A stretch of DNA of 64,000 nt from Bacteroidota bacterium (GCA_027488835.1 JAIYAW010000005.1:112518-176517), one strand, 5' to 3'; positions 1 through 64,000 are shown, counted from the first letter of the stretch. Notes: a model not told the origin generated them from the sequence alone. Made by a program: numbers and translations.

Positions 1-435
1 GATGCATTGTCGTTTGCGAAAAAATATGACCCAACTTTGGTTATTGATTTTGCAACATTAACAGGAGCCGCAGCCGGAGCTTTAAGTAGTTATGGTTGTG
101 CTGTAATGGGAACCGCTGCAGATACAATAAAAAATGACATTAAAGAAAGTGGAGAATTGGTATACGAGCGTATGGCTGAATTTCCACTATGGCCTGAATT
201 TGGTGATGAAATGAAAGGTGAAATAAGTGATCTAAAAAACCTGGGTAAAGGTGCTGGTGGTGCTCAATCTGCGGCAATGTTTTTAAAACATTTTACCTCA
301 TACCAATGGTTGCATTTTGATATTGCAGGTACTTCTTTTGCACATGCTCCCAAAGGTTATATTGGTCAGGGTGGAACTGGCTTTGGAGTTCGAATGATGT
401 TGAATTATTTTTTGAAAAAATACAATGGAAAATAA
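1..435 (+). CDS. pepA: Leucyl aminopeptidase (M17 family), C-terminal part; 5' end lies outside the window
   Basis: Frame open from base 1. M17 motifs IDFATLTGA, SDLKN, GGAQSAAMFLKHF and WLHFDIAG. Confidence 0.88.
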   Translation, partial: DALSFAKKYDPTLVIDFATLTGAAAGALSSYGCAVMGTAADTIKNDIKESGELVYERMAEFPLWPEFGDEMKGEISDLKNLGKGAGGAQSAAMFLKHFTSYQWLHFDIAGTSFAHAPKGYIGQGGTGFGVRMMLNYFLKKYNGK

Positions 436-1489
436 GTTGATTAAAGTAGGAATCACCCAAGGTGATCCAAATGGAATAGGAATGGAGTTAATATTGAAGA
501 CTTTCGCTGAAGAGAGTATTTACAAATATTGTATTCCTGTTTTATACGCATCTCCAAAAACATTTACCTTTTATAAAAAGGCGCTTGGAATGGAAAATCC
601 AATGTATCATTTGGTGAAATCTGCAGAACAAGCAGTTGCGGGAAAATTGAACTTGGTTATTTCAAGCGATGAAACAATTGAAATTCAAATGGGTGTTGCA
701 AGTGAAGTTGCAGGAAAAGAAGCATTAAAAGCTTTAGACGCAGCTTTAAACGATTTGCATCATTTGGATGCATTGGTTACAGCGCCATTAGATAAATCAA
801 CCGTTGCTCCTCATTCTAAAAATTTCACAGGTCATACTGGCTATATTGCCGATTATTTAAAGGCCGATAACCATGCTATGTTTTTGGTAAGTGACGATTT
901 ACGCGTTGCCTTAGCAACAGAACATATTCCGGTTACCGAATTAGGAAAAGCATTGACCTCAGATGTAATTATCAATAAACTTCATGTGATGTTTAATTCA
1001 CTTCGAGAAGATTTTGGCATCACCAAACCGAGAATTGCAGTATTGGGATTAAATCCTCATGCAGGCGATAACGGTTTGCTTGGCAAAGAGGAACAAACAA
1101 TTATTCAACCAGCCATAAAAACTGTTTTTGATCAAGGCAAATTGGTTTATGGACCCTATTCTGCAGATAGCTTCTTTGGAAGTGGTCAATACAAAACTTT
1201 TGATGCAGTTTTGGCAATGTACCACGATCAGGGATTAATTCCTTTTAAAACGTTTGCGTTCTACGACGGTGTAAATTTTACTGCAGGATTACAAGTTGTA
1301 AGAACAAGTCCTGATCATGGAACAGCTTATTCATTGGTAGGCAAGGGAACAGCCGAAACGTTGAGTTTCAGAGCTGCAATTTTTGATGCAATCAAAATTG
1401 TAAAAAATCGTTTGCAACACGTTGACGATTATAAAAATCCATTGCCTTACGCTGAATTACGCAGAGAGCGTTTTAGAATTGATTTCTGA
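425..1489 (+). CDS. pdxA: 4-hydroxythreonine-4-phosphate dehydrogenase
   Basis: Motifs GITQGDPNGIG, GHTGY, GLNPHAGD, AMYHDQGLIPFK and RTSPDHGTAY. Confidence 0.95.
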   Translation: MENKLIKVGITQGDPNGIGMELILKTFAEESIYKYCIPVLYASPKTFTFYKKALGMENPMYHLVKSAEQAVAGKLNLVISSDETIEIQMGVASEVAGKEALKALDAALNDLHHLDALVTAPLDKSTVAPHSKNFTGHTGYIADYLKADNHAMFLVSDDLRVALATEHIPVTELGKALTSDVIINKLHVMFNSLREDFGITKPRIAVLGLNPHAGDNGLLGKEEQTIIQPAIKTVFDQGKLVYGPYSADSFFGSGQYKTFDAVLAMYHDQGLIPFKTFAFYDGVNFTAGLQVVRTSPDHGTAYSLVGKGTAETLSFRAAIFDAIKIVKNRLQHVDDYKNPLPYAELRRERFRIDF

Positions 1490-1490
1490 G

Positions 1491-1632
1491 GAATTCAAAG
1501 GTTTATAAGGGTTTATAAAAGATTATAAGCGTTTATAAAGGTTTTTAATAGGCATTTCAATAAGTCAGAAATGGAACGTATGAAAACTCAACCTTTATAA
1601 ACTTTCATAAACGTTTATAAACCTTCTAATTA
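1491..1632. repeat. Decamer-array element, locus A: inverted pair of GTTTATRAnn arms
   Basis: + arm 1491-1545: GAATTCAAAG GTTTATAAGG GTTTATAAAA GATTATAAGC GTTTATAAAG GTTTT. - arm 1632-1590: TAATTAGAAG GTTTATAAAC GTTTATGAAA GTTTATAAAG GTT. Unique spacer of about 45 bp. Lies between two convergent genes. Confidence 0.95.
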
Positions 1633-3098
1633 CGGCGTAGCCAATTAACTATCGCCTCCAACACATCCGGTGAAATACTCTCTTGGTTATCGAAGTATTC
1701 ATTTACATTTCCAGTTTTACAATGTTGTAAAAGATGGTTGTGGTTTTCGAAAAGTTCAATTTGAACATTTCGGCCAACATTTTGAAGCTTTTTTACTACA
1801 TTTTCGCTTTGGGTATATGAAATTTGTTGGTCCAATTTTCCTTGTAAAACCAATATTGGAAGTTTCAATTGAACAAGTTCTGCCGATGGTGTTACTTTGA
1901 ACATATTAAACATCCAAGGATTGGTGAAGAGGGCCGTATATTGGGAATTTAAAACGGTTAAAAATTTATCTTTGTAGGATTTTTCAAAATAGGAAATCAC
2001 TTTTTTCTTCATTTTATCTGTTCCGTATGCAGCATTGTTTTTCCATTCGTTAAAGCAAAAACGAATGATTGATTCAGAAATTGAATCGTTTGGAATCCTA
2101 TGTTCATTAATCAATTTGGAAAGTAATAATAAGTGTAATCCCAAATAATTTTCAGAAATTAAAGAATCAACACCGCCGTTTTTAAGTGCCCAGTAATTTT
2201 GATAGGTATTGGTTTCCAACCAAGTAGCCAACATTGGTGCCAATCCAATAATACCAGCAACAGCAGGATTTTTTTTTGCAACACCAGTTGCAATACTTCC
2301 ACCTTCTGAATGTCCCACCAAGTAAATTTTACTGGTATTTACCATAGGTTGTAAAGTCAAAAATTTGAAATAGGCATCTCCGTCTTCGATTAGGTCTTCG
2401 GTAGTGTATTTTAATTTATCAGGACTTGATTTTGTGAAACCGGCTCCCCTGTCATCAACCCTTAAAACAGCATATCCAGCCTTTGTAAGGTAGTCAGAGA
2501 TAACTGCAAATGGTTTGTGATTTCCAATGCTCTCATCTCTATCTTGTGCTCCGCTTCCAGTGTATAAAATTACCGAAGGGAATTTTTGTGTTGAATCTGT
2601 TGAATTTGGGTAGGTTATGGTACCTGAAAACTTAATTTTCCCATCTTGGTTAGAGAAAGTAACTTGTTTTGTTTTATAAGCAAAAGGAGCAATGGGTGTT
2701 TGAGGTTTGGTGCTATTAATCACACCATATGATTTTACCAAAGTCAATGGAATAGATTTGCCTCTTTGTTTGAATGTACCTGTAATTTTGTTCGTGTCGG
2801 TTAACTTTCCCTCAAAATAAATACCCAATTTGCCATCTGTTAATGTCAATTTTTTCTTTTTGAAATTGGTTTCATCGAATGGATGGTTTTTTAAACGTTG
2901 CAAAGGCACATCCATTCTCGTTTGATAAATGGTCTCGTTGTCGCCAATTGATAGTGTTTTTATGTTGAAATATAAATCTAAATTGAAAGTACCCGTTTCA
3001 AGTTTACCATACCAACGGCCAAGAATATTTGTTGATTGTGCGTACGCCGTATTTGAAAGGATGTAAACAAACGCTAGAAACAGGAAGCTTTTTTTCAT
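1626..3098 (-). CDS. Secreted alpha/beta-hydrolase (peptidase S9/S15-like) with an N-terminal beta-rich domain
   Basis: TGSGAQDRDE, DDRG, GHSEG nucleophile elbow, QGKLDQQI and NHLLQ. Start placed at ATG 3098 (MKKSFLFLAF signal peptide) rather than 3182. Confidence 0.8.
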   Translation of the reverse strand: MKKSFLFLAFVYILSNTAYAQSTNILGRWYGKLETGTFNLDLYFNIKTLSIGDNETIYQTRMDVPLQRLKNHPFDETNFKKKKLTLTDGKLGIYFEGKLTDTNKITGTFKQRGKSIPLTLVKSYGVINSTKPQTPIAPFAYKTKQVTFSNQDGKIKFSGTITYPNSTDSTQKFPSVILYTGSGAQDRDESIGNHKPFAVISDYLTKAGYAVLRVDDRGAGFTKSSPDKLKYTTEDLIEDGDAYFKFLTLQPMVNTSKIYLVGHSEGGSIATGVAKKNPAVAGIIGLAPMLATWLETNTYQNYWALKNGGVDSLISENYLGLHLLLLSKLINEHRIPNDSISESIIRFCFNEWKNNAAYGTDKMKKKVISYFEKSYKDKFLTVLNSQYTALFTNPWMFNMFKVTPSAELVQLKLPILVLQGKLDQQISYTQSENVVKKLQNVGRNVQIELFENHNHLLQHCKTGNVNEYFDNQESISPDVLEAIVNWLRRN

Positions 3099-3181
3099 GC
3101 CGCAAAAATCATTGATTTTATTCAATAATAGACAGTATTTTATATGATTTATTGAAAATTGATTTTTAACTTTCTGAATCA

Positions 3182-4432
3182 TTAAAACACAATTTTCATG
3201 GTATCATTTTCGTAATGGGTTCTTTCTTCAAAAGTTTGTTTTGAAAAAGGCTTTCCATAATCGCCTTGTATTACATCTTTGGTGTGAACAAAATAGAAAA
3301 ATTGAATGCTAATGATACATTGTAACACGATTACCCAATAAACCATTTTTAAGTTTATTTTAGACAACAACAAGGTGAATAATATTTGAATCATTGGGAA
3401 CGTCACTATAAAATAATGATCTCTTACTGGAATTCCAGACATCGTAAATAAAACGAATGGTAGAAACACATATGCCAAGAATATAAATTTCGATTCTCTG
3501 TCTAACCAAACAATATTGCGAATTTCTTTTTTAACAAAAACCAAGATTAAAACGTATAAGAAAATAAGGGCTGTAATGAGCAAAGCTGCAAACATTATAT
3601 AGCTTGGAAACCCCAAAATTGGTTCTTTGAAAAATTCTTTCATGTCGTGCCCCAATGAATAAAAAATATTGATACCTACTGTGTCGGAAACAAAACGGAT
3701 TAAATATTCAAGTTTGATAATGCCCAATAAACTTGCCGACGATGTTTTGCTATTATGAAGCACATAAAAAAACCAAGGAATTGAAGGCAATATACCCAAA
3801 ATACATGTTGCAACGAATTTATAAATCCAGAATTGGGCTTTTTTAAATCCTCCGTCATACCAAATGGTTGCAAAAAACATTCCTGCGGCCAAGTAAAATC
3901 CCGACATATGCACTTGTCCGGCCAAACACAACGATAATGCCCAAATAACGACCCCCAACAGGTGTTTTCTATTCACAAATCCCCAAAAAGAAAAACAGGT
4001 GAAAAATGGCAATAAGTCTTGAGCCCATATTTTACGGCTGTAAACAATATGCAAAACATGGGTTGATGCCAAAATAATACCGAGCAATAATATATTGTTC
4101 CATTTTGGATTCCATGATTTTAGCGAATAATAAAATACAAAAATTGCTAGAATGTTTAAAAGTGAAACGCCCAAAACCATATATACAGGACCAATATTCA
4201 AATATTGCATTGCAATAAATGGCCATGTACTCACTCCTGTATTTACAATGCCACCACCACTCATTACCCCAACTTCCGGCAATATATTTCTATGCGACCA
4301 ATCGAGGCTGTGAATCCACATCCATTTTTCGTCCCACTTCCATTCCATGTCGCCTAAAAACAATAAGCGCAACACAATGGCTACCAAAATGCCGAAAACG
4401 ATGATACCTATTTGTATCTTAGTATATTTCAT
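3182..4432 (-). CDS. Polytopic membrane protein, probable GT-C (PMT/ArnT-like) glycosyltransferase
   Basis: Many hydrophobic segments, a WKWDE acidic motif after the first TM helix, and SRKIWAQD. Confidence 0.55.
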   Translation of the reverse strand: MKYTKIQIGIIVFGILVAIVLRLLFLGDMEWKWDEKWMWIHSLDWSHRNILPEVGVMSGGGIVNTGVSTWPFIAMQYLNIGPVYMVLGVSLLNILAIFVFYYSLKSWNPKWNNILLLGIILASTHVLHIVYSRKIWAQDLLPFFTCFSFWGFVNRKHLLGVVIWALSLCLAGQVHMSGFYLAAGMFFATIWYDGGFKKAQFWIYKFVATCILGILPSIPWFFYVLHNSKTSSASLLGIIKLEYLIRFVSDTVGINIFYSLGHDMKEFFKEPILGFPSYIMFAALLITALIFLYVLILVFVKKEIRNIVWLDRESKFIFLAYVFLPFVLFTMSGIPVRDHYFIVTFPMIQILFTLLLSKINLKMVYWVIVLQCIISIQFFYFVHTKDVIQGDYGKPFSKQTFEERTHYENDTMKIVF

Positions 4433-4459
4433 TTTTCAATAAGTTATTAGTTCTTAGAA

Positions 4460-5878
4460 TTAAGATAGGGTATACGTTACCCCTTGTTCAACAATTTGAA
4501 TCTCGTTAAATCCGGCATTCATTAAATGAGATTTAAAAGCCCCCAGTGTATCTTCTTCGCCATGGACCAAAAATACTTTTTTAACTAATTGGGGGTTTTG
4601 GCAGGATAAATACTCAACCATTTCTTTCCAATCTGCATGGGCGCTGAAGTTATTCATTCTATGGATTTCTGCAAAAACTTGATACTCTTCTCCAAAAATC
4701 TTCACTTGTTGCTTTCCCGAGGTTAATTGCCCCGCCAAACTAAATGGGGTAGCATAACCAATAATTAAAATGGAATTTGATGGATTTTCAATATTGTTTG
4801 CAATATGGTGTTTGATTCTGCCCGCTTCTGCCATACCGCTTGACGATATGATAATTGCAGCTGAATTGATATCATTGATTGCTTTTGAATCTTCAACTTT
4901 GCTTACATAATGCAAATTTGGAAACGAGAATGGATCGCCGTCTTTGGAAATGTATTCCAATATTTTGGGATTGAATTCATCTCTATGCAATTCCATGATT
5001 TGCGTAGCTTTAATACTCAAAGGACTATCGACATAAACAGGGATATGCGGTAGCTTTTTTTCAAAAGCCAACTGATCCAAGATATAAATAATTTCTTGGG
5101 TTCTATCTATTGAAAACGCTGGAATGATAATTTTCCCCTGCTTTTCAATACAAATTTTTTGAATCAGATTCAGTAAAGTTTCTTTTGCATCAGCCGCTGC
5201 CTCGTGCAATCGATCTCCGTAAGTGCTTTCTGAAACAATATAATCAGATTGGGGGAACGGAAATGGACCAGCCAAAATTTGATCATCGGGTCGGCCAATA
5301 TCACCGGTAAATGTAAGTGTAATGGTTTTGTTTTCAGGAGATAGTAATTTTAAATGAATCGCAGAACTTCCTATTATATGCGCATTGGGTATGAGTTTAA
5401 CAACAGTATTTGAACCAACTTGGAATTCAATATTATCTTTCACTACTTGAAATTTCGCAAGTGCTCTTTCTGCATCAGCCATTTCATATAATGCTTCAAT
5501 GGGCTCAAGGTTTTTCTCTAACCTTCTGCGGTTTACCCGCTTCAAGTCAGATTCTTGAATATGTGCGCTGTCTGCAAGCATGATTTCGCACAAATCTCTG
5601 GTAGATGAATTGCTATATATGATGCCATTAAATCCATCTTTTACCAATTTTGGCAATAATCCAGTATGGTCTATGTGTGCATGAGAAAGTATCACAAAAT
5701 TGACATCGGCAGGATTAAATCCCCAATTTCTATTCAATTTTTGACCTTCTTTTCCCTCTCCTTGGAACAATCCACAATCCAATAAAATGTTTTCACCATT
5801 GGAAGTAGTGATCAAATGTTTAGAACCGGTTACTCTGCCAGCTGCGCCGTAACTTGTGAGGGTAGGGGAATTTTGCAT
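4460..5878 (-). CDS. MBL-fold beta-CASP RNA-processing nuclease (YSH1-like)
   Basis: GAAGRVTGSKH, LLDCGLFQG, SHAHIDHTG, ESTYGDR and FSAHAD. Start placed at ATG 5878, just after a TAnnTTTG box. Confidence 0.9.
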   Translation of the reverse strand: MQNSPTLTSYGAAGRVTGSKHLITTSNGENILLDCGLFQGEGKEGQKLNRNWGFNPADVNFVILSHAHIDHTGLLPKLVKDGFNGIIYSNSSTRDLCEIMLADSAHIQESDLKRVNRRRLEKNLEPIEALYEMADAERALAKFQVVKDNIEFQVGSNTVVKLIPNAHIIGSSAIHLKLLSPENKTITLTFTGDIGRPDDQILAGPFPFPQSDYIVSESTYGDRLHEAAADAKETLLNLIQKICIEKQGKIIIPAFSIDRTQEIIYILDQLAFEKKLPHIPVYVDSPLSIKATQIMELHRDEFNPKILEYISKDGDPFSFPNLHYVSKVEDSKAINDINSAAIIISSSGMAEAGRIKHHIANNIENPSNSILIIGYATPFSLAGQLTSGKQQVKIFGEEYQVFAEIHRMNNFSAHADWKEMVEYLSCQNPQLVKKVFLVHGEEDTLGAFKSHLMNAGFNEIQIVEQGVTYTLS

Positions 5879-5968
5879 TATTACAAAAATACTGAGATTC
5901 AACTCAAAAGCAATAAACTATTAATTGCAGAAATCGCAAAACGTTTAAAACGGTTAAATTGAAAAGTA

Positions 5969-6817
5969 TTATTTATTAAGCAGCACAACTGAATCTAAAA
6001 ACGCTGTGCATTTTTTATAAGCAGTTAGCGAAATATGGTCGCCATCTGGCAGAAAGTCAGTTTTGTTTGAAAGGAAATGCGACATGTCTATTACCTCGAG
6101 ATCGTGGGTATTTTGGACATAAACTTGCTTGTAATTTTGAGGGATATTTTCGAAATAGCTTTCATAAACAGGTGTATTTATAATTATCAATCGAATGTTG
6201 TTATCTCTGCAATAATATTTAATGACATTTAAATATTGGATTTGCTCCTTACTAAACGGTTGAAAGTTTCCATTTTTCTTATAAAATTGTTGCTTGATTC
6301 TTTTTTGTGACTTTTTGATACTTACTTGACTTTTAAATGGGTAGCTAAAATGTCCCTCAATAAAATTATTTCTACTAGTAAGTGATTTCCAAGCAAGTTT
6401 AAATTGCTTTTTAAATAAGAAATGCAAATTCAAAAAGCGATATTCATTGAGCATTTGCATTGGTTTAGGGGTGATTACAAAATAACGAGGCAAAATTTCC
6501 ATTTCATTGGTTAGGTATTCGTTAAAATAACCACTAAATGAATGATGAGAAAGACCTAAATAAATGGTTTTGAGTTTTTTATTTTTGTTTAATGCCAATA
6601 TTTTGTAATAAGTGTATTTAAGTCCTTCCGAATTACAACCCAAATTATTTGCGTTTTTATATAAGTATTCAATTCTTGAATCACCTAAAAAAACAGTTTT
6701 ATAGGTATATTTAAATGGGTGTTTTTGGTGATATTTGAAAATCGCAACAAACGAAAGTGTAACGATTACCAATACAATTAAAATGTATTTGATGAATTTT
6801 CTGAGAAAACGATTCAA
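5969..6817 (-). CDS. Membrane-anchored SGNH-like protein, probable partner of the adjacent MBOAT
   Basis: N-terminal TM anchor, FLGDSR block and C-terminal DGDH motif; lies just downstream of an MBOAT gene. Confidence 0.6.
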   Translation of the reverse strand: MNRFLRKFIKYILIVLVIVTLSFVAIFKYHQKHPFKYTYKTVFLGDSRIEYLYKNANNLGCNSEGLKYTYYKILALNKNKKLKTIYLGLSHHSFSGYFNEYLTNEMEILPRYFVITPKPMQMLNEYRFLNLHFLFKKQFKLAWKSLTSRNNFIEGHFSYPFKSQVSIKKSQKRIKQQFYKKNGNFQPFSKEQIQYLNVIKYYCRDNNIRLIIINTPVYESYFENIPQNYKQVYVQNTHDLEVIDMSHFLSNKTDFLPDGDHISLTAYKKCTAFLDSVVLLNK

Positions 6818-6829
6818 GGGAATTGAGAA

Positions 6830-8293
6830 TTAAAACTGAAAGTAAATAAAGCTTGATTTTGTTCCAAAGAAAAACAAAAGAAATAAACCAATGACCACAT
6901 AAAGTAGCCAACGCAATGCGTTCATTTTTACTGTGGTGAAAAGCTCACGCTCGTTTCTTCTGAAAATCCAATCAAAAACCACCATCGGCATTACGTAGTA
7001 TATAACCGATTGCAATGCCAATGGGTCTGAATTACCGCCTGGTAGGTTTAAAAATTGCGAAGGATTTTCAATGGTACTCGCTGCAATTTTCTTTATATAT
7101 CCAATTGCTTTTGATATGTTTTCTGCCCTAAAGAAAATCCAGGCGAGCGTCACAAATAAAAAGGTAGCAATCATTTGAAATGTTTCTTTTATTGAGGGAT
7201 ACCATCTGTTCTCAGCAACTACGTTGGTCACAAATTTCCTATTTCGGTTGAGTAACAATAATGGCAAAAATCCCAAGGCATGAATGAATCCCCATGCAAT
7301 AAAATTCCAACTAGCACCATGCCAAAAACCACTCACCAAGAAAATGATAAATGTATTTCTGATGGATATGAGTTTTCCAAGTTTTGATCCACCCAACGGA
7401 ATGTACAAATAATCTCTAAACCAAGAAGAGAGAGAAATGTGCCAACGTCGCCAGAATTCAGCAATGTCGCGAGAGAAATAAGGAAATTTAAAATTGCTGA
7501 GCAACTCAAATCCAAACAGTTTTGCTGTTCCTAAGGCGATATCTGAGTATCCACTGAAATCACCATAAATTTGGAAGCTAAATGCAACTGCTCCAATAAT
7601 TAAGGTGTAAGCATCTTCATTGGCATAATTTGAATAAATTGCGTTTACAATGGTTGCAAGACTATCTGCAATTACCACTTTTTTGAACATCCCCCAAAGA
7701 ATCAAGCGCAAGCCCTGAACAGATTGATTGTAATTGAATTTACGAGATTTTTGAATTTGGGGCAGCAAATGATTTGCTCTTTCAATTGGACCTGCCACCA
7801 AAAGAGGGAAGAAGCTCACAAAAACAGCGTAATCAATGAAGTTGGCAACTGGTTTTTGCTGTTTTTTATAAACATCAAAAACATACGACAATCCATGGAA
7901 GGTGTAAAATGAAATTCCAATGGGAAGTGCAAGTTTTAAAATTGGCAAGGAAGTATGAACGCCCAAAGAATTAAATGCCGATTGGAATTGCTCAATAAAG
8001 AAATTGTAATATTTGTATATTCCAAGAATCCCTATATTGATAAACACCCCAATTCGCAATGACCATTTGGCTGTATTTTCATTTTCTGAGGCCACTAAAA
8101 AAACCAAAAAGTAATCTAATACAGTGCTTCCAAAAAGCAATAACAAAAATGGCCAGCTCCACCATCCATAAAAGAAGTAACTTGAAATTAATACAAGTCC
8201 ATTTTGTAGATCTAATGATTTATTTGCTAAAAACCAATAAATGCAAAAAACGATTGGTAGAAATATTAAAAATTCAAATGAGTTGAATAACAC
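6830..8293 (-). CDS. MBOAT family O-acyltransferase (AlgI/DltB-like)
   Basis: MLFNSFEF start, LPIGISFYTF, FFPLLVAGPIER, YGDFSGYSD, FWRRWHISLS, SGFWHGA and C-terminal FIYFQF. Confidence 0.93.
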   Translation of the reverse strand: MLFNSFEFLIFLPIVFCIYWFLANKSLDLQNGLVLISSYFFYGWWSWPFLLLLFGSTVLDYFLVFLVASENENTAKWSLRIGVFINIGILGIYKYYNFFIEQFQSAFNSLGVHTSLPILKLALPIGISFYTFHGLSYVFDVYKKQQKPVANFIDYAVFVSFFPLLVAGPIERANHLLPQIQKSRKFNYNQSVQGLRLILWGMFKKVVIADSLATIVNAIYSNYANEDAYTLIIGAVAFSFQIYGDFSGYSDIALGTAKLFGFELLSNFKFPYFSRDIAEFWRRWHISLSSWFRDYLYIPLGGSKLGKLISIRNTFIIFLVSGFWHGASWNFIAWGFIHALGFLPLLLLNRNRKFVTNVVAENRWYPSIKETFQMIATFLFVTLAWIFFRAENISKAIGYIKKIAASTIENPSQFLNLPGGNSDPLALQSVIYYVMPMVVFDWIFRRNERELFTTVKMNALRWLLYVVIGLFLLFFFGTKSSFIYFQF

Positions 8294-8297
8294 AACG

Positions 8298-8305
8298 CAA
8301 ATATA
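8298..8305 (-). promoter_or_regulatory. Bacteroidota -7 promoter box, 4 nt before the MBOAT GTG start
   Basis: Minus strand reads TATATTTG-CGTT-GTG. Confidence 0.6.
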
Positions 8306-8324
8306 TCAAAAAGCCAGACTACAT

Positions 8325-9320
8325 TTAATTAGAAATTGACTTATTGTGGTATAAGAGGCTTATGGATTTTTCTGTTAAATGAAATCCATCCAAAAAATTA
8401 GAATCGGTTAAATTCAAATTATTGGGATTAAAACTACCAATGATTTTGATTTTTGAGTTGAATTCTTTTCGAATTTTGTTCTCCAAAAAAGATAAGTTTT
8501 TTACACGTATGTCAGATTTTCTTTCTTCAAATAACAAGGGATGAAACGGACTCAAGATGATATAAACGGCGTTATTGATAATTTCTGACTCAAGGAGCTT
8601 TTTGCTTTTGTTGAATAAGGCAGTATCAACAGTGTAGAACTTTTTGAGTAAGTAAAGGTCTCTACAAAATGTTGAAATTCTACCCCTACGCTTGTTTGGT
8701 CCCAAGGTGATTTGCTTGATGCTTCCATCTTTGAATTTTATAAAATTATTTGGGTTTTCAATGTCAGAATAGTTTGCAATATGAAATGTATTTTCTTTCG
8801 TTGATAATGCATTTTGAATGTCTTTTTTTGAATAATTAAACGTAAATACATCTTTTAAAAAAAGTTTGAAAATCTCTAAATTGTTGAATTGTATATGCCT
8901 ATTTTCAATGGAATTGCAGACCGTCCAGGGATTGATGTCGAAAACCAAGGTGTCATATAGGATGTTGTTTGCTTTGACCAATTGATATACGTATTGAAGG
9001 TCATAAAAGTTGGCTCCACTCATACCAAGGTTCAACGCGTTATTGATTCCGGTGTATTTGCCTAGTTGCATAATCCGCGAAGATCCAATAAAGACAGTGC
9101 TGAAATGTCTGTTTTTATGAAAAAGAATATTTTGATAAACGGATCTTCTGTCTTCGCATATTTCATCTTTTTGAACCAAATTGTTTTTGTTGAATGCGGT
9201 AACAAATTTTTTGGCGGTATAATCGGTAATTAGATTATGCTTTGTTGCAAAATACAAATAAAGAGAAATCACCAAAAAGATGCTCAAATAGATTGCTGTA
9301 TTTGTAATAAACCGTTTCAA
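8325..9320 (-). CDS. Membrane-anchored SGNH-like hypothetical protein
   Basis: N-terminal TM, FIGSSR, NLGMSG and C-terminal DGFH; very AT-rich; TTG start. Confidence 0.55.
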   Translation of the reverse strand: MKRFITNTAIYLSIFLVISLYLYFATKHNLITDYTAKKFVTAFNKNNLVQKDEICEDRRSVYQNILFHKNRHFSTVFIGSSRIMQLGKYTGINNALNLGMSGANFYDLQYVYQLVKANNILYDTLVFDINPWTVCNSIENRHIQFNNLEIFKLFLKDVFTFNYSKKDIQNALSTKENTFHIANYSDIENPNNFIKFKDGSIKQITLGPNKRRGRISTFCRDLYLLKKFYTVDTALFNKSKKLLESEIINNAVYIILSPFHPLLFEERKSDIRVKNLSFLENKIRKEFNSKIKIIGSFNPNNLNLTDSNFLDGFHLTEKSISLLYHNKSISN

Positions 9321-9342
9321 AATCCAAAATTCGAATTAAATC

Positions 9343-9371
9343 AAAAAAGTCATCATTTCTGATGACTTTTT
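9343..9371 (-). terminator. Intrinsic terminator downstream of tRNA-Met
   Basis: Stem-loop AAAAAGTCATCA-TTTC-TGATGACTTTTT with T-runs on both strands. Confidence 0.8.
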
Positions 9372-9380
9372 GATTTTGAG

Positions 9381-9454
9381 TAGCGAAAGGGGGAATTGAA
9401 CCCCCGACCTCAGGGTTATGAATCCTGCGCTCTAACCACCTGAGCTACCTCGCT
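9381..9454 (-). tRNA. tRNA-Met (CAT), probably elongator; CCA not encoded
   Basis: Reverse complement reads AGCGAGGTAGCTCAGGTGGTTAGAGCGCAGGATTCATAACCCTGAGGTCGGGGGTTCAATTCCCCCTTTCGCTA. Acceptor stem, D-arm, CAT anticodon and GTTCAA T-loop are present. The 1-72 pair is formed and the initiator GGG/CCC anticodon-stem run is absent. Confidence 0.95.
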
Positions 9455-9465
9455 AATTAGGGATG

Positions 9466-9473
9466 CAAAGATA
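9466..9473 (-). promoter_or_regulatory. -7 promoter box for tRNA-Met
   Basis: TATCTTTG on the minus strand, 11 nt upstream of the tRNA 5' end. Confidence 0.7.
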
Positions 9474-9526
9474 ATTATTTTCTACATTTTTTCCAAATGA
9501 TTTTTTATAAAAAAAGGAGCGTTAAA

Positions 9527-10597
9527 TTATTTAAGAAGGACTCTTTCTACAGATTCAAAAACAACTTGAGAATCAATATCTTCCATGCATGTGATTCCGG
9601 TTTTACATTGACCTAAATAAAAACACTGACAAGGTTTCGGGGGTTGAACAATTTCTCCTTTATTGAATAAATCGAATTCGTGGGGATTAAAAATATTGTT
9701 CATCAACACTATTTTCTTACCTAAGCCCAGTGTCAAATGCATGCCCATTGTAACTTGGGTAACTACCAAATCGCAGTGATCTATTAAATTGATAAATTTG
9801 TTAAGTGGGAAATTTCCAAAGTATTCGGCACCGCTTTTTGCTTGAATTTCTAGATTTCGTTCGTGTTCTTGCGCGCCACCCAAAAGCAATGGGAAATAAC
9901 CGGCCGCTTGAATTTTTAAAACCAATTCAACCCATTTGTCAATAGTCCATAATCTGGTTGTCCACCTATCGCCACATCCGGTGTTCAATCCAATCACTTT
10001 TTTGTTTTTTGGCAAATCCCAAGTAAAGCCTTTATCTGAATGATTGTCGAGTAAATAAGGTTCATTATTGTATTCTAAACCACACAATTCGAAAATTTCG
10101 GTACAGTAATTTTTTGTATTGGCTTGGCTCACATCGTCGAATAATCCTGTGCTAAATTTATGGTTGGCCAATTCATTTACTGGTTGAGATGCACCGTCCT
10201 TCAAAATATAGCCATATTTTTCTTTGGCATTGACCATTTTAAGCAAGGCACTCGCTTCTTTTTCTTTATCTAAGTTGATTGCAATGTCCCAATCTGTATT
10301 TTGTGCATATAAAATAGCTTCAACCCCCAATTTATAGATTTCATGGATCTCATTTTTTGGCAAAATGTCAGGGAATAAGGTAATCCATGTAAATTTGGCA
10401 GATGGAAAAAGTTTTTTATATCGGGTAACCAAGGGAGTTGTACGAATTACATCGCCCATTGCACCTAATTTGATAATTAATATTCTTTTTTCAATTGGCG
10501 TGTAAACAGGGCAGTTTTCGCAATGAAAGCCTTGTTGTTTATGGGGCTTGCAAGGAATATGGCCCAAAAAGTGAAGGCAATCGGATTTGTAAATCAT
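9527..10597 (-). CDS. Glycosyltransferase family 9 (ADP-heptose:LPS heptosyltransferase-like)
   Basis: RILIIKLGAMGDVIRTTP and IGLNTG..W..RLW motifs typical of GT9. Confidence 0.85.
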   Translation of the reverse strand: MIYKSDCLHFLGHIPCKPHKQQGFHCENCPVYTPIEKRILIIKLGAMGDVIRTTPLVTRYKKLFPSAKFTWITLFPDILPKNEIHEIYKLGVEAILYAQNTDWDIAINLDKEKEASALLKMVNAKEKYGYILKDGASQPVNELANHKFSTGLFDDVSQANTKNYCTEIFELCGLEYNNEPYLLDNHSDKGFTWDLPKNKKVIGLNTGCGDRWTTRLWTIDKWVELVLKIQAAGYFPLLLGGAQEHERNLEIQAKSGAEYFGNFPLNKFINLIDHCDLVVTQVTMGMHLTLGLGKKIVLMNNIFNPHEFDLFNKGEIVQPPKPCQCFYLGQCKTGITCMEDIDSQVVFESVERVLLK

Positions 10598-10658
10598 ACT
10601 GCGAAAATAGTTTTTTTAATAAAATTACACACTATCCGTAACGTTTTAGGCATATTAT

Positions 10659-13600
10659 TTGTCTATATTAGTAGAGAAATTGAAATACAGTAGGTCAAAA
10701 ATAAAAGTTTTCGCATTTTTGGTTGTTGTTTTTTTAACACAATTTGCAAATGCCTCTCACCTTGTGGGTGGATTTTTGACGTATCGTTGGCTTGGTTCAA
10801 ACGGTTCAATTACACAATATCGAGTGAACATGTATGCATACCGAGATTGTTCCAAAGATGGAACAACTGATCCACGTCCTTTCGATCCAGTTATTACCCT
10901 TTGTGTTTATAATTCAGACAAAAGTTTATATAACAGTTACGATGTTAACCTACTCAGTAAGAAAAAAGTTAATCCAGTTGGAAATACAAATTGTCCAGAG
11001 GTAGCGTCTGCTTGCTTAGAACAAGGACTTTATGAAGTTGTAATATCATTGCCCGTAAGTTCAAAAGGGTTTTATTTGAAGTGGGAGAGATGTTGTAGAA
11101 ACACCCAAAACAATTTGAGAGATCAAGGAGGGAGTGCATACCAAGGTCAAACTTATTTTGGATTTATTCCTGCAACGAATATTCAAAACAGTTCCCCTTA
11201 TTTTTTGGATATTCCAGTTCCATTCATTTGTAAAAATGACACAACCACAATCAGGAATAGGGCAATTGATCCAGATGGTGATTCTCTGTCTTATAGATTG
11301 GTAACACCGTGGCAAGGGGCATCGGTAGGAGCACCAACTGTTTCATGTAACTCTTTTATGATGAATTCACCAAATGTTGATTATAACAACGGTTATAGCG
11401 CTTCTCAGCCTTTTGGGAGTTCCGGACTAGCCTTCGTTGATGCATTTAATGGATTAACCACCTATATGTCGAAAGTGGCAGGCAGGTTTGCAGTTGCAAT
11501 TGAAGTTACAGAATGGCGAAACGGTGTCGCAATTTCCGCGGTTAGACTAGATTTGCAAATTCTCGTTATCAATTGTACCCCTAACAATAAACCCTCGCTC
11601 GGTTATCAACCCAAAAGTAAGTATTGGACAGTTGAAGCTGGTCAACCATTTTGTTATGATATTACGGCCAGGGATATAAAAGATTCAACGCAAATTATTA
11701 CGCTTCAAGCATATTCAGATATTATTACCGGAATTAATGGTTTCACTTATTCAAAAGCGAAAATGGATCCTGCCGTAAACGCAGGAAAAAAGACTGTGGT
11801 GAGTAAGTTTTGTTGGACACCAGATTGTAACATACCTACAAAAGATACTTTTCGGGTTACTTTTGAAGCATACGACAACGGATGTCCCTCAAAATTTGTG
11901 AATGAAAATGTTTACATCAAAGTAAAGCCATTCAATCCAACTGAAAAAATTGCAGGTCCAACTACAGCTTGTCAAAATCAACAAAATGTAAAGTATTCTA
12001 TCACAAATGTAGATACTGGCCATAGGTATGTTTGGTCGATAACGGGTGGATTGATTGTTGGTGGAAATACTGGGAATTCGATTATCGTTAATTGGGGAAA
12101 TGGAACCCAAGGAATTGTTAAGTTAAGTGTTACAAGTCGTTGGGGCTGTTTAAGTACGCCAATTCAATATCTGGTTGACCTTACACTAGCTCCAATTAAG
12201 CCCAAAATTACAGGTCCAGATACCGTTTGTTTCGAAGGTGTAAGTACATATGAAATTATTGGAAATTCAACCGATAAATACACATGGAAGGTTTTTGGTG
12301 GAACCAACAATGGCTTGGTACCTGGTAGTTTGGAAAAATTGAAAGTTTATTGGACAACCACCAATAAAGGATATGTCGCGGTTTTTGCCTCTAATTCAGC
12401 AGGTTGCAATAGTGCTGTTGATACCTTAAAAATTGTAAATGCCCCCTCCAACAAAGTGAAGCTCGATGGTCCAATTTCTGTTTGTCCGAACAACAAAAAT
12501 ATACTTTACACAATTTCTAATTTAGGTTGGAAAGCAACTTATACGTGGAAGATTTTTGGAGGGACAAATATTCGCACAACAAATGATTCTCAAGCGCTTG
12601 CCGATTGGGGTGGCTTGGGCAGTGGTGGCGTTTTGGTGAACTCAATAGATAGATTTGGATGTCCCGATACAACATTTTTAGCCGTGAGAAAAACGCATAA
12701 CCTTTTGGGTCAGCAGCCAATTGGTGATAGTATTATTTGTGAGTTAGATAACAACATTCAATTTAGAATTAAAAAGGTAAGTGGTGAAACTTATCAATGG
12801 TCAATATTTGGTGGAACAATTACAACAGCTGATACGTCAATTAAAATTCTCACAAATTGGGGTACAGCAGGATTGGGATGGGTGGGTGTTCAATCGAAAG
12901 CGTATGATTCAATTTCTAAACTTCCTTGTTTGAGTTCAGTACATAAAGTCAATGTGACCAAGAATCCAATTCCAAGTTTACTGTTATTTACAACGCCTGT
13001 GCAACCAGATATTTGTCAGGATGCAAAATGGATAGATTTGTTTAATTGGACAATTGATAATGGAGATTCAATTGAATTACAATTTACCGGGTTGAGTTAC
13101 AAAATTAAGAACACAATTGTTGGAACTCGACTAAACAAGATTTTTTCAATAGATATTAATACCATTGGAACTTTTACATTTAAAGCGAGGCAAATATCAA
13201 AATGGGGATGTATAGGTCCTTGGTACACTACTTCATTAACAATTAATCCAAAGCCAATTTTCAAACCATTGTCTGGTGATAGCATTGTATGTTTTCCTCG
13301 TATGAATGGATATGTGTATCAAATATCGGGTTTAGCAACGAGTACTTATTCATGGCAGTTGATTGGAGGGAAATACTCAACAAATCCGGGCACAAGCGGT
13401 ATGGCTGTGATCGATTGGGACAGTTTGGCGCCATTGAAAAAAATAACGGTTGTTGAGATATCTAATAAAGGTTGTCTAGGTGATTCAATAGGTACGGTTG
13501 TTTTTTATGACAATCCTAAAATAGCATCTAAATGGGTAACAGTAAGTCCTCCACCATTAAAAGACGGTCACAACTTAGTTCAATATGTAGTATGGAATGC

Positions 13601-14339
13601 GCCAAGAAATAAAGATAGCATCATTGTGCAAAGACGTCAGTTTGGTATGTCTCAGTTTTGGGATATTGACCAAACGAGTGCAAAAGATACGCTTTACTTC
13701 GATAATCAGGCATCTCCAGATGATTTTGCATACGATTATAGGGTAGTAACAATTAATCAATGTGGTGATTCTGTATACAGCAACATCAATACGTCGGTTT
13801 TGTTAACAGGTAAAAAGATAGGTGCTCTGTCAATGTCATTTACTTTTTCACCTTATTTGGGATGGAGCAACGGTGTTGACCGTTATGAATTATACCGTCA
13901 GCTGGAAGACAAACCCGGCTATGTTTTATATAATACATATTCAGTTCCATCAAACGATAGTTTTAATAATGGAATGGACAATTTCGGACAGCGTTACAGA
14001 ATAAAAGCCTATGAATTAGGTGGTGATAGGGTGTCTTGGAGTAATGATATCATTTTGTATTACGATCCTATTATTTATATTCCCAACGCATTTACACCAA
14101 ATAGAAATGGTAGAAATGAAGAATTCAGATCTGAATGTTCAGGAGGGAAAGATTTTAGTATGCGGATTTTTAGCCGCTGGGGCGAAAAATTATTTGAAAC
14201 AAATGATCCTCAACGTGGATGGGATGGGACATACAACGGTAAAGAAGTACCGAGTGGAGTTTTTGTCTATTACATTCAAGTTACAGATTACAAAGATAAA
14301 ATATACGATTTTAACGGAACTATTCAATTATTACGCTAA
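10659..14339 (+). CDS. Large T9SS-secreted protein with PKD-like repeats and a type B (gliding motility-associated) C-terminal sorting domain
   Basis: Signal peptide ending ANA-SHLVGG, repeated Y.W.I.GG...W units, and C-terminal IYIPNAFTPN..G.N..F, IFSRWGE, GWDG, GVFVY, GTIQLLR. Exact start uncertain. Confidence 0.88.
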   Translation: MSILVEKLKYSRSKIKVFAFLVVVFLTQFANASHLVGGFLTYRWLGSNGSITQYRVNMYAYRDCSKDGTTDPRPFDPVITLCVYNSDKSLYNSYDVNLLSKKKVNPVGNTNCPEVASACLEQGLYEVVISLPVSSKGFYLKWERCCRNTQNNLRDQGGSAYQGQTYFGFIPATNIQNSSPYFLDIPVPFICKNDTTTIRNRAIDPDGDSLSYRLVTPWQGASVGAPTVSCNSFMMNSPNVDYNNGYSASQPFGSSGLAFVDAFNGLTTYMSKVAGRFAVAIEVTEWRNGVAISAVRLDLQILVINCTPNNKPSLGYQPKSKYWTVEAGQPFCYDITARDIKDSTQIITLQAYSDIITGINGFTYSKAKMDPAVNAGKKTVVSKFCWTPDCNIPTKDTFRVTFEAYDNGCPSKFVNENVYIKVKPFNPTEKIAGPTTACQNQQNVKYSITNVDTGHRYVWSITGGLIVGGNTGNSIIVNWGNGTQGIVKLSVTSRWGCLSTPIQYLVDLTLAPIKPKITGPDTVCFEGVSTYEIIGNSTDKYTWKVFGGTNNGLVPGSLEKLKVYWTTTNKGYVAVFASNSAGCNSAVDTLKIVNAPSNKVKLDGPISVCPNNKNILYTISNLGWKATYTWKIFGGTNIRTTNDSQALADWGGLGSGGVLVNSIDRFGCPDTTFLAVRKTHNLLGQQPIGDSIICELDNNIQFRIKKVSGETYQWSIFGGTITTADTSIKILTNWGTAGLGWVGVQSKAYDSISKLPCLSSVHKVNVTKNPIPSLLLFTTPVQPDICQDAKWIDLFNWTIDNGDSIELQFTGLSYKIKNTIVGTRLNKIFSIDINTIGTFTFKARQISKWGCIGPWYTTSLTINPKPIFKPLSGDSIVCFPRMNGYVYQISGLATSTYSWQLIGGKYSTNPGTSGMAVIDWDSLAPLKKITVVEISNKGCLGDSIGTVVFYDNPKIASKWVTVSPPPLKDGHNLVQYVVWNAPRNKDSIIVQRRQFGMSQFWDIDQTSAKDTLYFDNQASPDDFAYDYRVVTINQCGDSVYSNINTSVLLTGKKIGALSMSFTFSPYLGWSNGVDRYELYRQLEDKPGYVLYNTYSVPSNDSFNNGMDNFGQRYRIKAYELGGDRVSWSNDIILYYDPIIYIPNAFTPNRNGRNEEFRSECSGGKDFSMRIFSRWGEKLFETNDPQRGWDGTYNGKEVPSGVFVYYIQVTDYKDKIYDFNGTIQLLR

Positions 14340-14386
14340 AACTTATTATACTTGCTTAACTAAACAAAATTAAGAAATATTAAAAT

Positions 14387-15163
14387 ATGTCAAGTCCATT
14401 ATTTTCAGACAAAGTATTCGACAGTGCTCGCAGTACATCTTATGAGGGTTCAATGACCTTAAAAGGAACAATTAACAAAACAATTTTGTTGTTTTTTACT
14501 TTATTAATTCCAGCATTTTGGGTGTGGAATAAAATGTCAGGGGTTGCAGAAATGGCTCCACTAGATAGGATGTCATATGCTCAAAATAACGGTATAATGG
14601 GTTATATGATTGGCGGATTAATTATTGGATTTATTTCTGTTTTAATTATGATGTTTAAAAAATCATGGTCGCCCTATTTGGCTCCAATTTATGCAGCAGC
14701 GGAAGGTGTTTTGTTGGGTTCTATTTCAATGTTTTTTGAGTTGATGTATCCTGGTATTGTAATTCAAGCCGTAGGCATTACCTTGTTGATTTTTGCAATC
14801 ATGTTGTCCGCCTACAGAAGCGGGTTGTTGCGCGCTACACCAATGTTTACCAAAGTTATCGTTTTTGCTACAATTGGGGTGGGTGTGTTTTATGGAATTA
14901 TGATGTTGATGAATTTATTCGGTGCAACTTCATTGGCTAATTTTTATGCAGGGAATTCTTTAATGTCAATCGGCATCTCGGCGGTTGTAGCGGGTATCGC
15001 TGCATTTAATTTAATACTTGATTTTGCTTTTATTGAACAACAAGTTGATCAAGGTGCTCCGCAATATATGGAGTGGTTTGCAAGTGTAGGATTATTGGCT
15101 ACATTAATCTGGTTATACCTTGAAATTTTAAGATTGTTATCGAAACTTCAAAGTAGAGATTAA
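14387..15163 (+). CDS. Bax inhibitor-1/YccA family membrane protein
   Basis: MTLKGTINKT, LILDFAFIE, GAPQYMEW and LIWLYLEILRLL. Confidence 0.88.
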   Translation: MSSPLFSDKVFDSARSTSYEGSMTLKGTINKTILLFFTLLIPAFWVWNKMSGVAEMAPLDRMSYAQNNGIMGYMIGGLIIGFISVLIMMFKKSWSPYLAPIYAAAEGVLLGSISMFFELMYPGIVIQAVGITLLIFAIMLSAYRSGLLRATPMFTKVIVFATIGVGVFYGIMMLMNLFGATSLANFYAGNSLMSIGISAVVAGIAAFNLILDFAFIEQQVDQGAPQYMEWFASVGLLATLIWLYLEILRLLSKLQSRD

Positions 15164-15176
15164 TAAAAATTTTATT

Positions 15177-15214
15177 TTAACAAAAGGCGCAGTTTACTGC
15201 GCCTTTTTTGTTAA
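15177..15214. terminator. Bidirectional intrinsic terminator
   Basis: TTAACAAAAGGCGCAGT-TT-ACTGCGCCTTTTTTGTTAA between convergent genes. Confidence 0.9.
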
Positions 15215-15237
15215 TGAATATAAGATAAATAGGAAAC

Positions 15238-15558
15238 TCAATCTTCACCATAAAGCAGCTCTAAGCGAGCACTTTGAAGTTCGGCCAAGCTGTGTTGGTC
15301 TTTAAGTTCTTTTGCAATTTCAATTCCTTTATCAAAAGTTACCATTGCTTCTTCTTTTTTTGCAAGTTCAATTTGAAGTTTACCTAAGTGATAATAGGTG
15401 GCTACGTAATTAGGGTAATTTTCAACGAGTTCAACATACTTTGAATGTGCCAATGTTAAATCTTCTAATTTGCGATATTCTTGGGCAATTGCATAATGCA
15501 CAAATGGATCGTTTGGTGAATCGTTTAAAAAAGCTTTTAATTGATCTAATCTGCTCAT
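15238..15558 (-). CDS. Small tetratricopeptide-repeat protein
   Basis: PNDPFVHYAIAQEY and PNYVATYYHLGKL TPR pattern. Confidence 0.85.
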   Translation of the reverse strand: MSRLDQLKAFLNDSPNDPFVHYAIAQEYRKLEDLTLAHSKYVELVENYPNYVATYYHLGKLQIELAKKEEAMVTFDKGIEIAKELKDQHSLAELQSARLELLYGED

Positions 15559-16076
15559 CGGATGTTATAGGTTAACGTAAAAATACGATTTCTTTCAGGG
15601 TGGAAATTGGCAGAAAGCTTTTGATTGATATCAAATTTGAAGAAGTGTGCATCTACAGTGGCATCAATTACTTGTAAAACATAAATAATGCTCACGGCAA
15701 TAATAGATGCATCTCGGTTGATACGGTAATTTTCTCTTTGTGTTATGGATAATGGATTTGGCGTTTTTCCAGCAGCATAAATACTCCTGAAAGAATCATT
15801 CATATTTGTCATGTTGGTTTGATTTGAAATCAAGCTGTAAATTGATATTCCAAGTGCTGTGTACACAATCGGAACTTTCCAATATTTCTGATTGTATATC
15901 TGACCAGCTCCAGGCAGCGCCAAGGCTAGAATTGTGGCTCGCCTTGGAGAATGAACCAACGAAATCATTGAATCTTTCTTGGTAGAATCAACCAAGAAAG
16001 ACACCTCATTGGCTTTGAGATTTTTTGTACTTAATAGCACAGAAACAAAGAGAACAATGATTTTTGTTAATTTCAT
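15555..16076 (-). CDS. DUF5683 family protein
   Basis: HSPRRAT.LA..LPGAGQIYN.KYWK.PIVY and IDATVDAH; this family usually follows parB in Bacteroidota. Confidence 0.8.
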   Translation of the reverse strand: MKLTKIIVLFVSVLLSTKNLKANEVSFLVDSTKKDSMISLVHSPRRATILALALPGAGQIYNQKYWKVPIVYTALGISIYSLISNQTNMTNMNDSFRSIYAAGKTPNPLSITQRENYRINRDASIIAVSIIYVLQVIDATVDAHFFKFDINQKLSANFHPERNRIFTLTYNIR

Positions 16077-16080
16077 TAAT

Positions 16081-16965
16081 TTAAATCAGATTCAAAATAC
16101 GTTCCAAATCTTCTTTGTTTTTATAGGAAATAATAATTTTACCTTTTCCTTTACTACCTGATTTTAAATGAACGGCAGCGTTTAGTTTTTTATAAAAGGC
16201 CTCAGTAATGCGGTCAATTTCAGGGTCCCAATCGGTTCCGTTGATTGCAAAACTATCTGTAGGACCTGATTTTTTTGCTTTAACCAATCCCTCAACATCT
16301 CTAACACTTAGGTTGTTTTCAATAATTTGTTGGTATAAATCTAGTTGGTCATTCAAGTTATCCATATTAATCATGGCTCTTGCATGTCCCATACTCACTT
16401 TGGCTTGCTTTATACCCAATTGAATTTCTTCAGGTAAACGCAGCAAGCGTAAATAGTTATTCACGGTTGTTCTGTCTTTGCCAACGCGTTCTCCAAGTTC
16501 ATCTTGGTTTAAACTGCACTCTTCAATTAGACGTTTGTAACTCATAGCTACATCAATTGCATTTAAATCGCTACGTTGAATATTTTCAATCAATGCCATT
16601 TCTAGCATATCTTGATCATTCGCAGTACGAACAAATGCTGGAATTTGAGTTAATCCTGCTTTTAATGAAGCGCGTGTTCTGCGTTCTCCAGAAATAAGTT
16701 GGTATTTATCATAACCCATTTTGCGAACGGTAATGGGCTGAATAACACCATGCACTTGAATGGATTGACACAATTCTTCAAGGGCAATTTCATCAAATTC
16801 TGTTCTTGGTTGAAATGGGTTCGCTTCAATATCACTCAGAGACACCAATGAAACCGATCCCAATGGATTGCTTTCTTGGATTCCATTATTGTCTTGATCG
16901 GCATTTTCTAATAGCGCACTTAATCCTCTTCCTAATCCGGTTTTTCTTTTTATTACTTGTGTCAT
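16081..16965 (-). CDS. parB: Chromosome partitioning protein ParB
   Basis: [20 protein letters not shown] and [10 protein letters not shown], with an HTH region. Confidence 0.96.
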
Positions 16966-17759
16966 ACCAATACGTTATCTTCTGTTGCTTTTATTAATCC
17001 ATTTTTCACCAATACTTCTTTTGCCAAATTCAAATAGTTGATAGAACCTTTGCTATCTGCATCGTGATAAATTACAGGCATTCCAAAACTAGGTGCTTCA
17101 CCTAATTTTGTATTTCGTTGTATGATGCTATCAAAAACGATGTCTTGAAAATGTGTTTTTACATCTTCAACAACTTGGTTACAAAGTCTCAAACGACTGT
17201 CATACATCGTTAACAAGATACCTTCAATTTCAAGTTGTTTGTTCAAATGGTTTTGAATAATTTTAATTGTATTTAAAAGTTTCCCCAATCCTTCCAATGC
17301 AAAATATTCACATTGAACGGGAATTAACACACTGTCGGCTGCAACCAAAGCATTGGTTGTAATCAGACCAAGTGAAGGAGAGCAATCGATGATGATAAAG
17401 TCATATTGGTTTTTGATGGACTTTAATACGCCATCCATCATTCTTTCGCGGTTGGGCATTTCTAATAATTCAATTTCAGCCCCCACCAAATCAATATTTG
17501 ATGGCATCAAATCTAAAAATGGCGTTTCGGTAGAAACAATTACGTCTGATGGTCTAATGTCTTGCACCAAGCATTCATATAAACCCAATTTGGTGTTTTT
17601 GGGATTAAAGCCAACTCCGGAAGATGCATTCGCTTGCGGATCGGCATCTACCAAGAGTGTTTTAAACTCTAACACAGCCAAACTTGCTGCTAAATTAATT
17701 GCGGTAGTGGTTTTCCCTACGCCTCCCTTTTGATTTGCAATTGCTATGATTTTTCCCAT
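16962..17759 (-). CDS. parA: Chromosome partitioning ATPase ParA/Soj
   Basis: [26 protein letters not shown] and QCEYFALEG. Confidence 0.96.
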
Positions 17760-17761
17760 TT

Positions 17762-18445
17762 TTATAAGTTTATTGTACTCCCAATTATCATTAAGTTTAA
17801 TTCTATGTTTTCAGCACTGAATAAATTGATAGCTTCGTCATGGTTAATTTTAATTAATCCAAACGTATCGTAATGCATTCCAATTACTTTTTTCACATTT
17901 AAAAATTTTGCAGCTTCAACTGCATCGGTGTAATCCATTGTGAAATTGCCACCAATTGGTAAAATGGCAAGATCTAATGGATATTTTTTGCTTACAAGCG
18001 ACATGTCACTAAATAATGCGGTATCACCAGCATAATAAATATGGTGGTCATTCGTTTTTAAGGTAAATCCTCCGGCCACACCGCCATAAGTTCCATCTTG
18101 AAAACTACTGCTGTGAATGGCTGGGGTCATTTTTATTTCTATTCCGTCAAAGATCCAACTTCCACCAATGTTCATTGGGTGGATATTTGGAGCACCTTGG
18201 TTTTGTAAGTAGCTACAAACCTCAAACATGCTCACAATGGTTGCATTGCTTTGTTTGGCAATTTCAACAGCATCTGCGGTATGGTCTGAATGGGCATGGG
18301 TGATGAAAATATAGTCGGGATTGATTTTTGAAATATCTACATCTTTTGCAAGTTCATTTCCACGAATGAATGGATCAAAAAGCATACTTTTGCCATTACA
18401 ATTAATTTCAAAACAAGCGTGTCCGTAGTAAGTTATCTGAATCAT
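17762..18445 (-). CDS. UPF0173 metal-dependent hydrolase (MBL fold)
   Basis: [28 protein letters not shown] and GMHYDTF. Confidence 0.88.
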
Positions 18446-20173
18446 ATAAATCGACTGAGGAACAAATTTATCTCTTCTCGTCTTTACTTGTGTATTTTTA
18501 CTTGTTTCCTTTTATTCACGTTTTTGGGAATAATATGTTGTAAAAATGTTGATAATATTTACAACCCCTCTGTCTTTCAATATAATGAAGATGTTTCGGT
18601 AAATACCTTGGATCCTGCATTCATAAAATCACAATCCGAAATATGGATTGGATCTCAAATCTATGAGGGCCTGATAGCCCTTGATACGCAGTTAAAACCG
18701 ATTCCTGCCCTTGCAAAAAGATGGGAAATTTCCGAAAATGGAAATGTGTATAAGTTTGTATTAAATACCCAAGCCAAATTTTGCTATACAAATGTAGGAA
18801 ATTGGGGTAAGCCAAAAACGCAATTTCAAAACATCACTGTGCAAGATGTACTTTACAGCTTTTACCGCGTAATTGATCCAAAAACTGCTTCTCCGGGAGC
18901 GTGGATTTTTTCTGACAAAATTGAAATACCCGAGGGAATGTCGATTGCAGATTTGAAAAAAACTAATAATGCACCTTTTGTTGCATTGAACGATTCTACC
19001 ATCCAGATAACGTTGAAAAGTCCATTCCCAGCTTTCTTGTCATTGCTCGCTACAAATTATGCATGGATTGTCCCTCAAAATACACAAAACTGGAAAACCG
19101 GGAAATTGGGTCGTTGCCCAATTGGAACAGGACCTTTTTACCTAAAAAAATGGGAAGAAGATGTACGTTTGGTGATGCTTAAAAACCCACAATATCATCA
19201 ATTTGAAAAAGATCTTCGTTTGCCGTATTTAGAAGCAGTCAATGTCGATTTTGTGAAAAACAAGCAAACCGCATTTATGCAATTTTTAGCAGGGAAGTAT
19301 GATTTTTTCAATGGAATTGATGGTACTTTTAAAGATGATATTTTGGGAAAAGATGGTCAAATAAAAGCTAAATATAAACACAGAATTAAAGCGCTTATAA
19401 CTCCGTTTTTAAATACTGAATATGTAGGATTTTATTTGGGTGATTCTTTAGATGGGAAAATGAATCCATTTGCTGATGTGAATCTAAGGAAAGCATTGCA
19501 ATGGTCGGTTGATAGAAAATCAATGCTCAAATATCTTCGCAATGGACTAGGAACAGAGGGGAATGGTGGATTTGTGCCACCTTCATTAACAGGTGACCTC
19601 AATAATTACCAGAATTTATTCCATCTAGATTCAGCCAAAAAGCATTTGGCTGCATCTGAATATATCAAAAACCCAAAGAAATTCGCAAAACTAAAAATCA
19701 CAGTAACGGCAGATTATTTAGATATTGCAGTGTATTTACAAAAATCTTGGGAACAAATTGGAATCCCCGTTGAAGTTGATTTGCAAGCCGGAGGAATGAT
19801 TCGACAATTGCGTAACCAAGGAAAATTAGGTATGTTCAGGGGATCATGGATTGCTGATTATCCGGATGCAGAGAACTTTCTAACTTGCTTCTTTACCAAG
19901 TATTTTAGTCCCAACGGACCAAATTACACCCATTTTACCTCTGTCGAATTTGATCAATTATTTGAAAAAATTGCATTTGGAACGTATGATTATCCCTCAA
20001 AAAGAAATGACGACATACAAATGGCAAATAAGTTAATTATTGAAAACGCGCCTGTTTTTATTCTGTATTACGACAAAAGTCTGAGATTGATGCATCCTTA
20101 CATTGAAGGACTGTCAAATGATGCGGCAAACAGATTGGATTTGAAAAGGGTAAAGAAAAAGACTAGAAACTAG
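18419..20173 (+). CDS. ABC transporter substrate-binding protein, family 5 (OppA/DppA-like)
   Basis: TLDPAF, PIPALAKRWEIS, PIGTGPF and WIADYPDAENFL. The true start is probably downstream (for example TTG 18488), since 18419 overlaps the divergent gene. Confidence 0.88.
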   Translation: MSVVSYLNHINRLRNKFISSRLYLCIFTCFLLFTFLGIICCKNVDNIYNPSVFQYNEDVSVNTLDPAFIKSQSEIWIGSQIYEGLIALDTQLKPIPALAKRWEISENGNVYKFVLNTQAKFCYTNVGNWGKPKTQFQNITVQDVLYSFYRVIDPKTASPGAWIFSDKIEIPEGMSIADLKKTNNAPFVALNDSTIQITLKSPFPAFLSLLATNYAWIVPQNTQNWKTGKLGRCPIGTGPFYLKKWEEDVRLVMLKNPQYHQFEKDLRLPYLEAVNVDFVKNKQTAFMQFLAGKYDFFNGIDGTFKDDILGKDGQIKAKYKHRIKALITPFLNTEYVGFYLGDSLDGKMNPFADVNLRKALQWSVDRKSMLKYLRNGLGTEGNGGFVPPSLTGDLNNYQNLFHLDSAKKHLAASEYIKNPKKFAKLKITVTADYLDIAVYLQKSWEQIGIPVEVDLQAGGMIRQLRNQGKLGMFRGSWIADYPDAENFLTCFFTKYFSPNGPNYTHFTSVEFDQLFEKIAFGTYDYPSKRNDDIQMANKLIIENAPVFILYYDKSLRLMHPYIEGLSNDAANRLDLKRVKKKTRN

Positions 20174-20894
20174 CCAAGAAAAACTCATTGAGTTCTTGGT
20201 TTGATTTTCGGGCTTCTATAATTTCACTTTTTCCGCCTTCCCACCATTTTTGACCTTGATAAATAAAAATGATATGTTCTCCGATATCGAGAACTGTTTT
20301 CATATCATGGCTATTGATAATGGTTGTTATATTAAATTCTTTTGTAATGTCAACCAATAAATGATCAATTACCCTACTCGTTAAGGGGTCCAAACCAGAA
20401 TTAGGTTCATCACAAAACAAGTATTTGATTTCTAAAGCAATAGCCCTTGCAATACCCACTCTTTTTTTCATGCCCCCACTAATTTCGGCTGGGTATTTTT
20501 TGTTGGCATTTGTTAACTGAACCCTCTGAAGACAAAAATTCACCCTTTCTTTTCTTTCTTCGGGGGACATTTTTGAAAACATTCTTAGTGGGAAATCTAT
20601 ATTTTCTTCAACTGTAAGAGAATCAAAAAGTGCGTTGTTCTGAAATAGCATTCCGATTTCTCTTCGCAAATTTTGCTTGTGTTGGTATTCTAAACTTATA
20701 AAGTCTTGATCTCCGTATAGTATTTTCCCTTTTGTTGGCTCTAACAGACCAACCATACATTTAATTAATACACTTTTTCCGCTTCCACTAGCACCAATTA
20801 CCAAGTTTGCAACACCGGGCTTAAATTCAGTATTGATATCGAACAAAATTTGACGGTCGTCAAACCATTTATCAAGATGTTCAATTTTTATCAT
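20163..20894 (-). CDS. mlaF: Mla-type ABC transporter ATP-binding protein
   Basis: GASGSGKS, FQNNALFDS, ISGGMKKRVGIARA and DEPNSGLDP; adjacent to MlaE. Confidence 0.85.
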   Translation of the reverse strand: MIKIEHLDKWFDDRQILFDINTEFKPGVANLVIGASGSGKSVLIKCMVGLLEPTKGKILYGDQDFISLEYQHKQNLRREIGMLFQNNALFDSLTVEENIDFPLRMFSKMSPEERKERVNFCLQRVQLTNANKKYPAEISGGMKKRVGIARAIALEIKYLFCDEPNSGLDPLTSRVIDHLLVDITKEFNITTIINSHDMKTVLDIGEHIIFIYQGQKWWEGGKSEIIEARKSNQELNEFFLASF

Positions 20895-21655
20895 GATTTC
20901 AAGAACAATTGGGCAATAATCAAATCAAAAAACAGAATAAAAATACAAATTTTGGTTACTGCTTTGGTACCTGCAATTCCCACTTCCAATGCTCCGCCGG
21001 TAGTATAATACCCTTGAAAAGCACTTAAACTGGTAATTAAAAATGCGAAGATGAATGATTTGGTTAGCATTACTTTTAAATACAATGGTTTAAATACCAA
21101 TCTTGCTCCTTGTATTAGATCATCAGCAGTGAGGGAAGTTGTTGCACTGCAAGCCAAAACACCACCGTAGATTAATAAAAAATTCGCAATGATAATTAAG
21201 CAAGGAATCATGATTAAACCAGCAACAATTTTAGGTAAGGTAACGAAACTTGCAGAATTAATGCCCATAACTTCATAAGCATCTATTTGCTCAGAAACTT
21301 TCATGTTTCCAATTTCAGATGCGATATTTGCGCCAATTTTCCCTGCCAAAACCAAGCATGTTACAGTTGGTGCTAATTCTAAAAGTGAACTTGTACCCAC
21401 AACTGCACCAATTACAAATTTTGGCATTAATTGAGTAGGAAAGAGGTCACTTGGTGTTAATAATTGATTGGCAGTTTGAATCGTAGTTACAGCGCCTGTA
21501 AAAGTTGCAATTAAAATAACAATTAACACCGAGTCTATACCAATGAGGTACATCTCACGAAATGTAATTTTCCAAAATACTTTTGCTTTTTCTGGTCTAT
21601 GAAGTACAAACTTCATAAATAGTATAAATCGACCGATTTCAGATATTAAATTCAT
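20891..21655 (-). CDS. mlaE: MlaE family ABC permease
   Basis: ELAP, IASEIGNMKVSEQIDAYEVMG and GGALEVG. Confidence 0.88.
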   Translation of the reverse strand: MNLISEIGRFILFMKFVLHRPEKAKVFWKITFREMYLIGIDSVLIVILIATFTGAVTTIQTANQLLTPSDLFPTQLMPKFVIGAVVGTSSLLELAPTVTCLVLAGKIGANIASEIGNMKVSEQIDAYEVMGINSASFVTLPKIVAGLIMIPCLIIIANFLLIYGGVLACSATTSLTADDLIQGARLVFKPLYLKVMLTKSFIFAFLITSLSAFQGYYTTGGALEVGIAGTKAVTKICIFILFFDLIIAQLFLKS

Positions 21656-21702
21656 TTTGATGCTGTAAAATTAATTCAAAAAAATGGGTTTCTGTATTAA
21701 CA

Positions 21703-23805
21703 TTAACTTATTTTACTCCAAATTGTTCTATTTGGTGTTTTGCCTAATTCATAACGTATTGGTGAACTTTCTTCTTGCATTAAGAGTTCGTCTTTTTCTA
21801 ACCACAAAACGGCTTCATTTCTGGCTGCAATGAGAATGCTTTCGTCGAAACGGATATCGGCTAGTTTTAAATCGAGCACACCGCTTTGTTTGGTGCCATC
21901 TAATTCACCCGGACCTCTAAGTTCTAAATCTACCTTTGCAATTTCAAAACCATCATTGGTTCTTACCATGGTTTTGATGCGTTTTCTTCCAGATTCAGAG
22001 AGTTTATCTCCTGTTACCAAAATACAAAAACTCTGCTCAGCACCCCTACCAACCCTTCCTCTAAGTTGATGCAGCTGAGCAAGTCCAAATCTTTCTGCAT
22101 TTTCTACCACCATAACCGATGCATTCGGAACATTTACCCCAACTTCAATCACAGTCGTTGCCACCATAATATCGGTTTGTCCCAGTTTGAATTTTTTCAT
22201 TTCGGATTCTTTGTCGGCTGGCTTCATTTTGCCATGCAAAAAGCTATACTTGAATTTCGGGGTAGGGAGGTAATCAGCAACCATATCGTATCCAGACATT
22301 AAACTTTTCAATGCCAATTTTTCTGAATCTTCTATTAACGGAAATACGTAATATACTTGACGGCCTTTGGCAATTTCATCCCTCAAGAAATCCATGAAAA
22401 GTGGTCTGGTGCTTTCATGCCGCTGAACTGTAACTATGGGTTTTCTCCCAGCAGGCATTTCGTCAATCACGCTCACATCTAAATCTCCATAAACGGTCAT
22501 TGCCAAGGTTCTTGGAATTGGGGTAGCGGTCATAACCAAAATATGCGGTGCAACTTGTCCTTTTTTCCATAAACGTGCTCTTTGAGCAACGCCAAAACGA
22601 TGTTGCTCGTCAATAACAACGAATCCCAATTTTTTAAAGGCCACATCTTCCTCCAAAAGCGCATGGGTTCCAATTAAAATGTCGATTTCGCCATTGGCTA
22701 GTTTTTCCAGGATTTCCTTTCTATTTTTCTTCGTAGTTGAACCCGTTAATAAGGCAACCGTTACTTTCATGTGTTCCATCCACTCACCAATTGAAATAGC
22801 ATGTTGAATGGCTAAAATTTCAGTAGGCGCCATCAGGCAAGTTTGGTATCCATTATCGAGGCTCAAAAGCATGGCCAACATGGCCACCATGGTTTTGCCG
22901 CTACCTACGTCGCCCTGCAACAGACGGTTCATCTGTTTGCCGGTTTTCACATCTACCCTTATTTCCTTTAAAACCCTTTTCTGAGCATTGGTTAATGAAA
23001 AGGGTAAGTAATTATTATAAAAATTGTTAAAGTGGTCACCAACTTGTTCAAACACCAATCCTGTGATAACTCTATTTCTGTTTCCTTTTAACTGTAAATG
23101 CCGAAGTTGTAAATAAAACAGTTCATCAAATTTCAATCTGCGTTTTGCATCTTCCAAGCACGTTAAATTTGGAGGGAAATGCAAATCAGTAAGTGCTTGT
23201 GTTCGAGATACAAATTTAAATTTTTGGATGATGCTCTCAGGTAAGCACTCTGGAACTTGAAACTGAGGAAGGGTAACAATTTGCTTGGTAAGTTGTGTGA
23301 GTAGCTTACTTTCAATCTTCTTGCGCTTTAATCCTTCAGTTAATGGATACACTGGTGTCAATCCTAGACTTGATGGATTGAAATCGTCTGTTAATACCTC
23401 AAGCTCAGGGTGAGCCATATTTATCTTTCCCTTGTAATTCGTTATTTTTCCATGAATTAAAAAAAAGCTACCCGGGTTGAGGTATTTTTCAATATAACTG
23501 ATGGATTTGAACCAAACCAATTCGAATTCTCCCGTACCATCTCTAAATGTTGCGGTAAATCTTCTTGCGGGTCCAATTCCCAAAATACCCTGAGGAAATA
23601 TCTTTCCTCTCAATTGAACATAGATATCTTCCTGTCCTTGAATTTCAGAAACCGTATAAATTTTAGAGCGGTCTTCATGCCGAAAAGGGTAATGGCTTAT
23701 TAGATCGCCAACGGTAAAAATTCCCAGTTCAGATTTTAGGGCCTCTGCTTTGAGTGGACCTACCCCTTTTAGGAATTCTATTTTGGTATCTAATAACTGC
23801 GACAT
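21703..23805 (-). CDS. recG: ATP-dependent DNA helicase RecG
   Basis: RLLQGDVGSGKT, DEQHRFG, MTATPIPRT and QLHQLRGRVGRG. Confidence 0.97.
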   Translation of the reverse strand: MSQLLDTKIEFLKGVGPLKAEALKSELGIFTVGDLISHYPFRHEDRSKIYTVSEIQGQEDIYVQLRGKIFPQGILGIGPARRFTATFRDGTGEFELVWFKSISYIEKYLNPGSFFLIHGKITNYKGKINMAHPELEVLTDDFNPSSLGLTPVYPLTEGLKRKKIESKLLTQLTKQIVTLPQFQVPECLPESIIQKFKFVSRTQALTDLHFPPNLTCLEDAKRRLKFDELFYLQLRHLQLKGNRNRVITGLVFEQVGDHFNNFYNNYLPFSLTNAQKRVLKEIRVDVKTGKQMNRLLQGDVGSGKTMVAMLAMLLSLDNGYQTCLMAPTEILAIQHAISIGEWMEHMKVTVALLTGSTTKKNRKEILEKLANGEIDILIGTHALLEEDVAFKKLGFVVIDEQHRFGVAQRARLWKKGQVAPHILVMTATPIPRTLAMTVYGDLDVSVIDEMPAGRKPIVTVQRHESTRPLFMDFLRDEIAKGRQVYYVFPLIEDSEKLALKSLMSGYDMVADYLPTPKFKYSFLHGKMKPADKESEMKKFKLGQTDIMVATTVIEVGVNVPNASVMVVENAERFGLAQLHQLRGRVGRGAEQSFCILVTGDKLSESGRKRIKTMVRTNDGFEIAKVDLELRGPGELDGTKQSGVLDLKLADIRFDESILIAARNEAVLWLEKDELLMQEESSPIRYELGKTPNRTIWSKIS

Positions 23806-23921
23806 ATGAAGAATAGTTTACGAAGATAACATGAAAATATAGGGGTACAAAATGATTGAAAATCCTACTATGAAATAAATATCCCTCAAAAAATAAATTT
23901 GAAATCTAGCCTAGTTGGGGT

Positions 23922-23929
23922 TAATTTCG
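23922..23929 (+). promoter_or_regulatory. -7 promoter box variant, 4 nt before the fabG ATG
   Basis: TAATTTCG-CCCC-ATG. Confidence 0.55.
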
Positions 23930-23933
23930 CCCC

Positions 23934-24677
23934 ATGCTTTCAGGAAAAACCGCTTTGATTACTGGTGCTTCTCGAGGAATCGGGAAAGGCATCGCTGAAG
24001 TTTTTGCAAAAAACGGCTGTAACATTGCCTTTACATTCGCTTCATCTATAGAAAAAGCCCGTGCTTTTGAAACGGAATTGGCCGCTCAATATGGAGTAAA
24101 AGTAAAAGGATATCAGAGTAATGCCGCGGATTTCAAACAAAGTGAAACCCTTGCAACTGATGTATTGGCAGATTTTGGCAAAATTGATATCTTAATCAAT
24201 AATGCCGGAATTACCCGAGATACTTTAATGCTTAGAATGACAGAAGAGCAATGGGATGAAGTGATGGATACCAACTTGAAAAGTGCATTTAATTTAACAA
24301 AAGCATTTTTAAAGCATTTCTTAGGAAATAGAGCTGGTTCAATTATCAACATGACAAGTGTTGTTGGAGTAACAGGAAATGCAGGTCAAGCAAATTACGC
24401 AGCTTCTAAAGCGGGTTTGATTGGTTTTACAAAAAGTATTGCCAAAGAATTGGGTTCTAGAAATATTCGTTGCAACGCTGTTGCACCAGGATTTATTGAA
24501 ACCGAAATGACACATGGGCTAGACGAGAATGTAAAAAAAGGTTGGTTGGATACCATTCCATTGAAACGTGGGGGGAGTCCAGATGATGTTGCTAACCTTT
24601 GTATGTTCCTTGCCTCCGATTTAAGTACTTACATTACCGGTCAAACTATTTCTGTTTGTGGCGGTATGCTGATGTAA
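23934..24677 (+). CDS. fabG: 3-oxoacyl-ACP reductase
   Basis: TGASRGIG, NNAGITRD, NYAASKAG and PGFIETEMT. Confidence 0.95.
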   Translation: MLSGKTALITGASRGIGKGIAEVFAKNGCNIAFTFASSIEKARAFETELAAQYGVKVKGYQSNAADFKQSETLATDVLADFGKIDILINNAGITRDTLMLRMTEEQWDEVMDTNLKSAFNLTKAFLKHFLGNRAGSIINMTSVVGVTGNAGQANYAASKAGLIGFTKSIAKELGSRNIRCNAVAPGFIETEMTHGLDENVKKGWLDTIPLKRGGSPDDVANLCMFLASDLSTYITGQTISVCGGMLM

Positions 24678-24714
24678 TTTAATTGATTTTCAACGAATTT
24701 CTGATTTTCTAAAC

Positions 24715-24722
24715 TAACTTTG
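24715..24722 (+). promoter_or_regulatory. -7 promoter box, 4 nt before the tatC ATG
   Basis: TAACTTTG-AAGC-ATG. Confidence 0.6.
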
Positions 24723-24726
24723 AAGC

Positions 24727-25575
24727 ATGGCATTAGACCAAATAGATGTAGATGAAGTATTCCCAGATGAGAAAAATATGGGTTTCTTTGATCACATCGA
24801 TGAATTAAGAAAACATTTGGTACGTATTGCCTATGCTGTTTTAATTTCTACCTGCGTAACTTTTTTTTGGGTAGAAAAAATATTTGACACGGTAATTTTA
24901 GGTCCTTTTAAATCCGATTTTTGGGGATATAAATTCTTTTGTAAAGCGGGTCACTTTGTATTGGGAAATAACAGTTTGTGTTGGCAACCACCCTCACTTT
25001 CTATGCAAAGTCAGCAAATTCAGGGACAGTTTGTAAGTGCCTTTAAAATTGCGCTGGTAGTGGGAGTTATTGTCGCGTTTCCATTTATAATATATCAACT
25101 TTGGTCTTTTATTAGACCGGCTTTAAGTCAAAAAGAAGTAAAAAGAACGAGAAGAAGTTTATTTGTAGTTTCTTTCTTGTTTTTTACTGGAGTTTTGTTT
25201 GCCTATTTCTTTTTGGTGCCTGTAGCTACTAATTTTTTGTTGTCGTACAAGCTAAATGAAAGCATCCAAAATATCATTACTATTTCTAGTGTAACGGGAT
25301 TTGTGACCTTTATGAGTTTGGCAACTGGCTTGGTATTTGAATTGCCTGTTCTCATTTATATTTTGGCAACAATTGGATTGGTGAATGCTGCTTTTTTAAG
25401 GAAATATTGGAGATATGCCGCAGTGATTATTTTTATCATTGCAGGTATTGCCACACCTTCCCCAGATATTTTTAGTCAATTGTTACTTGGTATGCCCTTG
25501 ATGTTTTTATATGTTGTTGGGATTTATATTGCAAAACGCGTTGAGAAACGCAAACTAAGAGAAGAAAATGAATAA
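24727..25575 (+). CDS. tatC: Twin-arginine translocase subunit TatC
   Basis: MGFFDHIDELR, YQLWSFIRPAL, FELP and TPSPDIFSQ. Confidence 0.95.
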   Translation: MALDQIDVDEVFPDEKNMGFFDHIDELRKHLVRIAYAVLISTCVTFFWVEKIFDTVILGPFKSDFWGYKFFCKAGHFVLGNNSLCWQPPSLSMQSQQIQGQFVSAFKIALVVGVIVAFPFIIYQLWSFIRPALSQKEVKRTRRSLFVVSFLFFTGVLFAYFFLVPVATNFLLSYKLNESIQNIITISSVTGFVTFMSLATGLVFELPVLIYILATIGLVNAAFLRKYWRYAAVIIFIIAGIATPSPDIFSQLLLGMPLMFLYVVGIYIAKRVEKRKLREENE

Positions 25576-26008
25576 TGTAACTATAGCTATTGGTTCAGAT
25601 CACGCTGGATTTGAATTGAAACAAGAATTGTGTAACTACTTAACTAACAAAGGTTACTCCATGATTGATCTTGGTCCAAATTCGGCCGACAGTGTAGATT
25701 ATCCTGATTTTGCACACAAAGTTGCTTCAAGTGTTGAAACTGGAATTACCCAATTGGGAATTCTTATTTGTGGAAGTGGCAATGGTGTTTGTATTACTGC
25801 AAACAAACATCACGGAGTAAGAGCTGCTTTGGCTTGGGCGCCTGAATTGGCGTCTTTGGCACGTCAACACAACAATGCAAATGTGATTTGCTTACCTGCT
25901 AGATTTATTTCTCAAGAAACAGCATTTGAAATTGCGGATGCTTACTTGGGAACAACTTTCGAAGGTGGCCGTCATGAAACACGCGTCAATAAAATAGAAA
26001 CAGAATAA
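25568..26008 (+). CDS. rpiB: Ribose-5-phosphate isomerase B
   Basis: GSDHAG, DYPD, CGSGNG, ARQHNNAN and FEGGRH. Confidence 0.95.
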   Translation: MNNVTIAIGSDHAGFELKQELCNYLTNKGYSMIDLGPNSADSVDYPDFAHKVASSVETGITQLGILICGSGNGVCITANKHHGVRAALAWAPELASLARQHNNANVICLPARFISQETAFEIADAYLGTTFEGGRHETRVNKIETE

Positions 26009-26013
26009 TTCTG

Positions 26014-26622
26014 ATGGAAGACGAAGAACTAAGTAGCGTGAAAATGCTTGGTTTAAAGTTACCTACCGATCCACGTTGGGTTAACATTGCCGAGAAATCT
26101 ATTCAAGAAATATTAATTGACCACGCTTTTTGCGAGCAAAAAGCTGCCTCTACGGGTATTTCTCTTATCGTACGATATTCAGATAAGGAAAAATTGGTTC
26201 AAGAGGTTACTCCACTTGTTGCTGAAGAATGGGGTCATTTTAGAAGGGTTTTAAAGGAACTTGATAAAAGAGGTTTTAAATTAGGTAGAAAGCGAAAAGA
26301 TTTATATGTTGTTCAATTACAAGCGCAACAAATAAAAGGAATTGCTGACATGCAAATGCTTGAGCACCTTTTGATCTCAGCACTTATTGAAGCAAGAAGT
26401 TGTGAACGTTTTCGATTGCTCAGTTTGTATTGCTCAGACGAGGATTTACGTAAGTTTTACCACGAATTTATGATTTCAGAAGCAGGTCATTATCGCATGT
26501 TTATCGATTTGGCTAAAACTTATTACGATGAGGATTTGGTTAAAAAAAGATGGCAAGAATGGCTTGAAATTGAGGCTGAAATTCTTAATAATCTAGAACT
26601 TCGCGGAGATCGGGTTCATTAA
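26014..26622 (+). CDS. miaE: tRNA-(ms2io6A) hydroxylase, ferritin-like
   Basis: DHAFCEQKAA, EEWGHF, IEARSCERF and SEAGHY di-iron motifs. Confidence 0.92.
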   Translation: MEDEELSSVKMLGLKLPTDPRWVNIAEKSIQEILIDHAFCEQKAASTGISLIVRYSDKEKLVQEVTPLVAEEWGHFRRVLKELDKRGFKLGRKRKDLYVVQLQAQQIKGIADMQMLEHLLISALIEARSCERFRLLSLYCSDEDLRKFYHEFMISEAGHYRMFIDLAKTYYDEDLVKKRWQEWLEIEAEILNNLELRGDRVH

Positions 26623-26645
26623 TCATCAACGTTATCATTTTTCAC

Positions 26646-26653
26646 TATATTTG
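26646..26653 (+). promoter_or_regulatory. -7 promoter box, 4 nt before the ZIP transporter ATG
   Basis: TATATTTG-AACT-ATG. Confidence 0.6.
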
Positions 26654-26657
26654 AACT

Positions 26658-27485
26658 ATGGATAAAATTATAGCTTTTTTTAGTGGTTTATCTCCCATAA
26701 TGCAAGGTCTTGTTGGATCTACATTTACATGGTTGGTAACAGCTATGGGGGCAGCTGTAGTTTTTTTTATCAAGGATGTTCGCAAAGGATTCATGGACAC
26801 GCTGTTGGGATTCACAGCAGGAGTAATGCTCGCCGCAAGTTTTTGGAGTTTGTTGAACCCTGCTATTGAAATGGCCCAATTGACATGGAGTCATCAATGG
26901 GCTTGGGTTCCAGTAGCGATAGGATTTTTAGGCGGAGCCATATTTTTATTTTCTCTTGATCAATTGTTGCCACATTTGCATTTAAATGAACCCATTGAAA
27001 AGTCGGAAGGGGTAAAAACCAATTGGAATAGAACAGTTTTACTGGTTTTGGCAATTACTTTGCATAATATTCCCGAAGGATTGGCTGTTGGAGTAGCATT
27101 TGGTGCTGTTGCAGAAGGAATTCCTGGAGCAGATTTGGCGGGTGCCATTGCGCTAACCATTGGAATTGGGATTCAAGATTTTCCGGAGGGACTTGCTGTT
27201 GCATTGCCATTACGCAGATTTGGAATGTCGAGAACAAAGTCATTTTTATGGGGTCAACTTAGCGGAATTGTAGAACCAATTGCAGCCGTTGCTGGAGTTG
27301 CGTTGGTCATGATGGCTCAAAGTATTTTACCATATGCATTGGCTTTTGCGGCAGGTGCAATGATTTATGTTGTTGTTGAAGAGGTTATTCCGGAATCGCA
27401 AAGCAATGGTCACAATGACAGAGCCACATTAGGATTGATGTTCGGTTTTGTAATTATGATGGCGTTAGATGTGGGATTGGGATAA
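26658..27485 (+). CDS. ZIP family (GufA-like) divalent metal transporter
   Basis: ITLHNIPEGLAVG, QDFPEG and FAAGAMIYVV.EE.IPE. Confidence 0.92.
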   Translation: MDKIIAFFSGLSPIMQGLVGSTFTWLVTAMGAAVVFFIKDVRKGFMDTLLGFTAGVMLAASFWSLLNPAIEMAQLTWSHQWAWVPVAIGFLGGAIFLFSLDQLLPHLHLNEPIEKSEGVKTNWNRTVLLVLAITLHNIPEGLAVGVAFGAVAEGIPGADLAGAIALTIGIGIQDFPEGLAVALPLRRFGMSRTKSFLWGQLSGIVEPIAAVAGVALVMMAQSILPYALAFAAGAMIYVVVEEVIPESQSNGHNDRATLGLMFGFVIMMALDVGLG

Positions 27486-27494
27486 ATTCACCAA

Positions 27495-28076
27495 TTAATC
27501 ATTCGCCACATTGAAAACAATAAATTCTGCGTTTTCCGGTGTAATATTATTTTTATCTAACTGCTGAGATATTGCTACTTCTAATGCTCTTTCTCCTTTT
27601 TCTTTAAATAAGAAAAAACAATACCATTTAAAATAGAAGAAATCAAATGCTTTGGTGAGTTTGTATTCTGTAATTTGTAAAGCTTTTGAAAATTTCTTGG
27701 GATATTGATGCATTTCTACGCGAATAGAGGGTAGCATGTCGAAAGACTCTGGAAATACCTGTGGGTATTTTTTTTCCATTAAGCGCATTGCAAAGAGCAT
27801 CACATCAATTGAATCAATGGCCTCGGTATAGTTGATTAAATTACCTAATCCAAAGCTAGGTAGCTTGTTGATACGCGAATACAATGCATATGCGCAAAGC
27901 TTTTTGATTGAATCATTTGTCGGATTTCGATTATAAACTTTCGCAATTTCCTCGCAATAGCGAATCATTGGATCTGTAGGCTGTTTTCTTTTGGTATTGA
28001 TCTTTTGCCCAAATAAATTGCCTCCACCTATGAATACGGAAAGAATGATTAAAAAGTAACCCTTATAAACTCTCAT
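27495..28076 (-). CDS. Hypothetical exported protein whose start codon lies inside decamer array B
   Basis: 193-aa ORF filling the gap between neighbours. Signal-peptide-like N-terminus MRVYKGYFLIILSVFIGGGNLFG-Q; no family recognised. Confidence 0.6.
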   Translation of the reverse strand: MRVYKGYFLIILSVFIGGGNLFGQKINTKRKQPTDPMIRYCEEIAKVYNRNPTNDSIKKLCAYALYSRINKLPSFGLGNLINYTEAIDSIDVMLFAMRLMEKKYPQVFPESFDMLPSIRVEMHQYPKKFSKALQITEYKLTKAFDFFYFKWYCFFLFKEKGERALEVAISQQLDKNNITPENAEFIVFNVAND

Positions 28077-28130
28077 AAACTTTTATAAACACTTATAAAC
28101 CTTCATAAACTGTTATAAACCCTATAATTC
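28058..28130 (-). repeat. Decamer-array element, locus B: single arm with six units
   Basis: Minus strand reads GAATTATAGG GTTTATAACA GTTTATGAAG GTTTATAAGT GTTTATAAAA GTTTATGAGA GTTTATAAGG GTT. It starts 2 nt after the TGA at 28135-28133. Confidence 0.95.
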
Positions 28131-28132
28131 CC

Positions 28133-28852
28133 TCAATAATAGTATTCCTCATTCTTTTTGATATTTCCTAAATTAAAATAATAGGCAACACCAATTTGAA
28201 GATTTCCGCCTCTGAAATTCAAGGGAAAGGCTTTGCTGTAAAATTCGCCCGTTTGTACTTGTAATTCGTGAGAAGTTCTCAATGATTGTTGGTAGGTGAT
28301 GTTGAATTCGTATCTGTCGCCACGTTCATTGCTTCCCCCCATTACAAATCCTAAATAAATCATGGGATACCATTTGTTTGTTTCTGTTTGGATAATTCTG
28401 AATGCAGGCTTTGTAGTTGCATTGTAAAAAGTATCGCGCACAGTTGAAGGACTTTGATTATAATTGATAATCCCCCCAATTTTTTCCATAATGTACATCG
28501 AACCACCGAATCGTTGCTTGAATGACAATCCAAAATTTGCGTTTAACGCGGTAATACTGCTGTTTACAGAATTGTCTAAGGAAAGAGTGTCGTTGTTGAT
28601 CTTATATCCCTTGTTGATGATGCCAACGCCAAAATGAAGGGATGTAACTCTGTTCATTTCATAATATCCACCAAGGTTAAAAGCTGCACCCCAACGATTT
28701 CGGGTAGTGAAATTATTGGCTAAGGTATCGGCAGTGGCTGTTTTTGCAGCACAAGTTGCGGCACTTAATCCCAAGTACCACTTGCTTTGGGCGTTAGCAT
28801 TTGAAAATAAACAAAGACTTGTTACAAAAAAAAGAATGAATTTGTTTCGCAT
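28133..28852 (-). CDS. Outer-membrane beta-barrel protein (PorT/OMP_b-brl_2-like)
   Basis: Signal peptide MRNKFILFFVTSLCLFSNANA-Q from ATG 28852, amphipathic beta-strands, and GVAYYF near the C-terminus. Confidence 0.65.
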   Translation of the reverse strand: MRNKFILFFVTSLCLFSNANAQSKWYLGLSAATCAAKTATADTLANNFTTRNRWGAAFNLGGYYEMNRVTSLHFGVGIINKGYKINNDTLSLDNSVNSSITALNANFGLSFKQRFGGSMYIMEKIGGIINYNQSPSTVRDTFYNATTKPAFRIIQTETNKWYPMIYLGFVMGGSNERGDRYEFNITYQQSLRTSHELQVQTGEFYSKAFPLNFRGGNLQIGVAYYFNLGNIKKNEEYYY

Positions 28853-28936
28853 TATATACAAAATTACGACGAAATAGTACATTTTGTTACATTCATAAAA
28901 AATGGCATCAGAAAATAGCCGTATTTTTGCACTATA

Positions 28937-29950
28937 ATGAGTTTTCAATTAGAAGCATTGTTGGCATTAAGACAATCAATCGTGAATTATAAAACCGATG
29001 AAAGTTGGCAGTCAAAATTATATACAGCACAGATTAATAATCAGTGGTTCGAACTAAAACAAACAGAAAAGAGTATTCAGAGTTGGTTAGATGCATTGTC
29101 AGATGAGAATATCGCCCAATGGTTGGCTAAATATTCCTTCCCTCTTGAAATTCATAACAAAAGAATGGGTGTTATTATGGCCGGTAATATTCCTTTGGTA
29201 GGAATGCATGACCTTATTGTTGGCGTTCTTACAGGTTATACAGTAGTTGCGAAATGTTCTTCAGACGATGAGTTTTTGCCAAAGTTTTGGATTTCTGAAG
29301 CAGCCAAAATAAATCCAATTTGGGGCAATCAAATTGAATTTTCAGATCAATTCAAAAATGTAGATGCAGCAATTGCAACTGGAAGTAACAATTCTTCTCG
29401 GTATTTTGAATACTATTTTAGAAATATCCCTCATATTCTGAGAAAAAACAGAAATAGTATTGCTGTAATAACCGGTACTGAAACTGAAGATGAATTAGTT
29501 GCATTTGGGAATGATGTGTTTGATTATTTCGGACTTGGATGTCGCAATGTGACCAAAGTTTATTTGCCAGAAGGATATGAATTTAAAACGCTTTTTGATG
29601 TGTGGGAAAAATCACATGCCGATGTTGCTTTTCATAACAAATATGTAAATAATTACAATTATCACAAAGCATTGTTGTTGATGAATTTGGATCCACATAT
29701 TGATGCTGGTTACGTTTTGATGAAAGAAAGAAAAGAATTGTATTCGCCCGTTGGAATGGTCAATTACGAATACTATTCAAACATCAACGAGTTGAAAGCT
29801 GTTTTTGCAGAAATATCTGAGAACATTCAATGCATTGTAAGTGAAAATACTGAAATCACCCATTTGCGTTTAGGTCAAACACAGTGCCCAACATTGTGGG
29901 ATTATGCAGATGGTGTTGACACCATGCAATGGGCTATTGAATCAATTTGA
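28937..29950 (+). CDS. Acyl-CoA reductase (LuxC-like), Bacteroidota type
   Basis: IMAGNIPLVGMHD, ATGSNNSSRYFEYYF, YFGLGCRNV and DYADGVDT. Confidence 0.88.
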   Translation: MSFQLEALLALRQSIVNYKTDESWQSKLYTAQINNQWFELKQTEKSIQSWLDALSDENIAQWLAKYSFPLEIHNKRMGVIMAGNIPLVGMHDLIVGVLTGYTVVAKCSSDDEFLPKFWISEAAKINPIWGNQIEFSDQFKNVDAAIATGSNNSSRYFEYYFRNIPHILRKNRNSIAVITGTETEDELVAFGNDVFDYFGLGCRNVTKVYLPEGYEFKTLFDVWEKSHADVAFHNKYVNNYNYHKALLLMNLDPHIDAGYVLMKERKELYSPVGMVNYEYYSNINELKAVFAEISENIQCIVSENTEITHLRLGQTQCPTLWDYADGVDTMQWAIESI

Positions 29951-29952
29951 GG

Positions 29953-30897
29953 TTAAACGAAATTACGTTCAATTAAACCGGCAATGGCATAAGACATTTG
30001 ATTGTTGTCTTCTAACGAAGGATTAATTTCTGTAATTTCAAATGCTTTTACTTTTTCTTGTAGGAATAAAAAGCTCCACAATTCGTCGGCTTCGGATAAA
30101 TTTAAACCACCTTTAACGGGTGTTCCTGTTCCTTTTGAAATGCTGGGATCAAGGCTATCAACATCAAAACTCACGTACCATTGTTGCGTATTTTTTAGCA
30201 TTTCTTCGGCTTGTGCGATTGCCCATTTCATGCCGTTTTTCTTCACGTCTTCAGCAAATATGATATTGATTCCTAGTGATTTAGTAAGTTCAATCTCGGG
30301 TTTTTCGTAGCTACGGATTCCTATAAAAACGATGTTTTTGGCATCGATATGCTGCGTGTTTTCTTTGTTTTTGAGGGATTTAATTTCTTCCCAAAAAGAG
30401 ATTGTTTCAGCATCTAGCTGGTTACACTGATTTTCTAAATTGTCGGCATTTACACTTGCGTTCAACGCCATTCCATGGATATTTCCACTCGGAGTGGTAT
30501 AGGGTGAATGCAAATCTAAATGTGCATCAATCCAAAGAACTCCTGTGTTTTCGCAACCAAAATGGCGGCAAAACCCTGCCAAACTTCCAATGGCATTGCT
30601 ATGATCTCCACTTAAAATAATTGGTAATTTGTCTGCGTTTAAACAGCTTTCTACCAATTGCGCATATCCTTTTTGATGTTTTATAAAAGGTGCAGCTCTT
30701 TTTAAATATTCTGGCAAAGGTAATTTCTCTTTATCTTCAATTTCTTGCGGAACAGAAAATACATTCATTTCGCTCATCGAGCGAATTTGGGAATTAGTGC
30801 AAACTTCAAGAAGGTTTTGAGGCCCTTTTGAAGTTCCTGGTTTTCCTGCTCCGTATTCCCATTCAGATACGATAATACACTTATTTGAGTTTTTCAT
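29953..30897 (-). CDS. Arginase family protein
   Basis: SGDHS, WIDAHLD, SGNIHGM, SFDVDSLDP, GTGTPV.GG and EINP. Confidence 0.9.
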   Translation of the reverse strand: MKNSNKCIIVSEWEYGAGKPGTSKGPQNLLEVCTNSQIRSMSEMNVFSVPQEIEDKEKLPLPEYLKRAAPFIKHQKGYAQLVESCLNADKLPIILSGDHSNAIGSLAGFCRHFGCENTGVLWIDAHLDLHSPYTTPSGNIHGMALNASVNADNLENQCNQLDAETISFWEEIKSLKNKENTQHIDAKNIVFIGIRSYEKPEIELTKSLGINIIFAEDVKKNGMKWAIAQAEEMLKNTQQWYVSFDVDSLDPSISKGTGTPVKGGLNLSEADELWSFLFLQEKVKAFEITEINPSLEDNNQMSYAIAGLIERNFV

Positions 30898-30966
30898 TAC
30901 GGAGTTTTACTTGTAGGCAATATAATAATTTGGTGTGGATAATGCTATTTTTGATTGGTGAAGGTT

Positions 30967-32652
30967 CTACTTTCTTTCCCAAATAATGAAACCACCCACT
31001 TTTTTTGTGTCAAAGGTTTTGAATTTGTGATAAAATGATTCATCGGGTTGAAATGTGTTTTTTGTAATTACATACATTTTTTGATGGTTATTTGGGTTAT
31101 GGGCATGAAGTCTTCTTTTTTGTTGTTTTGGGTAAATTTCTTCAGTTGGCAGTGGATTCTCGGTGATCATTCCCTCAAAATCTTTGGGTGTTAAATTTGA
31201 GTGAAAATATAGGGCATACGTTTTATATCCCCAAGTTTCAATAAACATGCCTTTCTTTCGAAGTTCCTTCATTAATTGAGTTACTGGACCTTGAGTACTA
31301 TTGGCAACTGCGGGAAGTAGCGTAAAGTAGGCTGTTAATGCAACGGCTCCCGACAAAACATACAAATAAACTGGATTTGGTTTCTTACCAAAAAAAGAAA
31401 GCACAATCCACGGCATAAACCAAAAAGTAAATAAGGATGCTGGAATTAAAGTTGTCCAATTCCATTTGGGCATATTGATTAGAATATCTTTCGAAAACAG
31501 GTCTAAATTATTGAGTAAAATGGTTGGAATGGGTCTAATTGTTGCCGCCAATGGAATTACCCATAGAGCGAGCATCAATGTAATTCCAACAAAAAACAAG
31601 GGTATATTCAACCAATATGGAAATTTCCCTCGGTTGGTATAAATCAAATAAACCTGATAAGCCCCAAAATAGGTGAGGGGCCACCAGCAAAGGCTACTGT
31701 AATGGATGATTTTTGTTGTGGCAATACTAAAAACAATCAATACAATCCAAAATAGGGAGCGCATAAATAAATGCAAAATATCTATGTTCCTATCCATTGC
31801 AACATTGGTTACCAAATGCGGAAAAGCCAATATGGCAGAGGGGAAACACAAAACCAACAATACGATAATGTGATAAAACCAAGGTTGGTTGTGGTAAGGT
31901 ATTTGTCCTTTAAATAAAATAATTTGGTATTCAATGAAATGAGAGAAGAATGCCTGTCCATTCGATTGTATTAATGGAATAATCCAACAGGCCAATACGC
32001 CAAGAAATCCAATAATAAATAGGATTATTTTGCCATCAAAAATTTCGTGCCACTTACTTCTAATTGCGGTAGTTGTGATAATAACCAAGGCCAAAATGAG
32101 AATAGCAACGGGTCCTTTGGTAAGTACTGCTAGTCCTAAAAAAATGCCCGACAATAAATAATAAATATGTGCACGTTCTTGGTTAATGCCAGCTTGTGAA
32201 ATTTGATACCATTTGTACATCGATAAGAAGATAAACAAATTGAATACTGGATCAATAATTCCTGATTTCCAATAAATAAAGGGCGCCAACGACAATAAAA
32301 TGCTCATCGCCCAAAATGTACCTAGCATTTTTTTTCCGGCATCTGATCCAATGTGATAGGCTAAGTTTACAGAAATGATACCTGCAATCACATTTGGTAA
32401 TTTGAAAACCCATGCATGAACTCCACCAATATGAATTCCAATAGATTGAAGCCAAATAAATAAGGGAGGTTTTTCATAAAATGGCTCAAATCCAACTTGG
32501 GTGTATAAATAGTTTTTGGTGAGTACCATTTCACGCGCGCTTTCAGCGAAATTCAATTCATCCCAGTCAAATAATGGAACCATATTTAACCCTGCCATTA
32601 ACAGCAAGGCTGATATTAATGTAAAAATGAGATGTATTTTTGTCTTTTGCAT
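30967..32652 (-). CDS. ArnT-like (GT83/GT39) membrane glycosyltransferase
   Basis: PLFDWDELNFAESAREM, EKPPLFIWLQ and LTKGPVA. Confidence 0.88.
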   Translation of the reverse strand: MQKTKIHLIFTLISALLLMAGLNMVPLFDWDELNFAESAREMVLTKNYLYTQVGFEPFYEKPPLFIWLQSIGIHIGGVHAWVFKLPNVIAGIISVNLAYHIGSDAGKKMLGTFWAMSILLSLAPFIYWKSGIIDPVFNLFIFLSMYKWYQISQAGINQERAHIYYLLSGIFLGLAVLTKGPVAILILALVIITTTAIRSKWHEIFDGKIILFIIGFLGVLACWIIPLIQSNGQAFFSHFIEYQIILFKGQIPYHNQPWFYHIIVLLVLCFPSAILAFPHLVTNVAMDRNIDILHLFMRSLFWIVLIVFSIATTKIIHYSSLCWWPLTYFGAYQVYLIYTNRGKFPYWLNIPLFFVGITLMLALWVIPLAATIRPIPTILLNNLDLFSKDILINMPKWNWTTLIPASLFTFWFMPWIVLSFFGKKPNPVYLYVLSGAVALTAYFTLLPAVANSTQGPVTQLMKELRKKGMFIETWGYKTYALYFHSNLTPKDFEGMITENPLPTEEIYPKQQKRRLHAHNPNNHQKMYVITKNTFQPDESFYHKFKTFDTKKVGGFIIWERK

Positions 32653-33269
32653 TAACTATGATTCTTTGAATTCAATTTCTTTTTTATATATGGATAGGTA
32701 ATTCCTGCAATATAAAAGAAAATATTTGCAATAATACATCCTGCCAAGGTATCTTCAATACTGTGTTGCCCCAAATATATGCGGCTGTAACCAATTGAAA
32801 ATGCTGAAAAAATTGATAGAAATAACGTTAAGTTTTGAAGTTTATGTTTTGGTAACGATAATATAATCATACCAGTTGCAAAAAATGCAGCCGATGTATG
32901 TCCACTCGGAAAACCTTGAAAATGTTTCAATACTTCGCCATCTATTTGTCTAATTGTATTGCCAAATTTTTCAATGGGTCTAGGGAAATTCAATTGAAAT
33001 TTAATGAATTGGACAATTAATGATTCAATTCCAAAAACAATTGAGAACCACAAGCCTTTTGGAAAATCAATACGTAGCATTAAGAAAATACCGAGTATAA
33101 TTACAGGCCATTCTGCCCAAATGGTATAGTTTTTGACGTATTTGTCGAGTTGTAAAGAATACAAGTTATGAATTTTAAGTGTAATATTGTTGAAACCAAT
33201 GAAAAATGTGCAGATAGTTATGGCCAAAGCAATACCTATATTGATAGCTACGTATTTTTTAAAATTCAT
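32652..33269 (-). CDS. PAP2 family phosphatase (lipid A/undecaprenyl phosphatase-like)
   Basis: K.....PRP, FPSGH and SRIYLGQH...D. Start placed at ATG 33269; stop overlaps the ArnT start. Confidence 0.88.
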   Translation of the reverse strand: MNFKKYVAINIGIALAITICTFFIGFNNITLKIHNLYSLQLDKYVKNYTIWAEWPVIILGIFLMLRIDFPKGLWFSIVFGIESLIVQFIKFQLNFPRPIEKFGNTIRQIDGEVLKHFQGFPSGHTSAAFFATGMIILSLPKHKLQNLTLFLSIFSAFSIGYSRIYLGQHSIEDTLAGCIIANIFFYIAGITYPYIKKKLNSKNHS

Positions 33270-33387
33270 AAATATGTGCAAATATAATTACAAGTTATTT
33301 AATGAAAACTTTGATTTATCAACTGAAATTCTTTCATTGCAACAGAAAAAAGACTATATTGAAACTTTTAAAGTAAAAACATAAATT

Positions 33388-33786
33388 ATGGCAACAGAAG
33401 GAATTAAAAGATCAAAAATCGAATTGGAATATTCATTGAGATCTTCTCCACATATTTTATTCCAGTATATCTCTAATCCTTCCGGCTTACAAAGTTGGTT
33501 TGCTGATCACGTAGATATTTTTGGTGGAGTAAGATATAGATTTGCTTGGAATGACGGAACAGAATACCAAGCGAAAATTATTAAGAATGTACCTAATAAA
33601 TACATCAAATTTGCAATTGAAGGCTCTGCCGAAGGGGAGTATTTAGAATTTAGAATTGACCAAGATGCGATAACGGGCGATGTTGAGTTGCTCATCACGG
33701 AATTTGTAAATGAAGACGAAGCAGAAATGGCTGCATCCATTTGGGATGTTGCTGTTGAAAATCTTTGCGGTATTATTGGCGCTTAA
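33388..33786 (+). CDS. START-like domain protein (Bacteroidota START_2 type)
   Basis: LFQYISNPSGLQSWFADHV and EFRI..D.ITGDV.L.ITEF. Confidence 0.8.
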   Translation: MATEGIKRSKIELEYSLRSSPHILFQYISNPSGLQSWFADHVDIFGGVRYRFAWNDGTEYQAKIIKNVPNKYIKFAIEGSAEGEYLEFRIDQDAITGDVELLITEFVNEDEAEMAASIWDVAVENLCGIIGA

Positions 33787-34973
33787 TCTAAGTTTTTAAC
33801 GGCCAAATAAGCCATCAAGCCTGCGCCGTGCTCAATTGCATCTTCATCAACGTCAAATGATGGATGATGAACTCCAAATGTTGTTCCTTTGGATTCGTTT
33901 CTCGTTCCTAATCTGTAAAAACAACTATCTACTTCCTGAGAATAATAAGAAAAATCTTCTGCAGCCATCCAAATATCCAAATCAATTACATTTTCTTCAC
34001 CCAAATAATCTTTGGCCAAACTCTGACAATTGTTTGTGAGAATTTCATTGTTTTTCAAAAAAGGATAACCCTTTCTGATCTCGAAATTCACTTCCCCACC
34101 AAAACCTTCAACCAAGCTTTTTGCAATTTTCATCATCTTTTCATGGGCTTCTGCGCGCCATTTTTCATCCAAAGTTCTGAAAGTTCCCTCAATATACACT
34201 TCACTAGGAATTACATTGGTCGCCCCATTGGCAATGAATTTCCCAAACGACAATACACTCGGAATAATAGGATTCGCACTTCTTGAAACTACCTGTTGCA
34301 AACTCACTATCATTTGAGATGCAATACTTACCGGATCAATGCACATGTGAGGCATGGCACCATGTCCTCCTTTACCTTTTACTGTTACATAAATCTCATC
34401 GGCACTGGCCATATACAATCCAGGTCTAAATCCAGTTTTGCCAGTTTCAATAAATGGCATAACATGTTGGCCTATCATGACATCCACTTTTGGATTGTTC
34501 AAAACTCCTTCAGCAATCATCATACTTGCTCCTCCAGGTATTTTTTCTTCTCCTGGTTGAAAAACAAGTTTGATGGTTCCCTCGAAATCATTTTTTAGTT
34601 CATTCAGTATTGTTGCCGCGCCTAGCAAAGACGTGGTGTGCACGTCATGGCCACAGGCATGCATAATGCCCTCTTTTTTGCTGCGGTAAGGACGTCCATC
34701 GTTTACCTCAACAATTGGCAAAGCATCTATATCGGCACGCAATGCAACTACTTTTTTTGACGGATTTTTCCCTTCAATAAGCGCAACAACCCCAGTATTG
34801 GCAACGCGTTGCGTTGTTAATCCCAATTTGTTTTGCAAATAACTTTCAATGAGTTTTTGAGTTTCGAATTCTTCAAACGACAATTCCGGATTTTCATGAA
34901 GGTGATGTCTTATTTCAATGAGTGCAGGCGCAATTTGGTTCGCTTTTTGCTGTATCTTGTCTTTTAAACTCAT
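33783..34973 (-). CDS. M20D family amidohydrolase
   Basis: HENPELSFEE, RADIDALP, MHACGHDVH, FQPGEE, AEDF and HHPSF. Confidence 0.92.
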   Translation of the reverse strand: MSLKDKIQQKANQIAPALIEIRHHLHENPELSFEEFETQKLIESYLQNKLGLTTQRVANTGVVALIEGKNPSKKVVALRADIDALPIVEVNDGRPYRSKKEGIMHACGHDVHTTSLLGAATILNELKNDFEGTIKLVFQPGEEKIPGGASMMIAEGVLNNPKVDVMIGQHVMPFIETGKTGFRPGLYMASADEIYVTVKGKGGHGAMPHMCIDPVSIASQMIVSLQQVVSRSANPIIPSVLSFGKFIANGATNVIPSEVYIEGTFRTLDEKWRAEAHEKMMKIAKSLVEGFGGEVNFEIRKGYPFLKNNEILTNNCQSLAKDYLGEENVIDLDIWMAAEDFSYYSQEVDSCFYRLGTRNESKGTTFGVHHPSFDVDEDAIEHGAGLMAYLAVKNLD

Positions 34974-35062
34974 AAATTTTGTTTTTACTGATTGGCAATT
35001 GTAAATTGCAAATCTAAATTTTGTTTGCCCAAACTCCTACAAAAACAAAATAATTTCTTTTT

Positions 35063-36979
35063 ATGATAAGCCCAAATTCCATAGACCAACTGCTCAATGC
35101 CGCAATCATAGAAGATGTTGTTGGTGATTACGTGAATTTAAAGCGGTCTGGGTCTAGATTTAAAGGAAATTGTCCTTTTCATGATGAAAAAACGCCAAGT
35201 TTTACTGTAACTCCTACATTAGGAATCTACAAATGTTTTGGTTGCCAAAAAGGAGGGAATTCCATTCAATTTTTGATGGAAATTGAAAACCTTTCTTTTA
35301 CGGAATCGGCCCGAATGCTTGCCAAACGCTACAGCGTTGATTTGGTAGAAACCAATGTAGGAAACAAGGAAGAATACGAAGAAAGTCAGAAATTAAGAGA
35401 AGGGGTTCAATCGATAAATGATTTTGCCATTCAGTTTTTTGCCGATCAACTTCATACCCAAGAAGAAGGCAAGAACATTGCTTTGCCATATTATAGAGAA
35501 CGTGGATTTACCTTAGAAACAATAAAAAAATGGCAACTAGGGTATAGTCCTGAGTCGTGGGATGCGTTTTATAAAGCTGCTACAAAAGCGGGTTACAAAG
35601 ATGAAATGCTTAAATCGGCTGGATTAATCAAGCAGCGCGATTCAGATGGTTCGGCATACGACTTATTTAGAAATAGGGTTATTTTTCCTTTAGTTGCGGT
35701 TAGTGGAAAAGTAGTTGGGTTTGCCGGTAGAATTATGGGGAAAGTTGAAAATGCCCCCAAATACGTAAATTCACCGGAAACAGAATTATACAAAAAGAGC
35801 GACTTTTTATTTGCGCTTTACCAGGCAAAAAATTCCATCAAGAAACTTGACAAGGTTTTATTGACGGAGGGATATACGGATGTGATTACTTTACATCAAT
35901 CTGGAATTGAAAATGCAGTTGCAAGTAGTGGTACCGCATTAACTCCCGGTCAAATTAAGTTAATTAAACGTTTTACAAATAATGTAACTGTTATTTATGA
36001 TGGTGATGCCGCGGGTATCAAAGCTTCGCTTAGGGGAATTGATTTGCTGCTTGCCGAAGATATTAACGTGCGCGTTGTACCCTTGCCAGAAGGGGATGAT
36101 CCTGATTCATATTGTAAAAAATTGGGTCCAGACGGATTTAAAGATTATATCCAATCCGTTGAGAAGAACTTTATCTTCTTCAAGGCAGAATTGTTACTGG
36201 AGTTAACACAAAACGACCCAATTCAAAAGTCAGAGGCAATTAAAGATATTTTACAATCAGTTGCTTATATAAAAGACTCTTTAAAAAGAACAACACTTGT
36301 AAAAGAACTCGAAAGAATTTGCGATGTAAAAGAAGAGGTTTTGGCTCAAGAGCTTGGCAAGCTATTGAGAATAAATATCGTTCAAGATAAAAAGCAATTA
36401 TTTGCAGATACAAAAAATGTAGTTGATTTATTCATAGATGAACCTGTACTTGTAGCATTGAGTGATGTCCATCAAGAAATGGCAATGATTCGCACTTTGT
36501 TGATGAATGCAACCAAACAATTCGATGAAAATCAAACCATATTTGAATTTGCATTAACTGAATACCAAGCCGATGAGAGTATTCAGTTTAAAGATGCATT
36601 TGCAAGTAAATTCATGAATGAATTGATAAAACCAGATGGTACTTTTGAATGGCCAGGAATTGAGTATTTTATTCATCATACAGATACTGAGATTTCATCA
36701 TTTGTGGCAGGTGTATTTTCAAACGACCATCAATTGAGTCCTGCCTTTTTAGACAATATGATTTATGTAAAAACTGAGGAGGACAATTACCGCGATGAAC
36801 TCATTTCTATCTTTTTAAATATCCGCAGAACCAAAATTGAAGAAATTATTCTTTCTGAACAGTTGAAATTGCAACAACCAGAAGAGCAACATGATGAAAT
36901 TTTGGAATATTTAGATTTTCTAAACACGGTGAAAATTGATATTGCCAATAAATTGGGCAATGTAGTATCTCGGTTCTAA
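35063..36979 (+). CDS. dnaG: DNA primase
   Basis: Zn finger CPFHDEKTPSF...CFGC, PKYVNSPET, EGYTDV and TOPRIM YDGDAAG. Confidence 0.97.
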   Translation: MISPNSIDQLLNAAIIEDVVGDYVNLKRSGSRFKGNCPFHDEKTPSFTVTPTLGIYKCFGCQKGGNSIQFLMEIENLSFTESARMLAKRYSVDLVETNVGNKEEYEESQKLREGVQSINDFAIQFFADQLHTQEEGKNIALPYYRERGFTLETIKKWQLGYSPESWDAFYKAATKAGYKDEMLKSAGLIKQRDSDGSAYDLFRNRVIFPLVAVSGKVVGFAGRIMGKVENAPKYVNSPETELYKKSDFLFALYQAKNSIKKLDKVLLTEGYTDVITLHQSGIENAVASSGTALTPGQIKLIKRFTNNVTVIYDGDAAGIKASLRGIDLLLAEDINVRVVPLPEGDDPDSYCKKLGPDGFKDYIQSVEKNFIFFKAELLLELTQNDPIQKSEAIKDILQSVAYIKDSLKRTTLVKELERICDVKEEVLAQELGKLLRINIVQDKKQLFADTKNVVDLFIDEPVLVALSDVHQEMAMIRTLLMNATKQFDENQTIFEFALTEYQADESIQFKDAFASKFMNELIKPDGTFEWPGIEYFIHHTDTEISSFVAGVFSNDHQLSPAFLDNMIYVKTEEDNYRDELISIFLNIRRTKIEEIILSEQLKLQQPEEQHDEILEYLDFLNTVKIDIANKLGNVVSRF

Positions 36980-37557
36980 TGAAAAATATTATCCGTAAAG
37001 TATCGTTTTTAATAGTTGTATTTTGCTTGTTTTATTTGGTGCTTTTTGGTGTGCCTGGTATCGTTCAAAACAAACCCTTTTGCGAGCCTAGAATAGGATT
37101 TATTGTCATAAAGAACGATACGGTGTATTGTGATAGTTTAAAGCTTCCCTTGCATACTATTCCCAAAATAAAGGATTTGCATACCGTGGCAAAAGTTGCA
37201 CTCGGTAAATGGGCAAAATTATTCATTGTGTTAAAAATTGAAGAGAGTGGCTATGACAATCAAAATTCAATTTATGCCTTGAAATACAATAATTTGGTTG
37301 GAATGCGTTATCCAAATCAAAGAGAAACAACCGCAAGACGAAAGGGATATAGCAGTTATTGCGTATTTGACAATTGGTACGATTGTGTGATTGATTTCAA
37401 ATATTACATTGAAAACACCGAATTGAAATTTGTGAAGTTATTTCAAAGAAAACCACATTCGGATAAAGAAATGATCAAGTTTATGCACGGTTCTTATAAT
37501 GGTTATTCTCAGTGGTATCGGGATGTGTTTTGGCTGCTCGACGATTTTGAAGAATAA
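36979..37557 (+). CDS. Membrane-anchored glucosaminidase (GH73)/lysozyme-like protein
   Basis: N-terminal TM, then EESG...A..YNNLVGMR...Y.VFDNW.DCV.DF, resembling the GH73 LESG/NNLFGIK/F..Y pattern. Confidence 0.55.
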   Translation: MKNIIRKVSFLIVVFCLFYLVLFGVPGIVQNKPFCEPRIGFIVIKNDTVYCDSLKLPLHTIPKIKDLHTVAKVALGKWAKLFIVLKIEESGYDNQNSIYALKYNNLVGMRYPNQRETTARRKGYSSYCVFDNWYDCVIDFKYYIENTELKFVKLFQRKPHSDKEMIKFMHGSYNGYSQWYRDVFWLLDDFEE

Positions 37558-38683
37558 ATCCAATGCTCAAAACAAAAGCCACGAAAAAGAAAAATGCATT
37601 CATTGCAAAAACAGTATTGTAGCCAAGTTTCCAATTGGTGAAAATTTTGCCAGAAAATACACCACCGAAAATAATTCCCAATTCTAACATCATGAAGAGA
37701 GCGGCAAGCGCTTTTCCTCTGTTTTGTGCAGTTGCTGTATCTCCTGCCCAAGCGAATAAACTCGGTGCATTAAAGCCTTGACCAATTCCATAAAAGAATG
37801 CGCTGATAAAGAAGGCGTATTGAAACGGGTTGAAAATGAGCAACAACATGGAAATAAGTTGTCCCAGAGTTCCAATGGCAGTTGACCAAGGCCTTCCCAA
37901 TTTATCAGAAACACTTCCGCTGAATAACCTAAAAATCAACGAAAAGGTAATATAAATGGTGAGGTACATTCCTTTATTAGCATAACCCAAACTTAGGGTG
38001 TAATCGGGCATTACAGTTAAAATGGAACCCAACGAAATACATACCAAATACATGAGCAAAGCGGGTTTCCATGCAGGTAAATAAAATAGGTTCCGAATAT
38101 TGAATTCGAACTTTCGTTTTGCTTCAGCAGGTTTGGTTTCTGGCAACATTGAAAACATAACCAGTGCTAAAATTGCGAATATAGAACTGGCTATAAACAG
38201 TTGATTCACTCCAAAGTAATTTACAATTAAGGCTCCGAGGGCGTATCCAAAGCTAGTTCCTATGTTGTTGAAAGTACCTTGCCAACCCATAGCTCTGCCG
38301 CGGTATTCATGCGATACTGTATCTGCGGTATAAGCGGTAAAACCAGTTGGGGTAAATCCGGTTGAAAATCCATGTATCATTCTCACAATGAAAAATGCAG
38401 AAAGTGTTCCTACAAAGGGATATAAAAAACCGGCCACGATACAAAAAATGCAACCCCCAATCATGGCCCATTTTCGGCCAAGGTTATCTGTAATCCATCC
38501 GCTTAATGGTCTAGCAACCAATGCACTTAGTGAAAACGCAGGGACAATCCATCCCAAATATTCACTGCCGTTTAATCTTTTTAGGAAATCGGATAATTCT
38601 GGTAAAACAATATTGAAAGATAAAAAGAAGAAAAGTGCCCCACAACACATTATCCAAAAGTGTTTAGGGTAGCGTCTGTGCAT
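37481..38683 (-). CDS. MFS transporter
   Basis: About 12 TM segments; GWITDNLGRK and SDKLGR motif A. Start placed at ATG 38683, right after the nadE stop. Confidence 0.9.
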   Translation of the reverse strand: MHRRYPKHFWIMCCGALFFFLSFNIVLPELSDFLKRLNGSEYLGWIVPAFSLSALVARPLSGWITDNLGRKWAMIGGCIFCIVAGFLYPFVGTLSAFFIVRMIHGFSTGFTPTGFTAYTADTVSHEYRGRAMGWQGTFNNIGTSFGYALGALIVNYFGVNQLFIASSIFAILALVMFSMLPETKPAEAKRKFEFNIRNLFYLPAWKPALLMYLVCISLGSILTVMPDYTLSLGYANKGMYLTIYITFSLIFRLFSGSVSDKLGRPWSTAIGTLGQLISMLLLIFNPFQYAFFISAFFYGIGQGFNAPSLFAWAGDTATAQNRGKALAALFMMLELGIIFGGVFSGKIFTNWKLGYNTVFAMNAFFFFVAFVLSIGFILQNRRAAKTHPDTTENNHYKNRA

Positions 38684-38684
38684 T

Positions 38685-40325
38685 TTACTGATATTTTGCA
38701 ACCAAAGGCATGATTCGGCCTTTACCAAATGCTTTTGAACTCACACGAATAATAGGAGGAGCTTGATAACGTTTGTATTCATTGGCATTTACCATATTTA
38801 CAATGCGTTCAACCAATGAACTGTCATAACCTTCCATTGTGATTTCGTCTTTGCTCTTTTTTCCCTCAATGTATAATTTCAAAATTTCATCGAGCATATC
38901 ATAATCTGGCAATGAGTCGGAATCTTTTTGACCGGGTCTAAGTTCAGCACTAGGTGCTTTCTCTATGATTTCGTTTGGAATAATTTCGTGGTTTTTGTTA
39001 ATGTATCTGGCCAAGGCATAAACCTGAGTTTTGTAAACATCTCCCAAAACAGACAAGCTGCCACACATATCGCCATAAAGGGTTGAATAACCAACCGCCA
39101 TTTCACTTTTGTTGCTCGTATTGATGAGGATATTGCCTATTTTATTGCTAATGCCCATCAATAAAACACCTCTTGAGCGCGCTTGGATATTTTCTTCTGC
39201 AACATTGAATTCTCGTCCCTCAAAAACAGAAGACAACGCTTCTGTATATTGATTGAAAATATTTTCAATGGGAAGGATATGGTATTCATTTCCAAGATTC
39301 TCGGAAATCTTTTTGGCATCGGTAATTGATCCTTCAGAACTGAACTGACTTGGCATTAAAATAGCCAACACATTGTCGTTTCCCAATGCTTGTGAAAGCA
39401 ATGCTTGCACCAATGCACTGTCGATTCCACCTGAAGATCCCAAAACAGCTTTTTTAAACCCCATTTTCTTGAAATAATCTTTGATACCAAATACCAACGC
39501 TTGGTGCAAAGTAGCAATTTCATCAATTTCAATTGGGAGGGTGGCGTTGGAAGTTATTACCCCATCATCAAATGAAATATAACCAACCGATTCTTCGAAA
39601 TCGGGAAGTTGCATGGCTACTTCTCCGTTGCTATTAACAGCACGACTTGCGCCATCGAACAACAGCTCTGTATGAATACCAATTTGGTTGGCATAAATTA
39701 CGGGAATATCAAAACGACTGGCTTGACCTCCAAAAACCCTATTTCTTAAAGATTGTTTTCCCAAGTGAAATGGAGAAGCAGAAGGGTTGATGATGATATC
39801 GGCACCCAGTTCTTTTAATTTAGATCCCGGGCTTGCATTGTATTCAAAATCGTTGTAGATATCCCAAATGTCTTCACAAATGGCAATGCCTATTTTATGT
39901 CCTTTAAATTCAATAATATCTGTTTCTTGGGCAGGTTCAAAGTAACGCGCTTCAGAAAATACATCATAAGTCGGCAACAATGTTTTGGCAATGGTTTTTT
40001 GAATACGACCATTTTGCATAAAGCACATTACATTTTGTAGGTTTCTTCCTTTGTGTGGATTGCGCATAACTCCGCCCACAATGGCAGCAATGCCTTGGCA
40101 ACTTTGCGCCACTGCATCGAGGCTATGCTCGCATTTTTCTACAAACCAAGGGTAATCTAATAAATCGTCGGGCATGTAGCCACAAACCGACATTTCTGAA
40201 AAAACCACCAAATCAGCGCCTTTTTGTTTGGCAGTGAAAATGGTATCCGCAATTTTGGCAGTATTTCCTTCGAAATCTCCTATTTTAAAATTGAGCTGAG
40301 CAAGGCATATTTTTATTGCCGACAT
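38685..40325 (-). CDS. nadE: Glutamine-dependent NAD+ synthetase
   Basis: Nitrilase domain (ICEDIW) plus SGGIDSAL, ENIQAR.RG, NKSE, GYSTLYGD and PSAEL. Confidence 0.95.
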   Translation of the reverse strand: MSAIKICLAQLNFKIGDFEGNTAKIADTIFTAKQKGADLVVFSEMSVCGYMPDDLLDYPWFVEKCEHSLDAVAQSCQGIAAIVGGVMRNPHKGRNLQNVMCFMQNGRIQKTIAKTLLPTYDVFSEARYFEPAQETDIIEFKGHKIGIAICEDIWDIYNDFEYNASPGSKLKELGADIIINPSASPFHLGKQSLRNRVFGGQASRFDIPVIYANQIGIHTELLFDGASRAVNSNGEVAMQLPDFEESVGYISFDDGVITSNATLPIEIDEIATLHQALVFGIKDYFKKMGFKKAVLGSSGGIDSALVQALLSQALGNDNVLAILMPSQFSSEGSITDAKKISENLGNEYHILPIENIFNQYTEALSSVFEGREFNVAEENIQARSRGVLLMGISNKIGNILINTSNKSEMAVGYSTLYGDMCGSLSVLGDVYKTQVYALARYINKNHEIIPNEIIEKAPSAELRPGQKDSDSLPDYDMLDEILKLYIEGKKSKDEITMEGYDSSLVERIVNMVNANEYKRYQAPPIIRVSSKAFGKGRIMPLVAKYQ

Positions 40326-40332
40326 GAATTGT

Positions 40333-41097
40333 TTAGAATGTTAAACCTACCTGCAAAGAAAGGAAATTATTTCTACCATTCACGCGTGCATCGGCAAATA
40401 TATCGGTAAACCCATTGTCGAATTTTAATCCCGCAACCAAATTCATGCTGCCCGATAAATGATATTCAACACCAGCACCAATGATCATTGATCCCCTGAA
40501 AGTATTGATGTCATCTGTGAATGCTAGATTTGGATTGAAAATATTATTGTCTATTCCCGCAAAATCATAAATGTCATTTACAGGGTTGTTTGGGTCATGC
40601 GATGATAAACCGGTATTTCCGTAAATGATAGGATCTGAAATAGTTTCAACTTTTTTCTGTAAAGCAAAAGACAACCCTAAACCGAATTGCATGTAATATT
40701 TCATTCCACCCAAATCGTCGGTTTTGAATTTGATGCTTACCGGAATTTGCAAATATTGGTTGTTGTAATTAAATTGGACTTTATTATAATTTGCGCTGTT
40801 GCTGCTAGCACCCTTCAAATCACCTGTATGTTGTACTTTGCTCGGTAGAGAAGTCACATCTAATTCTGTACTTAACCAATAATTTTGGTTTTTAAGTAAC
40901 ATAAAATCAGCAGTTACGCCGTATGTAAATCCCAATCCAAGGCCATTATTTGTCATTGGTCCTTCTTGGACTTTCACCCATGCAAAATTAGGACTAACTT
41001 TGAAGCCGAAAGAAAAGCTTTTTGATTCCTGGGCAGAGGCAATGTTAAACGCTGCTGCAGAAATTATACCGGTGAACAACAAAATGATTTTTTTCAT
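40333..41097 (-). CDS. Outer-membrane beta-barrel (PorT family-like)
   Basis: Signal peptide, FGFKVSP, YLQIPVSIKF and C-terminal QVGLTF. Confidence 0.7.
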   Translation of the reverse strand: MKKIILLFTGIISAAAFNIASAQESKSFSFGFKVSPNFAWVKVQEGPMTNNGLGLGFTYGVTADFMLLKNQNYWLSTELDVTSLPSKVQHTGDLKGASSNSANYNKVQFNYNNQYLQIPVSIKFKTDDLGGMKYYMQFGLGLSFALQKKVETISDPIIYGNTGLSSHDPNNPVNDIYDFAGIDNNIFNPNLAFTDDINTFRGSMIIGAGVEYHLSGSMNLVAGLKFDNGFTDIFADARVNGRNNFLSLQVGLTF

Positions 41098-41120
41098 GTT
41101 ATACTTATATTGTTTATTAT

Positions 41121-42155
41121 ATGCAAAAAAACAACTTTTTCAACAAATTGGTGCTATGCAGCCTTGTCTGCGTGTTAGGTTTATCCATAAGTTGTAAACA
41201 AAAAGCAACTAAGCCAAATATTAAAATCGTAGACTTTACTCAAACGCTTGATAGTCTATCAAATAAAAGGGTTTTGCCGCAAGATATTTATATGCTCAAA
41301 AAACAGTACGGACGCTTTTTTAACGTCTGGTTTTCCGAGATAATGGACTATAACCGTTATGCGAATTTTCCTGATAGCATGGTGGCTACCTATTTCAATT
41401 ATTTTGTGCAACAAAATAAACCTATGTATAAGGCAATGAATGCGCATTATGCCATTCATAACGCATGGAAAAACGATTTAAATGGGTCGTGGCAAAATTT
41501 GCAAACGGCGATGCCAAACACCCCAACGCCAGTGGTTTATGGTTACTTCTCGCAGTTTAGCAATTATAATACGTTTGTTGACACAACCAAAGGACAATTG
41601 ATTCTTGGATTTAGCAAAGAAATGTTCATGAACGACACATTTCCGGTATATGCCATGCTTGAAGTTCCAGATTTCTTCAATAGATACAACAGTCCTTCAC
41701 AAATTCCTACCATGCTCATTTGGAATTACTTAAAAAGTAAATTCGAAACTGAACACAACATCAAAACCATGCTTGAACAGGCTGTTTTTGAGGGAAAAAT
41801 TTGGTCGTTATTGCAGGAAGTTTCTCCGAAATCAGAAGTGTACGACTTGCTCGGATATACCAAAGAGGAATGGAAAATAATGAAGTTAGATCAGGGACAA
41901 ATGTGGCGACATTTTTTAGAAAATAAGTTGCTGTTTAGTTCTGATTTTAACTCCTACAAAAGGTATTTTGTATACGGTGCCCATACCTTTGGAGCCGGCA
42001 TTCCTGCTGATTGTCCTCCAATGATTGGCAGTTTTATGGGACTTCAAATAGTTGAAGCATACAGAAAAGCAACAGATTGTTCGTACCAACAATTGTTTAA
42101 CGAACACGATGCATCAAAAATATTGAGATTGTCTGGTTATAACCCAGTAAAATAA
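41121..42155 (+). CDS. gldB: Gliding motility lipoprotein GldB-like
   Basis: Lipobox LSISC, MLEQAVFEGK, W..FLENKLLFS, P..IG.FMG.QIV and C-terminal KILRLSGYNP. Sits near nadE, as in Flavobacteriia. Confidence 0.7.
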   Translation: MQKNNFFNKLVLCSLVCVLGLSISCKQKATKPNIKIVDFTQTLDSLSNKRVLPQDIYMLKKQYGRFFNVWFSEIMDYNRYANFPDSMVATYFNYFVQQNKPMYKAMNAHYAIHNAWKNDLNGSWQNLQTAMPNTPTPVVYGYFSQFSNYNTFVDTTKGQLILGFSKEMFMNDTFPVYAMLEVPDFFNRYNSPSQIPTMLIWNYLKSKFETEHNIKTMLEQAVFEGKIWSLLQEVSPKSEVYDLLGYTKEEWKIMKLDQGQMWRHFLENKLLFSSDFNSYKRYFVYGAHTFGAGIPADCPPMIGSFMGLQIVEAYRKATDCSYQQLFNEHDASKILRLSGYNPVK

Positions 42156-42592
42156 TGGAAGATTTAAAAGCTTATTTAGACGAAAGATTAGAAGAAAATC
42201 ATTTTATCCAATTCGTTGGGTTAAAACTATCGCACATAGAGGTTGGTTATGCCGAAATGACATTGGAAATTAAAAAGCACCATTTGCAACAAAATGGCTT
42301 TATGAATGGAGGTGTTACTGCTACCATTCTAGATGTAGTTACCGGAATTGGCGCATATACCACCGTGGTAAAAGGTAAAAATGTAGTTACCGCCGATTTG
42401 AAAGTGAGTTACCTCAATCCCTCAACTGCCAAAAACATTTTGGCCACGGGCAGGGTGAAAAAATCGGGCAATTTTTTGGTATTTTGCGAAGGTGAAGTCT
42501 ATGACATTTTTGAAGATGGTTCACGAAAATTGGTGGCTACTTGTAGCTCAATTATGTGTGCTGTTGATATTCCAATTGTAAAAGTTGATTGA
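42155..42592 (+). CDS. PaaI family (hot-dog) thioesterase
   Basis: QQNGFMNGG..ATILD and VTADLKVSYLNP. Confidence 0.88.
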   Translation: MEDLKAYLDERLEENHFIQFVGLKLSHIEVGYAEMTLEIKKHHLQQNGFMNGGVTATILDVVTGIGAYTTVVKGKNVVTADLKVSYLNPSTAKNILATGRVKKSGNFLVFCEGEVYDIFEDGSRKLVATCSSIMCAVDIPIVKVD

Positions 42593-43329
42593 TGAAATAC
42601 CGCGAAATTTTATATTCAAATTACCATACCACACAAAGTGGACGGGCCAGCGGCGTTGATGCCATCGCTTTGTTTAACCGCGAAAAATGGCGATTTTCTA
42701 TCGAAATATTGCCTTTGGTAAACACATTTCCGAAAACATCGAAAATTTATGATTTCGGCTGTGGCAGTGGAAGTCTTTTGGCGGTTTTGAAGGACAATGG
42801 ATTCACCAATTTGCTGGGTATGGATCTGAGTTCAGAACAAGTAAAATTGGCACATGAATTGGGCGTTGATTGTGTGAAAGAACAAGATGCGTTGAATTAT
42901 TTAAAAGATTCATCTGAAAAATACGATTTAATATTTGGAATGGACATCATTGAGCATTTCACCAAAAATGAATTGGTGGAGTTATTGTCCCTCATAAAAA
43001 ATAAACTGAATCCAGGCGGGAAGGCTATTTTCAGGACTCCGAATTTAGACGCTCCATTAACAACGGTTTTTGCCAATGGCGATTTCACCCACGAAAACTA
43101 TATGAATGCTTCGTCGGCACAGCAAGTTTGCATGGCTTGTGGATTTAATGCGGTTCAAGTGGTGGAAAGCAGTGTGAAAATTCAAAACCCGTTGAAAGAA
43201 TTGATCCGTAAATTCATTTGGTTTGGGTTAAAACAAAAATTAAAAACAACCTTATTTGCAACGGGGAGAAGTACACAAAATGTAATTTTTACGCCAAATA
43301 TGATCATCGTTGCAGATGCATTAAAATAA
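42589..43329 (+). CDS. Class I SAM-dependent methyltransferase
   Basis: DFGCGSG, GMDLS, DIIEH, L.PGG..IFRTPN and DFTHE. Confidence 0.88.
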   Translation: MMKYREILYSNYHTTQSGRASGVDAIALFNREKWRFSIEILPLVNTFPKTSKIYDFGCGSGSLLAVLKDNGFTNLLGMDLSSEQVKLAHELGVDCVKEQDALNYLKDSSEKYDLIFGMDIIEHFTKNELVELLSLIKNKLNPGGKAIFRTPNLDAPLTTVFANGDFTHENYMNASSAQQVCMACGFNAVQVVESSVKIQNPLKELIRKFIWFGLKQKLKTTLFATGRSTQNVIFTPNMIIVADALK

Positions 43330-43334
43330 ATTGA

Positions 43335-44084
43335 ATGAGTAAAATAGCATTAATAACTGGGGGTACCAGTGGAATAGGATTGGCAACTGCAAAGTTGTTA
43401 TTGGAAAACGGTTACAAAGTAATTGTAACGGGAAGAAGGGCAGAGCGTTTGTTGAAGTTTCAAGAGGAAATGGGTACAGATAAAGTGTACACTTTGTGTT
43501 TTGATGTGAGAAATGACCAAGAAGTGAATTTCGCATTGAATTCATTGCCTTCTGCTTGGAAAAATATTGATGTTTTGGTAAATAATGCAGGATTGGCTTG
43601 GGGTTTGGGACAATTTTTCAATGGAAATACAACCCATTGGGATACCATGATCGACACCAACATCAAAGGATTACTTTACGTTTCGAAAGTGATAGCCAAT
43701 TGGATGAAAGATAAAAAAAGCGGTCATATTGTAAATATTGGGTCAATTGCTGGCAAAGATGTATATATGAATGGCAATGTTTATTGTGCTACAAAACATG
43801 CCGTAGATGCTTTAACTAGGGCAATGCGTATTGAGTTGGCAGAATATAAAGTAAAAGTTACAGGCATTCATCCTGGAGCCGTAGAAACCGAATTTAGCGA
43901 AGTGCGTTTTGATGGCGATAAAGACAGGGCAAAAAAGGTTTATGAGGGATTTGAAAACCTCATTGCCGATGACATTGCCGACGCAGTATTTTACGCAGTT
44001 TCAAGGCCAGCCCACGTAAACATTAACGACTTAGTAATTATGCCAACGGCCCAACCTGCGGCAGGTGTGATATATAGGGATTAG
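43335..44084 (+). CDS. NADP-dependent SDR oxidoreductase (YdfG-like)
   Basis: TGGTSGIG, NNAGLA.G, YCATK, PGAVETEFSEVRF and RPAHVNI. Confidence 0.9.
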   Translation: MSKIALITGGTSGIGLATAKLLLENGYKVIVTGRRAERLLKFQEEMGTDKVYTLCFDVRNDQEVNFALNSLPSAWKNIDVLVNNAGLAWGLGQFFNGNTTHWDTMIDTNIKGLLYVSKVIANWMKDKKSGHIVNIGSIAGKDVYMNGNVYCATKHAVDALTRAMRIELAEYKVKVTGIHPGAVETEFSEVRFDGDKDRAKKVYEGFENLIADDIADAVFYAVSRPAHVNINDLVIMPTAQPAAGVIYRD

Positions 44085-44196
44085 AAGGTTTATAAGAGTT
44101 TAGGGAGTTTATTAGCGTTTATGAAGGTTGATTTTGTTTTATTTAACCCTTATAAACTTTCATAAACCTTTATAAACCCTCATAAACTCTCTAATT
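44078..44196. repeat. Decamer-array element, locus C: long inverted repeat
   Basis: + arm: GGATTAGAAG GTTTATAAGA GTTTAGGGA GTTTATTAGC GTTTATGAAG GTT. - arm 44196-44145: AAATTAGAGA GTTTATGAGG GTTTATAAAG GTTTATGAAA GTTTATAAGG GT. Spacer about 15 nt. Confidence 0.95.
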
Positions 44197-44208
44197 TGAA
44201 ACAAAAGT

Positions 44209-44535
44209 ATGAGCAACAAAAACAAAAACAAATCGGGGATTGTTTATAGTACAAATCCGGATTATCAGTATGACGCTGACAACGAGGAGCAAGATACCTT
44301 GGAGCCCTCGCAGCAGAAGTTATATGCAAGGAGAGAAGTTCGCAATGGCAAACCTTGTATTGTGATTAAAGAGTTTGTTGGCAAATCTGACGATTTAAAA
44401 CAGTTAGAAAAAAGCCTAAAAAACCATTGTGGCGTGGGTGGTACCAGCAAAGATGGCGACATCATTATTCAAGGAGATACCTTGGAAAAGGTGAAGGCGT
44501 TTTTGGCTACTAAGGGGTATCGCACCAAAGGTTAA
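44209..44535 (+). CDS. yciH: Translation initiation factor SUI1/eIF1-like protein
   Basis: GIVYSTNPD and LK..CGVGGTSKDGDIIIQGD. Confidence 0.9.
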   Translation: MSNKNKNKSGIVYSTNPDYQYDADNEEQDTLEPSQQKLYARREVRNGKPCIVIKEFVGKSDDLKQLEKSLKNHCGVGGTSKDGDIIIQGDTLEKVKAFLATKGYRTKG

Positions 44536-44706
44536 TTAGAAGGTTTATAAGAGTTTATAAAGGTTTAGTTTGACAGGGTGCTAAAATTAAACCACGAATC
44601 GTAAACAGGCGTAGAGGTAATTTGAAGGTTTATAAAAGTTTATGAAGGTTTATAAGGGTTTATAAAAATTGACTGGTTGCCAAAATTAAATAGCGAAGCG
44701 TAAACA
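44533..44706 (+). repeat. Decamer-array element, locus D: two tandem arm+tail units
   Basis: Unit 1 (44533-44607): TAATTAGAAG, 2 decamers, tail TTGACAGGGTGCTAAAATTAAACCACGAATCGTAAACA. Unit 2 (44618-44706): TAATTTGAAG, 4 decamers, tail TTGACTGGTTGCCAAAATTAAATAGCGAAGCGTAAACA. Confidence 0.95.
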
Positions 44707-44709
44707 AAA

Positions 44710-45375
44710 ATGAGGATGTTAAAAAACGTATTTATATTTATCATTTCAATCGGTTTTTTATCTTGCGGGAGTAAGAATTCCTCCTTGGTAGAAAGCACAA
44801 ACAAAAAAAACATGGAAAATTCAAATCAAATTGATCCAACGAAAGTAGACACTTGCGTGTTGGGTGGCGGTTGCTTTTGGTGTCTAGATGCCGTTTACAG
44901 ACGTTTGCCAGGCGTATTGAATGTTGTGAGTGGTTACAGCAACGGTAAAGTTGCCAATCCTACCTATCGTGAAGTGTGCTCAGGATACACCGGTTGTGTG
45001 GAAGTAGTAAAAATCATGTTCGATACCACCAAAACTTCGTATGCAGAAATACTCACTGTTTTTTGGCGTATTCACAATCCTACAACGTTAAACAAACAAG
45101 GCAACGACGAAGGAACCCAATACCGAAGTGGAATTTATTATCGCAATGAAGAACAAAAGACCACAGCTATTTATAGTTTAAAAGCTGCAGAAGATGCCAA
45201 ACTTTGGGACGGTAAAATTGTAACAGAAATTCTTCCAGTAGAAAAATATTCCGACGCCGAAGACTATCACCAAAACTATTTTGAAATCAATCCTGACCAA
45301 CCTTACTGCATTTATGTAGTTGGAGAAAAGGTTAAGAAGTTTGAGGAGTTTATGAAGAAATTCAAAGGTTTATAA
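44710..45375 (+). CDS. msrA: Peptide-methionine (S)-S-oxide reductase with lipoprotein signal
   Basis: GGGCFWC, GTQYRSGIY and AEDYHQNY; N-terminal lipobox GFLSC. Confidence 0.95.
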   Translation: MRMLKNVFIFIISIGFLSCGSKNSSLVESTNKKNMENSNQIDPTKVDTCVLGGGCFWCLDAVYRRLPGVLNVVSGYSNGKVANPTYREVCSGYTGCVEVVKIMFDTTKTSYAEILTVFWRIHNPTTLNKQGNDEGTQYRSGIYYRNEEQKTTAIYSLKAAEDAKLWDGKIVTEILPVEKYSDAEDYHQNYFEINPDQPYCIYVVGEKVKKFEEFMKKFKGL

Positions 45376-45561
45376 GCGTTTATAAAAGTTTATAAGGGTT
45401 TATAAAGGTTCAATGAGAAATAAAAATAAGTTATCAAATCTAGTTCAACCTTTGTTTATTCCAATAAACTAAATCTAAAGCTCATAAACCTTCATAAACC
45501 CTTATAAACTTTCTAATTACTAAAATTAAACCTTCATAAACCCTTATAAACCCTCTAATTC
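45358..45561. repeat. Decamer-array element, locus E: one + arm and two tandem - arms
   Basis: + arm 45358-45410: AAATTCAAAG GTTTATAAGC GTTTATAAAA GTTTATAAGG GTTTATAAAG GTT. - arm 45561-45527: GAATTAGAGG GTTTATAAGG GTTTATGAAG GTTTA. - arm 45519-45480: TAATTAGAAA GTTTATAAGG GTTTATGAAG GTTTATGAGC. Confidence 0.95.
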
Positions 45562-46311
45562 CTAAAGCCTGTGCAATTGGGTGTTGAAAATTGAGATTCC
45601 AGTGCCAATTAATAACCCGGTGAGTACGTCGGAAGGGTAGTGTTTTCCTGCTGAAATTCTGAGGGTGGCGGTGGCTAACGATGCTACGCCCGCGCCGTAA
45701 GCCAAATATTTAACCGTGTTGGTTTGGTTGTTTCTCAAAGCATACATCAACGCTGTGGTTGCTGCGGCTGCTGTTATTGCGCTATGTCCACTAAAAAATG
45801 AATAATTATCGTCTTTTTTGCCCGTAAATTGATATCCCGAAGCGTTGGTGTATGGTCTGCTTCGTTGAACCAATATTTTAACCAATTGCACGGTGTTTCC
45901 CGTTATCCAAAGGTTTTGAGTGAAGTTATTGATATACCCCCAACGTTCATTTTGAGGAAGAGCTAAGGTTAGTGCAGAACTCAGTAGCATGGTAGCACCT
46001 GCAGTAGCATCTGACAAATGGACCATGTTGGATTTCAATTGATTCACTGCAAGTTTGTCTATTGGATTTACCGTCCAGTGGTGTGGGGTAGCGTTTAACT
46101 TATTTGTAAGCCAAATTTCAGTGGCACTCATCGTAATCAAACTGCCATACAAAATCTTGTCATAAGTGGGTTTTACAGCGTAATTTTGGGACTTAAGGTT
46201 ATTGTCCCCCAAAAAAATAATGCACAAAAGCAATAGTGTCAGTTTTACACTTATGTAATTGCGACATTCGGTTAAGTATTTGCTTATGATTGTATTATAT
46301 GTATTTGACAT
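45562..46311 (-). CDS. PAP2 family phosphatase
   Basis: K..VQRSRPY, SFFSGHSA and LRISAGKHYPSDV. Start position uncertain. Confidence 0.88.
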   Translation of the reverse strand: MSNTYNTIISKYLTECRNYISVKLTLLLLCIIFLGDNNLKSQNYAVKPTYDKILYGSLITMSATEIWLTNKLNATPHHWTVNPIDKLAVNQLKSNMVHLSDATAGATMLLSSALTLALPQNERWGYINNFTQNLWITGNTVQLVKILVQRSRPYTNASGYQFTGKKDDNYSFFSGHSAITAAAATTALMYALRNNQTNTVKYLAYGAGVASLATATLRISAGKHYPSDVLTGLLIGTGISIFNTQLHRL

Positions 46312-46404
46312 GTTTCGATGGTCTTTAAAATGTATGTGTTTTGTGTGCGTAAATCCGTTTACTAAAAAAAAGATAAAAATTAACCAATGCGATTAACGTT
46401 TTGG

Positions 46405-46412
46405 TAACTTTG
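46405..46412 (+). promoter_or_regulatory. -7 promoter box for pckA
   Basis: TAACTTTG, 27 nt upstream of ATG 46440. Confidence 0.6.
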
Positions 46413-46439
46413 CAGTACAAATTTACGAAAATAAACTGT

Positions 46440-48029
46440 ATGAGTAATGAGGCATTGATTGCGAACATAAAATCGCATGCAAAGCAAGTTTTTGAAAACT
46501 TAACCACCGATGAGCTTATCGAGAAAGCTCTCGAGAGAAATGAAGGTCAAATCACAGATAAAGGCGCCTTGGCTGCCGATACGGGTGAATTTACTGGAAG
46601 AAGTCCGAAAGACAAATTCTTGGTAAAAGATGCAAAAACTGCCGACACCGCATGGTGGGGTACTGTTAATCAACCCTTTGAATCTGAAAAATTCGATGCG
46701 TTGTTGAACAGGGTAGTAGCGCATTTAGAAGGAAGAGAAATCTTTGTTCGTCATGCATACGCTTGTGCCGATCCAGCTTATCGTTTAAATATTCAAGTAG
46801 TTACTGAGAGTGCGTACCAAAATTTGTTCGCTAAGAACTTATTTTTACGTCCTACTGCAACTGAAATCGCTACCCAACCTTCTGATTGGGTAATTATTGC
46901 TGCACCATCATTCATGGCTGATCCAGCAATTGATGGAACCCGCCAGCACAACTTTACCATTGTAGATTTAACCAAGAAAATCATCTTAATTGGTGGTAGT
47001 GGTTACACTGGTGAAATTAAGAAAGGTATCTTTAGTGTGTTGAATTACATCCTTCCACAAGAAAAAGGTGTATTGAGCATGCACTGTTCTGCGAATATCG
47101 GTAAGGACAATGACACTGCTGTATTCTTCGGATTGAGCGGTACCGGTAAAACTACGTTGAGTGCTGATCCTAATCGTAAGTTAATCGGTGACGATGAACA
47201 CGGTTGGTCAGATTCTACCGTATTCAATTTCGAAGGTGGTTGTTATGCAAAATGCGTAAACTTAACTGAAGAAAAAGAACCTCAAATTTGGAATGCAATT
47301 AAGCCTGGTGCTTTGGTTGAAAACGTTCGTTTCTTTGAGGGAACCAATACGCCTGATTACGATAACATTTCTGTTACCGAAAACACCCGTGTTGCTTACC
47401 CAATTGACTACATCGACAATATTGCAGAACCTTCAATTGGTGATGCACCTAAAAATATTTTCTTCCTAACTGCGGACGCATTTGGGGTATTGCCTCCAAT
47501 TTCTAAATTGACATCTGGCCAAGCCATGTATCAATTTATTTCAGGTTACACTGCAAAAGTGGCAGGTACTGAAGCGGGAGTTACTGAACCACAAGCTACT
47601 TTCTCTGCATGTTTTGGACAAGTTTTCTTGCCATTACATCCTGCGAAATATGCACAGATGTTGGGTGAAAAACTTTCTGCAAATCCAGATATCAACGTAT
47701 GGTTAATCAACACAGGTTGGTCTGGTGGTGCTTACGGAGTAGGCAGCAGAATGAAATTGTCTTACACCCGTGCCATGATTACTGCGGCTTTGGAGGGACA
47801 ATTGGATGGGTCATTCACCAATCACCCTGTGTTTGGTTTTGCAATGCCTGATGCTTGTCCTAACGTTCCTTCAGAATTGTTACATCCAAGAAATACTTGG
47901 GCTGACGGTTCTGCATACGATGCACAGTGTCAGAAGTTGGCAAAATTGTTCAACGACAATTTCCAAAAATTTGCCGATGGATCTAGCGACGAAATCAAGG
48001 CCGCTGCTCCTAAAATGGCCACTGCTTAA
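46440..48029 (+). CDS. pckA: Phosphoenolpyruvate carboxykinase (ATP)
   Basis: TGRSPKDK, GEIKK, MHCSAN, GLSGTGKTTLS, IGDDEHGW and FEGGCYAK. Start placed at ATG 46440. Confidence 0.97.
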   Translation: MSNEALIANIKSHAKQVFENLTTDELIEKALERNEGQITDKGALAADTGEFTGRSPKDKFLVKDAKTADTAWWGTVNQPFESEKFDALLNRVVAHLEGREIFVRHAYACADPAYRLNIQVVTESAYQNLFAKNLFLRPTATEIATQPSDWVIIAAPSFMADPAIDGTRQHNFTIVDLTKKIILIGGSGYTGEIKKGIFSVLNYILPQEKGVLSMHCSANIGKDNDTAVFFGLSGTGKTTLSADPNRKLIGDDEHGWSDSTVFNFEGGCYAKCVNLTEEKEPQIWNAIKPGALVENVRFFEGTNTPDYDNISVTENTRVAYPIDYIDNIAEPSIGDAPKNIFFLTADAFGVLPPISKLTSGQAMYQFISGYTAKVAGTEAGVTEPQATFSACFGQVFLPLHPAKYAQMLGEKLSANPDINVWLINTGWSGGAYGVGSRMKLSYTRAMITAALEGQLDGSFTNHPVFGFAMPDACPNVPSELLHPRNTWADGSAYDAQCQKLAKLFNDNFQKFADGSSDEIKAAAPKMATA

Positions 48030-48058
48030 ACAACAACAATAACAAAAATAACAAAATT

Positions 48059-48081
48059 GGACGCTCTAGGGCGTCCTTTTT
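48059..48081 (+). terminator. Intrinsic terminator of pckA
   Basis: GGACGCT-CTAG-GGCGTCC followed by TTTTT. Confidence 0.85.
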
Positions 48082-48088
48082 GTTTAGG

Positions 48089-48206
48089 GCACTTCGTGCG
48101 TTTAGAAGAGCTTCGCTTGTTTACGTTTTGCTGGTTAATTTTTGCACTCAGCCAACCTTTATAAACGCTCATAAACTTTTATAAACTCTTATAAACTTTC
48201 TAATTA
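48089..48206 (-). repeat. Decamer-array element, locus F: arm, 38-bp tail and GAA mini-hairpins
   Basis: Minus strand reads TAATTAGAAA GTTTATAAGA GTTTATAAAA GTTTATGAGC GTTTATAAAG G, then TTGGCTGAGTGCAAAAATTAACCAGCAAAACGTAAACA, then A-GCGAAGC and GCACGAAGTGC. Confidence 0.95.
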
Positions 48207-48216
48207 ACTTTTAATT

Positions 48217-48224
48217 TATCTTTG
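48217..48224 (+). promoter_or_regulatory. -7 promoter box for alaS
   Basis: TATCTTTG, 10 nt before ATG 48235. Confidence 0.65.
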
Positions 48225-48234
48225 CACTCTAATT

Positions 48235-50862
48235 ATGTCACTTACATCTCAAGAAATTAAGGCAAAGTTTTTAGCGTTTTTCGAAAGTAAAAATCACCGT
48301 ATCGTTCCCTCTGCACCCATTGTGGTGAAGGGCGATCCTACGTTGATGTTTACAAACGCCGGTATGAACCAATTTAAAGATTATTTCTTAGGGAATGCCG
48401 TGGCCACACAAAAACGTGTTGCCAATAGCCAAAAATGTTTGAGAGTAAGCGGAAAACACAACGACTTGGATGAGGTAGGGCACGACCATTATCACCATAC
48501 CATGTTCGAAATGCTAGGGAACTGGAGCTTTGGCGATTATTTCAAAGCCGATGCCATTGCCTGGGCTTGGGAACTTTTAACTGAAGTGTATGGCCTCGAT
48601 AAAGACCGTTTGTATGTTTCTGTTTTTGAGGGAGATGAAGCCGCGAATATTCACTTCGATCAAGAAGCTTACGATATTTGGGCTGCCCGCGTTGACAAAT
48701 CAAAAATTATAAACGGAAATAAAAAAGACAATTTCTGGGAAATGGGCGATACCGGTCCTTGCGGACCCTGTACCGAAATCCATTTTGATATGCGTTCTGA
48801 TGAAGACCGCGCAAAAGTGGATGGCGCTACCTTGGTGAATAAAGACAATCCCGAAGTGATTGAAATTTGGAATAATGTGTTCATGGAGTTTAACAGAAAG
48901 GCCGATGGCTCTTTGGAAAAACTTCCAGCACAACATGTTGATACTGGAATGGGATTTGAGCGTTTGGTTAGGGTAATACAGGGTAAATCGTCGAATTACG
49001 ATACAGATATTTTCCAATTTATCATTCAAAAAACTGCCAGTTTATGTGGCAAAAAATATGGCGACAACGAAGCTCAGGATATTGCCTTTAGGGTAATTGC
49101 CGATCATATTCGCGCGGTGAGCATGTGCATTGCCGACGGTCAGTTGCCAGCCAATAACGGGGCAGGTTACGTGGTTCGCAGAATTTTACGTAGGGCTGTA
49201 CGTTACGGTTATAGCTATTTGGGCTTTTACGAGCCATTTTTACATGAATTGTTGGCAGATTTGGCAGCCTATTTTGCAAATTCGTTTAGCGAGTTAAATA
49301 GCCAATTGGCCTTTATTCAAAGGGTGGTGAAAGAGGAAGAAATTTCTTTCTTTAGAACGTTAAGTTTGGGAATGAGCAAATTGACAACCTATTTTACTGA
49401 AAATCCAAACAAAGGAATTTCAGGAGAAATGGCCTTCGAACTGTATGATACTTATGGTTTCCCAATTGATTTAACTGAGGTTATTGCCCGTGAAAAATCA
49501 ATTGAAATTGATATTGTTGGTTTCGAGAAATTACTCAACGAGCAAAAGCAAAGAAGTAAAGCCGATGCACAGAAAGAAACTGGCGATTGGCAAGTAGTTT
49601 ACGAATCTTTAGAGGAAGGTTTTGTTGGATACGACAAAACAGAATGCAACACATTGATTTCAAGACACAGATCGGTTACGGTAAAAGGCAAAAATATCAC
49701 ACAAATTGTGTTGGATGTTTGTCCTTTCTATGCAGAAAGTGGTGGACAAGTTGGCGATACCGGTATTTTGGTGGGTGAAGATGGCGAAACCATGGAAATT
49801 GTAGATACCACCAAAGAAAATAAACTGCATATATTGGTTTCCAATCAAGCCATTAAAAATCCTTCACAATCATTTAAAGCCGTTGTCAATGAAAAACGCA
49901 GATTGAAAATATCGGCAAATCACAGTGCTACGCATTTGATGCACAGTGCATTGCAGAGGGTTTTGGGTACACACGTTGCACAAAAGGGAAGTTTGGTGAA
50001 CGATGAATCTTTGAGATTCGATTTTTCTCATTTCGGCAAAATGACCGATGAGGAAATTACCCAAGTTGAAACCATGGTAAATGCCAAAATTCAAGAAGGC
50101 ATTGCTTTGTTAGAACATAGAAATATTCCAATTCAAAATGCCATTGACATGGGTGCAACTGCTTTGTTTGGTGAAAAATATGGCGATTTTGTAAGGGTTA
50201 TTGAATTTGATAGAAATTATTCAATGGAACTTTGTGGGGGAACGCATGTTGCCAATACTTCACAAATTGGTTTCTTTAAACTTATTTCTGAGGGAAGTGT
50301 AAGCGCAGGGGTTAGAAGAATTGAAGCCATTACCAATGAAAAAGCAATGAATTATATTGCTGAGAAACTTCAATTGTTGACAGAAATTTCTGAGAGCTTA
50401 AACAATCCAAAAGATATTTTACAAGCCATTCAAAAATTATTTGCCGACAACAATCAGTTGAGTAAGAAGATTGAAATCTTCGAAAATCATCAAATTGCCC
50501 AAATTAAGGCTGATTTAATGTCGTCTGTGCAATCGAATGGTGGTTTGAATATAGTGAAGGCAAATTTGCAATTGCCTTCGGCAGAAGCGGCAAAACAGCT
50601 TTGTTTTCAGTTGAAACAGGAATTGCCTAATTTGATTTGTGTGTTAGGCTATACCGCCGATGAAAAACCGGGATTGGCAATTTACATTGAAGAGAACTTG
50701 GTTGCTGAAAAAGGATGGGATGCATCGGCCATGGTGAGAGAATGCGGAAAGTTCATTCAAGGTGGAGGGGGAGGACAAAAATTCTTCGCTACAGCAGGTG
50801 GTAAAGATGCCGCTGGCTTGGATAATGCCATTGCCAAAGCAATAGAAATATTGGGACTGTAA
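48235..50862 (+). CDS. alaS: Alanine--tRNA ligase
   Basis: DPTLMFTNAGMNQFK, HHTMFEMLGNWSFGDYFK, DTGMG.ER, NHSATHL, ELCGGTH and GGGGG. Confidence 0.98.
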   Translation: MSLTSQEIKAKFLAFFESKNHRIVPSAPIVVKGDPTLMFTNAGMNQFKDYFLGNAVATQKRVANSQKCLRVSGKHNDLDEVGHDHYHHTMFEMLGNWSFGDYFKADAIAWAWELLTEVYGLDKDRLYVSVFEGDEAANIHFDQEAYDIWAARVDKSKIINGNKKDNFWEMGDTGPCGPCTEIHFDMRSDEDRAKVDGATLVNKDNPEVIEIWNNVFMEFNRKADGSLEKLPAQHVDTGMGFERLVRVIQGKSSNYDTDIFQFIIQKTASLCGKKYGDNEAQDIAFRVIADHIRAVSMCIADGQLPANNGAGYVVRRILRRAVRYGYSYLGFYEPFLHELLADLAAYFANSFSELNSQLAFIQRVVKEEEISFFRTLSLGMSKLTTYFTENPNKGISGEMAFELYDTYGFPIDLTEVIAREKSIEIDIVGFEKLLNEQKQRSKADAQKETGDWQVVYESLEEGFVGYDKTECNTLISRHRSVTVKGKNITQIVLDVCPFYAESGGQVGDTGILVGEDGETMEIVDTTKENKLHILVSNQAIKNPSQSFKAVVNEKRRLKISANHSATHLMHSALQRVLGTHVAQKGSLVNDESLRFDFSHFGKMTDEEITQVETMVNAKIQEGIALLEHRNIPIQNAIDMGATALFGEKYGDFVRVIEFDRNYSMELCGGTHVANTSQIGFFKLISEGSVSAGVRRIEAITNEKAMNYIAEKLQLLTEISESLNNPKDILQAIQKLFADNNQLSKKIEIFENHQIAQIKADLMSSVQSNGGLNIVKANLQLPSAEAAKQLCFQLKQELPNLICVLGYTADEKPGLAIYIEENLVAEKGWDASAMVRECGKFIQGGGGGQKFFATAGGKDAAGLDNAIAKAIEILGL

Positions 50863-50877
50863 ATTGTCCCTCAAAAT

Positions 50878-50918
50878 AACAAAAAGGTGATTACTCGATG
50901 GTAATCACCTTTTTTGTT
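50878..50918. terminator. Bidirectional terminator hairpin overlapping the rsmG 3' end
   Basis: AAAAAGGTGATTAC-TCGATG-GTAATCACCTTTTT between convergent alaS and rsmG. Confidence 0.8.
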
Positions 50919-51514
50919 TCGAAGAAATCTTCTTTGAATATTTTGGAGATGTTATTTGATTTGATTCTCAATCGGGGAGAAGCTTGCAGCAGTTCATTGA
51001 GTTCTTCTGACAAATCGCCGCCTTTTAGAAGGTAAAATTTGGGTTTGTCTTCCCAATTGTCTTTCATCCAATCAAATAATTGAACTGCAGGTGCAACGGC
51101 CCTGGCAACGGCTAAATCGTAGGCATATTCAGACTGTTCAGTGCGCAATTGTTCGCCAAGCACGTTTTTCAAACCAATGGCTTGGGCAACTTCGTTTACC
51201 ACATTGATTTTTTTACCAATGCTATCTACCAAGTGAAATTTGATATCGGGGAACATAATTCCCAATGGAATTCCTGGAAATCCACCACCGGTACCAATGT
51301 CAATCACGGTATTGATTCCCTCGAAATCACAAAATTTAACCAACGCCAAAGAGTGAAGCACATGGTGAATATAGAAGTTCTCCATGTCTTTGCGTGAAAT
51401 CACATTTACTCTTTCGTTGTGGAAGGTGTAGAGGTCGTAAAGGGCAGCAAACTGCTCTTTTTGCAGGTCTGTAAGGTTCGGGAAATACTGTTCAATGAGT
51501 GTTGAGCTTACCAT
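50891..51514 (-). CDS. rsmG: 16S rRNA m7G527 methyltransferase
   Basis: NVISRKD, HVLHSL, DIGTGGGFPGIPL, DSIGKK, RAV and LKGGDL. Confidence 0.95.
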   Translation of the reverse strand: MVSSTLIEQYFPNLTDLQKEQFAALYDLYTFHNERVNVISRKDMENFYIHHVLHSLALVKFCDFEGINTVIDIGTGGGFPGIPLGIMFPDIKFHLVDSIGKKINVVNEVAQAIGLKNVLGEQLRTEQSEYAYDLAVARAVAPAVQLFDWMKDNWEDKPKFYLLKGGDLSEELNELLQASPRLRIKSNNISKIFKEDFFETKKVITIE

Positions 51515-52647
51515 ACAATTTTGCGTTTAAAGAATGCATTCATTGAAATAATCACGTACCAGAAGCTATAGAAAATATTGTAAAACAAGTAGTAAGGACC
51601 TGCCAAAGGCATGTTTAATAACTTGCCTTTTTTAACAAAAATGATCCATTCTGGAACTATTTTTACAAGAATTGGAATGATAGGCCACAACCAGCTGCTT
51701 CCGACAATAAACCAAATGATGATGATTGTCCAAAACAGCAATTGAGAAATTGGCAACCAAGCAAGTCTGTTTTTTACATCGTTTCGGTATTGTTTGCCTA
51801 TCCACAAATGGCGCATTTTCTGTTTCCAATATTCTTTCCAATTTTTAGGACCTTCGGTTTTTACAAAGCTTTCAGGTTGAATACAAACTAATGTATTGTT
51901 TGCATTTGATGCTTCTTGCACGAAGAGATCATCATCGCCGGCTGGCAAATGATGGTGTTTTGAAAAACCACCAACACTGTCGTAAATACCTCTGGTATAC
52001 GCCAAGTTTCGGCCAACTCCCATGTAGGGTTTGCCTTTGATTGCCATGCCTGAATATTGCATTGCGGTAAGTAGGTTTTCGTATTGGGTTAAACGGCCTA
52101 GGAAAGACTTCTTTGTCATTACAGGAGAAACGCCCAAAACGATGTCTTTTTTCTGTGTAAATCCGGTGGCCATTTGTTTTAGCCATTGATTGGAGCTAGG
52201 AATGCAATCGGCATCTGTGAGCAGAAAATGGTTATTTTTTGCTTTTTTAATTCCCAATGTCAATGCCAATTTTTTACTTCCATTTTTAATTACGTCCGGA
52301 TCGAGCAATACATATTTCAACAGGGGTTCTTTTTCGGCAGTTTTTACCAAAAAATAAGCAGTTTCATCGCTGCTGCGGTCGTCGATAATGACTACTTCAA
52401 AATTTGGATAATCTTGGGTTAACCAATGTTGAATGTTATCTTCAAGTTTTAGAACTGCGTTTCTGGCAGAAATGATAATTGAAACAGGTGGGAAAGCGGT
52501 AATTGGTTCATTTTTATAAGGTTTGATAGGATTGAAGTAATAAAAAAAGTAATACCATCCCACTGAAAATAAAACAGTTGCCAAAACACAGAGGATCAAA
52601 TCCACTTGTTCAAATCTAAGGTTATTGATAAAATCTTGAAACGTCAC
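51508..52647 (-). CDS. Glycosyltransferase family 2, membrane-associated
   Basis: VSIIISARN, DDRS.D, KKLAL, TDADC, GDDDL and QKMRH. Confidence 0.9.
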   Translation of the reverse strand: MTFQDFINNLRFEQVDLILCVLATVLFSVGWYYFFYYFNPIKPYKNEPITAFPPVSIIISARNAVLKLEDNIQHWLTQDYPNFEVVIIDDRSSDETAYFLVKTAEKEPLLKYVLLDPDVIKNGSKKLALTLGIKKAKNNHFLLTDADCIPSSNQWLKQMATGFTQKKDIVLGVSPVMTKKSFLGRLTQYENLLTAMQYSGMAIKGKPYMGVGRNLAYTRGIYDSVGGFSKHHHLPAGDDDLFVQEASNANNTLVCIQPESFVKTEGPKNWKEYWKQKMRHLWIGKQYRNDVKNRLAWLPISQLLFWTIIIIWFIVGSSWLWPIIPILVKIVPEWIIFVKKGKLLNMPLAGPYYLFYNIFYSFWYVIISMNAFFKRKIVW

Positions 52648-52749
52648 AGTAAAAATTAAAATTCAAATTTAAGTCAGCAATTTGAAAGTAAATGGTACGT
52701 TAAATTTTTGGGGATAAGTATTGCGGAGTTTTGTAACTTGCAAAAGTTT

Positions 52750-53544
52750 ATGAGAAGTATGAAATTGAAATCTATTTTCATTGTTGGAATGTGTGGTGTT
52801 TTATCTGTGTTGCAAGCGCAAAATGATTCAGTGACAAAAACAATTGATATTTTACCGTGGGATCAATCTACATTGAGTAATGAAATTTGCATTCAGAACT
52901 TTTTCCCCATGTTTTTTCAAAATGGTTGGGGTGGAGGAAGTAGTGTCATGTATCGCCGTTATTTTAGGAACGGAAAATCAGCCATCCGTGCAAAAATTGA
53001 TGGTGCAATCAATAACCAGAATCGAAATTGTTTCAATAACACCGATTTGGCTGTGCCTATTCCAGATGAATTTAACAATCTCGGTTATGGAAATTCTAAT
53101 TGGAATTTCACCGTGGGTTACCAACATAGATTCCTAAAGCAAAGTGCATTTACTATGTATGCATTGGTTGATTTTGCATTGGGTAACGGAGGATATTATT
53201 CTTCTGGCTTGTATGCACAATCTTCAGCTGGTGTTGGCAAAGGCAGAACGATTCTTAGCTTTTCAATAAATAAAATGCAAAATTCAACAGTTACTTACAA
53301 CATAAGTACAGGAATTGGCGCACAAATGAAGATGTACAAAAACTTTTATATTGCAGTAGAATCGCAAGTACAATTCAACAATGTAAAAACAAATAGTACA
53401 AGAACAGATAGGTCAATTGAATACGATATTGCTTCAAATTCTTATTTTCAGAAGAGTTTAACTGAAACAAACGACCCAAATCAAACGGCAATGAATTTAT
53501 CATTGACTCCTGTAACAACAATCTACTTTACTTACAAGTTTTAA
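52750..53544 (+). CDS. Hypothetical outer-membrane beta-barrel protein
   Basis: Signal peptide (MRSMKLKSIFIVGMCGVLSVLQA-Q, ATG 52750 or 52759), beta-strand pattern and C-terminal YFTYKF. Confidence 0.6.
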   Translation: MRSMKLKSIFIVGMCGVLSVLQAQNDSVTKTIDILPWDQSTLSNEICIQNFFPMFFQNGWGGGSSVMYRRYFRNGKSAIRAKIDGAINNQNRNCFNNTDLAVPIPDEFNNLGYGNSNWNFTVGYQHRFLKQSAFTMYALVDFALGNGGYYSSGLYAQSSAGVGKGRTILSFSINKMQNSTVTYNISTGIGAQMKMYKNFYIAVESQVQFNNVKTNSTRTDRSIEYDIASNSYFQKSLTETNDPNQTAMNLSLTPVTTIYFTYKF

Positions 53545-53545
53545 C

Positions 53546-54385
53546 TTAGGCTGGAATAAAATCGTATTTTTCTATAATCACTTCAAACGTTTTTCCGTCT
53601 GTTGGTGCCAACCCATTCAATAACCATAAGTTCATTCGGGCATTGGTTGTGTTTCCTGGTTGTGGAATTACAATTGGCTTGGACGAACGCCCTCCTTCGG
53701 TTTTCACTCTAGGTTGATTCGTTAAATCGTAACGCCAATTTGCAATTTGTTCCAATCCCGGATAGGATTTGCCCACATAACTGTTCCAAACAATTTCTTT
53801 GTCGGTCCATTTAAATGCATGGGTTGTAGCCTTTTTCAATTTACTCACAACCATAGCTGGCTTGTGGGTTCTTTCTTCAAAAGGGACTGAATTATCAAAT
53901 AACACAGGTTGCACAGAAGTTGTTAATAGCAAAGAATCATTTGCTTTGAACCAACGCGCAAACTCAATATCTACTTCGCTATTTGCCTGAGAAGCAAAAG
54001 TGTTGTCATCCCAAGTAAATAATCCCAATACTATATTTTCATTCATTTGGGTAATATCATTCCCTAAAGTGAAAATATAGGTTCCATAACCTGTGTTTTC
54101 AGTACAAATGATTTCGCTAGATTGCCATTTACCATTGTTGTTGGTGATTTTCAAATGCAAATAGCCGTTGCTATCTAACCAAACATTTGATTTGTCTTTT
54201 GAAAAAACATTTGGACCTGGCCCAACAGGAAAGGTGCTCGATTTAATTCTCCAACCAAACCCAGAAAAAACAAAATCTCCTGAATCTTTAATTACACGAT
54301 TTCTTATAATAGAATTGGGGTCAGATTGCTCACAACTGGCAAAAAGATAACAAATTGAACAAAAAAGTATGAGTTTACGAAACAT
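53546..54385 (-). CDS. GH16-like glycoside hydrolase lipoprotein
   Basis: Lipobox LFASC, VW.D..G.LHLKI, GYGTY, GLFTW and EVDIE (ExDxE catalytic motif). Confidence 0.75.
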   Translation of the reverse strand: MFRKLILFCSICYLFASCEQSDPNSIIRNRVIKDSGDFVFSGFGWRIKSSTFPVGPGPNVFSKDKSNVWLDSNGYLHLKITNNNGKWQSSEIICTENTGYGTYIFTLGNDITQMNENIVLGLFTWDDNTFASQANSEVDIEFARWFKANDSLLLTTSVQPVLFDNSVPFEERTHKPAMVVSKLKKATTHAFKWTDKEIVWNSYVGKSYPGLEQIANWRYDLTNQPRVKTEGGRSSKPIVIPQPGNTTNARMNLWLLNGLAPTDGKTFEVIIEKYDFIPA

Positions 54386-54388
54386 GTT

Positions 54389-55084
54389 TTATTTTTTTAT
54401 GAGGGACACTATTTTAATTTTATCGAAGATGATATTTCCATCGGCTTCGAACTGAATGATAAATTGTTTGGTATTGCCGGGATCTGTTTGGGATGCTGTG
54501 AAAGGAAAATCTTTCAAAGGCAAAATAAAGCTGTTCCAAGTATTGGCTTTGATTTTTGGGGATGTTAAATATTTTGGGGCGTAGCCAACATAAGCTTGTG
54601 ACCCTGAATAATCTTCAAGGGCAAACGCCAATGGTAAATTATTGAGATCTGTTCCGGGAGAGTAAAAGTTTATTTCAATACCTGCAGTTTCAACAATGGC
54701 AGAAATGTCTTTGGGCCTCCAATTGTCCCAACCAAATCCCATACCAATCCATTTACAACCACCCGTAATCTTGTCCCAATTTACATTCAATGCATTTTGT
54801 CCCTCAAAAACGAATTTGTTTTCAGGCGAAAATTGAACGCAATTTTTTTCGGGAGAAATCCAAACTTGTTTGTCTATATTTTCACTAAAAATATCTAGTG
54901 CATAGAACCCGTTGATGTTCTCTTTGTCAGCTTCTTCTTGAATATCATAAAGATTTCTATTTTGGAAAGAAAGTAGTTTTCCATTCAATGAAATGGTATC
55001 CATTTTTTGATATTGCGCAGTATCGGTTTGCGAAAAAATCATGCTGCACAGTGAGAAAAGACAAATTGAGAATGCGTATTTCAT
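54389..55084 (-). CDS. Secreted carbohydrate-binding-module-like protein (CBM11/CBM30-type jelly roll)
   Basis: Signal peptide, W.GMGFGW..W, W....LPL.DF and I.FDKIKIV end pattern. Confidence 0.55.
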   Translation of the reverse strand: MKYAFSICLFSLCSMIFSQTDTAQYQKMDTISLNGKLLSFQNRNLYDIQEEADKENINGFYALDIFSENIDKQVWISPEKNCVQFSPENKFVFEGQNALNVNWDKITGGCKWIGMGFGWDNWRPKDISAIVETAGIEINFYSPGTDLNNLPLAFALEDYSGSQAYVGYAPKYLTSPKIKANTWNSFILPLKDFPFTASQTDPGNTKQFIIQFEADGNIIFDKIKIVSLIKK

Positions 55085-56092
55085 TTATAATTCCAAAGGA
55101 CCTTTTTCGGTAAACATGAGGCAATCAATTTTTGTACTTCCCGGACCGATTGTAGGATTTGCCAAATGAAGCATTGATATTTTATTGATTGAATTTGGGT
55201 TGAACTTGCTATTTCCGTTATTTACAGCGGGTGTTCCATTCACCAAACGGGCCAAACTGTTGTATTTGAAACTTACCAATTTCCAACCTTCCCAATTTAC
55301 AATGATTTCTTTGTCGTATTCGTCGTCTGCTGACGATTCAAAAGTGCCATTTCCATTATCATCTTCCTTGAACTGAAACAAGATTCGCGATGGGTTAGAA
55401 TTGGGTACTCCGTAAATCAAGCAATTGAAATAAACGTCATCGGCAATTGAGGTAATTGGAAACGTTTTGTCCGTTCCATTTCCATAAGCGGTAGCAGGGA
55501 AATCGATCAAACCAATCAACCAATCCCAGTTTACTGTGCCAGCCATATTTAAATAATTTGAACCTTCAACTACAAATTCGTCACTTTTGACTTTGAAATC
55601 CATGCTGGCACCATTTTGAATGAAAGTGGTCCATTTGCTACTTATTCCTGATTCAAAATTGGCAACCACAAATCCGGATGGTTTTTTAAGTCCTGTAACA
55701 ATAATATTTAGGTTAAAAGTATCTGTAACTCCTTCAATTTTCAAGGTTGCTACACAATTTTCATTTTTAAACATTGGGAAAAACGAAGTAGTACCATTCC
55801 AAGTCGATAATGGGGCTCCAATGTTTCTAGATTTTCCTTCAAGAACTTTCTTGGCGCCACTCGATTGGCCTTTGATTTCAATTTTCCAGGTGCAAATTTT
55901 AGTGAATTCGGCAGAGAAGTTTACCACTTCACCTTTTGAAAAATCAATAATGGTTTTATCCGATTTATATGCGTTCAAAAATCCAAATGTGCCATTTATA
56001 TCTTCCAAACTTGGACCTTCATAAGGCATTTGCTCACGTTTGCAGCTGTTTAAACTAATTAATGCAATTGCAATATATATAAGACGTTTCAT
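55085..56092 (-). CDS. Lipoprotein with an Ig-like N-domain and CBM-like C-domain (putative surface glycan-binding protein)
   Basis: Lipobox SLNSC, VANFE and VNWEGWKLVSF..Y CBM11-like pattern. Confidence 0.55.
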   Translation of the reverse strand: MKRLIYIAIALISLNSCKREQMPYEGPSLEDINGTFGFLNAYKSDKTIIDFSKGEVVNFSAEFTKICTWKIEIKGQSSGAKKVLEGKSRNIGAPLSTWNGTTSFFPMFKNENCVATLKIEGVTDTFNLNIIVTGLKKPSGFVVANFESGISSKWTTFIQNGASMDFKVKSDEFVVEGSNYLNMAGTVNWDWLIGLIDFPATAYGNGTDKTFPITSIADDVYFNCLIYGVPNSNPSRILFQFKEDDNGNGTFESSADDEYDKEIIVNWEGWKLVSFKYNSLARLVNGTPAVNNGNSKFNPNSINKISMLHLANPTIGPGSTKIDCLMFTEKGPLEL

Positions 56093-56094
56093 GG

Positions 56095-57813
56095 TTAAAA
56101 TAATAAATTATAGATGATTAAAGTTTGGTTAATTTTATAGTTGTCAAAAGCTTGGGCTTTGTTTTCATAATTAAAACTTTGGTACATAATTCCAAAATAT
56201 GCTTTCTCTGTAAAACGGAATCTCAAACCAACAGCAGTAATCGATTCATTCAAATTTACGTTGTAATCTTTGAAATCGGTAACTTCGGTAAATGAATTTC
56301 TGTTAGAAACTTGGTCGTTTCCTTTTCCTTGCAAACCGGTGTATCCACCAACCAATTCCAATTGCTTTGCAAATTCCCATTCAAAACCAAAGGCAGATTG
56401 AATAGATTGCAAATCAACTTTTTCAAACGAGAAATCACCAGCTCTGCTTGTTTGCTGATATGAAACTGCTGTGGAGATTTTGAGGGACTTTTTCAATTTT
56501 AACACTTTAGAAAGGTTCCAACCCAACTGAACGTTGCTCATGGTGTATTGCTTCAAGTTCTTGGTACCTTGTCCACGAATTTCACTTAATTGATAATGAG
56601 CCCAATCGGCAGACAAACCTTTTTCTTTGTTCGACCATTTGGCAATTCCGTAAATACCATTCCTGTTAAATGTAGCCAATCCATAAGGCAAAACATTGTT
56701 AATTAACGGATGGTAAGCCATGATTTTGTTGCTAATGCCATTGTTGTATAACTTGTTGTCGCCCATAATGTCGCCAAGTCCCATAGGACGGTCTGCTTGG
56801 GTTTGTTTGTACAAACCAAAACTTGTGAGCGCTGAGTTGTAATTGATGCGCTTAGATTGTGCTCCAGGACTTCTAAAATCTGGCCCAACGTTTAAATAGC
56901 CCACTTCCAATTCGATATTTAACTTAGGAAAGCTAATTTGCGCAGAAGGATTCAAAAAGAAATCATTCAACATGGGTGCGTTGCTATCTTTGGTGTAATA
57001 CATTGATGAATTGCCAAATTCACCTTTCAAAACAATTGGGTAGTTTTTGAAGGTATTGGTGTATTTAAATGCGCCAGTATTCACAATATTTCTGAATGAA
57101 TTAGAATCGGTTCCAGTTCCTGTAACATCAAAAACGCTGCTCAAATTGTATTGGGCACTCAAATGGTCGTTCACCACGAAATCTATGGTTGATCCACCAA
57201 ACAAACGCTCAGGAACATTTCCAAAATTTGTCATGTTCAAACGGGTTATGTATCCGTTTACATTGATTTCTTGAAGATATTTTGAGAAATTCAAACCAAA
57301 ATCAACAGATGCTCCTTGTTGGCGCCAAGTGTTATTTTTGTAAAACGTTTCGTAATTCACAATTTCCTGTTGCATTTTGGTAACAGGGTTTTGATTGATT
57401 AACAAATCTTCGTTGTTGTTGTAAAATGTGAATGGGGTTTGTTTTAGGTTGATATCTCCCAACTGGTAACGCACGGCATCGGCAATAATGCCTTTTACCC
57501 AAAGTTGACGCACATCGAATGTAACACCACCACCAAAAAATCCACCGTATTGGTTTTTGATACGGATCATACCCAAAATTTCGGTATTTTTATTCGGAGA
57601 GATATTAAATCCCAAATCAATCAACGCATATCCACCGGCATTGCCTTTTGGCGTAGTTTTATCTGGAATAGAATCATTCACTTGAATATTTTGATTGTTT
57701 ATAATACTTCTGGCACCGCCGGTAATTTTTACCTTTGGAGAAATTTGTGCATTGCCATTCAATGCCCAAGAAGTAAATAAAATGATAATATGTTTCGCTT
57801 TAAGCATGTTCAT
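56095..57813 (-). CDS. Hypothetical outer-membrane beta-barrel protein
   Basis: Signal peptide, alternating beta-strands, C-terminal IIYNLLF; no TonB box or plug recognised. Confidence 0.6.
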   Translation of the reverse strand: MNMLKAKHIIILFTSWALNGNAQISPKVKITGGARSIINNQNIQVNDSIPDKTTPKGNAGGYALIDLGFNISPNKNTEILGMIRIKNQYGGFFGGGVTFDVRQLWVKGIIADAVRYQLGDINLKQTPFTFYNNNEDLLINQNPVTKMQQEIVNYETFYKNNTWRQQGASVDFGLNFSKYLQEINVNGYITRLNMTNFGNVPERLFGGSTIDFVVNDHLSAQYNLSSVFDVTGTGTDSNSFRNIVNTGAFKYTNTFKNYPIVLKGEFGNSSMYYTKDSNAPMLNDFFLNPSAQISFPKLNIELEVGYLNVGPDFRSPGAQSKRINYNSALTSFGLYKQTQADRPMGLGDIMGDNKLYNNGISNKIMAYHPLINNVLPYGLATFNRNGIYGIAKWSNKEKGLSADWAHYQLSEIRGQGTKNLKQYTMSNVQLGWNLSKVLKLKKSLKISTAVSYQQTSRAGDFSFEKVDLQSIQSAFGFEWEFAKQLELVGGYTGLQGKGNDQVSNRNSFTEVTDFKDYNVNLNESITAVGLRFRFTEKAYFGIMYQSFNYENKAQAFDNYKINQTLIIYNLLF

Positions 57814-57818
57814 CTATT

Positions 57819-59696
57819 TTAAAAGAAAATTTTCACTTCAACGGTTGATTCCCAACCTGAATATTTATTATCTGGAAAACTACTGTCGAAGTAATCCATC
57901 CATCGTTGTCTTAAATAAAGGCCAGCACCTTTGCTCATTTCTATGTCTAAACCAGTTGCAAAACCATAACCTGTTTGGTTTCTTGGTCTTCTGGTTACTG
58001 CATTAATTTCAGTGTCGTAATTGGCAATGATGCGTTCCCATCCTGCGTAGTTTGTCCAAACAACGCGCTTTGTTAATTTCAAATAAGCTTCTAATTGGTG
58101 GTAATAGGCCCTCAAATAGGCTTTTTCTGTAAACACAGTAAAGTTTGAATAGAAATTCTGAACAGAAGAATAACTTCCTAAGTAGTTAATATATAGATCT
58201 TTGTTTAAAACTTTGGTTCTGTATTTTGCATTTACTTCCAACGCGTTGAAATATTTGGTATTTAGTGGTTGCTTGGTCGGACTAACATCGGTTAGGTTCA
58301 CAGTTTCGAAAACACTGCGGTATACCTTGGTTAAATTTCCGTAAGGTCCCACATTGGCTGGGAATCCCCAACGCCAAAACCTCGACAATGCCAATCCGTT
58401 CACTGGATGTCCGTAGGTAATTTGTGATGAAATATTTTCTATTTCACGGCTGTTCGAATATCCTAAGTTGAATTTGAATTTCTTCACTTCAAATTCGCTG
58501 TTCACTTCGAATCCCTTTCTGTTGTTGGTTACTTGTCCTACCTGAGTCATTGCACTGGCAAAAGGCGCCAATACAATTTGGTCACTCGAGTTGGTAGAAC
58601 TAGAATTACCTTCTCTGATAGAGGAGTTCCAGAAAACAGAACTGTTGTTTAATACTTTAGGACTAATTTGGAAGTAATGAAACTGTAAAGGGATCAATGT
58701 GTATTTAGCTGGGGTATTTAATTTCACACTGATTGCTTCGCCCCATCCGCGCTGTAATGAGGGACTAAAGTATCTGCCAGCACCCGTTTCGCCTGAAATT
58801 TTAAATCCTGAGAAGGTTTGTTCAAACGTAAATGTATGAATGTTAAATCCGACACCATTGAGCAACAAGCTGTCGGTGTAGCTTTGGTTGTTAAATGAAT
58901 TGAAAGTAACATTGCCAGTTCCAATTAGTTTTTTAAGTTTACCACCATAGGATTGATTTGGTAGGGCCACCATGCCACCGTTTAATTGGGTTTTACCAAA
59001 CATGATCGATGTTGAAAATCCATTCGGCAAATCATTTCCCTCAAAAATAACACCTTGGAACGCTTGATTTCCCCAACGTAAATCTTGGTTCAGAGCACCT
59101 TGGGTATAAAAGCTGTTGTAACGGTCATCAATATTTTTTGTTGCAGGATCCCAAGGATTTCTTTCAAACAAACTATAACGGTTGTAGCCTGGGTTTGTAA
59201 AAAAAGTAAAGGGAGAGAGGGCGTACCAATTGATACCACCACATTGAATCTCGAAATTGCCATAGCTGGTTGAATGCGATCCGTTTAAACTTACCCCTAA
59301 ATTTAAACCTTTCACGTTTTCTGGCATTCCGCCACCCATCATGGGTGTCCACAAAAAGAAATCGGTTGAAAAACGTGTTGTAGCAGAAACACTGCCCGCC
59401 ATGTTCAATGAAAGTTGAGGAATTTGACCATCGTCGCCAACAAAAATATTCAATGGTGTTTTTGCCTGTTCGGCATAGGCCACATCGAGTTTTCTAACGT
59501 TGGTTATAAATCGGTAATATCCTGAAATGCTAAAATTCTCCAGTTTTTTGATGGGTTCTTTTGGAAATACACCTGTAACATTTACCCATCTTTTTAACTG
59601 CGCTGGGTATGTAGTGTCGGTATCTGAAGAACTTCCAATTTGAGCGAATATCAAAGTGGGCAAAAGAAACAATCCTGAAAGTATTTGTTTTCTCAT
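57819..59696 (-). CDS. Hypothetical outer-membrane beta-barrel protein
   Basis: Signal peptide MRKQILSGLFLLPTLIFA-Q from ATG 59696, beta-strands, and C-terminal VEVKIFF. Confidence 0.6.
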   Translation of the reverse strand: MRKQILSGLFLLPTLIFAQIGSSSDTDTTYPAQLKRWVNVTGVFPKEPIKKLENFSISGYYRFITNVRKLDVAYAEQAKTPLNIFVGDDGQIPQLSLNMAGSVSATTRFSTDFFLWTPMMGGGMPENVKGLNLGVSLNGSHSTSYGNFEIQCGGINWYALSPFTFFTNPGYNRYSLFERNPWDPATKNIDDRYNSFYTQGALNQDLRWGNQAFQGVIFEGNDLPNGFSTSIMFGKTQLNGGMVALPNQSYGGKLKKLIGTGNVTFNSFNNQSYTDSLLLNGVGFNIHTFTFEQTFSGFKISGETGAGRYFSPSLQRGWGEAISVKLNTPAKYTLIPLQFHYFQISPKVLNNSSVFWNSSIREGNSSSTNSSDQIVLAPFASAMTQVGQVTNNRKGFEVNSEFEVKKFKFNLGYSNSREIENISSQITYGHPVNGLALSRFWRWGFPANVGPYGNLTKVYRSVFETVNLTDVSPTKQPLNTKYFNALEVNAKYRTKVLNKDLYINYLGSYSSVQNFYSNFTVFTEKAYLRAYYHQLEAYLKLTKRVVWTNYAGWERIIANYDTEINAVTRRPRNQTGYGFATGLDIEMSKGAGLYLRQRWMDYFDSSFPDNKYSGWESTVEVKIFF

Positions 59697-59697
59697 A

Positions 59698-61122
59698 TTA
59701 TTCAAAAGACCCCATTTCCCATTTTTTGATCCATATTTTTTTGCCATTTCCGCGTTTTGGATTTGGTATTACCGTGAACGGACAATTTGCATATGCCACT
59801 TTTTCTTTGTATATTATAGTAATAAACAATCTGTAAGCTCCAGTTTCATTGGGAGCATCAAATGTTACTTTTCCGTTTTTTGAAATTTTAAATTTTGTTG
59901 GGACTTCTTCCGCTTCGTTTTCTACATCACCACCTGCTTTTTTATCTGAGCTTTCGCGCAATATTTTGTAAGTGATTTGCTTGTTACTACTATCGCAATT
60001 TGTAAGTTGATAACAGTTCAAAGGACTAATTGCCGTTGCGAAATTTGTTGTATTTGCCATCATCGTTGGATTTTCAATGGCCTTTTTATTGTTAATAGTA
60101 AATGAAGTAATAGTAGGCGTTGCAAAGGTTGGATTCTTGCCTGTCCACGCAATTTCAAGTGCGTCAATAGCTTCTGTTTGCATTTGGTCTTTTGTAAACA
60201 AACCATACCAAGTTAGGGTATATTCTTGTTTTTGTCCCCACAAAAAAACATAAGAACCTAAACATCTATTTTTATAGGCTTCAATATATTTTTTATAGCG
60301 GCTGTAATAGACTTCTGATTTTTCGGTACTGCTCTGTTCAATGGCGGCACCCCAAGAGGTAGTGGGAGATTCCCAGTGTCCATTTGGTCCCCATTCTGTA
60401 ATCATGTAAGGGCCAGTCCAACCAAATTTATAAATGTTGTTGGGTACGTTTCCAATATCGCCATAGGTGTTTACACAGTAAACATCAATGTCTGGTGCCC
60501 TTTGTTTGATATGATCAACTTCCAAAGAATCTAAACCAGCTGTAACCGTAGAAGTAGGGTGGTTGGGATCAACCTGATGTGCATATTTAGCAATGTCTTG
60601 AATGGCATTCCATACTTTGGGATTGCTATAAAATAGATCAACTTCGTTTCCAATTCCCCACATAAGTAAAGCAGGATGGTTTTTGAATTGGTCAATGACA
60701 CGCTTGAAATGTTCGAGTTGTTTTTGAACTTTTGCTTCATTGTTGTAATCGAAGCCATGGCGTTCGTGCTGCACCCAAAATCCGAGCATAACGGTAAGTC
60801 CGTTTTTCTGTGCATTGTCTAGAATTTCTTGGGCATTGTCTATTCCCCAGGTTCTAATTGAGTTGCCACCAATTTTTTTCACTACATCAAGGTGGGTTTC
60901 GCCACCGGCACCAATAACATAGTAAGGTTGACCACCGCGTAAAAATTGATAACCGGTTTCTGTCTTTACCACTTCAACTTTTATGGCTTGGGCATTGATG
61001 GCAATAGAGGAGAAAAATGTAAATATAATCAAAACAGCCGCAGATAAGTTGCAACTGTTTTTTAATGTTTTTTTTCCTATTTGCAACTGAAGAAAATCTT
61101 TATAAATCTTTGCTTTGGGCAT
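59698..61122 (-). CDS. Clan GH-A glycoside hydrolase (GH2-TIM-barrel-like, probably GH158 beta-1,3-glucanase) with an Ig-like C-domain
   Basis: GGNSIRTWG, HPALLMWGIGNE (acid/base) and YMITEWGP (nucleophile). Start placed at ATG 61122, after TATATTTG at 61140-61133; the longest ORF extends to 61215. Confidence 0.78.
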   Translation of the reverse strand: MPKAKIYKDFLQLQIGKKTLKNSCNLSAAVLIIFTFFSSIAINAQAIKVEVVKTETGYQFLRGGQPYYVIGAGGETHLDVVKKIGGNSIRTWGIDNAQEILDNAQKNGLTVMLGFWVQHERHGFDYNNEAKVQKQLEHFKRVIDQFKNHPALLMWGIGNEVDLFYSNPKVWNAIQDIAKYAHQVDPNHPTSTVTAGLDSLEVDHIKQRAPDIDVYCVNTYGDIGNVPNNIYKFGWTGPYMITEWGPNGHWESPTTSWGAAIEQSSTEKSEVYYSRYKKYIEAYKNRCLGSYVFLWGQKQEYTLTWYGLFTKDQMQTEAIDALEIAWTGKNPTFATPTITSFTINNKKAIENPTMMANTTNFATAISPLNCYQLTNCDSSNKQITYKILRESSDKKAGGDVENEAEEVPTKFKISKNGKVTFDAPNETGAYRLFITIIYKEKVAYANCPFTVIPNPKRGNGKKIWIKKWEMGSFE

Positions 61123-61248
61123 AGTGAGAAAACAAATATAAAAATTAATTATTGTAAGAAGTACAATAATTATATTTTTTATAGATTTTCTTCCACAAAA
61201 AAATATCAGCATCATAAATTATGCCGATATAATAATTTGAATTTAGGT

Positions 61249-61986
61249 TTATTCTAACTGTGGGCTGTTTTTCATTTCAGCAATTATTTCTTTATTTGTC
61301 CGTTTGAAATTTGACTTCCCAAAATCACTTAGATAAACGGAATAGTTCATGGTTACAGAAATAAAATTGTCATTGCTAAATGAAGTCGGACCTGCCAGGC
61401 CATCAACCATATCTGAATTCACATAATGCGTAACAATTTCAAAGGCAATCTTTGAATTTTTATTTAAATTAGCAATTTTAAAACCTATTCCCAAAGGTAT
61501 GGAAACACAAGAATTTTTTAAGATAGAACCAGAAAGAACTGTGGATTTGCCATTTTGAGTAGAGATAGGACTGTATAACAAATATCCGATCCCAACGATG
61601 CCATAAATGTCGTGTTTATGAATTAAATTGACATTTATACATCCAGCTAATTGAGCTATTTTTCCTTCCATTTGGATTCCTCGTTCACGGATTTCATGAT
61701 CACCCGCAAATTTATCATTCCCTGCAATGGATGCAAATGCAAAATTTAGTCTAGCCTTAGTATTTTTATTAATTGGCATCCTTATGAAAGCCTGTCCCAT
61801 GCCCCTGATAGATTGATAATCCAAGTCCCATAAGTGGTAGGCCGCGCTGTTCGGAGAACCTCCCAAATCTCCTAGATAAAGTAAAGCACCTTTGCCAAAA
61901 CCAATTTCTATTTGGGCTTTAGATTTTTGCGAAAAAAAGAAGATAAAAATAATGGTGAGCGTAAGATTTTTTAGTTTGGTTTTCAT
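61249..61986 (-). CDS. Outer-membrane beta-barrel, DUF6089-like
   Basis: Signal peptide, YLGDLG, IPLGIGFK, SD.VDG and ND.F pattern. Confidence 0.65.
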   Translation of the reverse strand: MKTKLKNLTLTIIFIFFFSQKSKAQIEIGFGKGALLYLGDLGGSPNSAAYHLWDLDYQSIRGMGQAFIRMPINKNTKARLNFAFASIAGNDKFAGDHEIRERGIQMEGKIAQLAGCINVNLIHKHDIYGIVGIGYLLYSPISTQNGKSTVLSGSILKNSCVSIPLGIGFKIANLNKNSKIAFEIVTHYVNSDMVDGLAGPTSFSNDNFISVTMNYSVYLSDFGKSNFKRTNKEIIAEMKNSPQLE

Positions 61987-62560
61987 AATAGTAGTTTTTA
62001 AGTGTCATGCGAAAATGATTTTTCAAATGCTCCTAAAGTGTTACAATCATTGTACCGGATCTACTGAATCATTGAATTATGTAAATGAAAAAAGTAATTT
62101 AAAAAAACAACCAAAATATATAGCTTTTCTGTCATTATTTGGACACACTTCGAGCATGATCGTCCGAATGAATTTAGTATGCGTCTCTCAATAAATTTAA
62201 AGATATTTTCTCACCTCATCCGAAGTCCTTACAATTATCTTGATTTGAAATTTGCTTGGCACGAGTATCAATTCTAACTATATGGTGCAATCACCAAAAA
62301 AAAGAGCACATAAATCAAATATTTATCTAATAAACTTGTTTTTGAAATTGAATTGAAATCTATGTTACTCGGCCAAGCCGATGGTTTGTAATTTGCGCAA
62401 GTTGCACCAAATGAATTAAAGGAATCTTTGTTGTGTCTTGAATTAATTCTAGTGATAACGATGGTATCTAAAATTTTTGATTGATTTGCAATTTCAAAAC
62501 ACAAAATTATATGACTTGTATTTGTCCATTTTTAGCAATAATGTTGTAGTGTAAAATAGT

Positions 62561-63571
62561 ATGATTAATAAAATCCCTAAATTCATAGTTAGTATATTGG
62601 CATTTATTTTTTCAATAAATGCATTTGCTCAAACTGATAGTACTAATGCTCAAACTGATACTACTGTTATAAATGTTCCGGTTGCGCCAAAAAAAATGAG
62701 AAACAGAGACACAACAGGTTTATGGTCGTTTTTTGGAACATCTACAATTGCCACCAATCAAAGTCAATTTTCGAATTGGCAACAAGGTGGTATTAACTCA
62801 ATTTCAATAACAACAGGTTTGAATTTAAATTTAGGTTTTACGAACCAAACGATCAGTTGGCAAAGTGTGTTAGATATGAATTATGGTTTGTCATTGCAAG
62901 GAAATACTATAAATTGGTACAAAAACGACGATAGGGTATCTTTTTCTACCAAAATAGGTTTGAAAGCCCGAAAAAGTTGGTTTTATACGATTATTACTTC
63001 ATGCTCAACCCAATTTCAAGCAGGGTATAATTCAATAGAAGATCAAATTTTGGGAATTCCAGCTTCTAATTTTTTCGCCCCAGCCACATTCATTTCTTCT
63101 ATTGGAATTGATTTTAATCCGAGTCCAAAATTAAGTGCATTCATTGGTCCATTATCTAGTAAAAACATCTTTGTGAGTGATCAAAAATTAGCAAATTTAG
63201 GGGTTGGAGGTATACCTCCTGCCGAAACCGATCCTGTAACTGGTGAAATAATAAATGCAGCTAAAACAATGTCAGAAATGGGTGGATATGTGAAAGTACA
63301 ATTTAACGAACCCAGGGTAATCAAAAATGTGAGCGTGCGTTCAACACTTGAGTTTTTTAATAATTATTTAAGAAACCCTACCCGAGTTGATGTAAATATT
63401 CAAAACGATATTACGTTAACATTAAATGAATATATTTCCACCACCATTACACTTAACGTTAAATATGATGATGATGTAATTATTGAAGACGCAATGGGTA
63501 GGAAAGGTCCAAGAATTCAATTTATGCAAGTATTGGCAGTAGGATTATCAATCAATTTGGGTAAAATGTAA
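62561..63571 (+). CDS. DUF3078 family outer-membrane protein
   Basis: QSQFSNWQ.GG.NS, K.DD, TQFQAGY, SNFFAP, G.D and YDDD. Confidence 0.8.
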   Translation: MINKIPKFIVSILAFIFSINAFAQTDSTNAQTDTTVINVPVAPKKMRNRDTTGLWSFFGTSTIATNQSQFSNWQQGGINSISITTGLNLNLGFTNQTISWQSVLDMNYGLSLQGNTINWYKNDDRVSFSTKIGLKARKSWFYTIITSCSTQFQAGYNSIEDQILGIPASNFFAPATFISSIGIDFNPSPKLSAFIGPLSSKNIFVSDQKLANLGVGGIPPAETDPVTGEIINAAKTMSEMGGYVKVQFNEPRVIKNVSVRSTLEFFNNYLRNPTRVDVNIQNDITLTLNEYISTTITLNVKYDDDVIIEDAMGRKGPRIQFMQVLAVGLSINLGKM

Positions 63572-63572
63572 T

Positions 63573-64000
63573 TTACATTTCCGGAAAAGGATTTGTAATC
63601 AATTTCTTGACTTTTTTATTCAACAATATGAGTACTGAGAATTCGTGAATCACGGGAATTGAACCATAATTAAAACTTAAGTTCCAATCCGTACTATATC
63701 CAATAAAATATTTATCATATCTGTAGCCAAGATAATTTGTAACACACCAAGCGGAATTTCCAAATGCCCTTACATATTGTGTTCCTAGACCTAATTGTAA
63801 GTTGTCTAATTTTACATTGGTTGAAAAAAGTGCAGATTGAACGTTTCCTTGCTTTGAATATGCAAAATTGGGTGTCAAAATTGCGTGGTTAAATATTTTA
63901 TCGAACACAAGTCCCCCATGAACTAAAAATTTTCTTTGAATAGTTTGGTTTTGGTCAGTAAAAAATGAAATATTCGGCTCATTGACGTTGTGAACGGCAA
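63573..64000 (-). CDS. PorP/SprF family T9SS membrane protein, C-terminal part; 5' end lies outside the window
   Basis: Frame stays open to the window edge: AVHNVNEPN...HGG...LTP..AYSKQG...GYSTD...HEFS. Confidence 0.72.
   Translation of the reverse strand, partial: AVHNVNEPNISFFTDQNQTIQRKFLVHGGLVFDKIFNHAILTPNFAYSKQGNVQSALFSTNVKLDNLQLGLGTQYVRAFGNSAWCVTNYLGYRYDKYFIGYSTDWNLSFNYGSIPVIHEFSVLILLNKKVKKLITNPFPEM

Follow-up and report, generated by a model that had tools for sequence, protein, structure and literature searches.

Repeat arrays in the 64-kb window

The window, i.e. the whole 64-kb stretch of DNA analysed here, belongs to a genome that is 99.4% complete (G000) and carries at six loci short polar arrays of a 10-bp repeat. 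These are found between pdxA and a convergent alpha/beta-hydrolase gene, next to an ORF on the minus strand (28133-28948), between the SDR gene and yciH/SUI1, between yciH and msrA, between msrA and the PAP2 gene, and between pckA and alaS (Table 1). An array is defined as units in exact 10-bp phase with at most one mismatch per 8-mer, and the original prediction of 11 arms with about 40 units at six loci turned out to be nearly exact, with ten arrays and one degenerate arm comprising 41 units. The string GTTTATRANNGTTTATRA, allowing one mismatch, has 28 matches in the window, whereas 100 dinucleotide-preserving shuffles gave 0.07 on average and never more than 1, and Tandem Repeats Finder (TRF) reports period-10 rows at all six loci.

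Several arms reach into the flanking genes. The anchor of the inverted partner arm facing pdxA contains the TAG stop (1626-1628) of the alpha/beta-hydrolase gene, anchor GGGATTAGAAG contains that of the SDR gene (44082-44084), and the TAA stop of msrA (45373-45375) lies inside the first unit of the adjoining arm; the length of msrA is kept, its last 1-3 codons and the stop being supplied by the element. The core following the second tandem module behind yciH is common to a sister genome. The mixed element between pckA and alaS starts within the T-run of the pckA terminator, and its right arm lies just upstream of the alaS TATCTTTG box. The PAP2-pckA promoter region of 89 bp, taken as a control, is free of repeats in five of five genomes.

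Table 1. Repeat arms, modules and the pckA terminator in the window, with the unit start and unit number of each array
Feature	Coordinates	Strand	Unit start	Units	Details
Arm	1490..1550	+	1501	5	Anchor GGAATTCAAAG 1490-1500, decamers 1501-1550; directly after pdxA TGA (1487-1489)
Inverted partner arm	1593..1633	-	1595	3	Decamers 1595-1622, outer anchor; fold of the pair z -5.05
Solo arm	28058..28132	-	28063	6	Outer anchor, decamers 28063-28120; after the stop of ORF 28133-28948 (-); fold z -0.85, not significant
Foldback left arm (degenerate)	44077..44131	+		4	Anchor GGGATTAGAAG; units at 44088-44126, one being the 9-mer GTTTAGGGA and one GTTTATTA; GTTGA
Foldback right arm	44148..44199	-	44150	4	Decamers 44150-44187, outer anchor; 21 nt before yciH/SUI1 start; fold of the pair -34.8 kcal/mol, z -4.75
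Module	44533..44568	+	44543	2	yciH TAA stop within anchor TAATTAGAAG; GTTTAG
Second tandem module, same region	44616..44667	+	44628	4	Anchor GGTAATTTGAAG
Left arm of ~160-bp composite element	45358..45410	+	45368	4	Anchor AAATTCAAAG
Right arm of ~160-bp composite element	45480..45521	-	45482	3	Decamers 45482-45509, outer anchor; fold z -5.55
Further module	45527..45561	-	45534	2	Decamers 45534-45551, outer anchor abutting PAP2 TAG stop (45562-45564)
Canonical intrinsic terminator of pckA	48059..48086	+			7-bp GC-rich stem, T-run; repeat insertion site
Left arm of mixed element	48083..48125	+			Two GTTTAG-spaced mini-hairpins (GNA triloop on minus-strand reading)
Right arm of mixed element	48154..48208	-	48159	4	Decamers 48159-48196, outer anchor; 38 nt before alaS start

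Structure of the unit and the module

The module, as deduced from the 81 arrays found genome-wide, comprises an outer end (G)GAATTnnARG, two to eight copies of GTTTATRARN, and an inner end GTT(T/G)AG. The anchor positions -9 to -1 are occupied by A (57 arrays), A (54), T (60), T (57), A or C (40 and 17), any base, A (66), A or G (49 and 30), and G (63), while the terminal partial unit reads G (69), T (70), T (74) at +3 to +5, so the nAATTAGARR-like anchor and the closing partial GTT first noticed in the window are traits of the whole family. The outer end, itself a unit that has diverged, is akin to the 9-mer GATTAGARN. Unit variability was assessed in 71 decamers selected solely for being in phase and flanked on both sides by exact units. 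Agreement with the consensus is 96-100% at positions 1, 3, 4, 5, 6, and 8, while position 2 is T (79%) or A (20%), position 7 A (68%) or G (31%), position 9 a purine in 70 of the 71, and position 10 any base; positions 7 and 9 vary by transitions only. A nearly invariant 8-mer followed by two variable bases, as originally described, is thus a property of units chosen without bias. The unit is a direct repeat with no self-complementarity, the variant GTTTATAAAC being an exception, and neither the palindrome nor the GTAG/CGTC foot of REP elements is present, which had been recognised from the outset. Arms occur solo, in tandem, or as inverted pairs flanking a short core, and whole modules recur in tandem in G000.

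In G000, a small and densely packed genome, the 81 arrays comprise 265 units and are spread over 50 intergenic regions; three genomes simulated with an order-3 Markov model had none. GTTTATAA is the 8-mer with the highest intergenic enrichment (17-fold), and 74 of the intergenic period-10 TRF rows are of the decamer type. The C1 cluster holds 19 arrays in 12 kb; a replication-strand bias is absent (37 vs 44 arrays). At gathering score the sole Rfam match in the window is one tRNA (9381-9454), with none for the repeats, and literature searches with unit strings and repeat descriptions returned no account of the decamer family. The family is therefore real, far beyond chance, and apparently undescribed, and the genome-wide scan proposed in the original prediction recovers both its enrichment and its anchor.

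Placement, orientation, and folding

All 81 arrays are intergenic. Their assignment to gene 3' ends proved only partly right, since 29 of the 81 follow the stop of a gene in the same orientation by no more than 20 nt and in 28 the anchor points to a gene start. Convergent regions are enriched (16/331 vs 31/1811, P 0.0015), and array-bearing regions have a median length of 201 bp vs 44 bp genome-wide. The sites are those where insertion is tolerated, with no particular gene class; among solo arrays of tandem regions, seven have the orientation of the genes and nine the opposite one. In two regions the array lies between a stop and a canonical terminator, while at three sites, one of them pckA-alaS, the terminator comes first and the repeats begin after it. 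A scan of 43000-49000 for canonical terminators found that of pckA only; the arms form long AU-rich stems instead, which differ from an intrinsic terminator (a GC-rich stem of at least 5 pairs, then a T-run), some of them having a T-run after.

Adjacent arrays within one region are arranged as ++ (11), -- (11), or +- (9), never as -+, i.e. all nine inverted pairs face outward, with the outer ends always toward the flanking genes. All 33 regions that contain GTTTA and TAAAC two or more times each have GTTTA on the left-hand side; one-sided arrays without a partner are found in 14 of 47 regions. Paired arms fold with -33 to -36 kcal/mol (z -4.75 to -5.76), and none of 200 shuffles folds as well, whereas solo arms have no significant fold. 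The linker bases are mismatched between paired arms. The same regions also carry mini-hairpins with a GNA triloop and a 16-bp palindrome module; small GC-rich GNA-triloop hairpins spaced by T(A/C)AAC number 29 in intergenic DNA vs 1-5 in controls. Paired arms would provide, as a by-product, long AU-rich hairpins at gene ends otherwise devoid of terminators. Metatranscriptome contigs of related strains span arrays (records 18 and 26, the latter covering the SDR-yciH foldback), although such contigs may contain DNA and do not reveal transcript ends; loose ends of contigs from related strains run into 9-mer arrays.

Relatives, conservation, and drift

Arrays are carried by eight of the 27 genomes of the genus and are absent from 19. 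The search for empty sites suggested in the original prediction was successful. At pckA-alaS, the T-run is joined to the alaS -7 box in at least eight array-free members, G015 and G007 have a 30-bp mini-foldback within the T-run (T5 left, T6 right), and G000, G042, G016, and G011 have inserts of 130-210 bp; the T5/T6 flanks at pckA-alaS are the only hint of a target-site duplication, no common flank being seen at the other sites. In distant members of the genus the SDR-yciH-msrA gaps are short and repeat-free. Insertion into ancestral gaps of a few bases accounts for the anchoring at stop codons.

Trimers of the 10-mer have 54 matches in G000, 69 in G016, 30 in G011, 27 in G007, 13 in G042, 11 in G021, 6 in G019, and 2 in G015, and those of the 9-mer 161 in G021, 83 in G019, 40 in G042, and 4 in G000, with none in the other 23 of 27 genomes. 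Arrays of the 9-bp unit GRTTAGACN (G021, G042, G019) and of the 8-bp unit GATTATAA (G015) have the same layout and occupy the same intergenic regions, and the unit type differs even between genomes about 90% identical in DNA. The weight originally placed on 10 bp as one helical turn is consequently lost: one turn is not essential, because sister species carry 9-mer arrays at the same sites. Occupation of the same regions in several species, e.g. of nine of the 12 C1 cluster regions compared in G021, fits old retained elements better than ongoing hopping. Outside the genus, decamer arrays, often as inverted pairs, are found in metagenome-assembled genomes (MAGs) of Saprospiraceae, Lewinellaceae, and Flavobacteriales (89 of 100 arrays intergenic there), those of Saprospiraceae MAGs being homogeneous, unlike the G000 ones.

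Neighbouring units with the same variable bases are rarer than chance would give (5 of 184 vs 9.2% expected, binomial P 4.6e-4), in agreement with the original argument against recent slippage. Between orthologues, differences affect 7 of 101 core positions, 15 of 65 linker or variable positions, and 57 of 236 other intergenic positions (core vs variable, Fisher P 0.004). Four arm-core-arm elements of about 160 bp, three at separate G000 sites and one at a non-orthologous G042 site, can be aligned end to end (mean column identity 74%); the columns of the 8-mer show no variation other than A/G at position 7, in contrast to the diverged linkers and core. The contrast first drawn between a constant 8-mer and free linkers is thereby extended to both copies and orthologues. 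Such conservation is unlike that of inert fossils and could equally reflect selection for a host function.

Mobilising enzymes

The enzyme search covered Y1_Tnp, rve, DDE_Tnp_1, TnpB, and RVT_1. G000 has no Y1_Tnp (RAYT) at E<=0.01, with control matches in 6 of 14 genomes; rve, DDE_Tnp_1, RVT_1, and the Zn-ribbon family of TnpB are likewise absent. The tyrosine recombinases of this genome number only three, and multicopy repeats exceeding 200 bp at more than about 92% identity do not occur. In the genus, Y1_Tnp is found only in G010, G017, and G041, all array-free, i.e. in none of the eight array-bearing genomes, which contradicts RAYT mobilisation for this clade, a possibility that the original prediction had suggested checking. 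rve is encoded by five of eight array-bearing vs nine of 19 other genomes and DDE_Tnp_1 by three of 27, and no array lies within 1.5 kb of any of the ten transposase or integrase loci inspected across the genus. Among the families covered, no known transposase moves or maintains the elements in G000. PUF and RRM_1 proteins are not encoded in this genome either.

Interpretation

Our best explanation, held with roughly even confidence, is that the arrays are arms of small non-coding foldback-type (MITE-like) mosaic elements that have colonised the spaces between genes in a single clade within a Bacteroidota genus. The original idea of a REP/MITE-like element fits as to architecture, empty sites, and non-orthologous copies; a RAYT partner is not supported. 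As the ancestral gaps had only a few bases, viable insertions are located exactly at stop codons or terminator T-runs and sometimes supply a gene's last codons and stop. The elements may then have grown by added units and modules and exchanged sequence with other copies, each genome acquiring its own dominant unit, 10-mer here and 9-mer or 8-mer in sisters, a pattern directly visible in the genomes. Constancy of the 8-mer could stem from gene conversion in the unit register among some 265 near-identical units or from a putative sequence-specific factor moving or maintaining the elements.

The arrays may instead act in RNA as gene-end elements of 3' UTRs and some 5' leaders, paired arms being hairpin terminators or exonuclease blocks and single ones a GUUUAURA platform for an RNA-binding protein or nuclease. 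This possibility, to which we give a minor though real share of belief, draws on the arrays close behind co-oriented stops, the enrichment of convergent regions, the two arrays preceding a terminator, the strong folds, the single canonical terminator in 43000-49000, T-runs after right arms in tandem regions, the spanning contigs (with the reservation made above), and the restriction of positions 7 and 9 to transitions, whereby G-U pairs would be preserved. It sits badly with repeats beyond the terminator at three sites, 28 arrays facing gene starts, the near-equal orientations of solo arrays, which moreover lack significant structure, mismatched linkers, the absence of PUF and RRM proteins, and 19 array-free genomes. 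Exact 10-bp phase, a constant 8-mer with a free 2-bp linker, core conservation in orthologues and copies, scarce identical neighbours, and recurrence of the 8-mer in distant Bacteroidota would also suit an oligomeric or cooperative DNA-binding protein (nucleoid-associated, insulator, or roadblock) reading GTTTATRA at each helical turn. We consider this unlikely: a period near 10.5 bp is not kept in sisters, a unit switch between genomes about 90% identical would require rapid co-evolution of the protein, no candidate was found (PUF and RRM_1 being absent), most of the genus does without arrays, and the sites track insertion tolerance and not a gene class.

An ordinary MITE, its subterminal decamers bound by a DDE or other transposase whose source copy was lost, unassembled, or of a family outside the search, is quite unlikely too. 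It would account for outward-facing terminal inverted arms on a short non-coding element, dispersed homologous copies of about 160 bp, empty sites with T-run flanks, family bursts differing between sister genomes, and regional clustering as in C1, but a transposase-coding relative with the same ends was not found among the families searched, rve and DDE_Tnp_1 do not follow the arrays across the genus, no array adjoins an examined transposase locus, the copies lack the near-identity that a burst would leave, and MITEs do not usually vary in unit number or grow in place. Highly improbable is a REP/REPIN-type element mobilised by RAYT (a Y1 HUH transposase): extragenic, high-copy, clustered mosaic repeats and the GC-rich GNA-triloop hairpins in the same regions fit, whereas a RAYT gene, a 20-40 bp palindrome, the GTAG/CGTC foot, and a replication-strand bias are all missing from G000. 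More speculative, and improbable in our view, is a transposase-free sequence-specific factor, protein or RNA-templated, which would read the core G-W-T-T-A-K-A, occur widely in Bacteroidota (Saprospiraceae, Lewinellaceae, some Flavobacteriales), and write or maintain polar arrays as gene-end punctuation (insulator or terminator); if so, shifts in its specificity would switch whole genomes from the 10-mer to the 9-mer or 8-mer at the same sites.

Comparison with known systems

Foldback-type transposons such as Drosophila FB have long inverted arms of tandem short units, and we know of no bacterial precedent for such arms. The elements described here share with FB, Galileo, and Tetris inverted arms of tandem short units with variable length, a core that is short, absent, or cargo, and a role as a source of satellite-like arrays; they differ in that those are eukaryotic, with known or inferred transposases of the P or MULE superfamily, and in having far shorter arms of 20-80 bp. 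Galileo and Tetris have internally repetitive terminal inverted repeats (PMC3573991, PMC4079207).

Effects on terminators and mRNA stability have been proposed for REP, BIME, and REPIN elements and may likewise be proposed for the decamer arrays. These elements resemble the arrays as extragenic high-copy mosaic clusters at gene ends with hairpin modules in the same regions, and differ from them in the palindrome, foot, and transposase already discussed (on such elements with RAYT, see PMC3733652). Among short tandem direct repeats, cyanobacterial STRR heptamers are a related comparison class; the decamers share a head-to-tail unit at many intergenic sites but lack exact repetition of the whole unit. 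The TAACTGA heptamers of marine Beggiatoaceae, Cyanobacteria, and a few Bacteroidetes (MacGregor 2015, PMC4679880) form 2-6, at times tens of, head-to-tail copies, nearly all intergenic and oriented to neighbouring genes, and their patchy occurrence across phyla suggests horizontal spread. On the evidence of that description, all these traits of dispersal are shared, as are stops in all frames, so that only a gene's last codons are overlapped. The exact 7-mer there contrasts with a 10-bp unit of fixed 8-mer and free linker here, which in addition has an outer anchor, an inner end, inverted arms, and unit switching between sister species, and which lies mostly at stops and not just upstream of starts.

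BOX elements of Streptococcus pneumoniae, built as A-(B)n-C, are likewise modular and intergenic with a variable number of middle modules, but their middle module has about 45 bp instead of 10 bp, the phylum is another one, and there is no likeness in sequence. Iteron- or centromere-type arrays, e.g. plasmid parC or the heptads recognised by omega repressor, also have short units of fixed period, direct or inward-facing, outward-facing pairs being disfavoured; they lie at one or a few sites beside their own par or rep genes, whereas the arrays described here occupy 50 chromosomal sites without such genes and vary in period between sister species.

Extent and unit structure of the decamer arrays

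The six loci of the original prediction read in the window as claimed, and Tandem Repeats Finder returned period-10 rows at all of them. With at most one mismatch allowed, GTTTATRANNGTTTATRA has 28 matches in the window, vs a mean of 0.07 and a maximum of 1 in 100 dinucleotide-preserving shuffles. The 11 arms (anchor plus units) and about 40 units of the original prediction become, on a strict count in 10-bp phase, 10 arrays, one degenerate arm and 41 units. An Rfam search of the window gave a single tRNA and no match to the arrays.

By the same criterion, the whole genome under study, G000 (2.49 Mb in 9 contigs, 35-36% G+C, 99.4% complete; the window is its C3:112518-176517), contains 81 arrays with 265 units, spread over 50 intergenic regions; no array occurs in three order-3 Markov simulations of this genome. 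There are 21 arrays of two units, 29 of three and 26 of four, the larger ones having five (one array), six (two), seven (one) or eight (one) units. The top intergenic-enriched 8-mer of the genome is GTTTATAA (17-fold), followed by TATCTTTG (11-fold), the Bacteroidetes -7 promoter box. Among the short-period tandem rows of the intergenic regions, 74 with a period of 10 are of the decamer type, and the others include a few 9-bp rows of the TTAGAC type and 18-20-bp rows of the hairpin type.

In the consensus of the 81 arrays the first unit is preceded by the anchor, (G)GAATTnnARG, and the last is followed by RG-GTT-(T/G)-AG. The unit was characterised in 71 decamers chosen solely for lying in phase between two exact units, where the consensus base has a share of 96-100% at positions 1, 3, 4, 5, 6 and 8, T or A occupies position 2, a purine positions 7 and 9, and any base position 10. 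The unit is thus GTTTATRARN, and the predicted pattern of a constant 8-mer with a variable end is no search artefact. The variable bases are identical between adjacent units in only 5 of 184 cases (binomial P 4.6e-4 against the 9.2% expected for random pairs). The earlier case against recent slippage is sound for G000.

Position, polarity and folding

All 81 arrays are intergenic, overlapping ORF ends by at most 14 bp. Twenty-nine start within 20 nt past the stop of a co-oriented gene and only two that near a gene start; the inner end (GTTTAG) comes equally close to a gene in one case. Of the 34 stop-proximal cases listed, 16 have the stop codon within the anchor or first unit and 12 more have it directly before the anchor. 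Arrays occur in 16 of 331 convergent, 25 of 1482 tandem and 6 of 329 divergent regions, the convergent ones being enriched (Fisher P 0.0015). Neighbouring arrays of a region are oriented ++ in 11 cases, -- in 11, +- in 9 and -+ in none, and GTTTA lies left of TAAAC in all 33 regions with at least two of each pentamer. Each region, entered from either gene, therefore presents an anchor and then GTTTA-type units pointing inward, which is a foldback architecture. Replication-strand bias, a signature of single-strand transposition, is absent (37 vs 44 arrays). Folded as RNA, paired arms reach -33.5 to -36.1 kcal/mol (z -4.75 to -5.76, matched by 0 of 200 shuffles), and three solo or mixed stretches have z values of +0.08 to -0.85.

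A six-unit solo arm of the window is bordered by two ORFs that match nothing in Pfam at E<=0.001; the 193-aa one overlaps the array with its predicted start, its true start probably lying further in. Elsewhere in the genome, an ORF coding for a DUF433 protein, bracketed by arrays, stands alone between pth and a gene for a B12-binding-domain protein, with its stop at the anchor of the next array (coordinates of these and other features are in the table of the last section).

Clade distribution and unit switching

Four arm-core-arm elements of ~160 bp, located between msrA and PAP2, ECH and purQ, and purQ and aroQ in G000 and, at a non-orthologous site, between comB and ECH in the relative G042, align over their full length with a mean column identity of 74%. 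All their 8-mer columns are invariant except position 7, and the linkers and the ~65-bp core have diverged. Between orthologous arrays of G000 and G042 or another relative, G021, 7 of 101 core positions differ vs 15 of 65 variable and 57 of 236 other intergenic ones.

Sister genomes carry a second unit, a 9-mer GRTTAGACN (see the census below). At rpoN-rbfA, ECH-purQ, purQ-aroQ, msrA-PAP2 and yciH-msrA the 10-mers of G000 have as counterparts 9-mers of the same layout in G021 or G042, in flanking DNA ~90% identical to that of G000. The core common to the 10-, 9-, 8- and 7-bp unit types is G-W-T-T-A-K-A, and the 9-mer is essentially an amplified anchor unit (GATTAGARN). In G015, 8-bp GATTATAA/GATTATAG runs occupy the same sites as G000 arrays (loci L016 and L037), and the SDR-yciH region of G016 (L018) has three copies of the 7-bp GTTTACA.

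Exact trimers of the two unit types in array-bearing genomes of the genus
Genome	10-mer trimers	9-mer trimers
G000	54	4
G016	69	0
G011	30	0
G007	27	0
G042	13	40
G021	11	161
G019	6	83
G015	2	0

The trimer search found neither type in any other genus genome searched: 10-mer trimers are missing from 18 further genus genomes and from G041, and 9-mer trimers from the remaining 23 of 27. The eight array-bearing genomes are those nearest to G000 by YciH and alaS identity, so the family is clade-restricted within the genus. Sixteen genomes of the neighbouring family gave no array. Outside the genus, with one genome per prokaryotic species, there are at least 112 array stretches. The matches listed come mostly from MAGs labelled Saprospiraceae, Lewinella(ceae), Flavobacteriales, Schleiferiaceae or 'Bacteroidetes', with a few odd labels (Thermoanaerobaculia, Rhizobium, two cyanobacteria) whose binning is uncertain. 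Among these listed matches array length is greater (up to 22 units) and the units are more uniform (GTTTATGAGG); the arrays often have GGGTTTAGAGGG at the end and are often paired in inverted orientation across very short loops, and 89 of 100 are intergenic on a crude ORF map.

Insertion sites

The genes beside arrays are housekeeping ones, namely pdxA, yciH/SUI1, msrA, pckA, alaS, pheS, prfA, rpoN, rbfA, pth, purQ, aroQ, rpsF-rpsR-rplI, yidD, rnpA and panB, and their order is kept in relatives, which makes the array sites comparable across genomes. Empty sites, looked for in orthologous regions, were found. The SDR-yciH-msrA gaps of distant genus members are a few bases long and repeat-free, and in at least eight array-free genomes the T-run of the pckA terminator continues directly into the -7 box of alaS. 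Within that T-run G015 and G007 have a 30-bp mini-foldback of one forward and two reverse units with T5/T6 flanks; G000, G042, G016 and G011 have 130-210 bp of repeats, and G021 has 7.7 kb of extra genes. The length of msrA is constant across the genus, and in the array clade the element supplies its last 1-3 codons and stop. The median length of array-bearing regions in G000 is 201 bp vs 44 bp for all regions. The simplest reading of the placement at stop codons is insertion at a few tolerated positions followed by growth in place: in the ancestral gaps only a few spots, at stops and in terminator T-runs, would have been harmless, and insertions surviving there would then have expanded.

The divergent promoter region PAP2-pckA, taken as a control, has no repeats and a length of exactly 89 bp in each of five genomes. 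Conservation is high in the half near pckA, with strong divergence in the half near PAP2, which makes the region a handy yardstick for unconstrained intergenic divergence. Before its terminator, the pckA 3' UTR has a run of A and C only, kept in G042, G015, G016 and G007.

Candidate mobilising or maintaining factors

Profile searches of G000 gave no match to Y1_Tnp, rve, DDE_Tnp_1, TnpB-type or RVT_1 proteins, and the genome has no long high-identity repeats. It has three tyrosine recombinases, with no arrays near them. The RAYT origin considered in the original prediction is contradicted, together with a REP nature of the arrays, by the absence of Y1_Tnp from G000 and by its presence in three genus genomes that are all array-free. 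Across the genus rve and DDE_Tnp_1 show no link with array content, and arrays lie near none of 10 such transposase or integrase loci. The AAA_14/DUF4143 ATPases found within two array-rich inserts of G021 were rejected as a partner: they occur in 20 of the 27 genus genomes regardless of arrays, and the two copies in the inserts are only 33% identical. A scan of viral contigs gave 17 stretches in the collection, mostly homogeneous AT-rich minisatellites, several in giant-virus bins, lacking the anchor and linker variation; they are not counted in the decamer family, and a phage vector was discarded. PUF and RRM RNA-binding proteins are not encoded in G000. Metatranscriptome contigs of related strains cover genes, bridge two arrays and extend from yciH into 9-mer arrays, a weak indication that arrays are transcribed; being contigs, they do not reveal transcript ends or strand, and their uncovered parts carry no meaning.

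Interpretation of the array family

The arrays are regarded here, with moderate confidence, as a foldback/MITE-like mosaic repeat family that would have entered the ancestor of the array clade, occupied those few gene-boundary positions where insertion is tolerated, and grown and been homogenised inside each genome. The constancy of the 8-mer could result from conversion in unit register between hundreds of similar units, or from a putative factor recognising it, and the hairpins at gene ends would be a likely side effect. An element acting at the RNA level at gene ends would suit the positions next to stops and the stable folds of paired arms, and is considered unlikely; hairpin pairing as the sole constraint was rejected on account of solo arms that do not fold, mismatching linkers of paired arms and the 33:0 polarity, which hairpin formation by itself would not produce. 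Stops in all frames, a property of the 10-mer, fail as a selected property in the 9-mer family, since a 9-bp period is a multiple of three.

An array for a DNA-binding protein, with which the fixed 8-mer and free linker agree, is quite improbable. The significance attached to ~10 bp as one helical turn does not extend to the sister genomes with their 9- and 8-bp periods, which weaken helical phasing as a selected property. An ordinary MITE of an unseen transposon, to which the dispersed homologous copies and empty sites could belong, seems likewise quite improbable. If the arrays are selfish DNA, they would represent the bacterial equivalent of eukaryotic foldback elements, in which the concerted evolution of dispersed repeats could be studied cleanly. 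If functional, they would indicate a novel mechanism acting at gene boundaries in Bacteroidota, where promoters, translation starts and RNA-binding proteins already depart from the textbook.

Few parts of bacterial genomes are as poorly understood as their short dispersed repeats, and to our knowledge few families have been described beyond Proteobacteria and Cyanobacteria. The closest architecture is that of eukaryotic foldback transposons, whose inverted arms are internally repetitive. Unusual for bacteria is the combination of decamer arms with a fixed 8-mer and free linker, a strict outward-facing foldback rule, insertion exactly at stops and terminator T-runs, a compact genome without the transposases searched for (Y1, rve, DDE_Tnp_1, TnpB), and a genome-wide switch of unit type between sister species. 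The closest published case is that of the TAACTGA heptamer repeats of Beggiatoaceae, Cyanobacteria and a few Bacteroidetes, likewise dispersed, intergenic, oriented, stop-rich, patchy and unexplained (PMC4679880). No published description of the decamer family was found among the articles available for searching, the unit strings matching only primers and unrelated sequences, and the literature on intergenic decamer or tandem repeats in Bacteroidetes and on Saprospiraceae repeats yielded nothing relevant. The arrays also have practical consequences, as they alter the predicted C-termini of housekeeping proteins and break metagenome assemblies, several matches lying at contig ends.

Other repeat modules, cassettes and assembly breaks

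Array regions of G000 also contain mini-hairpins with a C-GNA-G triloop followed by T[AC]AAC (GTTTAG/GTTGAC on the opposite strand), which spaces them at ~18-20 bp. There are 29 intergenic ones, vs 1-5 for three control loops, with GAA (18), GCA (5), GTA (4) and GGA (2) triloops and stems of 3-6 bp of varied sequence; G042 has arrays of as many as ~10. The array regions also hold a distinct dispersed module, in which GATTAGAC-type units flank the 16-bp palindrome CCCGAAAGCTTTCGGG; its copies, 86-91% alike, lie on six contigs of G000 and occupy at least eight intergenic regions.

Coordinates of individual features
Feature	Location	Remarks
ORF beside six-unit solo arm	window 27495-28076	minus strand, 193 aa
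ORF beside six-unit solo arm	window 28133-28948	minus strand, 271 aa
PAP2-pckA region	window 46312-46400	89 bp
A/C-only run, pckA 3' UTR	window 48030-48058	AAC/AAT repeats (TRF 48028-48056)
Mini-hairpins (example)	window 48083-48125	
DUF433 ORF	L009:10069-10275 = G000 C1:135068-135274	68 aa, E 9.8e-20
CCCGAAAGCTTTCGGG palindrome module	G000 C1:130825-131205, C1:135275-135475, C3:23096-23217, C6:135444-135855 and others	
Array region L157	G021 C1:54000-73999	
Array region L159	G021 C12:31000-39400	
Overlap of contigs	G000 C3:1-412 vs C2:319250-319688	reverse orientation, 177 bp at 97%, repeat-rich
Tandem repeat	G000 C1:1-621	33-bp period, copies ~91-92% alike

Two array regions of G021, L157 and L159, have acquired accessory genes, which code for a RES-Xre toxin-antitoxin pair, a nucleotidyltransferase, the two AAA_14/DUF4143 ATPases, a Fic/DOC protein and several further products without a Pfam match. 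An inward-facing pair of 9-mer arrays lies between each gene and the next, and small cassettes may use the arrays as landing pads or as sites of recombination. Contigs C2 and C3 of G000, the end of the former overlapping the start of the latter in a repeat-rich region, are probably adjacent, the assembly having broken at repeats, and C1 begins at its very start with a 33-bp tandem repeat.
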